In this document: positions 1 to 18,902 of the stretch, in pieces
Numbering within the stretch: position 1 is the first letter of the stretch
Layout of the letters: the number at the start of each line of letters is the position of its first letter
IMG/VR virus record: IMGVR_UViG_3300029822_000436
Coordinates: 1 to 18,902 of that record
Direction: 5' to 3' (one strand)
DNA length: 18,902 nt
Source of the DNA: a virus
Notes under the pieces: generated by a model
What the model was told of the DNA's origin: nothing
The model's database searches: none
The model's input: the letters and a program-made list of their open reading frames with translations, nothing else
Translations under genes and position numbers: made by a program

Positions 1-89
1 GTAATATATACCACGCACATTTCCCCTCATTTCCCCAAACACAATATTTAACCATTTGTCAAGTACATTTTCACACAAACTTTCGTGCA
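1..89. repeat. Left inverted terminal repeat (ITR-L) and origin of protein-primed replication
   Basis: The reverse complement of 18814-18902 matches 1-89. Positions 1-63 are identical, with mismatches only at 64 and 71. A degenerate match (9 of 12) continues to about 101. Confidence 0.95.
18..37 (+). repeat. Tandem 10-bp direct repeat CATTTCCCC(T/A) inside the ITR, mirrored at 18866-18885
   Basis: CATTTCCCCT at 18-27 is followed directly by CATTTCCCCA at 28-37. A related CACATTTCC motif recurs at 16-24, and at about 64-72 (exact in the right copy, TACATTTTC in the left copy). Confidence 0.8.
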
Positions 90-97
90 TATTTTCC

Positions 98-126
98 TTG
101 CTATTTTCATACACAAATGTTATCAT
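98..126 (+). promoter_or_regulatory. Sigma-A type promoter (leftmost early promoter)
   Basis: TTGCTA (98-103), a 17-nt spacer, then extended -10 TGtTATCAT (118-126). It lies about 28 nt upstream of the ATG at 154, which has a strong RBS. Confidence 0.6.
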
Positions 127-153
127 TAGTTATAACCAAAAGGAGGAGCTATC

Positions 154-267
154 ATGAAACATATTTTCATCTGTCCTAAGTGCAAGAAAATTCACATCAA
201 ACCAAAACAAGCATATTACGTATGCGTTGATTGTCGAGCATTTCTAGTGTATAGGAGGGGTCAATAA
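154..267 (+). CDS. 37-aa zinc-ribbon protein (CPKC...CVDC), below the ORF-track length cutoff
   Basis: RBS AAAGGAGGAG (139-148) lies 5 nt upstream of the ATG. Translation is MKHIFICPKCKKIHIKPKQAYYVCVDCRAFLVYRRGQ, with two CxxC pairs. The stop overlaps the next ATG (TAATG). Confidence 0.6.
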   Translation: MKHIFICPKCKKIHIKPKQAYYVCVDCRAFLVYRRGQ

Positions 268-344
268 TGAAATTAGTGTCATTCACAATAAGATGGTTCA
301 TTTTCACAATGGTCATTTGCTCTATACTAAACGTTTTCATGTGA
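267..344 (+). CDS. 25-aa hydrophobic (single-TM) peptide
   Basis: The ATG overlaps the upstream stop (TAATG), and GGAGGGG (254-260) serves as RBS. Translation is MKLVSFTIRWFIFTMVICSILNVFM. It is very short, so this is tentative. Confidence 0.35.
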   Translation: MKLVSFTIRWFIFTMVICSILNVFM

Positions 345-382
345 TAATCACATTCTAGCATTCTCTAAAAAACTTTCCAATT

Positions 383-436
383 TTGTCAAACTTTTAATAG
401 AAAATGCTAGACTTTTGTTAATCACAATGATATACT
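383..436 (+). promoter_or_regulatory. Main early promoter region (two overlapping sigma-A-like promoters) for the 6-5-4-3-2 operon
   Basis: The first is TTGTCA (383-388), a 19-nt spacer, then TGcTAGACT (405-413). The second is TAGACT (408-413) as a -35, a 17-nt spacer, then extended -10 TGaTATACT (428-436). The predicted start is near 443, about 50 nt before the ATG at 493. Confidence 0.55.
389..419. promoter_or_regulatory. Candidate p4 operator: AACTTTTA-15 bp-CTTTTGTT
   Basis: The 8-15-8 geometry and outer AAC/GTT triplets match the phi29 p4 site AACTTTTT-N15-AAAATGTT (recalled). It overlaps the -35 and -10 elements of the early promoters. Confidence 0.4.
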
Positions 437-492
437 TAGTATAGAAGTTAAGAGATTAACTTACTAAACCACATGAAAAGAGGAAAATACAC

Positions 493-768
493 ATGCGTAA
501 AAAGATGACGAAAGAAGTTACAAAAACAACAATCAAAATTGCAAAGGTTCAAAATGTCGATGGACAACTAACAACGGAACAGCTTGACGACATTATCATG
601 ATTGGTAATGTTTCTGCTGAAAAAGCTCAAAAGCATGTTCATAAAGAACTTGGTACAAATGCAACAGTTTTCGGTGTTGAAGTTTCAACGGAAGTTTATG
701 AAATGGATGTTGAAGAATTTATCAAATACGCAACATTAAAGCAAGATACAAAATCTGTTTCTGAATAA
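493..768 (+). CDS. gp6: p6-like histone-like dsDNA-binding protein (replication and transcription cofactor)
   Basis: First gene of the early operon, as in phi29 transcription order. The pattern ...TKTT..IAK....VDG....EQL.....GN.....AQ...VE..TEVYE..VE.F...AT matches my recollection of phi29 p6, and the size is similar (91 vs 104 aa). Confidence 0.6.
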   Translation: MRKKMTKEVTKTTIKIAKVQNVDGQLTTEQLDDIIMIGNVSAEKAQKHVHKELGTNATVFGVEVSTEVYEMDVEEFIKYATLKQDTKSVSE

Positions 769-774
769 CAACTA

Positions 775-798
775 AAAGCGGTTCGGAAAAACCGCTTT
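775..798 (+). terminator. Hairpin after gene 6 (weak terminator or attenuator, or RNA-stabilising element)
   Basis: A 9-bp stem AAAGCGGTT/AACCGCTTT with loop CGGAAA. There is no real T-run after the stem, so termination would be partial at best. Confidence 0.3.
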
Positions 799-886
799 AC
801 ACCCTTCATACCAAAAGGGGCATATAATTACACACTAGCAAGACCAAATCAAAAAAACTAAAACAACTTAAAAGGGGTCAATTAAA

Positions 887-1435
887 ATGACAAAAAACGT
901 AAACGTAGATACACAAACTGGTGAAATCATGGAAACACAATCAAACGAGCAATTTATCGCAACGCTTGAACAATCACGTGCAAACGTAGTTTCTGAAACT
1001 GCTGAATACATGGTGTTAAAAGATGCAAACGGCAAATTTTCTCGTAAAGCAAAATATCATGCATTTTCATCAATCAAAGCAGAAAATCGTGCTGACAAAC
1101 TTTGGTTACTAAACATCTTGGAAGGCGACGAAAGTTCGGGTTACGGCTTGAAAGACAACGTAGGTAAAGAAATCGTTGTTGAAAATATCATCTTCCGTCC
1201 TTATGACCGTATTGATGAAAACACAGGTGAATTTGAATACGGTGTCTTAACTTACTTAATCACACCGGAAAAAGAAGCTTATGTTACTTCTGCCAAATCT
1301 GTCTACTTTACATTAAAACAAATCATGGAACTGTTTGGTGAGCCGGGTTCTACGGATTGGGAAAATATCACTGTAAAAGTGGGCAAGCAAAAAATGACTA
1401 ACGGTGACGCAATTAACATCAAAATGATTGGATAA
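887..1435 (+). CDS. gp5: p5-like single-stranded DNA-binding protein (longer than phi29 p5)
   Basis: It lies between the p6-like and p4 genes. The C-terminal 95 aa loosely follow the phi29 p5 pattern (I..N.I..Y...D..G...E..V.T....Y..S.K.V.....VKV). RBS AAAAGGGG is present. The assignment rests mainly on synteny. Confidence 0.5.
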   Translation: MTKNVNVDTQTGEIMETQSNEQFIATLEQSRANVVSETAEYMVLKDANGKFSRKAKYHAFSSIKAENRADKLWLLNILEGDESSGYGLKDNVGKEIVVENIIFRPYDRIDENTGEFEYGVLTYLITPEKEAYVTSAKSVYFTLKQIMELFGEPGSTDWENITVKVGKQKMTNGDAINIKMIG

Positions 1436-1447
1436 GGGGTGGCTTAT

Positions 1448-1828
1448 ATGCCTTCAACAATTCGGGGCATTTATCACAACTTAAAAGAAAGTGAATACAC
1501 GGTTTCTGATTCGGAAATCGTGTTTTTCTTTTCTTCTAAACTGTATTGTGATAAATTTCTAAAAGAGTACGAGGAACATAGAGATGTATTTTTAAATAAG
1601 ATGTATCGGTTAACAGGTGAAATTCCATTAAACATGACAACCCTTGCTGACATTACATTGTACAGAAGGATTGAAAAACGTGGATTCCGTGCATTATTAA
1701 AAGGGGTGGATATTACATGGCAAGACCTAAACGTTTACGCATTGCGAAAAATGATGTTAGTGAATACAAACGATTGGCAAAGAATACCCAAGCCAAAATT
1801 AACAGAACGTTTAAAAATTATGGAATAG
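1448..1828 (+). CDS. gp4: p4 late-transcription activator and early repressor
   Basis: MPSTIRGIYHNLKESEY..FFFSS.LY..KFL....LADIT.Y...EKRGF...LKG...TW....VYALR matches recalled phi29 p4 (MPKTQRGIYHNLKESEY..FFFSSELYLNKFL). The DNA-contacting Arg6 is conserved. I prefer the ATG at 1448 (RBS AAGGGGTGG, 1434-1442) to the GTG at 1439 in the ORF track. Confidence 0.85.
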   Translation: MPSTIRGIYHNLKESEYTVSDSEIVFFFSSKLYCDKFLKEYEEHRDVFLNKMYRLTGEIPLNMTTLADITLYRRIEKRGFRALLKGVDITWQDLNVYALRKMMLVNTNDWQRIPKPKLTERLKIME

Positions 1829-2499
1829 ATTTATCAAGTGAAATCAATGTTCCAAAATTAGAAGACTTCAAAACACGTAAAGAGTTTAACAGGTGGAAAG
1901 AAGAAGTTCGCGGTTTCACCAATCGTGCTAATACAAAATATCAATTCCAAAAGAACGAGTTCGGGGTTGTTGCAAGTAAAAGGGAAATCAATGAAGCAAA
2001 GCGAGCGACCAAACTCGCACAAAATTTAGCTAAACGTTTACAAAAAGAAACAGCTAAAAAACCGTTAATCGTTAATGGTAAAAAAGAAGGAACACTAGGT
2101 CAGCGTATGCAACAAATGGGAAAACCTAGTGTTGACGGGATACACGTTCCAAAAGATTTCGACTTTGATAAAATCCGTACACGTGAACAATTTGACTTGA
2201 AATCAGAAAGCATGAACAAACGGTCACAACCCGATTATTTGGACAAGCGACAGGTTGCCATGAAAGAAAACTATATTAAAATGTTAGCTGAAAACTATAA
2301 TTCAGACGGTGACGAATTAATAGAAGAAATTAAAAAGATAAACCCGTCCGATTTCTTTGAATTGTTTTTGATGCATGAAGAATTGCAATTTGACTTTGAA
2401 TACACAGAAGAACAAACGGAAGCAAATTTACAAAAGAAACTCTCTATCATTGAAAGTTACAAAGAGGGTAAAATAAATATGGACTTAAAGGGGTTTTGA
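1717..2499 (+). CDS. gp3: Terminal protein (primer for DNA replication)
   Basis: The N-terminus MARPKRLRIAKNDVSEYKRLAKNTQAKINRT.KNYGIDLSSEI and the C-terminus ...DLKGF are collinear with recalled phi29 TP (MARSPRIRIKDNDKAEYARLVKNTKAKIARTKKKYGVDLTAEI......SLKGF). It is 260 vs 266 aa and sits immediately upstream of the polymerase. Confidence 0.93.
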   Translation: MARPKRLRIAKNDVSEYKRLAKNTQAKINRTFKNYGIDLSSEINVPKLEDFKTRKEFNRWKEEVRGFTNRANTKYQFQKNEFGVVASKREINEAKRATKLAQNLAKRLQKETAKKPLIVNGKKEGTLGQRMQQMGKPSVDGIHVPKDFDFDKIRTREQFDLKSESMNKRSQPDYLDKRQVAMKENYIKMLAENYNSDGDELIEEIKKINPSDFFELFLMHEELQFDFEYTEEQTEANLQKKLSIIESYKEGKINMDLKGF

Positions 2500-2538
2500 A
2501 AGGGCTAGAAAAATACCCTAAATTTTAGGGGTGACGTA

Positions 2539-4278
2539 ATGGCACGGAAAAAATTCAGTTGCGACTTTGAAACAACAACAAAAATAGATGATTGTCGTGT
2601 GTGGGCTTATGGTTATATGCAGATAGGCAAAAAGTCAAATTACAAAATAGGGAACAGTATGGACGAATTTATGGAATGGGTGGAATTGGTTAAGTCGGAT
2701 TTATATTTCCACAATCTAAAATTCGATGGTTCATTTATTGTCAATTGGTTATTAAAAAATGGTTACGAGTATTCAGAAACACCAACAGCAAAAACGTTCA
2801 AAACAACCATATCAAGTATGGGGCAATGGTACATCATTGATATATGTTACGGTTTCAAAGGCAAACAAAAACTTCATTCCGTGATATACGACAGTTTAAA
2901 AAAGCTACCGTTTCCAGTAAAAAAGATTGCAGTTGATTTTAAGTTGCCGATATTAAAAGGCGATATTGATTATCACACCGAACGACCTATTGGGCATGTT
3001 ATTACAGAAGAAGAATATCAATACATTAAAAACGATATTGAAATCATTGCCGATGCATTGGAAATTCAATTCAAACAAGGTTTAGAAAAAATGACAAATG
3101 GTTCGGATAGTTTAACCGATTTAAAAAACATTATGTCAAAGAAAATGTTCGAAAAACATTTTCCAGTTTTCAGCTTGAAAATGGATAACGAGGTTCGGCT
3201 TGCATATCGTGGAGGGTTCACGTGGTTAAACGACATACATAAAAATAAAGTTGTTAATGAAGGTATGGTATTTGACGTAAATAGTCTATACCCTTCCGTT
3301 ATGTATAATCGTTTATTACCTTATGGATTCCCGATATATTTTGAAGGTGAATATAAAGAGGATGAAAGTTATCCGTTATATATACAAAAAATACGTTGTG
3401 AATTTTATTTAAAAGAAAACAAAATACCGACAATACAGATTAAAGGCGACGACAGGTTTAAAGGAACTGAGTATTTAAAAAACAGCAAAGGTGAAACAGT
3501 CGAGTTAGTTGTATCAAATGTCGACTTGAAACTAATTCAAGATAACTATGATTTATATGATATTGAATATTTGGGCGGTTGGAAATTCAAAGGGAAATCC
3601 GGTTTGTTTAAGGATTTCATTGACAAATGGACGTATGTAAAAATCAACAATGACGGTGCTGTTAAGGCGCTTGCAAAATTAATGTTGAATGCTTTATACG
3701 GAAAGTTCGCAACAAACCCGGATATAACAGGTAAAATCCCATACTTAAAAGATGATGGTTCATTAGGTTTCAAAATGGGAGATGAAGAATTCAAAGAACC
3801 TGTCTACACGCCAATGGGTGTATTTATAACATCATACGCTCGGGAACTGACAATTAGAACTGCTCAAAGTTGTTATGATAGAATTATTTATTGTGATACA
3901 GACAGTATTCATTTAACAGGTACTAATATTCCAGATTCTATTAAACATTTAATTCATGACGATAATTTAGGAATGTGGCAACATGAAAGCACGTTCAAGC
4001 GGGCAAAGTATATCAGACAAAAAACATATATCCAAGAATTATACGAAAGACAAAACACAAAAGGCAAATGGATAGGTGCTGGCAAAACAAATTATGAACG
4101 TTTGAAAACTTCCGTCAAGTGTGCGGGTATGCCGGATAATGTCAAAAAATTAGTAACATTCGATAACTTTGAAATCGGGTTTTCCGCACCTGGAAAATTA
4201 GTTCCAAAACAAGTTGATGGTGGCGTTGTATTAGTCGACAGTATTTTTACAATCAAAGAAGGAGGTTTAATATGGTAG
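2539..4278 (+). CDS. gp2: Protein-primed family B DNA polymerase
   Basis: Exo motifs are CDFETTT, HNLKFDGSFIVNWL and YIKNDIEII. Pol motifs are FDVNSLYPS, KLMLNALYGKF and YCDTDSIH. It is collinear with phi29 DNA polymerase along its whole length (579 vs 575 aa). Confidence 0.98.
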   Translation: MARKKFSCDFETTTKIDDCRVWAYGYMQIGKKSNYKIGNSMDEFMEWVELVKSDLYFHNLKFDGSFIVNWLLKNGYEYSETPTAKTFKTTISSMGQWYIIDICYGFKGKQKLHSVIYDSLKKLPFPVKKIAVDFKLPILKGDIDYHTERPIGHVITEEEYQYIKNDIEIIADALEIQFKQGLEKMTNGSDSLTDLKNIMSKKMFEKHFPVFSLKMDNEVRLAYRGGFTWLNDIHKNKVVNEGMVFDVNSLYPSVMYNRLLPYGFPIYFEGEYKEDESYPLYIQKIRCEFYLKENKIPTIQIKGDDRFKGTEYLKNSKGETVELVVSNVDLKLIQDNYDLYDIEYLGGWKFKGKSGLFKDFIDKWTYVKINNDGAVKALAKLMLNALYGKFATNPDITGKIPYLKDDGSLGFKMGDEEFKEPVYTPMGVFITSYARELTIRTAQSCYDRIIYCDTDSIHLTGTNIPDSIKHLIHDDNLGMWQHESTFKRAKYIRQKTYIQELYERQNTKGKWIGAGKTNYERLKTSVKCAGMPDNVKKLVTFDNFEIGFSAPGKLVPKQVDGGVVLVDSIFTIKEGGLIW

Positions 4279-4451
4279 GTTGTAAAACAAAAGCGATGTT
4301 GTCAGAAGAAATTAAGTACAGTATTCTCAAAGAACTGAATCACGTTTACAATGCATGTTACAACGGGAACGAGGAACATTTGTGTGAGGGATTGGAACTT
4401 GCGATTATCACAATTACTAATTTAAAATTCGGAGGGAAAAACAATGCGTAA
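4272..4451 (+). CDS. 59-aa hypothetical early protein (position of phi29 gene 1/56 region), not in the ORF track
   Basis: RBS GGAGG (4261-4265) lies 6 nt upstream of the ATG, which overlaps the polymerase stop (ATGGTAG). Translation is MVGCKTKAMLSEEIKYSILKELNHVYNACYNGNEEHLCEGLELAIITITNLKFGGKNNA. Confidence 0.5.
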   Translation: MVGCKTKAMLSEEIKYSILKELNHVYNACYNGNEEHLCEGLELAIITITNLKFGGKNNA

Positions 4452-4620
4452 TAGGTGGTTGGTTACATTCACATGTGAAAAAGAGGATAGTACATTCTAT
4501 CAAGTAGCAAACGAGGTTGATAGTTTAGTAAAAGTTTCACGGTTGATTCTATCATTTCAACCAAAGAAAAACAGCAAACTAGTTCAAATCAACATTGATG
4601 ATATATTAACATTATTTTGA
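4444..4620 (+). CDS. 58-aa hypothetical early protein, not in the ORF track
   Basis: RBS GGAGGG (4431-4436) lies 7 nt upstream of the ATG. It overlaps the previous ORF by 8 nt. Translation is MRNRWLVTFTCEKEDSTFYQVANEVDSLVKVSRLILSFQPKKNSKLVQINIDDILTLF. Confidence 0.5.
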   Translation: MRNRWLVTFTCEKEDSTFYQVANEVDSLVKVSRLILSFQPKKNSKLVQINIDDILTLF

Positions 4621-4645
4621 CAAATACATAGGATAGTGCTATACT
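4617..4645 (+). promoter_or_regulatory. Near-consensus sigma-A promoter driving the pRNA (phi29 A1 analogue)
   Basis: TTGACA (4617-4622), a 17-nt spacer, then extended -10 TGcTATACT (4637-4645). The predicted start is about 4651-4653. Confidence 0.8.
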
Positions 4646-4651
4646 TATCTA

Positions 4652-4871
4652 TATGAGGGGTAGCACTTCCTATAACATTTAGTCTGTTGGGTTTATCCGC
4701 ATTGAGTTGCGCCAACACTTTTGGTAGGTGATTCCTATTAGTGTTACAAGTGTCTATTACTTCATACACTCAAAACCATCCAAAAGCCCAAAAGCTATAA
4801 CGGATGGTTTTACTAATTTATCCTCATAAATTTAACATATGGAATAGGGATGGTTACCCTATTCTTTTTTT
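4652..4871 (+). ncRNA. pRNA: Packaging RNA (pRNA): core domain I about 4652-4767, plus a 3' domain II ending at the terminator
   Basis: There is direct similarity to recalled phi29 pRNA. GGUAGCACUUCC matches GGUACUUCC, and UGUUGGG...CCAACA matches UGUUGGGG...CCCACA. The hairpin CGCA-UUGAGU-UGCG (4698-4711) matches phi29 CUGA-UUGAGU-UCAG, with an identical loop and covarying stem. A 5'/3' helix joins 4652-4666 to 4750-4766, and a D-like hairpin lies at 4723-4739. No convincing ORF is present. Confidence 0.85.
4842..4871 (+). terminator. Rho-independent terminator ending the early/pRNA transcripts and insulating the late operon
   Basis: Stem GAATAGGG/CCCTATTC (4842-4849 and 4857-4864), a 7-nt loop, then seven T residues (4865-4871). 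Confidence 0.85.
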
Positions 4872-4889
4872 GTGTTCAAAAACAACTAT

Positions 4890-4903
4890 GTTTCACGTGA
4901 AAC
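4890..4903. promoter_or_regulatory. Perfect 14-bp palindrome GTTTCACGTGAAAC (candidate operator)
   Basis: The sequence is exactly self-complementary and is centred about 100 bp upstream of the predicted late start. The 16-mer ATGTTTCACGTGAAAC recurs at 17495-17510. Confidence 0.4.
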
Positions 4904-4931
4904 AAAAAATAGAAAAATAACAATTTTTGTT
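4901..4931. promoter_or_regulatory. Candidate p4 activator site: AACAAAAA-15 bp-TTTTTGTT
   Basis: A perfect 8-bp inverted repeat with a 15-bp spacer and outer AAC/GTT, as in the phi29 p4 site. Its centre (4916) is about 80-82 bp upstream of the predicted late start. phi29 p4 site 3 is centred at -82 of promoter A3. Confidence 0.5.
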
Positions 4932-4982
4932 CTATTAATTTCATTTGTGAACCGGATAATGAGTGTAGGATGTTAGACTAGA

Positions 4983-4991
4983 TGGTATAAT
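4983..4991 (+). promoter_or_regulatory. Late promoter (A3 analogue): extended -10 without a recognisable -35
   Basis: TGgTATAAT at 4983-4991. The -35 position (4963-4968, GTGTAG) is poor. The predicted start is about 4996-4998, some 35 nt before the gene 7 ATG. Confidence 0.65.
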
Positions 4992-5032
4992 AAGAATGTA
5001 AGATATTATTAAAACAGGAAGGATGTTGCAAA

Positions 5033-5335
5033 ATGCCAATGAGCAAGGAAGAACATGAAGCGTTACTAAATGAGTTACTAGGAGCAGACGTAGAACAATC
5101 AAGACGTACAGAAATCTTACAACAGCTACGAACTGATTACGGTACTGTCCACGCTGATTTCGAAAACATCACAACAAACAATCAAAAGTTACAAGCGAAT
5201 AATGACGACTTGATTATTTCAAATAGTCAATTGTTCCGACAGTTGGGTGTTGTTGGTGGTAATCAAGAAATGCAAAAACAGGAAGAACAGAAAACGTTTT
5301 CCGAAACAGTAACAATTGAAGCACTTGAAAAATAA
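5033..5335 (+). CDS. gp7: Head scaffolding protein
   Basis: MPMSKEEHEALLNELL....ILQQLR..YG......DDLIISNSQLFRQLG....ETVTIEALEK is collinear with recalled phi29 p7 (MPLKPEEHEDILNKLL...ALQQLR...DDLIVSNSKLFRQIG...ETITIEDLEAK). Confidence 0.9.
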   Translation: MPMSKEEHEALLNELLGADVEQSRRTEILQQLRTDYGTVHADFENITTNNQKLQANNDDLIISNSQLFRQLGVVGGNQEMQKQEEQKTFSETVTIEALEK

Positions 5336-5359
5336 TAACCGAAATGGAGAGAAAAAATT

Positions 5360-6685
5360 ATGACACGTATTACCTTTAAAGATGTAAGTACAAGTTTAGG
5401 TGTTAATGAATCCTACGACATTGTAAATGCTATTCGAAATTCAAATCCAAACTTTGCAAACTATGTACCACTTGCAACAGCAGAAAACGTTGCAGAAGTT
5501 GGTGCGGGTATTCTTATCAATCAAACAATTCAAAATGAATTTATCACATCATTGGTTGACCGTATCGGCTTGGTTGTTATTCGCAATGTATCGTTAAACA
5601 ACCCATTGAAAAAATTCAAAAAGGGACAAATGCCATTAGGTCGTACCATTGAAGAAATTTTCACTGATATTACAAAGGGTAAAAAATACGACCCGGAAGG
5701 CGCAGAAGAAACAGTTTTCAAACGTGAAATTCCAAACGTAAAAACTTTATTCCATGAACGAAACCGACAAGACTTTTATGAACAAACAATTCAAGATGAT
5801 TCATTAAAAACCGCATTCGTTTCATGGAGGCATTTTGAATCATTCATTTCTTCTGTAATTAATGCGATTTACAACAGTGCAGAGGTTGAAGAATATGAGT
5901 ACATGAAATTACTTGTTGACAACTACTTTGCAAAAGGATTATTTACAGTCGTAAAAGTCGACAAGCCTGATACAGAAACAGCAGCACGAAACTTTGTTAA
6001 AAAATTGCGTGCAACAGCGACAAAATTAACGTTACCAACAGGCTCACGTGATTTCAACTCATTAGCAGTTCGCACACGTTCGGATGTAAACGACTTACAT
6101 TTAATCATTGATGCTGACCTGAATGCTGAAATGGATGTTGAAGTTCTAGCACGTGCGTTCAATATGAACAAAACGGATTTCATCGGAAATGTTACAGTAA
6201 TTGACGGATTTTCTAGTACAGGTCTTGAAGCGGTTTTAGTGGACAAAGAGTGGTTCATGGTTTATGACAACTTGATGAAACTTGAAACCATCCGAAATCC
6301 GAAAGGTCTTTACTGGAATTATTTCTACCACGTTTGGCAAACACTTTCAGTTTCACGTTTTGCAAATGCAGTTGCGTTCGTTTCGGGTGACATTGCCCCT
6401 GTTACACAAGTGATTGTTGACCCAACAATTTTGGCATTACGTCAAGGTCGTTCATTTACATTCACGGCATATGTTCGTGAAAATGACAATGCGGGGCGTG
6501 AAGCGGTTTGGTCGGTTGAAGGCATGAATGGAACAGTAGTTGCATCGGGAACAACAATTGATGAAGGTACGCTAACAGTTGGCGATACACAGACAGGACA
6601 ATTGATGGTAAAAGCAACCGTAACATACGGTGAGGTTGATACGGAGACGGAAGTTGTTGGAGAATCAATCGTTACCATCGTATAG
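5360..6685 (+). CDS. gp8: Major capsid protein with C-terminal Ig-like (BIG2-type) domain
   Basis: Position and size match phi29 gp8 (441 vs 448 aa). The C-terminal 90 aa ([16 protein letters not shown]...VWSVEG...TGQL.VKATV) look like a bacterial Ig-like group 2 domain, as in phi29 gp8. Confidence 0.88.
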
Positions 6686-6701
6686 AAAGGATTGATTTTA
6701 C

Positions 6702-8465
6702 ATGACTGTTCCATTGAGTGGAACGGACATTCGACTTTTGTCGGGTGTCCAATTCTCAAATGATTATAAAAATACGAGATGGTTTGACACAAAAAGTGAA
6801 CAAACCACACACTTTTTAGCAAGACCACGAATACAGTCCATTAGTCAAGTGAATTTTCAACGCATTGAAGGACGACATTTCTTTTCATCAAATGCAAGCA
6901 TTGATGAGCTATGGGGTGCAAACTATTTCATGTTTAAAAATCCATCATCTCATAGTGATAAATGGTTTTATGCATTTGTAACGGAACTGGAATATGTACG
7001 TAAAAATGTAACACATGTTCATTTTGAAATTGATGTGTTGCAAACATGGATGTTTGATATGAACTTCAAACCGTCTTATATTGTTCGTGAACATTGCGAC
7101 TTATATAAAACAGATGGAACACCTGTCATTAACACAGTTGAAGAAGGTCTAAATTATGGAACTGATTACGACATAGTAAGTGCAGAACATTTTAAACCAC
7201 CAAACGACTTGTATTATTTGGTTATTGTGACGAAATCTTTGATTCATAAAGAAGGCGATGCAGTTGCAAACGATATAAAAGCAAGTGTTGTCGGTATACC
7301 ACAACCACTATGTTATTATGTTCACCCTATCCGTAAAGATGGAACAAGCCCAAACGTTTCAATTGGTGGGTCAACAGTCAACTTAACAGATATGACAGAA
7401 CTACTATCAAATATCTACTCACAAGATGATGCAGTTGACAACATTGTTTCATTGTTTATCACGGAACATATTGGGTATACACCAACAGGTGGTTCGGGGT
7501 TTGACTTTGATTCAGATATATTCTCAAAAGCAATGATTGCAGACGATGTCAATCAAAATATTGACACAATCTATGTCAAAGAAATACGGGAATTTTTACC
7601 ACACGTTATCAATTGCGGTCGTAAATATGATGGGTTTAAAGAGGTTCGTGAATCAAAACTTTTAATGTATCCTTATTGTGTAACCATTTTAGATGATTTT
7701 AAAGGGAATCAATTCGAAATTAAAAACGAGTACCTTGACAGTGAAAATTTAAATGTTTCCGTTAGGGGTTCATTGGGTGTTTCAAATAAAGTCGCTTATA
7801 CAGTGTCTGCATATTTAACAGGACAATCGGGACTTTCAAGCGATGAAAAAATGCGCATCAATTTAGGTCAAGGTTTTATTAATACAAACCCACAAGACAT
7901 TCCCATTATTACGGACATGCTTTCCGCTTTCCTGCAAGGGAATCGAAACAGCATTGAAAACCAACAAAATTCTATTATGTGGAATGGTGCAATGAATGCA
8001 ATCGGCGGTGCTATTGGTGGTGCAACCACGGGTGGTGTTGCGGGTGCTGTAACTGGTGTTGTTGGTGGGGCGGGAAATACTGTTTTACAACTACAAGGCA
8101 TTCAAGCCAAACAAACCGACATAAATAATACACCCCCACAATTGGTTAAAATGGGTGGTAATACGTCTTTTGATTTTGGTAACGGGTATACCGGGTTTTA
8201 CGTAATCAAAAAACAGATTAAAAATGAATACATCAAAAAGCTATCTGACTTCTTTATGATGTATGGTTACAAAGTGAATGAGGTAAAAGTACCAAATTTC
8301 CACACTAGAAAATCATACAATTTTGTTCAAACGGCAACATGTAATATAACAGGGAACTTCAACAATGACGATTTACAGAAGTTAAAAAGTGTGTTTGATA
8401 ATGGTATCACATTATGGCATGTGAATGACATTGGAAACTATGAACTAGAAAACGGGGTGATATAA
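6702..8465 (+). CDS. gp9: Tail knob (distal tube) protein
   Basis: The N-terminus [26 protein letters not shown]...[12 protein letters not shown]....[16 protein letters not shown] matches recalled phi29 gp9. A Gly-rich membrane-active loop ([24 protein letters not shown]) is present. It is 587 vs 599 aa. Confidence 0.92.
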
Positions 8466-9361
8466 TGGCACGAAAACGGAGGGGTTATCAAAATCCAAAC
8501 CAATTACAAGCACAGGAAGGCAATACTTGGTATCAACATTATTTCCAATATTTAAACTCATTAGCCTATCAATTATTTGAATGGAAAAACCTTCCTGATA
8601 GTATCGACCCACGTTATCTTGAAATGTCGTTGAATATGTTCGGTTATGTTGGATTCTTTAAAGATAAAAGTTTGGGGTACATTGCAACACAGGGTGCACC
8701 ATCCGGTAGGGTTGACCATTACTTATTACCTGATACATTCCATGCAGTTTCACCAACTTACAATCACACATTCAAGTTATTTAATTATAACGATATTAAA
8801 ACAGATAACATGGGCGTTATCATTTGGAATAATGACTACCATTTCCCAACAACACCTTCACTATCTTTGTTTGCAAAAGAATTAGCGGAAACACAGGAAG
8901 TTATCAGTGTCAATCGTAATGCACAAAAGACACCTGTTTTATTATCAGCAAACGATAACACGAAATTCAGTATTCAAAACATCTATAATCAGTATGAAGG
9001 GAATGCACCTGTTATTATCACACATGAGGATATTGACCCTGAAACAATAAAGGTGTTCAAAACGGATGCACCGTATGTTGTCGATAAGTTAAGAACCGAC
9101 CGTGATAAAATATGGAATGAAATCATGACCTATTTAGGTATCAAAAATGCTAACCTTGAAAAGAAAGAACGGATGGTGACTAGCGAGGTCAACAGCAATG
9201 ACGAACAAATCACGGCTAGTGGAAACATCTTTTTAAAATCAAGACAGGAGGCATGTAAGAAAATTAATGACTTGTACGGGTTAAATATTGAAGTCGATTT
9301 TAGGGTTGAAACGATTGAACAAATGCAATCACAAGTTAAGGGTGAAGGAGGTGAAAATTAA
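8465..9361 (+). CDS. gp10: Head-tail connector (portal, upper collar)
   Basis: [81 protein letters not shown] and the other segments are collinear with phi29 gp10. The start overlaps the gp9 stop (TAATG). Confidence 0.95.
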
Positions 9362-10638
9362 TGGCATCGTATACCATGCAGTTGCGGGAATATATTGAGA
9401 GTTATTCACAAGACAATGAAATGCTTTCCAATCGTGACCGAATTAAAATAGGGCGTGAAAAATTATTCGATTTTGAATATCCTATATTTGACAAAGATTA
9501 TAAAGCGGTTTTTGAAACAAATTTTATCCGTAATTTTTACATGCGGGAAATAGGGTTTGAATCAGAGGGATTATTCAAGTTTCAATTGGAAACATGGTTG
9601 TTAATTAATATGCCTTACTATAACAAGTTATTTGAAAGTGAATTAATCAAATTCAATCCACTTGAAAGTTATAGTTTGAAAACAACCTATCAAAAGAAAA
9701 ATGATGTGAAGCAAGACGAAAATAGAAACCGCACTCAAAACGACAATAAAATAATTGAACAAAACGACAAAACGAAAAATAATGAAAACGAAGTTCAAAA
9801 CAATATTCAAACGGATAGTACAAGCCGAACACAAAATGATAAGTCAAATAAAACTCAAATTGATGATAGAGATATTATCCAAAATGATGAAACGAATTTA
9901 TCACAAAACGGTAATACCACAACAGATACAACTAATTCAAACAATGAAACAACAAACCGTGAATCAACAGTTGACAGTGAATCAAATACAGAAAACAAAG
10001 TTGACCGTGAAAACAAAGGAAAGTCAACCGAAACAACAGATGATTTCAGCAGACAGATTGACAGTGATACACCTGATACACGTTTGCAGTTAACAGCAAA
10101 AGACGGTGAGGGTGCAATCGAATACGCTAGTAAAATTACTGAAAATACGGACAACGACAAGAAAACCGCAACTTCAGAAAGCACGGAAAAACAAAACGAA
10201 ACTTCGGACAGCACATCATTAGTGACTACCAAAGAGGACGGGTCAACAAGTAATGAAGGTGATTCACATTCCGATACAAAAGTTGTCAATGATGAACAAG
10301 GCACGTTAACAAGTACAATTGGCGATAAACTAGTGAGTGATACAACAGATACTTTTACAAGTAATATCAAAGAGGATTTCACTACTAGTCAAAACAACCA
10401 AAAGAACAACACAACAGACGGTTCATTGGAAAGTAAAATTAACGACAACTTGACAAGCGATGTAAAGGATTCATCGGTTTCTACAATCAACGATATTGAA
10501 GATTATATCGAAGAAAAAGTAGGTAGTATCGGTGTCAAAACTTACTCTGAAATGATAATGGAATATCGTGAATCATTGTTGCGAATTGAAAAACAGATTT
10601 TTAAAGAAATGAACGAACTATTTATGCTCGTTTATTAG
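9361..10638 (+). CDS. gp11: Lower collar protein with a greatly expanded low-complexity central region
   Basis: The N-terminus (YTMQLREYIE...KLFDFEYPIFD..YK.VFETNFIRNFYMREIGFESEGLFKFQLETWLLINMPYYNKLFESELIKFNPLE) and the C-terminus (EDYIEEKVG.....Y..MIMEYRESLLRIEKQIFKEMNELFMLVY) match phi29 gp11. It is 425 vs 293 aa because of an N/T/D/S/E/Q-rich insert. Confidence 0.92.
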   Translation: MASYTMQLREYIESYSQDNEMLSNRDRIKIGREKLFDFEYPIFDKDYKAVFETNFIRNFYMREIGFESEGLFKFQLETWLLINMPYYNKLFESELIKFNPLESYSLKTTYQKKNDVKQDENRNRTQNDNKIIEQNDKTKNNENEVQNNIQTDSTSRTQNDKSNKTQIDDRDIIQNDETNLSQNGNTTTDTTNSNNETTNRESTVDSESNTENKVDRENKGKSTETTDDFSRQIDSDTPDTRLQLTAKDGEGAIEYASKITENTDNDKKTATSESTEKQNETSDSTSLVTTKEDGSTSNEGDSHSDTKVVNDEQGTLTSTIGDKLVSDTTDTFTSNIKEDFTTSQNNQKNNTTDGSLESKINDNLTSDVKDSSVSTINDIEDYIEEKVGSIGVKTYSEMIMEYRESLLRIEKQIFKEMNELFMLVY

Positions 10639-10648
10639 GAGGGTTAAC

Positions 10649-11986
10649 ATGGATAAACCGAATTTTACAAAATCACCGCAAATACCCATGATGCGGATTC
10701 AAGGGTATGAACGTTATTTACCTTCTGCATTTGATGAAAGTCTATCCATTTTACAAAAGATTAATAAAGTCATTTATCAATTAAACAATATCGGTTTAAT
10801 TACAAATGATTTAATCAAAAAATGGAATGAATTAATGGAATGGATTGTTGGTAATGGGTTGACTGAAATCGTTAGTGACGAAATCGACAAACGAATTGCA
10901 GATGGTACATTTGACGAATTAATCTATCGTATTGTAGGCGATTTAACAACACTAACAACATCAGAAAAAGATAATCTAGTAGGTGCGATAAATGAAATTA
11001 ATAAAATCGCAACCGATAATAAAACAGCTATTGGAGACATTTCAGAACTAACAACAGATGAAAAAGAAAATCTTGTTCTTGCTATCAATGAATTGAAAGC
11101 ATTCACAGACATTAATAAACAAGCTGTTATCACAATCGGTGAAGCGACAGGATTCGGTGTTATTAGTGGGTTGAAAGTTGTACAACAAAAAGTATTGTCG
11201 ATGGGTGTTGATGTTGGTGATTTGACTACACCTAACATTGTTCATCTACCAAACGGTGAGCGATATACCCTGACAAGTATTGCTATTCCCATTGCGGAAT
11301 CGCATAACACGTTAAACCGTTACGACATTATCTTTGTAAACAGTCAAGGTAAAATCGAGTACAAAGAGGGTATTTTGGCAATCGACCCACGTCCACCTGT
11401 ACTTCCCGATAATTCGGTTTTACTCGCTGAGATATTTGTTCAAGCGAATGATACAACAATTAATAATGTTGACATTATCGACAAACGACCAATCAAAACT
11501 TTAAACGATTTGAAAACGCAAAAGAAGGATAATTTTGTACAATCGATTAATGAATTAGTTGATTCGATCGCAACGGTTAGAATTGAACTAGATGAACTGG
11601 AATCAACAACGGCTACAAATATTGCAGACGCTATTGCAGAAGTTACAGAAAATTTCATGACAAATTTAAACGATTTAGAGGAACGTTTTGGAATAGAGTT
11701 GGCAGACGTTGAAACAGGTTTAAATCAATTGATTGGAAATCTTACACTTTTATCGACAGATATTAAGACTGATATCGTATCAGCTATTAATGAGTTAGTT
11801 CAAGTGAACACTGGACAAAATTTACTCATTACACAAAACGCAAATAAATTAATTGTAAGTACGACAAAACCAACAACACAGAAAGATGGTGACATTTGGT
11901 ATCAAACAAGCACTGAAAATTTACCACCATTATTAACAAATACCATCACAGTAAGTCCTACAATGGGGTTAAAATTAGAGGAGTGA
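10649..11986 (+). CDS. Tail fibre/appendage protein with repeated (D/E)xLVxAINEL motifs
   Basis: It sits in the structural operon between gp11 and the gp12-like spike. Repeats are EKDNLVGAINEINK, EKENLVLAINELKA, KDNFVQSINELVD and KTDIVSAINELVQ, plus a coiled-coil-like composition. There is no phi29 counterpart at this position. Confidence 0.6.
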   Translation: MDKPNFTKSPQIPMMRIQGYERYLPSAFDESLSILQKINKVIYQLNNIGLITNDLIKKWNELMEWIVGNGLTEIVSDEIDKRIADGTFDELIYRIVGDLTTLTTSEKDNLVGAINEINKIATDNKTAIGDISELTTDEKENLVLAINELKAFTDINKQAVITIGEATGFGVISGLKVVQQKVLSMGVDVGDLTTPNIVHLPNGERYTLTSIAIPIAESHNTLNRYDIIFVNSQGKIEYKEGILAIDPRPPVLPDNSVLLAEIFVQANDTTINNVDIIDKRPIKTLNDLKTQKKDNFVQSINELVDSIATVRIELDELESTTATNIADAIAEVTENFMTNLNDLEERFGIELADVETGLNQLIGNLTLLSTDIKTDIVSAINELVQVNTGQNLLITQNANKLIVSTTKPTTQKDGDIWYQTSTENLPPLLTNTITVSPTMGLKLEE

Positions 11987-11990
11987 TAAA

Positions 11991-13901
11991 ATGGCTAATT
12001 TAAGAAAAGCTAGAGCGCAATTAATAAGTGGTGAAAACGGTGAGAATGTTGAGGATGTGGATATTCTCACTTCTGCTGACGCTGTTTCCTTTTCAGATGG
12101 TAGAAAATTAACAGAAGTTGAAACAACAATTACTCAGCAATTGGCACAAACTGCAACGCAACCCGTAAGAAATTTAGCATATGGTGATGTTAATGTTGCC
12201 GGTAAAAACATTAGTCGTACAATCGTAACTTTTATCTCGGACGACGGCTTTATAGAAGATTACACAAAACTGAAACCCATATTTGAAGCCGAGAGAGTTC
12301 CATTTTCTCCAGCAATCGTAAGTGATTGGGTTGGAAATTCTCGTTGCATGAGCGTTTCGCAGATTAAAGAAATCGAGAATATGGGTTGTGAAATTTTAGG
12401 GCACACTAAAACTCATCCCGAACTAGGTACACTTACGGAAGCACAACTCGAAAAGGAGCTGAAAGAGTCAAAATCCGCTTTAAAATCAATGGGTTTCGAT
12501 GTGAACCACATTGTATATCCTTACGGAAGTTACAGTAATTTAGTAAAGAAAATTGCACGCAAATATTACCGATCAGGCTATTTGTTTGGCAACACAGCAC
12601 AGACTAACTCTCAACCGTATGACACTTACGCTATTAAACGAATTGCACTAGGTTCTTATTTTGACCGACCATCTTCCGAGTTTCCTGTAACCAATACTTT
12701 CAATGATTATTATAAGCCGATGGTGGACAAGGCTGTTGCCAATAAAGAATGGCTAATTATTACATTACATCCGGGGGCATCAAACGGAGAATTTACGGCA
12801 GAACAACAAGGTTATTTGACGCAAACAATCCAGTACATCAAGTCACTTAATATCCCCATCAAAAACCCGACTGACGTTCTAAACGAACTGGGTAACTTGA
12901 TTGATGTTGTGGGATATACCGAAACCAATCAAGAAATCCCTTTCAAAATAGGAGCTAACGGAAAATTAGTTTCAACAGGAATAACTCAATCGGCAACAAT
13001 AATATTGAATGCTAATGAAAGAAATGCTATGTCGAAGGAATCCGATTTCGAACCGGGATATGTTACACATGTATTGGTTTCTTCTGCTAATGCATCTGGC
13101 ACACCTAACGGCAAAGGTGGTGTATTAGTCACAAATAGAACGATTCAAGCGAAAATGGGACTTACAGGAAACTTAACTACACAGACCTTTTATGAAATTT
13201 CACCATCAACAGGTGTTAGTGGCAAGGTGTATGTAAGGACTGCATCGGCGGGTGTGGATTATCCGTGGGGGCAATGGGAGGTAATTAACGAAAATAAATC
13301 CAATAGACTGACTGATAACCAATTGCCATCAAACACCCCACCAACAGGATTTCCAACGGGTAAAACAACAAGTCAAACATTCAATTCGTCCGGCAATAAA
13401 AGTGATTTACCTAATTTATCTTCGGGGACACTTCACACTTTTAGACATGAGACTGCCGCCTATAACGATTTCGCTTACCAAGTTTTTTACGCAGTGGATG
13501 GGAATATATACACTAGAAGGCACAGCGTAGGAGGAGCTTGGGGAGGTTGGCGAAAAGTAGTTACGGCAAGTGTTGATGGTTATTTTGATAATTTGAAAAA
13601 TAAAGGCGTAGTGGTAAATGAACAAAAAACATCTGCGCCATCTACATCGTCTATCAGCGTTGCAAATAAAAGTCGGATTGTGTTAAATACCGTAACCAAT
13701 AACGTAATCAACAATTTAATTGATGGAGTAGAGGGTCAAGAAATTATTCTGTTGAATACGAGCGGGCAGTCGATTACCTTAAAGCACTTAGCAAATGCAA
13801 ATGATGGATTTATAAACCTGGAAGGAGCTACCGATTACGTTTTAAAAGAGTTTAAGCCGATTAAATTAATTAAGTTTACAAACTCTTGGTACGTATTCTG
13901 A
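11991..13901 (+). CDS. Tail fibre / receptor-binding protein carrying a CE4 (NodB) polysaccharide deacetylase domain and two knob-like C-terminal repeats
   Basis: The fibre-type N-terminus is DILTSADAVSFSDGRKLTEV. NodB motifs are FISDDG (D84, D85), HTKTH (H138, H142), VYPYGS and IITLHPG. Two repeats of the G.L......Q.FY......Y.R......W..W..V type lie at about aa 376-432 and 479-524. Confidence 0.7.
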   Translation: MANLRKARAQLISGENGENVEDVDILTSADAVSFSDGRKLTEVETTITQQLAQTATQPVRNLAYGDVNVAGKNISRTIVTFISDDGFIEDYTKLKPIFEAERVPFSPAIVSDWVGNSRCMSVSQIKEIENMGCEILGHTKTHPELGTLTEAQLEKELKESKSALKSMGFDVNHIVYPYGSYSNLVKKIARKYYRSGYLFGNTAQTNSQPYDTYAIKRIALGSYFDRPSSEFPVTNTFNDYYKPMVDKAVANKEWLIITLHPGASNGEFTAEQQGYLTQTIQYIKSLNIPIKNPTDVLNELGNLIDVVGYTETNQEIPFKIGANGKLVSTGITQSATIILNANERNAMSKESDFEPGYVTHVLVSSANASGTPNGKGGVLVTNRTIQAKMGLTGNLTTQTFYEISPSTGVSGKVYVRTASAGVDYPWGQWEVINENKSNRLTDNQLPSNTPPTGFPTGKTTSQTFNSSGNKSDLPNLSSGTLHTFRHETAAYNDFAYQVFYAVDGNIYTRRHSVGGAWGGWRKVVTASVDGYFDNLKNKGVVVNEQKTSAPSTSSISVANKSRIVLNTVTNNVINNLIDGVEGQEIILLNTSGQSITLKHLANANDGFINLEGATDYVLKEFKPIKLIKFTNSWYVF

Positions 13902-13946
13902 GTTATAGTTCCAAATTGTGTAGCAGTAAAAAAGGAGATGTTGTAA

Positions 13947-15644
13947 ATGGATGTTATTAATAATTTAAGAATAAGACAAAAAGTGGGTGATAAATACAAT
14001 GTATTATTACCCGAAACTTCTTTGCAACAAGTACAAGACTTAACAACAGGGAAAAGACTATCAGAAATCATTGGAACACTTGACAACCTAAACACGTTCG
14101 AAAAAGAATCAATTGTTAAAGCTATTAATGAAACATTGATTGAAGTAGAAAATGTTTCGAATAAAGTGGGGAATCTTGATGAGCTGAATACGATTATAAA
14201 ATCGAATACAGTTGTCGCCATCAATGAAATTATCAACCGTCTCGAAAACTTAGGAGAATCAGATTACTCAAAAGTCACAAAAGGTGAGTTTGCTATCAAC
14301 GTAAAAGATTACGGTGCAAAGGGTGACGGTGTAACAGTTGATACACAGGCATTCAAAGATGCAATAGCGGTAGCCAAAACAAAAGGGAAAATGTTATACA
14401 TCCCAACAGGGGTTTATTGGACAGACAGTTTGACCATTCCAAGTGGTATGACAATTCAAGGTGACGGTATCACTAAAACAATTTTAAAACTTGTTGCAAA
14501 TTCAACAGACGCATTACTTGTTATTACAGAACAAAATGATGTGACATTACGAGGGTTTACCGTTGACGGAAATTCTCAAAATCATGTTGCGGGTTCAACT
14601 ATCATTTTTTGGAAATCAAGACGCAATATGGTCGATAATATCAAGGTGGTCAATTCAGCAACAATTGGTTTGAACATGTCAAACGTTACGGATAGTAGAA
14701 TCCAAAATTCACATTTTGATGGGACAACGGAAAACTGCGTAGTCTCATTCAGCAATGACAATCAAGAATATTCAATTGGGAATAATACCGTTGTAAATAA
14801 TATCATGGAAAACGGTGCATTGGATGGTATCATTTATAACACAATCGGTGGAATCATTACAGACAACGTTTTCTTAAACAATGGTAAACGTCAAGGATGG
14901 ACGGCGGGTGGTGTGTATGCCAATAACAAATACTATCTAACGATTGCGAACAATTTAATCATTGGAAACAACGGAAACGGGGTTGACTTGATTGATTGCG
15001 GTAATTCGATTGTAACAGGTAACTCATGTCGTGATAATAATTCGGCGGGTATCATGTTTGCAAACTGTAAAAATAGTAATATCGAAAATAACGTATGTGT
15101 AAACAACGGCGTTCAACCTGCCGTTGACCAAGATGATGGAATTACAATCTTAGGCGGTTCACAACTTATTATTTCCGGGAATCGTTGTTTTGACGGTAAG
15201 ACAGTACGAACTCAAACACACGGTATTCACTTACTAGATAATGCTAATAACATCATCATTGCAAATAATTTATGCACGGATAACAAAGAAAATGATGGCA
15301 TCAAACTGGAATCAACGACAAGCGATATTTTACGCAGTGCGAATAAACCGATGCCGTCAGACCTACCAAGTGAAATGAATATCCTGTTCAATTTAACAGA
15401 AGGACAATCCAAAACACTGATTGGAAATAAACGAATTTCAATCATCGAATTGGTTGACAAAAGTTTGAGGGCATATGCAAAAATATTTGTTCGTGGAACT
15501 GACAACACATTCACGGTGTTAGAAAGTCCGGTGTCAGGAATGGAAACAGAAAACACATTTAGTTTCGTTGGTGATAACTTTACTATAACAAATAATCGTG
15601 CGGGGACTGCGTACTATTCCTATCGCATAACATATGTGGATTAG
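13947..15644 (+). CDS. gp12: Pre-neck appendage / tailspike with pectin-lyase-fold right-handed beta-helix (gp12-like, shorter)
   Basis: INVKDYGAKGDGVTVDTQAFKDAI.....LYIP.G.Y is the classic N-cap of Pectate_lyase_3-type beta-helix proteins. Repetitive N.G/NN.. rungs follow (IANNLIIGNNGNGVDL, VTGNSCRDNNSAGI, IENNVCVNNG, ISGNRCFDG, IANNLCTDN). The N-terminus again has xIVKAINE and xVVAINEI motifs. It is 565 vs 854 aa in phi29, and no C-terminal autochaperone is recognisable. Confidence 0.75.
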   Translation: MDVINNLRIRQKVGDKYNVLLPETSLQQVQDLTTGKRLSEIIGTLDNLNTFEKESIVKAINETLIEVENVSNKVGNLDELNTIIKSNTVVAINEIINRLENLGESDYSKVTKGEFAINVKDYGAKGDGVTVDTQAFKDAIAVAKTKGKMLYIPTGVYWTDSLTIPSGMTIQGDGITKTILKLVANSTDALLVITEQNDVTLRGFTVDGNSQNHVAGSTIIFWKSRRNMVDNIKVVNSATIGLNMSNVTDSRIQNSHFDGTTENCVVSFSNDNQEYSIGNNTVVNNIMENGALDGIIYNTIGGIITDNVFLNNGKRQGWTAGGVYANNKYYLTIANNLIIGNNGNGVDLIDCGNSIVTGNSCRDNNSAGIMFANCKNSNIENNVCVNNGVQPAVDQDDGITILGGSQLIISGNRCFDGKTVRTQTHGIHLLDNANNIIIANNLCTDNKENDGIKLESTTSDILRSANKPMPSDLPSEMNILFNLTEGQSKTLIGNKRISIIELVDKSLRAYAKIFVRGTDNTFTVLESPVSGMETENTFSFVGDNFTITNNRAGTAYYSYRITYVD

Positions 15645-15654
15645 GTGATATAAA

Positions 15655-16767
15655 ATGGTAGTTGTAGCAAATAGATTTTTAACCTTAGAAGAAATGACAA
15701 TTAATGCGGAATATATTCTTTCCGCATTACTTTCAAAAGGATGGTCAAAAAATGCGGTTGCCGGTATGTTAGGTAACATGCAGACCGAAAGTACCATTAA
15801 CCCCGGAATTTGGCAAGACCTTGCAGAAGGTCGTTTGGACTTAGGGTTCGGGTTAGTACAATGGACACCCGCTAGTAAGTATACAAATTGGGCTGATTCA
15901 AAGGGGTATCAGTGGACAGATATAGAAGGACAATTGGAACGTTTACAATATGAGATAGACAACAATATCCAATGGATACCAACAGTTGATTATCCTATGT
16001 CGTTCAACGAATTTAAAACGTCAACCGAAACACCCGAATATTTGGCGCAGGTATTTTTACGAAATTATGAACGACCCAACGACCAAAATCAGCCAGACCG
16101 TAGCACACAAGCTCGTTATTGGTTTGAAAATTTAACGGGAACGGGTGGACAACCCTGTTTACAGTTGGCACAATTCCCAATGGATATGATACGCATTACA
16201 CAAGGAGAGAATGGGCAATATTCACACATGGGAATCCTCGCAATAGATTTCGTGGGTTCACACAACCAATACCCATATTATGCCCCATGTGATTGTGAAT
16301 GTGTTGCATCCTTCAATGACGTTGCAGTTTGGCGGTCAACACATGAGGTCATGTGTGCGGATGGACAGAAACGAAAAATATTTTGGTCTTGTATCCATGA
16401 AGTGCCATTGTCTCATACAGAAGGAACATTATTGATGAAAGGCGAACTCATGGGACATACAGGTGTTGGTGGTACAGCAACAGGTGACCATTTACATTTG
16501 CAAGTTATGTTGGGTGACGAATATTTGGGGTTTACACGTAACGCACAAGGGGCATCTACATTAGTAGGAACTGAACTACACATTTATGATGTGTTTTCCG
16601 TGGGTGGTGTGGATATTGTAGACGGTTACGGGTATCCGTGGAAGATTAGTGATTATGTCGATTGTAGCGAGGGTGGCGGTGGTGAGAATCCTAAGCCACC
16701 TATAAAGAGAAATAATGTAATCATAAAACTTCTATTATGTGATGCACTAAACGGTTGGAAATACTGA
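15655..16767 (+). CDS. gp13: Tail-associated peptidoglycan hydrolase (N-terminal lysozyme-like domain plus M23 metallopeptidase)
   Basis: N-terminal GWSKNAVAGMLGNMQTESTINPGIWQ...GFGLVQWTP is the phage tail lysozyme motif. The C-terminal half has M23/LytM signatures (H..G.LAIDF ... GDHLHLQV). Position and size (370 vs 365 aa) match phi29 gp13. Confidence 0.88.
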   Translation: MVVVANRFLTLEEMTINAEYILSALLSKGWSKNAVAGMLGNMQTESTINPGIWQDLAEGRLDLGFGLVQWTPASKYTNWADSKGYQWTDIEGQLERLQYEIDNNIQWIPTVDYPMSFNEFKTSTETPEYLAQVFLRNYERPNDQNQPDRSTQARYWFENLTGTGGQPCLQLAQFPMDMIRITQGENGQYSHMGILAIDFVGSHNQYPYYAPCDCECVASFNDVAVWRSTHEVMCADGQKRKIFWSCIHEVPLSHTEGTLLMKGELMGHTGVGGTATGDHLHLQVMLGDEYLGFTRNAQGASTLVGTELHIYDVFSVGGVDIVDGYGYPWKISDYVDCSEGGGGENPKPPIKRNNVIIKLLLCDALNGWKY

Positions 16768-16801
16768 ATGTTGATGTGAATAAAATTAGGAGTTGATAAA
16801 A

Positions 16802-17032
16802 ATGAAGGTAATGTTGGACAAAATGGAGGTGTATGTCCTAGTGTCACATTTAATCATTACGTTAGCAATAATTGGGGTGTACTGCTACACACTAATAACA
16901 GGGCAAGGGGACGAAACTCTTAAAACGATTTTGACTGTAATTGTCGGTTATTGGTTCGGTTCAATGGGTGTGAATGCAATTAAACCTGCTAACCAAAACA
17001 ACATTGAAACATCAAAGGAGGTTGAAAAGTAA
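16802..17032 (+). CDS. Putative holin (two predicted TM helices)
   Basis: It lies immediately upstream of, and overlapping, the endolysin start. Hydrophobic stretches are VLVSHLIITLAIIGVYCYTLI and ILTVIVGYWFGSMGV, and the C-terminus is charged. RBS AGGAG (16788-16792) favours the ATG at 16802 over the TTG at 16793. It is much shorter than phi29 gp14 (76 vs 131 aa). Confidence 0.7.
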   Translation: MKVMLDKMEVYVLVSHLIITLAIIGVYCYTLITGQGDETLKTILTVIVGYWFGSMGVNAIKPANQNNIETSKEVEK

Positions 17033-17730
17033 TGGAACTATCTGAAACAGGTTTGGCTTTTATCCAAGCACATGAAGGGTTAAGTTTAACATGGTATGAA
17101 TTGAATGATGGTGGCTTAACGGTTGGTTATGGACATTACGTTCCGCATGCAACAGCTAAAAAACAAGGAATTAAAAAAGGTGATAAAATTACCCGTGAAC
17201 AAGCCCGTGATTATTTGAAACAAGATATTAAACGGTTTGTAGATGGGACAAACAACCAATTGAAACATTACGGGTTTGACGTAAATCAAAACCAATTTGA
17301 TGCACTTGTATCATATGCTTTCAATCGGGGATTAGGTAACAGTAAAGCAACAAACGGGTTACGACAATTATTAAAGAACTCGAAAAGTGTGGCTGACATT
17401 GGAAAGAATCTACTTGTATATTGGGGTACGAATAAGCATTATAAAAACGGGTTATTGAACCGCAGAAATGCTGAAAAGAAATTGTTTGAATCAAATGTTT
17501 CACGTGAAACCATTATTAAAGAAAATGAGGTGGATGAATTGGAATTTTCAAGTCCAACACTAAAACAAATGTATAAAGACCGAATTGAATCACCGAATAC
17601 GATGCAACTATTAGATGCAAAAGCGGTTGAAGTATTAAAACACCAATCAAAACTAAAAAACGGAAAATTAACAGATGGCGACATGAATGCAATTGCGCTT
17701 GAACTCGCTGTTCACTATGCTAAACAGTAA
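17032..17730 (+). CDS. gp15: Endolysin: GH24 (T4-lysozyme-like) muramidase with an unassigned C-terminal domain
   Basis: GLAFIQAHEGLSL..Y....GGLTVGYGH fits the catalytic E...D...T arrangement of phage lysozymes, as do FDALVSYAFN.G and GLLNRR.AE. The last 75 aa show no LysM pattern. Confidence 0.9.
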   Translation: MELSETGLAFIQAHEGLSLTWYELNDGGLTVGYGHYVPHATAKKQGIKKGDKITREQARDYLKQDIKRFVDGTNNQLKHYGFDVNQNQFDALVSYAFNRGLGNSKATNGLRQLLKNSKSVADIGKNLLVYWGTNKHYKNGLLNRRNAEKKLFESNVSRETIIKENEVDELEFSSPTLKQMYKDRIESPNTMQLLDAKAVEVLKHQSKLKNGKLTDGDMNAIALELAVHYAKQ

Positions 17731-17743
17731 AGGATGATGGAAA

Positions 17744-18742
17744 ATGGAAAAGTCGTTGTATTATAACCCCAACAAAATGTTGTCTTATAATCGTATCTTA
17801 AATTTTATTATCGGTGCACGTGGTATTGGTAAATCATATGGGATGAAGGAATTTCCAATCAAACGATTTTTAAAATACGGTGAACAATTTATTTATGTAA
17901 GACGGTACAAAACCGAATTACGTAAAATCAGCAACTATTTTGATGATGTGAAATCGGCTTTTCCCGACCATACATTCAAGGTAAAAGGACGGCAGTTATT
18001 CATTGACGATAAATTGTTCGGTTGGGCAATTCCATTATCAGCATGGCAAAGTGAAAAATCCAATGCCTATCCGAATGTTACAACGATTGTATTTGATGAA
18101 TTTATTCGAGAAAAGGATAATAGCGGGTATCTCCCGAATGAAGTTTCCGCACTATTAAACTTGATGGATACTGTGTTTCGTGATAGAGATAATGTAAGAA
18201 CCGTTTGCTTATCCAATGCGGTGTCGGTGGTAAACCCCTATTTTCTGTACTTTAATATTCAACCGAATATCAATAAACGATTTAATGCTTATCAATCGTT
18301 GTTAGTAGAAATACCCAATTCAAAGGACTTTTCGGAACAACGTAGAAAGACACGTTTCGGTGAACTAATTGACGGTACTGAATACGGTGATATGTCATTA
18401 GACAATGAATTTACAAATGATAGTGAAGTGTTTATTGAAAAGCGTAGTAAGAATAGTAAGTATCAATTTAGTGTCGTGTACAATGGTATGACATTTGGTG
18501 TTTGGGTTGATACGAATTTGCGTGCGATGTATTTGTCGACAGACACAGACCCATCTAGTAAAAATGTTTATGCATTGACAGCGAGTGATTTGAATGAGAA
18601 AACGTTGTTGATGATTGGATGGAAAAATAACTATCATTTAAAGAAGTTGGTTAGCGCATTCAAGAATGGATTGTTGAGGTTTGATAATCAAGTGATTAGA
18701 ACGACAGCTTATGAGATGTTTAAAAAGATGAATATAAATTAG
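17744..18742 (+). CDS. gp16: DNA packaging ATPase
   Basis: It is 332 aa, the same length as phi29 gp16, and collinear with it throughout. Examples are MEKSLYYNPNKMLSYNRILNFIIGARGIGKSY (Walker A), TIVFDEF (Walker B), NEVSALLNLMDTVFR and LSNAVSVVNPYF. Confidence 0.97.
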   Translation: MEKSLYYNPNKMLSYNRILNFIIGARGIGKSYGMKEFPIKRFLKYGEQFIYVRRYKTELRKISNYFDDVKSAFPDHTFKVKGRQLFIDDKLFGWAIPLSAWQSEKSNAYPNVTTIVFDEFIREKDNSGYLPNEVSALLNLMDTVFRDRDNVRTVCLSNAVSVVNPYFLYFNIQPNINKRFNAYQSLLVEIPNSKDFSEQRRKTRFGELIDGTEYGDMSLDNEFTNDSEVFIEKRSKNSKYQFSVVYNGMTFGVWVDTNLRAMYLSTDTDPSSKNVYALTASDLNEKTLLMIGWKNNYHLKKLVSAFKNGLLRFDNQVIRTTAYEMFKKMNIN

Positions 18743-18766
18743 TCTCTCTTTTGAGAGACTTTTTTG
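18741..18766 (+). terminator. Rho-independent terminator of the late operon
   Basis: Stem AGTCTCTC/GAGAGACT (18741-18748 and 18753-18760), loop TTTT, then TTTTTGTT. It overlaps the gp16 stop codon. Confidence 0.85.
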
Positions 18767-18813
18767 TTGTTATTTGTGTGTAACATTATTGCTTGAATAA
18801 TGCAAGGATAAAT

Positions 18814-18902
18814 TGCACGAAAGTTTGTGTGGAAATGTGCTTGACAAATGGTTAAATATTGTGTTTGGGGAAATGAGGGGAAATGTGCGTGGTATATATT
18901 AC
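18814..18902. repeat. Right inverted terminal repeat (ITR-R) and origin of protein-primed replication
   Basis: Mirror image of 1-89. 18840-18902 is a perfect reverse complement of 1-63. Confidence 0.95.

Follow-up and report, generated by a model that had tools for sequence, protein, structure and literature searches.

An uncultivated phi29-type phage genome with all genes on one strand and a likely inversion of the left early module

Genome structure and termini

The stretch of DNA analysed here (the window, 18,902 bp) is a complete linear genome with inverted terminal repeats (ITRs) of 122 nt at both ends. The gene order, all on the + strand, is p6-p5-p4-TP-pol-small ORFs-pRNA followed by gp7 to gp16, and features on this strand make up 94.3% of the genome. 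The elements at the termini are:

1..122, no strand: left ITR (presumed replication origin), an inverted repeat 90% complementary to 18781-18902
18741..18760, both strands: bidirectional terminator hairpin (TD1-like), predicted on both strands by the terminator scan and directly preceding the right ITR
18781..18902, no strand: right ITR, without a gene; its copy of the ITR promoter is degraded

The two ITR arms are 90% identical, with the first 63 nt the same and the identity declining toward the inner end. The left ITR begins GTAATATATACC, and the letters at both genome ends are GTAATATATA, which fits 5'-AAAGTA, the phi29-type start in which a repeated end base allows sliding-back initiation, only if three A residues were lost from the assembly. 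The phi29-type terminal AAA is probably absent from the window assembly, and sister contigs begin further inward than the window, at ATATAT.

It had been predicted that every supported gene lies on the + strand, and this agrees with the strand of the large ORFs (17 of 17) and with the Pfam search, in which no - strand ORF of the window had a match at E <= 0.001. The codon-usage score of the - strand ORFs was -0.09 on average, compared with +0.22 to +0.60 for the annotated genes. A CEL_III_C match of one - strand ORF (E 0.0047, far under its cut-off) was rejected as chance, and the seeming conservation of a 128-aa - strand ORF (6442-6828) was put down to conservation of the capsid gene, of which this ORF is the antisense frame. 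The region between the gp16 stop (18742) and the right ITR is 38 nt long, and the terminator hairpin is its sole element, so that nothing is encoded there, as had been claimed. The claimed absence of p16.7 and p17 was likewise confirmed, since the unassigned part of the genome, only 5.7%, has room for neither.

Early and left-end genes

The genes between the left ITR and the pRNA are:

154..267, + strand: zn37, a 37-aa CPKC...CVDC zinc-ribbon protein with a strong Shine-Dalgarno site (AAAGGAGG)
267..344, + strand: tm25, a hydrophobic peptide of 25 aa with a start that overlaps the stop of zn37 (TAATG) and with Shine-Dalgarno site AGGAGGGG
493..768, + strand: p6, histone-like dsDNA-binding protein (PF17548, E = 1.5e-14)
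887..1435, + strand: p5-like single-stranded DNA-binding protein, SSB (PF17427, 27.6 bits against a cut-off of 25)
1448..1828, + strand: p4, late-transcription activator and early repressor (PF05464, E = 2e-51)
1717..2499, + strand: terminal protein, TP, gp3 (PF05435, E = 1.7e-87), overlapping the p4 3' end
2539..4278, + strand: protein-primed family B DNA polymerase, PolB, gp2 (PF03175, E = 1.1e-89)
4272..4620, + strand: small early ORFs o59 (4272-4451) and o58 (4444-4620), with codon scores of +0.24 and +0.26

The gene identities given in the original prediction were reproduced with Pfam, PHROGs (gp11) and RF00044, and the Pfam scores of p6, p5 and p4 all exceed their cut-offs. The p4 gene is intact, with the N-hook MPxTxRGIYHN and the C-terminal LxERxK motif conserved. 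Its start, earlier given as GTG 1439, was corrected to ATG 1448.

The two left-end genes, zn37 and tm25, are conserved in four related genomes (relatives are designated L followed by a number). In L420-424, L428 and L425 zn37 invariably precedes p6, with protein identities of 81%, about 86% and 68%, respectively, and its homolog in L173 has 46 aa and lies on the - strand at the right end; a search for a Pfam or PHROG name for zn37 returned none. For the tm25 peptide the identity is 62-64% in L420-425 and 40% in L173, which also has it at the right end; L428 conserves it as well. L173, L175 and L425 have homologs of o59/o58 downstream of pol, as do the classical L433 and L430.

Late operon

The late operon (5033..18742, + strand) was annotated with Pfam and PHROGs, and the morphogenesis and packaging set (gp7, gp8, gp9, gp10, gp11, gp13 and the gp16 ATPase) is fully present:

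5033-5335, + strand: gp7
5360-6685, + strand: MCP
6702-8465, + strand: gp9
8465-9361, + strand: gp10
9361-10638, + strand: gp11, lower collar (PHROGs)
10649-11986, 11991-13901 and 13947-15644, + strand: three appendage or depolymerase-type proteins
15655-16767, + strand: gp13
16793-17032, + strand: holin
17032-17730, + strand: lysozyme
17744-18742, + strand: gp16

Predicted promoters, terminators and p4 sites

The promoters, terminators and p4 sites of the window are predictions from sequence, as follows:

98..126, + strand: sigma-A-type promoter at the inner ITR boundary, reading inward (TTGCTA-17-TATCAT with TG extension; promoter scan 9/12)
380..436, + strand: A2c-type early promoter (TAGACT-17-TGaTATACT at 408-436, promoter scan) with a p4 site-1-like box (380-406) just upstream
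4617..4645, + strand: A1-type pRNA promoter (TTGACA-17-TGcTATACT), at 11/12 with TG the best promoter match of the genome
4655..4810, + strand: prohead RNA (RF00044), domain I at 4655-4768 and a hairpin at 4773-4810 as domain II / terminator TA1
4841..4872, + strand: second intrinsic terminator, GGAATAGGG...CCCTATTC then T7 (terminator scan and fold)
4889..4904, no strand: perfect 16-bp palindrome TGTTTCACGTGAAACA, adjoining the p4-site-like repeat
4903..4929, no strand: p4 site-3-like repeat CAAAAA-N15-TTTTTG, the sole perfect match in the genome
4983..4991, + strand: A3-type late promoter with extended -10 TGGTATAAT and no usable -35 (GTGTAG)

The promoter at the ITR boundary would drive zn37 and tm25, with probable read-through into p6. 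L421 and the L173 ends conserve its -10/Shine-Dalgarno block AATGTTATCATTAGGTATAACCAAAA, and in the promoter copy of the right ITR the -10 is degraded to TACACA. In the A2c-type region, the p4 box (380-406) is a two-mismatch match to CTTTTT-N15-AAAATG, and the alignment showed that this region is homologous to those of phi29, B103, Goe1, L106, L099 and the classical sisters. Across the window the phi29-type p4 box was not enriched (10 matches against 11.5 expected).

Domain I of the pRNA matched the full-length RF00044 model with 49.1 bits (E = 7e-10, local search), which is under the Rfam gathering score of 100; the fold z-score is -3.6, and the pRNA is conserved across the lineage. The A1-type promoter ahead of it is conserved in four lineage members. 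The junction between the pRNA and the late genes, terminator included, is conserved in four genomes, and in L173, L425 and L175 the second terminator shows compensatory stem changes (AATAGG/CCTATT vs AACAGG/CCTGTT). The palindrome, which is conserved or nearly so in all four lineage members, may be an operator.

The repeat at 4903-4929 ends exactly 56 nt ahead of the late -10, the spacing of phi29 site 3 and of the B103 site, and relatives also conserve the late -10, whose sequence is that of the phi29 A3 -10. The p4 sites compared were CTTTTT-N15-AAAATG (phi29 site 3) and CAAAAT-N15-GAAAAG (B103), and at the position of the repeat the sister genomes have CAAAAA-N15-AAAATG or TAAATG. Binding of p4 at 4903-4929 is not assured, because the window has TTTTTG where phi29 and the sisters have AAAATG/TAAATG.

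The distance between the predicted early (431-436) and late (4986-4991) -10 boxes is 4,555 nt, which bears out the earlier estimate of about 4.5 kb between the two promoters. The elements of the p4 switch appear to survive in split form, at 380-436 (A2c-type) and at 4903-4991 (A3-type). The predicted p4-dependent elements at both separated promoters had no place in the original account.

Related genomes and independent assemblies

Several related genomes or contigs share the arrangement of the window, and the same junctions are crossed in four relatives that come from independent samples. L173 (ENA ERZ27234679, 18.2 kb) is collinear with the window at a DNA identity of 76-81%; L425 (SRR22138401) covers the ITR through gp10 in the window layout; L421 and L420 begin within the ITR and continue to p6, p4, TP and pol; L175 covers pol, o59, o58 and gp7; and L428 covers b62, zn37, tm25, the A2c promoter and p6. 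Proteins of the window are on record from JGI, Logan and ENA, on two contigs.

These assemblies bear on the possibility that the real phage is classical and that positions 1-4900 were misoriented, or the right end cut short, in assembly. The window does come from a metagenome-type assembly and lacks the expected terminal AAA at both ends, and flipped records exist in the databases. In the PZA record, used as a control, the left 5.2 kb is reverse-complemented and the real terminus lies at about position 5190; a flipped arm would leave a terminus internal in this way, and nothing alike occurs in the window, where the 122-nt repeat stands at both physical ends. The ITRs represent two real, distinct ends, because their arms differ at 12 positions. 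Furthermore, the ITR-p6 junction is spanned independently in L421, L425 and L428 and the pRNA-gp7 junction in L173, L425 and L175, and the window proteins were recovered from three sources. An assembly artefact therefore has almost no probability left and is effectively refuted, the right end of the window being supported by its diverged ITR, not by a second contig.

The right end and the left-end cassette

The window is the most streamlined member of its lineage, with a right end that carries no genes. In L173 gp16 is followed by three tiny leftward genes and in L427 by at least one beyond the bidirectional terminator, a hairpin equivalent to 18741-18760 separating gp16 from these leftward genes in both. 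L173 has its ITR promoter-zn37-tm25 cassette at the right end, reading leftward, and this mini-operon is collinear with the left-end cassette of the window. The claim that the right early operon is missing was therefore correct for the region after gp16, where none exists, but the cassette at the left end had been overlooked. Since the zn37-tm25 cassette stands at the right end of L173, the right early operon may have been miniaturised and relocated, or kept only on the left.

It is also conceivable, but improbable, that the flip is real and the empty right end a recent deletion in a population variant, perhaps less fit or defective, and not the stable organisation of the lineage. The leftward genes retained past gp16 in the sisters L173 and L427 point in this direction, as do the right ITR, where a degraded promoter and a faint remnant of the Shine-Dalgarno region directly adjoin the terminator, and the fact that in no other sampled Salasmaviridae-type genome does gp16 come within about 400-800 nt of an end. 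However, the 10% divergence of the ITRs and the decay of the right promoter suggest that the loss was not very recent, the zn37-tm25 cassette is intact on the left, hence its function was not lost, and the window genome was recovered on two contigs. The right early genes of phi29 are, moreover, dispensable in laboratory conditions.

Phylogeny and inversion of the left early module

Simple neighbour-joining trees of pol, gp10 and gp16, computed without support values, place the window inside the phi29/Nf clade. In all three the flipped genomes form one clade, with the classical L430, L431 and L433 as sisters. This clade is nested inside about 30 classical genomes, and BeachBum, Athos and L115/L124/L126 fall elsewhere, apart from it. 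Because the flipped genomes form one clade with classical nearest sisters, the flip arose once in the window lineage, independently of Harambevirus. The early block had been described as flipped as a unit, and the preserved order p6-p5-p4-TP-pol-small ORFs-pRNA confirms this, for example in the o58 homolog just past pol in the classical L433 and L430. The divergent intergenic region of the sisters, whose two halves abut in L431, is matched by two separate segments of the window, one half by 340/379-492 and the other by 4917-5030; these breakpoint alignments are approximate, as the DNA is AT-rich and about 65% identical.

The reverse history, in which the one-direction layout is ancestral, the classical divergent layout derived and no flip occurred in the window lineage, is very unlikely. 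Distant relatives with SSB, TP, pol and late genes on one strand would be consistent with it (Microbacterium cluster GI, Athos and L115/L124/L126; PMC11664425), but the flipped clade is nested among the classical genomes and its closest sisters are classical, so that many independent switches to the classical layout would be needed, and the single divergent regulatory region of the sisters is split in the window between 340-492 and 4917-5030.

Taken as a whole, it is likely that the window represents a complete uncultivated phi29-type phage whose left early module was inverted as a unit and which has a split, p4-controlled programme. Gene identities, strands, termini, homology of the regulatory regions, phylogeny and independent assemblies carry this reading, and the order of the evolutionary events is its conjectural part. 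The inversion would have taken place at the base of the clade and turned the left early module whole, A2c promoter through pRNA terminator, with one breakpoint between the A2c and A3 promoters and the other just inside the left terminus.

Comparison with known phages

The phages phi29, Nf, B103 and Goe1 (Salasmaviridae, Picovirinae) have p6, p5, p4, TP, PolB, pRNA and gp7 to gp16 in common with the window, with pol 67-69% and gp16 73-75% identical (pol 69% for Goe1, Nf and M2), and both have A2c-, A1- and A3-type promoters and, 56 nt from the late -10, a p4 site, those of the window being predicted. The classical phi29/Nf layout (left early leftward, late rightward, right early leftward) does not hold for the window, whose left early module shares its strand with the late genes and which lacks the right early operon, p16.7 and p17. 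The window has an ITR of 122 nt where those of phi29 and Nf measure 6-8 bp, and its left ITR is separated from p6 by a predicted promoter and two tiny genes. Its putative p4 sites, early and late, stand 4.5 kb from each other, compared with about 100-200 bp in the phi29 group.

Novelty of the layout is not supported. Harambe and BeachBum were reported in 2018 (PMC6266182) and again in 2023 (PMC9965433) to have the left early region in the opposite orientation, which is annotated in Athos too, and a flipped left early region also occurs in three IMG/VR contigs. The BeachBum annotation confirms that p6-p5-p4-TP-pol is co-directional with the late genes, with p4 kept, as in the window. However, Harambevirus belongs to a separate clade (pol 57% and gp16 53% identical, DNA matches limited to 169 nt) and has an ITR of about 16 bp, and the Rfam search for a pRNA in Harambevirus found none. 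BeachBum keeps a six-gene leftward right-end operon with a p16.7-like protein, whereas the window has none, and its sister VMY22 has the classical layout.

Genomes with all genes in one direction and 121-bp ITRs were published for the phi29-related Microbacterium cluster GI (PMC11664425). In Evcara, Curie and PineapplePizza (nearly) all genes run in one direction, as in the window, in the order SSB-TP-pol-capsid...terminase, but the G+C of cluster GI is high and gp16 is only about 32% identical to that of PineapplePizza. The PineapplePizza record has no annotated p4/p6 and lists no RNA gene, and past the terminase it has eight small genes on the + strand, where the window has none. The Enterococcus Salasmaviridae (Athos, CUB-FM, vB_EfaP_2/Chl-5) resemble the window in having p6, SSB, TP, pol and late genes on one strand and small + strand genes ahead of p6 at the left end; they differ in pol (about 52% identical), in p4, which is not annotated, and in keeping a six-gene leftward right-end operon.

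Both unusual features of the window layout are thus already described in other phi29-related phages, and this survey of relatives refutes novelty in part; the layout itself is real, and the lineage, which is small, previously undescribed and close to the phi29/Nf group within Salasmaviridae, is new.

Proposed transcription programme

Promoter activity, p4 binding and terminator efficiency are the predicted parts of the following scheme. Early transcription would start at the left-ITR promoter (98-126), giving zn37 and tm25 as tiny accessory genes, at the A2c-type promoter (408-436), giving p6-p5-p4-TP-pol-o59-o58, and at the A1-type promoter (4617-4645), giving the pRNA. The tandem terminators (4773-4810 and 4841-4872), lying between the predicted early and late promoters, would block early transcription from entering the late genes and so insulate them. 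Once bound to the repeat at 4903-4929, p4 would activate the A3-type promoter, which has no -35 (-10 at 4986-4991), and late transcription would run as far as the terminator at 18741-18760, while p4 bound at 380-406 would silence the A2c-type promoter. In phi29, p6 bridges both p4 sites into a single DNA hairpin; as the putative sites of the window are 4.5 kb apart, p4 would have to act at each of them separately.

Genome organization of the window

The window is a complete linear phage genome of 18,902 nt, bounded by inverted terminal repeats (ITRs) of 122 nt (1-122 and 18781-18902) whose arms are 90% identical; the outermost 63 nt are identical, and mismatches accumulate toward the inner end. 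All large ORFs are on the + strand, and the features are listed below.

Features of the window (coordinates, strand, description and basis)
98-126, + strand, promoter TTGCTA-17-TGtTATCAT at the ITR boundary (promoter scan)
154-267, + strand, zn37, zinc-ribbon protein MKHIFICPKCKKIHIKPKQAYYVCVDCRAFLVYRRGQ, strong Shine-Dalgarno site
267-344, + strand, tm25, hydrophobic peptide MKLVSFTIRWFIFTMVICSILNVFM, strong Shine-Dalgarno site
493-768, + strand, p6 (Pfam)
887-1435, + strand, p5-type SSB (Pfam)
1448-1828, + strand, p4, with its ATG at 1448 (Pfam)
1717-2499, + strand, terminal protein (Pfam)
2539-4278, + strand, family B DNA polymerase (Pfam)
4617-4645, + strand, sigma-A-type pRNA promoter TTGACA-17-TGcTATACT, the best in the genome, directly upstream of the pRNA
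4655-4768, + strand, pRNA (RF00044, whole model, E = 7e-10; local search, 49 bits against an Rfam gathering score of 100)
4773-4810, + strand, first hairpin, corresponding in position to pRNA domain II / terminator TA1
4841-4865, + strand, second hairpin followed by T7, predicted by scan as a textbook intrinsic terminator
4903-4929, no strand assigned, perfect 27-bp repeat CAAAAA-N15-TTTTTG, the sole perfect copy in the genome
4983-4991, + strand, A3-type late promoter, extended -10 TGGTATAAT as in phi29 A3, no usable -35
5033-5335, + strand, scaffold gp7 (Pfam)
5360-6685, + strand, major capsid protein with Ig-like domain (Pfam)
6702-8465, + strand, tail knob gp9 (Pfam)
8465-9361, + strand, connector gp10 (Pfam)
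9361-10638, + strand, gp11 lower collar (PHROGs)
10649-11986, + strand, protein with appendage-type N-terminus (PHROGs)
11991-13901, + strand, polysaccharide deacetylase/depolymerase-type protein (Pfam)
13947-15644, + strand, pectate-lyase-type beta-helix protein (Pfam)
15655-16767, + strand, gp13 (Pfam)
17032-17730, + strand, lysozyme (Pfam)
17744-18742, + strand, gp16 packaging ATPase (Pfam)
18741-18760, flagged on both strands, terminator hairpin (terminator scan)

The original prediction that every gene lies on the + strand was borne out. The ten largest - strand ORFs gave no convincing Pfam match (the sole one, CEL_III_C at E 0.0047, is far below the cut-off), the codon-usage score averaged -0.09 for the 55 - strand ORFs of at least 40 aa as against +0.22 to +0.60 in annotated genes, and + strand features cover 94.3% of the window. 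Between the gp16 stop codon and the right ITR only the hairpin 18741-18760 was found, as had been predicted for a genome encoding nothing there.

Two - strand ORFs were considered individually and rejected as genes. The conservation of ORF 6442-6828 is that of the antisense frame of the capsid gene, and ORF 197-361 lacks both homologs and a Pfam match, is preceded by a weak ribosome-binding site, and also overlaps the conserved + strand genes zn37 and tm25.

Assembly orientation and related genomes

A co-directional layout can be produced by a deposition error, as seen in the PZA record used as a control (M11813/NC_001423; L095 and L133 in the survey), which likewise has pol on the strand of gp16. 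There the true terminus AAAGTAAGCCC appears as its reverse complement near position 5190 and the record begins with internal sequence; its left ~5.2 kb (1-5200) was deposited in the wrong orientation, and the co-directional RefSeq layout is false. The window, unlike the PZA record, has its terminal repeat at both physical ends, and the two ITR arms differ at 12 positions, indicating two genuine, distinct ends.

The junctions are also spanned in closer relatives, which were found via the connector and p6 proteins. The ENA contig L173 (ERZ27234679, 18.2 kb) shares the window's layout and aligns collinearly with it at 76-81% DNA identity. L425 (SRR22138401) extends on a single strand from the ITR past p6, pol and gp7 as far as gp10; L421 and L420 (SRR3374768x) begin in the ITR and run into p6-p5-p4-TP-pol; L175 spans pol, the two small ORFs downstream of pol (o59 and o58) and gp7; and L428 (SRR22355883) carries the accessory gene b62, zn37, tm25, the A2c promoter and p6. 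The cluster table lists the window's proteins from JGI, Logan and ENA, in two contigs. A wrongly oriented assembly is therefore excluded by the ITR at both ends and by these spanned junctions.

A scan of viral_contigs and metagenome_contigs with the ITR core CCCTCATTTCCCCA, a 14-mer pattern too short for collections of this size, yielded only chance matches among the 239 fetched loci screened. The inverted repeat 4812-4835 / 18720-18743 was considered as a recombination scar and judged a chance match in AT-rich DNA.

Origin of the inverted early block

No deposited phage matched the window at the DNA level beyond short stretches, and the nearest by protein were Goe1, Nf, B103 and M2 (pol 69%, gp16 about 74%). 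In a survey of IMG/VR loci centred on gp10, about 30 near-complete relatives had the classical divergent layout, and the co-directional layout was observed only in BeachBum, Athos, L115/L124/L126 (from one metagenome) and the artefactual PZA record. Neighbour-joining trees were built from pol, gp10 and gp16. They group the window with four relatives in one shallow clade; L430, L431 and L433, the sisters next to it, have the classical layout and a leftward operon at the right end. BeachBum (whose sister VMY22 is classical), Athos and L115/L124/L126 are placed elsewhere. This distribution indicates a single flip at the base of the clade. The flip of the left early arm thus appears recurrent and tolerated, with at least four independent cases across the family in the survey. 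The trees define an uncultivated clade of at least five genomes adjoining the phi29/Nf group.

The original prediction that the early block was flipped onto the late strand agrees with both gene order and breakpoints. In the classical sisters a homolog of o58 comes shortly after pol, the position that o58 has in the window. The reverse complement of window 340/379-492 aligns with the p6-proximal part of the sisters' single divergent intergenic region, and window 4917-5030 aligns with its gp7-proximal part, the two blocks abutting at 236 and 233 of the L431 region; these breakpoint coordinates are approximate, being derived from local alignments in AT-rich DNA. Judging from these comparisons, the early block is inverted as one unit, and the breakpoints split the sisters' regulatory region.

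Reversal of the left early region has been reported in Harambe and BeachBum (PMC6266182), and the BeachBum annotation places p6-SSB-p4-TP-pol on the late strand; unlike the window, BeachBum carries a six-gene leftward right-end operon including a p16.7-like protein. Enterococcus phage Athos shows the same pattern as BeachBum but without p4. Microbacterium cluster GI phages have 121-bp ITRs and all genes in one direction (PMC11664425), and PineapplePizza has the order SSB-TP-pol...terminase plus eight small + strand genes. Among about 100 of 257 gp16-bearing phage records, no Salasmaviridae-type genome had gp16 within ~800 nt of an end, and the shortest untruncated right ends in the IMG/VR sample were 424-992 nt, each with small - strand ORFs. 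Since no short gene-free right end occurred in these samples, an empty right end appears to be new for a true phi29-type genome, one that has p4, p6 and a pRNA. The novelty of the arrangement is thereby narrowed to this end, as the flip and the one-direction layout were already known from Harambe/BeachBum and cluster GI. Within this lineage the flip is an independent, lineage-defining event, and the right early operon has been completely lost or relocated. Current understanding is not overturned, since precedents for both unusual features have been published.

Predicted regulatory elements of the head-to-tail operons

For protein-primed replication, and for the p4/p6 hairpin switch over the divergent A2c/A2b/A3 region, the textbook system is phage phi29. 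The window's lineage keeps p4, p6 and the A2c- and A3-type promoters (for the early and late operons), head-to-tail and 4.5 kb apart, and so offers a natural test of whether early repression and late activation need a bridged complex. In phi29, p4 occupies sites 1 and 3, and bridging with p6 forms a hairpin coupling early repression to late activation (PMC3100819); at a distance of 4.5 kb, the p4 sites of the window would be expected to work independently.

The early-promoter region 380-436 aligns with the A2c promoter and upstream p4 site of phi29, B103, Goe1 and two further genomes (L106 and L099), and the window's p4 is intact, retaining both the N-hook (MPxTxRGIYHN) and, at the C-terminus, the motif LxERxK. 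On the late side, the repeat 4903-4929 ends exactly 56 nt upstream of the -10 hexamer, the same spacing, counted from sequences, as for phi29 site 3 (CTTTTT-N15-AAAATG) and the B103 site (CAAAAT-N15-GAAAAG). In the sister genomes the place of the repeat is taken by CAAAAA-N15-AAAATG or TAAATG. As p4-DNA specificity is reported to depend on outer G-C pairs and indirect readout of A-tracts (PMC1904284), p4 binding to the variant repeats is plausible but unproven. The phi29 p4 box was not enriched genome-wide in the window (10 matches, 11.5 expected), so that the argument for p4 sites is one of position and homology only.

In the alignment of pRNA-gp7 junctions, the window alone has the TTTTTG right half (4920-4929), as against AAAATG/TAAATG in L173, L175 and L425, and three adjacent A to T changes make its repeat a perfect inverted repeat.

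Since read-through in a head-to-tail layout would express late genes too early, a reinforced stop is expected at the junction. The second terminator is conserved in four genomes with compensatory stem changes, the co-directional operons thus being accompanied by a conserved additional terminator. An Rfam pRNA search in BeachBum, Athos and L126 gave nothing at E <= 0.01.

The second terminator is followed by a perfect 16-bp palindrome, TGTTTCACGTGAAACA (4889-4904), which runs into the first two bases of the p4-site-like repeat and is conserved or nearly so in all four lineage members of the alignment (L173, L425 and L175 included); it may be an operator for a host or phage factor. A strong hairpin with a 10-bp stem, AAAGCGGTT...AACCGCTTT, lies at 775-798 directly 3' of the p6 stop codon. 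It was called as a terminator on the - strand only and has no T-run on the + strand; a role in RNA stabilisation or attenuation between p6 and p5 is possible.

Left-end cassette and the right early operon

The two tiny left-end genes, zn37 and tm25, are conserved in relatives, zn37 at 81% identity in L420-424, about 86% in L428 and 68% in L425, and tm25 at 62-64%. Their order is constant in left-end copies, with the A2c-type promoter coming immediately after them. One or two additional accessory genes (a92 or a106, plus b62) are present at the left end of the sisters, and in the classical genomes L125, L103 and L085 homologs of a92/a106 are located 3' of pol.

Read inward, the right end of L173 begins with a 209-nt ITR in which the same promoter and Shine-Dalgarno block recur. 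Next come genes for a 46-aa CPKC...CREC protein and a 25-aa peptide (MRTISRMINWILFTLTLCAFINIFM) and an ORF of 29 aa, and after these a bidirectional terminator and gp16; the left 345 nt of the window are collinear with this right end. A leftward gene beyond the terminator was also found in L427, the right end of the SRR33747684 phage, indicating that a right early operon does exist in the lineage in miniature form. The window carries the homologs of this operon at its left end and has an empty right end. The original prediction of a missing right early operon is thus correct for the right end of the window, and needs amending for zn37 and tm25, which are present at the opposite end. The right early operon can accordingly shrink to nothing.

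The whole unit, a long ITR with its inward-facing promoter and Shine-Dalgarno site plus the zn and tm genes behind it, occupies the left end of the window, L428, L421 and L425 but the right end of L173. Weak traces were observed at the opposite ends: in L173, an ATG and the first few zinc-ribbon codons at the left; in the window, a degraded promoter (-10 TACACA) and a partial Shine-Dalgarno region in the right ITR, joined straight to the terminator. No zn37 or tm25 homologs were found in classical relatives, the closest classical sisters included.

The position of the cassette at opposite ends in sister genomes points to end copying as a route of gene movement. As a tentative model, which we consider somewhat less probable than its alternatives, the genome ends could be exchangeable cassettes, one end, on the simplest reading, being copied onto the other in protein-primed replication, for example by panhandle-type end repair. 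Such copying would produce a long gene-containing ITR, of which each descendant would then lose a different copy. If this were true, ITR-mediated end copying would be a regular route for early genes between the ends of protein-primed phages and, together with the flip, could merge all early genes into one left-end unit.

In phi29 (L020), the right early operon gene nearest gp16, 147 nt downstream, encodes a 54-aa CxxC...CxxC protein; its resemblance to zn37 is only an analogy. Gxv1 (L019) has three copies of this phi29 protein 150-2090 nt downstream of gp16, indicating tandem duplication at its right end. In L425 (443-757) a zinc-ribbon ORF runs in frame into a b62-type ORF, giving a 104-aa product, and in L421 b62 and zn37 are separate and in the reverse order relative to this fusion. 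By these predicted ORFs, the left-end accessory genes are shuffled, and sometimes fused, within the operon.

Additional features of the lineage

No informative Pfam/PHROGs match was obtained for a92, a106, b62, zn37, tm25, o59 or o58, and a host search by genome_contigs scan gave one distant Rummeliibacillus MAG contig and nothing else. All assemblies of the lineage end short of the expected terminus, as seen at 1-12 and 18891-18902 of the window and at the ends of L173, L421 and L425: the window begins GTAATATATA, and L173 and L421 begin ATATAT, where the expected terminal bases are AAAGTAAT... These short ends fit loss of terminal-protein-linked bases in library preparation, and the true genome end is probably AAAGTAATATATA.

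A DNA methylase gene (PF00145) is inserted between the o59 and o58 homologs of L173 (4715-5359) and is absent from the window. The window's capsid protein (5360-6685) has a Big_2 Ig-like domain at its C-terminus, and the interval from the capsid gene to gp9 holds no separate head-fibre gene (gp8.5). At the position of the single gp12 of phi29, the window has three consecutive appendage/depolymerase-type proteins (10649-15644). The first (445 aa) has an appendage-type N-terminus, the second (636 aa) is a polysaccharide deacetylase whose C-terminal domain is that of a depolymerase, and the third (565 aa) is a pectate-lyase beta-helix protein. One 1006-aa protein takes their place in L173, indicating that the receptor-binding cassette has been swapped within the lineage.

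Follow-up and report, generated by a model that had tools for sequence, protein, structure and literature searches.

The pRNA of phi29 (Rfam family RF00044) is 174 nt long, maps to genome positions 147-320 and ends at the U-run of its domain II (PMC11476376); its gene follows genes 2 and 1, with which it shares a strand. The 18-CCA-20 bulge of this RNA is reported to be essential for packaging (PMC3479190), and between two and five kissing pairs can potentially form in natural pRNAs (Hao and Kieft 2014, PMC4201828). The left early operons of phi29, Nf and GA-1 each close, at their 3' end, with the pRNA gene, which is on the strand of gene 2 and has its own promoter. The pRNA genes of Nf, M2 and B103 (genus Beecentumtrevirus) are located at the left terminus and face outward. 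Within a set of Bacillus podoviruses, only the pRNAs of GA-1 and Karezi lie away from the genome terminus, downstream of gene 2 and with their own promoter and terminator (PMC9965433); both are situated in the left arm on the strand opposite to the late genes and are followed by an extra early operon. In the searchable papers, no description was found of a pRNA gene between the early and the late operons, and a 2025 pRNA paper (PMC12670572) makes no statement on gene position.

The window, i.e. the whole 18,902-bp stretch of DNA analysed here, is a complete linear phi29-like phage genome, as indicated by its gene content and terminal repeats. Positions 4617-4871 very probably (probability approximately 0.9) represent the pRNA gene of this previously unsequenced phage of the Salasmaviridae. 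The identification as a pRNA homologue, initially proposed in an earlier note made from the DNA letters, is supported by a match to RF00044, a phi29-type fold and covariation with shuffle controls: the RNA is a divergent new member of the pRNA family in an unreported position. Every recognisable gene of the window is carried by the plus strand:

493-768, plus strand: p6.
887-1435, plus strand: single-stranded DNA-binding protein (SSB) p5.
1439-1828, plus strand: p4.
1717-2499, plus strand: terminal protein, p3 (Pfam Phi-29_GP3, 1.7e-87).
2539-4278, plus strand: DNA polymerase, p2 (Pfam DNA_pol_B_2).
4272-4451 and 4444-4620, plus strand: two small ORFs, the latter of 58 aa.
5033-5335, plus strand: scaffold p7.
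After p7, plus strand: capsid p8, tail knob p9, connector p10 (gp10; Pfam Phage_connector, 2.5e-123), tail and lysis genes.
17744-18742, plus strand: gp16 ATPase, full-length (Pfam Podovirus_Gp16, 3.1e-171).

The genome thus has the phi29-type packaging set of gp10 connector, gp16 ATPase, terminal-protein gene and inverted terminal repeats, and the connector N-terminus (MARKRR) retains the RKR motif. The terminal inverted repeat comprises 122 nt with 90% complementarity (positions 1-122 and 18781-18902), and the terminal 26-mer is confined to the two window ends, with no internal copy. The DNA polymerase is 69% identical to that of M2/Nf and 67% to that of phi29; none of the isolated phages is close to the window at the DNA level, blastn of 4400-5100 against isolated phages returned no match, and the scaffold protein has no exact-protein record.

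Via scaffold-protein homologues, contigs of four further metagenomic genotypes were identified (L172-175, L176, L177-178 and L181-183), in which nine independent sequencing runs or assemblies place polymerase, small ORFs, gap, scaffold and capsid on one strand. In the window, the gap between the early and late operons, estimated at about 410 bp in the earlier note, measures 412 bp (4621-5032) and extends from the 58-aa ORF to the scaffolding gene. The gaps of the four genotypes align with it and keep the promoter hexamers, the RNA core, the domain II hairpin and the -10 element of the late promoter. The features of the locus are the following:

4617-4622, plus strand: -35 hexamer TTGACA of the pRNA promoter (promoter scan), counterpart of phi29/Nf promoter A1.
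4637-4645, plus strand: extended -10 element TGcTATACT, separated from the -35 by a 17-nt spacer (promoter scan).
4652-4768, plus strand: pRNA domain I, a three-way-junction core of about 117 nt (RF00044 match, model R1, fold).
4652-4668, plus strand: 5' strand of the A-helix, pairing with 4748-4766 over 17 bp with bulges U4753 and A4759 (RNAalifold).
4658-4669, plus strand: 5' motif GGUAGCACUUCC.
4669-4672, plus strand: CCUA bulge 3' of ACUUCC, counterpart of the phi29 18-CCA-20 bulge (alignments).
4673-4679, plus strand: 5' strand of the C-helix, UAACAUU, pairing with 4740-4746.
4687-4690, plus strand: lower helix of the CE arm, UUGG, pairing with CCAA at 4712-4715.
4691-4697, plus strand: right-hand (CE) bulge GUUUAUC, 7 nt, positional homologue of UAUC in Nf/B103 and AACC in phi29.
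4698-4711, plus strand: E hairpin CGCA[UUGAGU]UGCG, with a loop identical to that of phi29, Nf and B103.
4723-4739, plus strand: D hairpin (left-hand loop) GGUAGG[UGAUU]CCUAUU, with GAU at 4730-4732.
4772-4811, plus strand: domain II hairpin, a 10-bp stem with a nested 3-bp hairpin; the 3' strand ends in UUUU (4808-4811).
4841-4871, plus strand: strong intrinsic terminator with 9-bp stem, 7-nt loop and T-run (stem 4841-4865).

The near-consensus promoter postulated in the earlier note (TTGACA-17-TGcTATACT) is indeed present at 4617-4645; it agrees with the consensus at 11 of 12 positions, carries the additional TG and is the best site within 4200-5400. Its -10 hexamer is invariant across all five homologues, i.e. 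the window and the four genotypes, as is the GAC of the -35, the slice of L177 starting inside the hexamer. The TTGACA overlaps the stop codon of the 58-aa ORF (4444-4620). The same arrangement is seen in Nf, where a 58-aa ORF lies just upstream and the -35 of A1 overlaps its end; the window ORF shows weak similarity to ORF J of Nf (E=1e-4). From the promoter spacing and the beginning of the A-helix, the transcription start is predicted at approximately 4652-4653.

Folded alone, the 117-nt core adopts the same minimum-energy topology as the phi29 and Nf pRNAs folded likewise. The RNA elements listed in the earlier note were all recovered at the positions given there, with two corrections of extent: the helix joining the 5' and 3' ends, with its two 1-nt bulges, spans 17 bp according to RNAalifold instead of 15, and the helix UGUUGG/CCAACA (4685-4690 with 4712-4717) is present, of which only the inner four pairs are conserved in relatives. 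Across the comparison, the UUGAGU loop is retained and its stem covaries, as had been claimed: relative to phi29 two pairs are exchanged in a compensatory manner (CGCA/UGCG versus CUGA/UCAG; 53:64 from GC to UA and 54:63 from CG to GC). A pyrimidine-rich bulge sits beside ACUUCC and differs from that of phi29 by one base (CCU(A) versus CCA). The hexamer, in the form A[C/U]UUCC, is common to all nine sequences of the alignment A3 described below, with a single C-to-U change in L177, and is departed from in three more distant members of a 14-sequence alignment.

The closest described relatives of this RNA can be compared element by element. With the Nf/M2/B103 pRNAs it shares the three-way junction, ACUUCC plus bulge, the AUUGAGUU E loop, a 7-nt CE bulge ending in AUC, and GAU in the D loop, so that the predicted kissing code is the same. 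Yet the Nf/B103 core is only 54.5% identical to that of the window and has a kissing potential of 4 bp versus 3 in the window, and the gene is found mid-genome on the late-gene strand in the window instead of facing outward at the left terminus. With phi29, it shares a match over the full length of the model and a domain II consisting of a 10-bp stem, a nested 3-bp hairpin and a U-run, whereas the cores are 50% identical, the kissing sequences (AACC/GGUU versus AUC/GAU) are cross-compatible over at most 1 bp, the window adds a strong terminator, and the genome position differs. The phi29 and Nf/B103 cores are about equally distant from each other.

The earlier note had proposed a search with the Rfam pRNA covariance model. 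At the gathering threshold of RF00044 (100 bits) the window gives no match; in E-value mode, RF00044 (Phage_pRNA) matches 4655-4768 over model positions 1-118 of 118 with 49.1 bits (E=5e-10 in a 501-bp search), the next best Rfam family having an E-value of about 1. The absence of a match at the gathering threshold is explained by the narrowness of the model, which excludes the Nf, B103 and GA-1 loci as well: phi29 and Gxv1 both score 145.4 bits, whereas the Nf locus annotated as packaging RNA reaches 47.0 bits and the corresponding B103 locus 50.2, and RF00044 does not detect the annotated pRNA of GA-1 at E<=0.001. The 100-bit threshold is a curation cut-off and not a property of the biological pRNA family, and a score below it is to be expected of a genuine pRNA outside the phi29 type. 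By the same cut-off, Rfam will miss most pRNAs of metagenomic phi29-like phages.

A second model, R1, was built from the nine sequences of alignment A3, namely the five RNAs of the collinear clade including that of the window, the standard-layout relative L187, Nf, B103 and phi29. It matches the window with 126 bits and, with filters off, only once; no second pRNA copy was found in the window. Neither RF00044 nor R1 detects the pRNAs of GA-1 and Karezi, whose sequences have diverged too far. Further members were sought by other routes. A scan of viral contigs for the degenerate motif CACTTCC..ATTGAGTT gave, among the matches listed, unrelated contig sizes, which is consistent with chance, and none of three matches tested with R1 was positive; a scaffold-protein locus search of viral contigs yielded nothing; clade-specific 20-mers were absent from viral contigs and had two matches in metagenome and genome collections (a Flavobacterium contig and one metagenome contig), neither with a pRNA according to R1.

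Applied to the five clade RNAs, RNAalifold predicted the pRNA architecture independently, i.e. the three-way junction of the A, C, CE/E and D helices, and the same junction with covariation emerged from the nine sequences. Among the five, 98.3% of cells are paired and 13 pairs are changed on both sides, a covariation reached by none of 500 shuffles and amounting to at most 4 in slid controls. The double changes are distributed over the C-helix (3), the CE helix (1), the E hairpin (2), the D hairpin (5) and domain II (2), so that every helix is backed by compensatory changes save the A-helix, which is invariant within the clade and for which support comes only from the wider alignment for this reason. 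The nine sequences share one common structure with 95.7% of cells paired and 22 of 36 pairs compensatory (matched by 0 of 500 shuffles; slid controls at most 8). There, with Nf, B103 and phi29 included, covariation is seen in 8 of 16 A-helix pairs, 5 of 7 C-helix pairs (3 of 7 within the clade), 2 of 4 pairs of the lower CE helix (where U:A becomes A:U in L176) and 3 of 4 E-stem pairs; in the D hairpin, 5 of 6 stem pairs covary already within the clade.

The loop-loop contact had been proposed as a 3-bp complementarity between AUC (4695-4697) in the CE bulge and GAU (4730-4732) in the D loop. The complementarity is present and has the Nf/B103-type code; taken in the window sequence by itself, it is not significant, as approximately 14% of shuffled loops equal it (p about 0.14). 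Three pairs are within the natural range, given that natural pRNAs have two to five. When 14 R1-aligned family members were tested for a Watson-Crick duplex between the D loop and the CE bulge, anchored at the 3'-most nucleotide of the latter, 13 had at least 3 Watson-Crick bp, the exception being L176 with a G-U at the anchor. Three codes occur, with a cross-compatibility of at most 1 bp: AUC/GAU, which Nf, B103 and Goe1 lengthen to UAUC/GAUA; ACC/GGU, which is AACC/GGUU in phi29 and also found in Harambe; and ACU/AGU in L191. Within the clade, AUC/GAU is invariant apart from a one-sided C-to-U change in L176. The predicted kissing pairing is backed by positional homology and by covariation across the family.

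Two elements may end the transcript. The domain II hairpin (fold z=-5.6) has the architecture of phi29 domain II, and two of its pairs covary among the five homologues. The earlier note had considered domain II to be longer than that of phi29; this does not hold, since hairpin and U-run mirror phi29 domain II and 4841-4871 constitutes a second, separate terminator that is not part of the domain II hairpin. The strong terminator itself, placed about 220 nt downstream of the promoter in the same note, was confirmed (stem 4841-4865 plus T-run) as the sole terminator-like site detected by a scan of 4200-5400. It is kept with paired changes in L172, L181 and L177 and absent from L176, where the domain II hairpin is the only terminator-like element ahead of the late genes. 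Because domain II is phi29-like, covarying and the only such element in L176, the primary RNA is probably about 160 nt long, with its predicted end at the domain II U-run. The 4841-4871 element would act as a second stop, giving an RNA of about 220 nt, and would also block early read-through into the late operon.

The position of the gene was described in the earlier note as a relocation of the pRNA to mid-genome. It does lie mid-genome, but it did not move alone: the whole left early block, comprising p6, p5, p4, p3, p2, the small ORFs and the pRNA, is inverted and now found on the late-gene strand. The local order is that of phi29, Nf and GA-1, with the pRNA gene at the 3' end of the early block, on the strand of gene 2 and with its own promoter and terminator; its mid-genome location results from the inversion of the whole block, pRNA gene included, in this lineage. 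Early read-through across the pRNA gene, presented as a novelty of this genome, is likewise no novelty, since genes 6-1 precede the pRNA gene on one strand in phi29 and Nf as well. The standard layout is found in close relatives (L179-180 and L184; polymerases 73-75% and capsids 85-87% identical to those of the window), and this places the inversion within a narrow group of related phages. When the p6/p7 intergenic regions of standard-layout relatives were aligned to the window, the match was confined to the core of the late promoter (-10 and leader), so that the inversion breakpoints are located only imprecisely.

Inverted left early genes on the late-gene strand are known from the isolates Harambe and BeachBum (genus Harambevirus; PMC6266182, PMC9965433). 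In contrast to the window, these phages have kept the right early operon and 16-bp terminal repeats, and their polymerase is only 57% identical to that of the window. The Harambe pRNA (NC_049960, L200) was located with R1 (33 bits) on the minus strand at 169-290; it occupies the left terminus and faces outward, although genes 6-2 are inverted. The inversion in Harambe and BeachBum was thus probably independent and left the pRNA behind. The RefSeq record of Harambe leaves the pRNA unannotated. The GA-1 and Karezi pRNAs resemble that of the window in not occupying the extreme terminus and differ from it in strand and in the extra early operon that follows.

A mid-genome pRNA gene could in principle reflect an assembly or record artefact concealing a phi29-like layout. 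The PZA record (NC_001423) displays the same order, 6-5-4-3-2-1-pRNA-7-8, and all 46 IMG/VR relatives found via the capsid protein have the standard divergent layout. The early region of the PZA RefSeq record, however, is joined in the wrong orientation, as noted by Schilling et al. 2018 (PMC6266182), and its true left terminus, the reverse complement of AAAGTAAGCCCCCACCC, is internal at 5181-5201 (L199), whereas the terminal repeats of the window are at the two ends only. As the junction from polymerase through pRNA and scaffold to capsid is moreover spanned in four other genotypes by nine independent runs or assemblies, an artefact is highly improbable.

The sequence of the locus itself admits two other readings. 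In the window (61 aa, 4584-4769), L172 and L181, the region is overlapped by minus-strand ORFs of 50-68 aa, and gene callers called those of two relatives, as though the region encoded a small protein; the ORF is, however, truncated to 33 aa in L177 and disrupted by a frameshift in L176, the substitutions are paired compensatory changes in RNA helices, and the conserved promoter and terminators are on the plus strand. The ORF was rejected as a gene for lack of conservation, and a protein-coding region is the least probable of the alternatives. The locus could also serve mainly as a transcriptional insulator or terminator module in which the pRNA-like fold is a decaying relic without packaging role: two terminator-like elements separate the operons, and a collinear genome needs insulation. 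Against such a relic, domain I is under structural selection, with compensatory changes in every varying helix and cores 69-93% identical across lineages, the promoter is near-consensus and conserved, the genome has no other pRNA, and both the connector RKR and gp16 are intact; we consider this reading very unlikely.

By homology, the RNA of the window would then function in packaging, with the connector RKR and gp16 as the partners present in the genome. Transcription, starting around 4652 from the near-consensus sigma-A-type promoter, would terminate at the domain II U-run (~160 nt) or at the terminator ending at 4871 (~220 nt). Several copies of the pRNA, as in phi29 and Nf/M2/B103, would ring the connector of the empty prohead, with AUC of the CE bulge in one copy pairing with GAU of the D loop in its neighbour and so joining the two. 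The A-helix, the presumable arm that carries the gp16 ATPase, would dock the ATPase together with the CCU(A) bulge. The motor may then package the terminal-protein-capped DNA, after which the RNA would leave the particle. In the rearranged genome, the pRNA gene and its tandem terminators presumably also mark the boundary of early and late transcription.

The locus adds a fourth well-supported pRNA type to those of phi29, Nf/M2/B103 and GA-1. Its core shares 50-55% identity with phi29 and Nf/B103, its predicted kissing code is a natural one of 3 bp, and its junction differs. Three-way junctions of pRNAs serve as scaffolds in RNA nanotechnology, and their stability varies with the junction sequence (PMC4201828, PMC5340915). 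The understanding of how pRNA works is unchanged by these results.

The late promoter of the window consists of an extended -10 element TGgTATAAT (TATAAT at 4986-4991) without a -35, like phi29 A3, and upstream of it a conserved inverted repeat, ATAGAA-N15-TTCTAT (4908-4934), is a possible p4 site. The early promoters are at approximately 385-436, 4.5 kb from the late promoter. In the p4/p6 switch of phi29, A2b and A2c are repressed and A3 is activated from a single nucleoprotein complex. With early and late promoters 4.5 kb apart, this switch must be split in the window; the collinear genome is thus a natural experiment in which the promoters governed by one p4 complex in phi29 are separated.

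At the right end (18742-18902), the right early operon is absent, as homologues of genes 17 and 16.7 are lacking; the gp16 stop at 18742 is followed by a hairpin with T-run and then by the terminal repeat. The terminal repeat is 122 nt long in the window compared with 6 nt in phi29 and 16 nt in Harambe, and could be a scar of end repair following the inversion. The contig starts with GTAATATA and may thus lack the A residues that are usual at the termini. At 155-268, a 37-aa plus-strand ORF with two CxxC pairs (MKHIFICPKCKKIHIKPKQAYYVCVDCRAFLVYRRGQ) is situated between the left terminal repeat and gene 6. In one of the collinear lineages, a gene for a 214-aa DNA methylase is inserted between the polymerase and pRNA genes (L172:4715-5359).

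Between the pRNA terminator and the late promoter lies a perfect palindrome, TGTTTCACGTGAAACA (4889-4904), which is parS-like and matches the B. subtilis Spo0J parS consensus, TGTTNCACGTGAAACA. A second copy with one mismatch is located within the lysozyme gene (17496-17511), and the number of parS-like matches in the window is reached by 0 of 200 shuffles. Phi29 has five parS sites, which are used for spore entrapment (PMC2731898); the parS-like sites point to a spore-forming Bacillus as the putative host. The only Spo0A box of the window, TGTCGAA at 13030, is located within a gene, and the surroundings of the promoters (1-500 and 4876-5032) contain none. The divergent p6/p7 promoter region of standard-layout relatives contains several TTCGACA boxes (L179:3636-4000; L184:2993-3283), and Spo0A control may have been lost along with the inversion.

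A tentative scenario, which we regard as possible though somewhat short of an even chance, is that the lineage became collinear by inversion of the early block with the pRNA, loss of the right early operon and gain of the 122-nt repeats, the pRNA and tandem terminators being co-opted as an insulator, the p4/p6 switch being split, and the Spo0A boxes being lost while parS was kept. Outside the clade, the pRNA of Gxv1 (L195, 5892-6009) equals that of phi29 in its RF00044 score of 145.4 bits, its polymerase being only 59% identical to that of the window and its genome 2.5 kb larger than that of phi29; the equal score may be a sign that the pRNA module has been exchanged or is strongly conserved.

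Follow-up and report, generated by a model that had tools for sequence, protein, structure and literature searches.

A predicted p4-activated, A3-like late promoter lying 4.5 kb from the early p4 sites in the collinear genome of a phi29-like Bacillus phage

The early-to-late switch of phage phi29 is a textbook example in which one nucleoprotein complex represses two promoters and activates a third. Site 3 for the regulator p4, which lies at the late promoter A3, overlaps the −35 of the divergent promoter A2b and is 98 bp from site 1 at A2c, so that one p4-p6 hairpin couples repression and activation. Sites 1 to 4 of phi29 and its promoters A2c, A2b, and A3 are grouped in the interval from gene 6 to gene 7, where the early promoters diverge from A3. 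The centre of site 3 is reported to be at −82 of A3, and Arg120 of p4 is the residue that we take to contact the alpha subunit of RNA polymerase at its C-terminal domain. The p4 sites of phi29 follow the consensus CTTTTT-15 bp-AAAATG, in which Arg6 makes the sole base-specific contact, with the G at ±13; the external A-tracts are held by Thr4 and Tyr33, and the central A/T tract, where positions 0 to +2 are critical, by Lys51 and Arg54 (PMC3100819). In phage Nf, the binding of p4 to site 3 has been footprinted, and p4-dependent recruitment of RNA polymerase has been shown experimentally (PMC2731898). An inverted left early region is already known from the phages Harambe and BeachBum, as described in the retrieved passages of two papers, which contain no analysis of p4 sites (PMC6266182, PMC9965433).

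The whole stretch of DNA analysed here (the window, 18,902 bp) is a linear Salasmaviridae genome of the phi29-like podovirus type, complete or nearly so, and its source is a phi29-like Bacillus phage. It is bounded by inverted terminal repeats of 122 nt (1 to 122 and 18781 to 18902, 90% complementary), the terminal 16-mer is found at the ends only, with no internal copy in the window, and all genes lie on one strand (+). When the whole window was compared by Megablast with 50,697 phage records, no close relative was recovered, the best match having 72% identity and covering the terminase gene only. An exact-protein look-up with gene 7 returned no record and scans of metagenome and genome contigs with gene 7 no relatives, and none of the 25+3 loci obtained in scans with p4 exceeds 71% p4 identity. 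The genes and RNA features are laid out as follows.

493 to 768, plus strand: gene 6, encoding the histone-like p6, which partners p4 in the switch of phi29 (PF17548, E 1.5e-14; phrog_6370, E 2e-23)
887 to 1435, plus strand: p5
1448 to 1828, plus strand: gene 4, encoding the homologue of the p4 regulator (PF05464, Phi-29_GP4, E 2e-51; PDB 2FIO, E 6e-40)
1717 to 2499, plus strand: terminal protein
2539 to 4278, plus strand: DNA polymerase, followed by two small ORFs
4617 to 4645, plus strand: promoter of the prohead RNA (pRNA), TTGACA-17-TGcTATACT, from the promoter scan
4655 to 4768, plus strand: pRNA core (Rfam RF00044, 49.1 bits, E 4.8e-10, below the gathering score)
4841 to 4865, plus strand: intrinsic terminator closing the pRNA/early transcription unit, a hairpin of −11.6 kcal/mol followed by seven T
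5033 to 5335, plus strand: gene 7, encoding the scaffolding protein, the first gene of the late operon
5033 to 18742, plus strand: late genes 7 to 16

At the Rfam gathering thresholds the window gives zero matches, and the pRNA surfaces with an E-value threshold alone. The pRNA terminator ends 36 bp upstream of the inverted repeat at 4901 to 4931 and is predicted to insulate the late operon against read-through from upstream.

The preliminary description had proposed that gene 7 is preceded by an activator-dependent promoter resembling A3, with an extended −10 that lacks a −35 and a perfect inverted repeat centred some 80 to 82 bp upstream of the start. The elements of this region are given below.

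4901 to 4931, no strand assigned: predicted p4 site, orthologue of phi29 site 3, AACAAAAA-N15-TTTTTGTT, centre 4916
4963 to 4968, plus strand: would-be −35 position, GTGTAG, at 17-bp spacing and with 3/6 matches to TTGACA, effectively no −35
4983 to 4991, plus strand: extended −10 TGgTATAAT of the A3-like late promoter, within TGGTATAAT, identical to phi29 A3
4996 to 4998, plus strand: predicted late transcription start, placed from the −10 and calibrated on phi29 DNA, so that the centre of the site falls at about −80 to −82

All coordinates proposed for the repeat proved correct: it is a perfect 8-bp inverted repeat, with AACAAAAA at 4901 to 4908, the spacer ATAGAAAAATAACAA at 4909 to 4923, and TTTTTGTT at 4924 to 4931. 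The extended −10 likewise has no −35 to accompany it, since GTGTAG occupies that position and the promoter scan found no −35/−10 pair of the sigma-70 type between 4646 and 5032; TGNTATAAT occurs twice in the 18.9 kb, the second copy being at 8458. The distance from site to start is also that of phi29, as had been proposed. In the window, 70 bp separate the site centre from the base with which the −10 hexamer begins (4986 − 4916), and the same value was measured on phi29 DNA, between the centre of site 3 (AACTTTTTGCAAGACTTTTTTATAAAATGTT) and the first T of the A3 hexamer downstream of it. With 7 nt from the hexamer to the start, the phi29 offset therefore corresponds to −82; applied to the window, the rule of 7 nt after the hexamer gives a predicted start at 4998 and again a site centre at −82.

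The site and the protein predicted to bind it can both be set against the recognition rules of phi29 p4. The p4 of the window is 57% identical to that of phi29 and, from its translation and the alignment to 2FIO, retains Thr4, Arg6, Tyr33, Lys51, Arg54, and Arg120. The site carries a C at −13 (C4903) and a G at +13 (G4929), its external tracts (AAAAA and TTTTT) contain only A/T at ±8 to ±12, and its central tract, AAAAAT, extends from −3 to +2, with A/T at 0 to +2. The likeness to A3 is therefore upheld as far as the DNA and protein sequences indicate, in that all characterized contact residues of p4, the site rules, and the 70-bp offset are kept. Position 5 of the N-terminal hook, Gln in phi29 and Ile in the window, is variable across the family, and a search for co-variation between this residue and half-site polarity gave no pattern. 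Together, these data support an A3-like, activator-dependent late promoter with a predicted p4 site at −82, and we consider it highly probable that 4901 to 4931 is the orthologue of phi29 p4 site 3 and that 4983 to 4991 belongs to a late promoter of the A3 type.

In a full-site matrix derived from the relatives, the early site at 389 to 419 ranks first and 4901 to 4931 falls outside the top 8 of the window, because its promoter-proximal half, TTTTTG, is unusual and deviates from the family consensus AAAATG. A half-site matrix ranks 4901 to 4931 2nd to 3rd and 389 to 419 4th to 5th, ranks that are within the range of random genomes, and the pattern C-W5-N15-W5-G shows no genome-wide enrichment in the window (4 observed versus 7.1 expected). 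Since the sequence motif is weak, the case rests on the exact conserved position of the site and on the presence of a cognate p4. When the two elements are joined in a compound signature, defined as an extended −10 with a C-W5-N15-W5-G site 68 to 71 bp upstream, there is one occurrence each, both strands counted, in the window, in phi29, and in BeachBum, and it is always the late promoter. The 70-bp distance from site centre to hexamer is common to the window, phi29, Gxv1, B103, BeachBum, Harambe, and an uncultivated relative represented by IMG/VR UViG_3300012973_000262 and the metagenome contig Ga0233369_1000442 (here L016/L041; the distance was recorded for L016). Relatives gathered via p4 were each anchored on the extended −10 that precedes gene 7; of the 33 that are non-identical, 21 carry a C-W5-N15-W5-G site at 69 to 70 bp, one mismatch being allowed, and phages of the Nf type have the same arrangement of site and promoter with a 16-bp spacer.

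A role of the repeat as an RNA hairpin or terminator was considered and rejected (fold −3.8 kcal/mol, z −1.06); because it folds as RNA no better than shuffled sequence, it is a feature of the DNA. A separate 16-bp palindrome, TGTTTCACGTGAAACA, is present at 4889 to 4904 and overlaps the distal edge of the p4 site, and its core, TTTCAYGTGA, is over-represented in the window (5 strand matches versus 0.34 expected).

At the left end of the early operon, the window carries the counterparts of the other two p4 sites of phi29.

357 to 387, no strand assigned: predicted orthologue of p4 site 2, core C359...G385, centre 372, at the 32-bp distance from site 1 that phi29 also has
389 to 419, no strand assigned: predicted orthologue of p4 site 1, AACTTTTA-N15-CTTTTGTT, centre 404, overlapping the −35 of the early promoter
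408 to 436, plus strand: early A2c-like promoter, TAGACT-17-TGaTATACT, driving p6, p5, p4, terminal protein, and DNA polymerase, with nucleotide homology to phi29 A2c

Measured from the p6 start codon, sites 1 and 2 have their centres at −89 and −121 in the window and in phi29 alike, and in the window, phi29, and BeachBum, 27 bp lie between the centre of site 1 and the early −10 hexamer downstream of it. The alignment of the window with phi29 is gapless from −125 to −55 relative to the p6 start, and similarity in the early region ends at about 355 to 365 of the window. The Spo0A boxes (TGTCGAA) that phi29 has in its early stretch read TGTCAAA or are lost in the window, and the promoter regions preceding gene 6 and gene 7 contain no TGNCGAA (Spo0A) box. 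The putative repression site that had been placed at 389 to 419 is thus present and can be assigned as the orthologue of phi29 site 1.

The separation of this site from the activation site, also put forward in the preliminary description, amounts to 4,512 bp from centre to centre (site 1 to site 3). The early sites and promoter (357 to 436) share their strand with site 3 and the late promoter (4901 to 4991), and no A2b-like promoter was found on the minus strand at site 3. In blastn against L041, the early genes and the pRNA match in +/+ orientation and the late genes in +/− orientation. A neighbour-joining tree of the DNA polymerase places the window as sister to L016, nested within a clade of divergent layout, and genes 6 and 7 are divergent in every informative member of the DNA polymerase clade of the window. 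Because the nearest relative is divergent and has the same site, the left arm was inverted in the lineage of the window. Supported by blastn, the tree, and the terminal repeats, the split between activating and repressing sites is, on this evidence, physically real and derived. The predicted inverted segment runs from site 2 through the early genes and the pRNA to its terminator, one predicted breakpoint lying between sites 2 and 3 and the other between the left end and the pRNA terminator.

The inversion of the left arm accounts for the 4,512 bp between sites 1/2 and site 3, and at such a distance the sites would be unable to join in the compact p4-p6 hairpin of phi29; the compact A2c-A2b-A3 layout on which the phi29 hairpin switch is built is not found in the window. 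We infer from this that the early-to-late switch is differently wired. On balance, our analysis leans toward a model in which p4 activates the late promoter and represses the early one through two independent modules, with no shared p4-p6 hairpin and no A2b, in which mechanical coupling is dispensable and the pRNA terminator keeps the late genes off early in infection. The phi29-type coupling would be dispensable because the same uncoupling arose separately in Harambevirus. A 4.5-kb loop by which p4 or p6 would bridge both regions is much less likely.

The preliminary description had further remarked that the A/T tracts of the late site have the opposite polarity to those of phi29, which might change the direction of intrinsic bending. 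The reversal is correct with respect to phi29 and affects both halves (phi29 has AACTTTTT...AAAATGTT), but it is not special to the window: AACAAAA(A/T) is the commonest form of the promoter-distal half in the family, a polarity found in the window, B103, and Nf, and the site of L016/L041 is identical. Because this polarity is common in the family and an identical site occurs in the divergent layout of L016/L041, it is unconnected to the split. The suggestion about bending carries little weight, since intrinsic bending of the DNA is reported to be unnecessary for binding by phi29 p4 (reviewed in PMC3100819). The comparison of relatives shows that the A/T-tract orientation of predicted p4 half-sites varies freely across the family, which fits recognition through one guanine contact and DNA deformability.

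From the anatomy of the sequence we infer the following steps of p4 binding and transcription. The host sigma-A RNA polymerase would initially transcribe the early operon from 408 to 436, yielding p6, p5, p4, terminal protein, and DNA polymerase, and transcription from the early operon and from the pRNA promoter would halt at the terminator at 4841 to 4865. A dimer of p4 would then bind 4901 to 4931, Arg6 of each N-terminal hook reading the G at ±13 (C4903/G4929), whereas Thr4, Tyr33, Lys51, and Arg54 would grip the three deformable A/T tracts and bend the DNA. Arg120 would touch the polymerase alpha subunit at its C-terminal domain and stabilize the polymerase on the extended −10 lacking a −35, so that late transcription of genes 7 to 16 would begin near 4998. 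Bound to sites 1 and 2 (357 to 419), over the early −35, p4 would turn the early promoter down.

Other readings of the locus have to be weighed against this one. The late operon might be expressed mainly without p4, either from the extended −10 alone or by read-through of 4841 to 4865, and the repeat would then be a relic of an ancestral switch. TGnTATAAT promoters can function without a −35, and the perfect extended −10 of the window could give appreciable p4-independent transcription; however, phi29 A3, which has the identical TGGTATAAT, still requires p4. Read-through is physically possible because all genes are on one strand, and the terminator stem has just 9 pairs, 4 of them G-C, but a terminator is found directly upstream of the site in both independent collinear lineages, the window and Harambevirus. 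A relic is also difficult to reconcile with the perfect symmetry of the repeat and its exact 70-bp offset, which argue for continued selection, and this reading appears unlikely. It is less likely still that the A/T-rich repeat works without p4, as curved DNA, as an UP-like element, or as a site for p6 or a host factor. Three A/T tracts spaced about one helical turn apart, and the palindrome that overlaps the edge of the repeat, with its over-represented core, would be compatible with such a role; however, an UP element is usually placed at about −40 to −60, as opposed to −67 to −97 for the site in the window, the C/G at ±13, the 27-bp span, and the offset are those of the footprinted p4 sites of phi29 and Nf, and a complete p4 gene is present in the genome.

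The collinear layout could in principle be an artefact of assembly or of the record, with the site and the early promoters adjacent in reality, and there is a precedent in the public record of PZA (NC_001423/M11813), whose apparent collinearity stems solely from the misoriented joining of its pieces, the terminus CTTACTTT being internal at about 5200; for this reason PZA was rejected as a third collinear genome. The window, on the other hand, has 122-nt inverted repeats at both ends and no internal terminal sequence, its pRNA terminator leads directly into the site without any intervening sequence that resembles a terminus, and cultured Harambevirus phages have an equivalent layout (PMC6266182), all of which makes an artefact very improbable. 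The idea that the repeat is a chance feature of an A/T-rich spacer is the hardest of all to credit. The region is 68% A+T, and the lack of genome-wide enrichment of C-W5-N15-W5-G would be expected of a chance feature. Perfect 8+15+8 inverted repeats nevertheless number only two in the window, at 4901 and, within a gene, at 12040, where first-order Markov genomes predict 0.58 per genome and 0.018 in the 412-bp intergenic region, and the one at 4901 lies at the single offset used by the family and is base-for-base homologous to the site of L016.

Viewed against phi29, the late region that we assign to an A3-type promoter with its p4 site shares the identical extended −10, TGGTATAAT, and a poor −35 with A3, and its site has the same anatomy as site 3 (31 bp, AAC...GTT ends, C/G at ±13, a 15-bp spacer, and a central A/T tract), again centred 70 bp before the −10 hexamer and directly upstream of gene 7. 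It differs in its surroundings: no divergent promoter lies over the site in the window, a terminator and the pRNA gene are upstream of it, sites 1 and 2 are 4.5 kb away, and there is no Spo0A box between site and promoter. The A3 region of Nf and B103 (Beecentumtrevirus) resembles the window in its promoter-distal half-site, AACAAAAT, which has the same CAAAA polarity, whereas the layout there is divergent, with annotated A2b and A2c, the proximal half is AAAAG, and the spacer of Nf is 16 bp. The closest counterpart is L016/L041, with about 69% nucleotide identity over early and late genes and the same AACAAAAA-N15-TTTTTGTT (CAAAAA-N15-TTTTTG), base-for-base homologous and 70 bp from TGaTATAAT. 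L016/L041 has the ordinary divergent layout, however, with about 74 bp from site 3 to site 1 in the stretch that separates genes 7 and 6, and on this comparison it appears to represent the arrangement that preceded the inversion.

As in the window, Harambevirus has its early and late genes on one strand. In Harambe and BeachBum, a terminator is followed by AACAAAGT-N15-AAAATGTT and then by TGtTACAAT at the 70-bp offset, and the early −10 hexamer is preceded, at 27 bp, by a sequence resembling site 1, so that the same split is seen. Harambevirus is nevertheless distant from the window and basal in the tree, with a major capsid protein that is 36% identical (as opposed to 82% between the window and the relative L004) and a DNA polymerase that is 57% identical. 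The pRNA candidate of Harambevirus has kept its minus-strand place at the left end, so that the inverted segment is a different one; the genome also has an early operon on the right-hand side and a terminal repeat of 16 bp. Since Harambevirus is basal and distant and has its pRNA elsewhere, the two inversions are independent; common descent of the inverted layout is contradicted by the DNA polymerase tree, the capsid identity, and the position of the pRNA. A distant collinear metagenome-assembled genome (L060) was rejected as an example, being without the signature of site and promoter.

From a regulatory point of view, the genome of the window is a natural dissection of the phi29 switch, in which the same activator, site geometry, and promoters are found with the two halves set apart by 4.5 kb and a terminator. 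The window and Harambevirus thus offer two independent lineages in which to ask whether the p4-p6 hairpin is needed for timing, whether site 3 alone is sufficient in vivo, and how read-through into the late genes is prevented. Taken together, the comparisons support the view that the local anatomy of the late promoter is that of the ordinary phi29 A3/p4 family, whereas the genomic wiring around it appears to be new and independently evolved, in a layout that has a published precedent.

The nearest relatives of this phage carry the left arm in the opposite orientation, and a copy of the motif TTTCAYGTGA is present at both inferred junctions of the inversion. The motif has five strand matches in the window versus 0.34 expected, at the following positions.

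335-344, TTTCAYGTGA copy at an inferred inversion junction
4889-4904, TTTCAYGTGA copy at an inferred inversion junction, forming the perfect 16-bp palindrome TGTTTCACGTGAAACA
17495-17510, TTTCAYGTGA copy within the lysin gene

The copies at 335-344 and 4889-4904 could be a short inverted repeat used for the left-arm flip; alternatively, they could be the target of an unknown dimeric regulator. The lysin-gene copy is probably just coding sequence, because the endolysin gene of hmny2 has the motif too. The palindrome at 4889-4904 shares bases with the distal edge of the predicted p4 binding site upstream of the late promoter (4901-4931).

In the public record of PZA (NC_001423/M11813), the left 5.2 kb is in a reversed join, the record start (1-60) lies inside the A2b-A3 region, and the genome terminus CTTACTTT is internal, at about 5190-5200; synteny analyses run automatically on this record will give PZA a false collinear layout. 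The prohead RNA (pRNA) gene of the window phage (4617-4870) lies internally, between the early operon on one side and the late operon on the other, and not at a genome end. Its score against Rfam RF00044 is 49 bits versus a gathering score of 100, and standard annotation would therefore overlook it. BeachBum, a Harambevirus, has a weak RF00044 match on the minus strand (NC_049961, 171-288; 24.8 bits, E 0.0046) at its left end, directed at the terminus; the Harambe/BeachBum genome announcement describes pRNA as not detectable in either phage.

The window also holds further promoter-like and p4-like matches. Besides the late promoter, the genome holds one further copy of TGNTATAAT, namely TGATATAAT at 8458-8466, where the tail-knob gene meets the connector gene (connector gene start, 8465); this copy may be an internal late promoter or may have arisen by chance. 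The top-scoring p4-like site found with the half-site matrix, AACATTTTCCAGTTTTCAGCTTGAAAATGGA at 3155-3185 within the DNA polymerase gene, is probably a chance match, because the information content of the motif is low. At the left end, a promoter-like site precedes a small open reading frame (ORF).

98-126, promoter-like site TTGCTA-17-TGtTATCAT, partly inside the left terminal repeat
154-267, 37-codon ORF downstream of this site, whose ribosome-binding site is strong

The ORF encodes two Cys pairs, CPKC and CVDC, that are zinc-ribbon-like, overlaps a mechanically listed minus-strand ORF (197-361), and had no homologue in the fetched loci.

The genome ends are inverted terminal repeats of 122 nt (1-122 and 18781-18902; 90% complementary). 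Reported lengths for phi29-like phages are 6-16 bp, and PMC6266182 names 16 bp as the longest. The first bases, GTAATATATA, resemble the phi29 start AAAGTAAG minus AAA, so the assembly may be short of about three terminal bases. The genome has neither a right-hand early operon nor a homologue of gene 17 or 16.7; at its right end (18742-18902), the following features precede the terminal repeat.

18742, end of gene 16
18741-18760, bidirectional terminator

Early regulation can also be compared with that of known phages. The phi29 A2c promoter is flanked by consensus Spo0A boxes (TGTCGAA), whereas the aligned window positions (380-420) read TGTCAAA or lack the box, and neither the gene 6 nor the gene 7 upstream promoter region of the window contains a TGNCGAA box; these sequence differences suggest that the Spo0A-mediated shut-down of phi29 is missing from this phage. 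A further feature lies inside gene 4, which encodes the p4 homologue.

1497-1523, terminator-like hairpin of 12 pairs followed by a T-run

The hairpin is 49-75 nt past the gene 4 start codon, the same place within the gene as the annotated TA1 terminator of phage Nf (record positions 3720-3746); this attenuator within gene 4 appears to be conserved.

Follow-up and report, generated by a model that had tools for sequence, protein, structure and literature searches.

The analysed stretch of 18,902 nucleotides (the window) comprises the complete, linear genome of a phi29-like phage, 18.9 kb long, in which a gene of the late structural operon, located between gp11 and gp13, encodes a 636-residue protein that joins a CE4 (NodB) polysaccharide deacetylase domain to two tandem knob domains. 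This protein, ORF636 (positions 11991-13901, 636 amino acids plus stop; this and all other features given below are on the + strand), was delineated from the list of open reading frames, its translation, a PF01522 match and a structural model, and a good Shine-Dalgarno sequence (AGGAGTG) precedes it. We consider it fairly probable that a new phi29-like podophage carries ORF636 on its virion as a fibre or appendage protein, and that ORF636 acts as a metal-dependent CE4 deacetylase.

The original prediction, made from the sequence alone, placed a CE4 domain at positions 12213-12890 (residues 75-300), and this assignment held. Pfam family PF01522 (Polysacc_deac_1) matched residues 79-192 of ORF636 (E-value 2.5e-15; 56.9 bits, where the cut-off is 23.1), and the same family was matched by all 80 aligned ORF636 relatives, which gives CE4 the support of HMM searches. 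The AlphaFold2 model built from these 80 sequences had a mean pLDDT of 80.8 and superseded an earlier model from 14 sequences (mean pLDDT 61) that was poor outside the CE4 domain. In the newer model the domain extends over residues 78-300 (12222-12890) with a pLDDT of ~98, and its alternating strands and helices form the distorted (beta/alpha) barrel that is characteristic of CE4. When this domain was compared with the PDB by Foldseek, the top matches were all CE4/NodB structures (E-values from 6e-11 to 1e-6), including the Zn-containing HFTV1 turret head protein, SpPgdA and PplD. The PDB matches comprised 8qpg, 7ax7, 2c1g and 6dq3, and the target-normalised TM-scores against single-domain CE4 enzymes were 0.65-0.75. 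A profile of the ORF636 family searched against the PDB gave PplD (6dq3) as the best match, with an E-value of 2.8e-23. The CE4 identity of the domain is thus confirmed far beyond chance. PHROGs contained no family for ORF636, and against the NCBIfam equivalogs PdaA, PdaB, NodB, PgaB and HfsH the best score was 25.9 bits, compared with cut-offs of 237-400, so that neither library provides a functional name beyond CE4.

The NodB motifs had been predicted to occur in order, and all four were found where claimed. Conservation of the individual residues was counted in 157 representative distant relatives that share only 25-45% identity. Motif 1 (FISDDG, residues 81-86) provides D84, the putative catalytic base or water-positioning Asp, and the metal ligand D85 (12240-12245). 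Both are present in all 157 relatives, are located at the end of strand 78-83 in the model and align with D167 and D168 of PplD. Motif 2 (HTKTH, residues 138-142; 12402-12416) provides the two metal-ligand histidines, H138 (157/157) and H142 (150/157, 96%), which align with H223 and H227 in the HTVNH sequence of PplD. Motif 5 consists of L259-H260 (12765-12770) within LHPG (residues 259-262; 12765-12776) and places the putative catalytic His at the canonical C-terminal position. H260 is also found in all 157 relatives; it lies at the end of strand 254-259 and aligns with the LLHD sequence of the CE4 esterase 7ax7. In the predicted model, which has a confident CE4 fold, the metal-ligand triad (Asp-His-His) and the putative catalytic Asp and His are all positioned at the C-terminal ends of barrel strands, which is compatible with the metal site that had been predicted.

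The remaining motifs deviate from the canonical pattern. Motif 3 is represented by the variant YPYG (residues 176-179; 12516-12527), which is of the NodB2 type 'AYPYG', and V175 stands at the place of the canonical motif-3 Arg, so that the RxPY(G) form is not present. The four commonest residue classes at position 175 across the 157 relatives were V, A, C and I, with Arg never among these, while P177 was found in 155 of them (99%); the motif-3 Gly is also present in ORF636. A candidate substitute for the missing Arg, which may tether D84, is R217 on strand 215-220 (12639-12641). This residue aligns with the Arg of 'NRIR' in PplD (R302) and with that of 'IKRHFVG' in 6go1, and is conserved in 105 of the 157 relatives (67%). 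Between motif 3 and motif 5 of ORF636, no motif 4 of the form DxxD(W/Y) could be identified. D246, which is 99% conserved, was considered as its equivalent and set aside, as the model puts it midway along helix 237-250 and its counterpart in 7ax7 is an Asn without a catalytic role; its function is probably structural. The description of the active site as apparently intact is therefore appropriate for the predicted set of metal triad, base and acid, but not for the motif-3 Arg and motif 4, which are missing as they are in NodB2 proteins, and it is further tempered by the inactivity of BA0330, a protein with the same residues.

The best profile matches to the ORF636 family were PplD from Streptococcus pyogenes (6DQ3) and the NodB2 group (PgaB, BpsB, IcaB and BA0330/BC0361), with further matches in this group to 6go1 (E-value 1e-20) and to 4v33 and 4hd5 (1e-15 to 1e-16). 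Among the Foldseek matches, the NodB2 group also had the lowest rmsd (2.2-2.5 A) and the highest identity (22-25%). ORF636 and NodB2 have in common the DD pair, HTxxH, an AYPYG-type motif 3 that lacks the Arg, an Arg on a later strand and the absence of motif 4; AYPYG is the consensus of motif MT3 in NodB2 (PMC10967932). In PplD, R302 forms a salt bridge with the catalytic D167, and PplD as well as PgaB/IcaB show activity although they lack both the motif-3 Arg and motif 4. The topology of the two groups differs, however. NodB2 proteins are circularly permuted and have their catalytic His (VLMYH) before motif 1, whereas H260 of ORF636 follows motif 3 as in canonical NodB1, and no conserved His precedes D84 in the ORF636 family (157 relatives). 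In keeping with such a permutation, the Foldseek alignments with NodB2 covered only part of the length (146-188 columns, compared with 226-236 columns for NodB1). NodB2 proteins are moreover cellular membrane proteins or lipoproteins, whereas ORF636 is a predicted phage fibre component. This combination of motifs and topology bears on the origin of the permuted PgaB/PplD-type deacetylases.

With respect to the substrate, the most likely target of ORF636 would be the N-acetyl groups on GlcNAc- or ManNAc-type residues, for instance in teichoic acid, a secondary cell-wall polysaccharide or a PNAG-like exopolysaccharide, with O-acetyl groups being less likely. It is possible, though rather unlikely, that ORF636 is an O-acetyl esterase acting on MurNAc or on a secondary wall polysaccharide, which would expose a receptor or open the wall to cleavage by the lysozyme domain of gp13 and by the endolysin. 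Consistent with such an activity, the best full-length fold matches include a number of CE4 acetyl-xylan esterases (7ax7, 7fbw, 5lfz, 2c71 and 2cc0), and the virion deacetylases known from Gram-negative phages are reported to act as O-acetyl esterases. In addition, peptidoglycan is sensitised to muramidases by O-deacetylation and not by N-deacetylation. Against it, the closest profile relatives are N-deacetylases or their kin (PplD, PgaB/BpsB, IcaB), and similarity of CE4 folds does not predict whether the specificity is for N- or O-acetyl groups. The earlier proposal that de-N-acetylation might sensitise the wall to the gp13 lysozyme is contrary to known biology, where only O-deacetylation would have this effect. 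Specifically, de-N-acetylated peptidoglycan resists lysozyme (PMC8807736).

A different question is whether the domain acts on its ligand at all. The CE4 domain could be a catalytically silent, lectin-like receptor-binding module that binds glycans through its NodB groove and metal site, as has been proposed for BA0330 and BA0331 of Bacillus anthracis, but we regard this as unlikely. BA0330 and BA0331 belong to the closest solved relatives of ORF636 and are peptidoglycan-binding proteins that keep the triad, the Asp and the His, yet showed no deacetylase activity; BA0330 binds Zn, acetate and peptidoglycan and was inactive on all substrates tested. BA0330 and BC0361 rank with the top matches by sequence as well as by structure, the CE4 pseudoenzyme BA3943 is also among the fold matches, and the motif-3 Arg and motif 4 are missing in ORF636 too. 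However, the retention of D84, H260 and the metal ligands across 157 divergent relatives is what selection for catalysis predicts, and binding alone would require neither H260 nor D84. Furthermore, PplD, which is the best solved match, shows these motif deviations as well and is nevertheless an established enzyme, and the inactivity of BA0330 may be explained by an Arg near its catalytic His. We favour a domain that is probably catalytically active.

The regions around the enzyme resemble those of phage fibres. Residues 1-74 (11991-12212) form a putative helical neck, with helices 2-13 and 40-63 assigned at low to medium confidence. This N-terminus was poorly modelled and contained no recognisable virion-anchoring domain, and its residues ~14-75 are common to many family members outside phi29 contexts. 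On the other side of the enzyme, the two knob-like repeats of the original prediction were borne out. Knob domain 1 (residues ~345-431; 13023-13283) was modelled with a pLDDT of 83-96, and knob domain 2 (residues ~445-525; 13323-13565) is a repeat of it, as residues 341-433 aligned with residues 440-526 in a profile-profile comparison (hhalign) with a probability of 99.8% and an E-value of 4e-29. The family profile matched the knobs of the R1 and R2 pyocin fibres (6cl5, E-value 5e-6; 6cl6, E-value 5e-5), and Foldseek matched the knob region to 6cl6 (E-value 5e-7). ORF636 thus has the tandem knobs of the R-type pyocin fibre type. Pyocin-type knob domains are common in saccharide-binding fibres (PMC11871291). 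In the R1/R2 pyocin fibres of Pseudomonas aeruginosa (6CL5, 6CL6) the two tandem knobs are likewise followed by a C-terminal receptor-binding domain. These fibres have no enzyme domain, however, and end in a lectin-fold 'foot', whereas the C-terminal domain of ORF636 (residues ~543-636; 13617-13898), which we presume to be the distal tip, matched PF25692 (Phage_depo_C) below the cut-off (E-value 2e-4) and with low pLDDT, which weakly suggests a beta-sandwich of the depolymerase type.

In the genome, three genes (ORF445, ORF636 and ORF565, with ORF636 in the middle) stand in place of the single gp12, while in phi29, Chedec 11 and DLc1 a single gene was found at this position in each case. ORF445 (10649-11986) encodes a fibre or adaptor with the collar-attachment domain of the gp12 N-terminus (residues 3-107). 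It shares 43% identity with gp12 residues 4-108 (BLASTP E-value 5e-28) and matched the pre-neck appendage of PDB 6qz9 (E-value 5e-25) as well as tail-fibre PHROGs. ORF565 (13947-15644) encodes a right-handed, pectate-lyase-like beta-helix (PF12708, PF13229) and would correspond to the enzymatic body of gp12; its residues 114-211 share 33% identity with gp12 residues 102-202, and it matched PDB 3gq7 with an E-value of 7e-8. ORF636 itself had no beta-helix Pfam match and showed no BLASTP similarity to phi29 gp12, including at its N-terminus. It occupies the slot between gp11 and gp13 that in phi29 belongs to gp12, a tailspike for the degradation of wall teichoic acid, and like gp12 it presumably interacts enzymatically with wall polymers during adsorption, but the chemistry would differ, as gp12 is a beta-helix depolymerase and ORF636 a predicted deacetylase without gp12 sequence similarity. 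The preceding gene (9361-10638; PHROG adaptor Ad4) encodes a gp11-like lower collar of 425 aa, compared with 293 aa in phi29, of which only the N- and C-terminal parts were matched by tblastn and by PDB 6qz9; the enlargement is a possible extra docking surface. Since the collar-binding domain is carried by ORF445 and not by ORF636, the latter is probably mounted by way of another protein, either ORF445 or the enlarged gp11, and would then form one of the branches of an appendage with three components. The N-terminal regions of ORF636 and ORF565 looked alike by eye, but BLASTP gave no support for a docking motif common to both, and the idea was dismissed. The late operon had no + strand terminator before the one after gp16. 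Base composition was also considered as a sign of recent horizontal acquisition, but the GC content of ORF636 (39%, compared with 36% for the genome) falls within the range of the other late genes (33-41%) and is therefore uninformative on this point.

The positions of homologues in other genomes are consistent with a fibre. In prophages they form the distal end of the tail module, following Dit/Tal and preceding the holin and lysin genes, and their position in phage phiCp-D is similar; a BppU_N baseplate anchor is present in 7 of 80 relatives, and the BFVD matches include a 'minor tail protein', a 'tail fiber' and BppU_N proteins. Together with the gp11-gp13 slot in the late operon and the pyocin-like knobs, these observations uphold the predicted tail-fibre context. 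That ORF636 would be a soluble, non-virion late protein, freed at lysis to modify wall debris or neighbouring cells and so remove receptors, which would keep progeny from being trapped or would block superinfection, or else to aid lysis, is very unlikely: ORF636 has no recognisable collar- or baseplate-binding domain, its BCP8-2 homologue adjoins endolysin and terminase genes outside any tail module, and a place in the late operon is by itself no proof of a structural function because holin and endolysin share the operon, but ORF636 lies between two appendage-type genes upstream of gp13, its tandem knobs and C-terminal beta-sandwich are typical of trimeric fibres, and relatives have BppU_N anchors or bear annotations such as tail fibre or minor tail protein.

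As a virion-borne deacetylase, ORF636 would be organised outward from the virion as helical neck (1-74), enzyme (78-300), two knobs (~345-525) and a small C-terminal beta-sandwich, and by analogy with fibres of this type it may form trimers. The distal knobs and tip would bind a wall-anchored glycopolymer of a Bacillus-like host, and the CE4 domain would then remove acetyl groups from the same polymer. For catalysis, a metal held by D85, H138 and H142 and a water molecule placed by D84, itself tethered by R217, would act together with H260 as the acid or acid/base, which is the scheme described for PplD, the closest solved relative. Such modification of the receptor could make binding reversible and allow the phage to advance through the layer of polymer with the help of both this enzyme and the beta-helix protein ORF565, in a manner that may be likened to the O-antigen and capsule esterase spikes of Gram-negative phages. 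A more far-reaching proposal, which we regard as doubtful, is that the phage CE4-knob family constitutes an unclassified NodB subclass, the unpermuted counterpart of NodB2, that the three-part appendage is mounted on the enlarged gp11, and that adsorption requires de-N-acetylation of GlcNAc in a wall polymer, for example in the linkage or backbone of teichoic acid or a secondary wall polysaccharide. If adsorption did require de-N-acetylation, this phage would provide the first case, among phages of Gram-positive hosts, of an entry route that depends on deacetylation.

The adsorption of podophages to Gram-positive walls has phage phi29 as its model system, and in the accepted picture a single gp12 appendage degrades teichoic acid. 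The present genome indicates that the phi29 chassis can hold a split three-gene appendage set with a predicted deacetylase, which points to a modular route for changes of host or receptor. An 18.9-kb phage is a very tractable system in which the acetyl targets, the wall polymer and the need of receptor deacetylation for entry can be addressed, and enzymes of this kind may find use in the remodelling of Gram-positive cell walls.

The original prediction was aware of no such fibre in the phi29 group, and this was corroborated, as no phi29-like phage among 50,697 phage records had a CE4-bearing homologue. Megablast searches of the phage and metagenome collections gave no near match to the ORF636 gene or to the whole window, single-protein scans of IMG/VR and JGI metagenomes with ORF636 gave no match, and profile scans of phage and metagenome collections yielded no more than 5, 1 and 2 loci, without a phi29-like phage among these. 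Outside this group the CE4-bearing fibre family is large (312 clusters at 50% identity, E-value <= 1e-30). Tail proteins of Gram-positive-host phages with a homologous CE4 domain (25-42% identity to ORF636) include the annotated 'polysaccharide deacetylase' of Clostridium phage phiCp-D, the 'tail fiber' of Staphylococcus phage Madawaska and a protein of Bacillus phage BCP8-2, in addition to an Arthrobacter phage 'glucosaminyl deacetylase' and minor tail proteins with CE4. Several of these share the CE4 and knob layout, as seen in Staphylococcus phages over ORF636 residues 69-432 and in BFVD entry A0A345MPX4 over 490 columns. Each of the phages concerned is a siphovirus or a myovirus, their genomes measure 38 kb or more, and none is phi29-like. 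Judged by such homology, CE4-bearing fibres appear to be common already in other Gram-positive phages, and it is their presence in the phi29-like group that would be new. The statement that esterase or deacetylase spikes are known mainly from Gram-negative phages needs to be qualified, as CE4-bearing tail proteins already have annotations in other phages of Gram-positive hosts. Literature searches for CE4 or polysaccharide deacetylases in receptor-binding proteins of Gram-positive phages or in phi29-like phages yielded nothing beyond SGNH-type cases from Gram-negative phages, annotations and the HFTV1 paper, and no member of the phage CE4-fibre family appears to have been characterised experimentally.

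Two other kinds of virion protein invite comparison. The SGNH-esterase spikes or fibres of Gram-negative phages, such as Acinetobacter phage Aristophanes and Pectobacterium phage Possum, are reported to be virion enzymes that deacetylate a surface polysaccharide receptor rather than cleave it. SGNH spikes are serine esterases, with a fold and mechanism unlike those of a CE4 metalloenzyme, and SGNH-esterase proteins were not among the matches to ORF636. The second is the HFTV1 turret head protein gp31 (8QPG), the top Foldseek match in the PDB (E-value 6e-11, rmsd 3.0 A over 236 columns; family profile E-value 1.8e-7; identity ~15%), a virion-borne protein with a trimeric CE4-like domain and an observed Zn site (PMC12494034). 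Its authors found no bacteriophage homologues and proposed that it modifies host surface glycans in adsorption (PMC12494034). Gp31 differs from ORF636 in belonging to an archaeal tailed virus, in being located on the capsid and not on the tail, and in its domain order, with the carbohydrate-binding module N-terminal and the CE4 domain C-terminal.

The CE4 (NodB) polysaccharide deacetylase domain that the original prediction had placed in a tail fibre, at window positions 12213-12890, is real and not a chance pattern. ORF636, a protein of 636 aa encoded at 11991-13901 (+) with a good ribosome-binding site, carries all four NodB motifs at the positions quoted there: FISDDG (residues 81-86), HTKTH (138-142), YPYG (176-179) and LHPG (259-262). 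In Pfam, PF01522 (Polysacc_deac_1) matched residues 79-192 with an E-value of 2.5e-15, well above the curated threshold. A first AlphaFold2 model (14 sequences) was good in the enzyme domain only; a second (80 sequences) reached a mean pLDDT of 80.8, with ~98 at residues 78-300 and 83-96 for most of residues 345-525. The top Foldseek matches in the PDB were CE4/NodB proteins only, among them 8qpg (HFTV1 turret protein), 7ax7 (an esterase), BA3943, SpPgdA, PplD, PdaC and Bc1960.

HMMER, run exhaustively against 1.84 billion cluster representatives, returned 312 relatives of ORF636 at E <= 1e-30. Most of the top relatives matched residues ~45 to 525 in one stretch, and the layout of enzyme plus knobs is therefore common to most of them. 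When ORF636 was aligned with 156 relatives, each only ~25-45% identical to it, D84, D85, H138 and H260 were 100% conserved, followed by P177 (99%), H142 (96%) and E134 (91%). The model places the conserved residues of the catalytic set at the C-terminal ends of the barrel strands, the location of CE4 active sites. Three further residues, K242 (window 12714-12716; 96%), D246 (12726-12728; 99%) and Y282 (12834-12836; 100%), are conserved like the catalytic ones, and in the model they sit in helices off the expected active-site face.

V175 stands where the canonical motif-3 arginine would be, and a motif 4 was found neither in the ORF636 sequence nor in its alignment with the 156 relatives. Precisely this pattern has been described for NodB2, the circularly permuted CE4 group that comprises PgaB, IcaB, PplD and BA0330/BC0361: motif 3 has the form AYPYG, a different strand supplies the arginine, and there is no motif 4 (PMC10967932; PMC8807736). 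This group also gave the best matches to the ORF636 family profile (PplD structure 6dq3, E 2.8e-23; 6go1, 1e-20; BA0330/BC0361, ~1e-16 to 1e-15), which aligned R217 (in IKRIALG) with IKRHFVG of 6go1 and with R302 of PplD, the residue that forms a salt bridge to the catalytic Asp (PMC8807736). The family differs from NodB2 proteins, however, in that no His is conserved ahead of motif 1; the invariant H260 comes after motif 3 instead, aligned with motif 5 (LLHD) of 7ax7, a canonical esterase. Foldseek alignments spanned 226-236 columns to canonical CE4 enzymes and 146-188 to NodB2 structures, although the latter had the lowest rmsd and highest identity among the matches; these lengths agree with the motif order. 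With the NodB2 motif pattern, the C-terminal H260 and the alignment lengths taken together, the domain is best described as NodB2-like motifs in an unpermuted topology, and such a joining of NodB2 motifs to canonical topology is new. To call the enzyme 'apparently intact' is fair, and the term covers D84, D85, H138, H142 and H260 but not the motif-3 arginine or motif 4; catalytic activity is what we infer from sequence and model.

On balance, we think it probable that ORF636 is an active, virion-borne deacetylase. Its knobs and tip, at the distal end, would attach to a wall glycopolymer, from which the CE4 domain would then strip acetyl groups. By analogy with PplD, a metal would be held by D85, H138 and H142, water would be positioned by D84, itself tethered by R217, and H260 would act as acid or acid/base. 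Deacetylation, alongside the beta-helix enzyme ORF565, would make binding reversible and remodel the receptor. Its relatedness in sequence to PplD, PgaB and IcaB makes de-N-acetylation of GlcNAc-type residues the favoured predicted reaction. That same relatedness speaks against an O-acetyl esterase, a chemical variant of this explanation to which the fold matches to acetyl-xylan esterases point and which we consider a possible but minority outcome. For the wall to be sensitised to the gp13 lysozyme, as had been proposed, O-deacetylation would be needed; de-N-acetylated peptidoglycan resists lysozyme (PMC8807736). The CE4 domain might also be a silent glycan-binding module, as all the conserved catalytic-set residues are retained in BA0330 and BA0331, which nevertheless showed no activity and act as peptidoglycan-binding proteins (PMC4505593), and the pseudoenzyme BA3943 is among the Foldseek matches as well; we regard this as unlikely.

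The two knob-like repeats that had been noted in ORF636 were borne out, as residues ~345-431 and ~445-525 are one domain duplicated (profile-profile comparison, probability 99.8%, E 4e-29), and both the family profile and the model matched the R1/R2 pyocin fibre knob region. Knobs of this type are a frequent feature of fibres and spikes that bind saccharides (PMC11871291). The last ~90 residues, which are poorly modelled, gave a sub-threshold match to the beta-sandwich found at the C-terminus of phage depolymerases. At the other end, residues 1-74 are helical, of low model confidence and without similarity to phi29 gp12.

In prophages, the homologues occupy the distal end of tail modules of siphovirus type, after tape measure/Dit/Tal and before holin and lysin, and the homologue of Clostridium phage phiCp-D likewise follows Dit/Tal and precedes holin and lysin. 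A BppU_N baseplate anchor is present in 7 of the 80 aligned relatives. Matching predicted viral structures include Arthrobacter 'minor tail proteins', Bacillus phage G gp673 and BppU_N proteins of Lactococcus and Enterococcus phages; one predicted viral protein structure aligned with ORF636 over 490 columns. That ORF636 is a soluble, non-structural late enzyme is quite improbable. Fibre proteins of phages that bear a CE4 domain form a large family, annotated but uncharacterised, of which ORF636 is a member. No CE4 tail protein of a phage turned up as the subject of biochemical work in literature searches, which gave SGNH-type deacetylases from Gram-negative phages and the CE4-like, Zn-containing turret protein of the archaeal virus HFTV1 (PMC12494034), the top structural match of the 80-sequence model. 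A CE4-domain homologue was detectable in only 16 of 50,697 phage records, none of them phi29-like or below 38 kb. The presence of such a fibre protein in the phi29 group is therefore new, as had been supposed, and the reading as a deacetylase-bearing fibre, a real observation, was largely right. In one prophage relative, a gene for a membrane protein of the Wzy_C type (O-antigen polymerase or ligase-like; L002 8592-9827) lies inside the tail module, directly 3' of the CE4 fibre gene; it may be a lysogenic-conversion gene altering the same surface polymer.

Between gp11 and gp13, phi29, Chedec 11 and DLc1 have one appendage gene, whereas this phage has three, and this splitting of the gp12 appendage is also new. 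ORF445 (10649-11986, +) carries the gp12 N-terminal domain (43% identity, E 5e-28; PDB 6qz9, E 5e-25), the part resolved in the phi29 tail structure; beyond it, no phi29-like phage matches were found. There, ORF445 has 'KxNLVxAINEL'-type repeats, also seen in the ORF565 N-terminus, and a central domain (~160-335) that weakly resembles DUF4815 as well as proteins of Rhizobium phages whose annotation is baseplate wedge or peptidase S74. ORF636 is the middle gene, and ORF565 (13947-15644, +) encodes a beta-helix of the pectate-lyase type, which can be aligned with the beginning of the helix in gp12. The gp11-like lower collar (9361-10638, +) has 425 aa versus 293 in phi29 and aligns with phi29 gp11 at residues 1 to ~174 and 374-425 only; the large internal insertion of ~200 residues, which has no Pfam match, could be an extra docking domain for additional appendage proteins. 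No + strand terminator separates the appendage-region genes, the sole one following gp16. We infer a branched or multi-component appendage, with ORF636 mounted on ORF445 or the enlarged collar.

The window is the complete linear genome of a phi29-like podophage, because both ends are inverted repeats (1-120 and 18783-18902; 63 nt exact, 95 of the first 100 nt matching, similarity fading by ~120 nt), far exceeding the annotated 6-bp repeat of phi29. Pfam and PHROGs identified, all on the + strand, p6 (493-768), an SSB-like protein (887-1435), gp4 (1439-1828), terminal protein (1717-2499), B-family DNA polymerase (2539-4278), scaffold, major capsid protein, gp9 tail knob, gp10 connector, the lower collar, gp13 tail lysozyme, a lysozyme-type endolysin and gp16 packaging ATPase. 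Given these phi29-type genes, 75% identity to the phi29 capsid protein and no near DNA-level match among phage records, the phage is a new member of the phi29 group. Its early (493-4278) and late (5033-18742) genes are co-stranded, whereas in phi29 the left early operon is encoded on the other strand, divergently from the late one. Only a terminator and the terminal repeat follow gp16, and a right-hand early operon (gp16.6 to gp17) is thus not seen in the window. The 750-bp gap between DNA polymerase and scaffold (4279-5032) holds short unannotated ORFs only, and a search of the whole window at Rfam gathering thresholds gave no phi29-type pRNA. The head-fibre gene (phi29 gp8.5) is absent between the capsid gene and gp9 (6685-6702); a Big_2 domain is retained at the C-terminus of the capsid protein.
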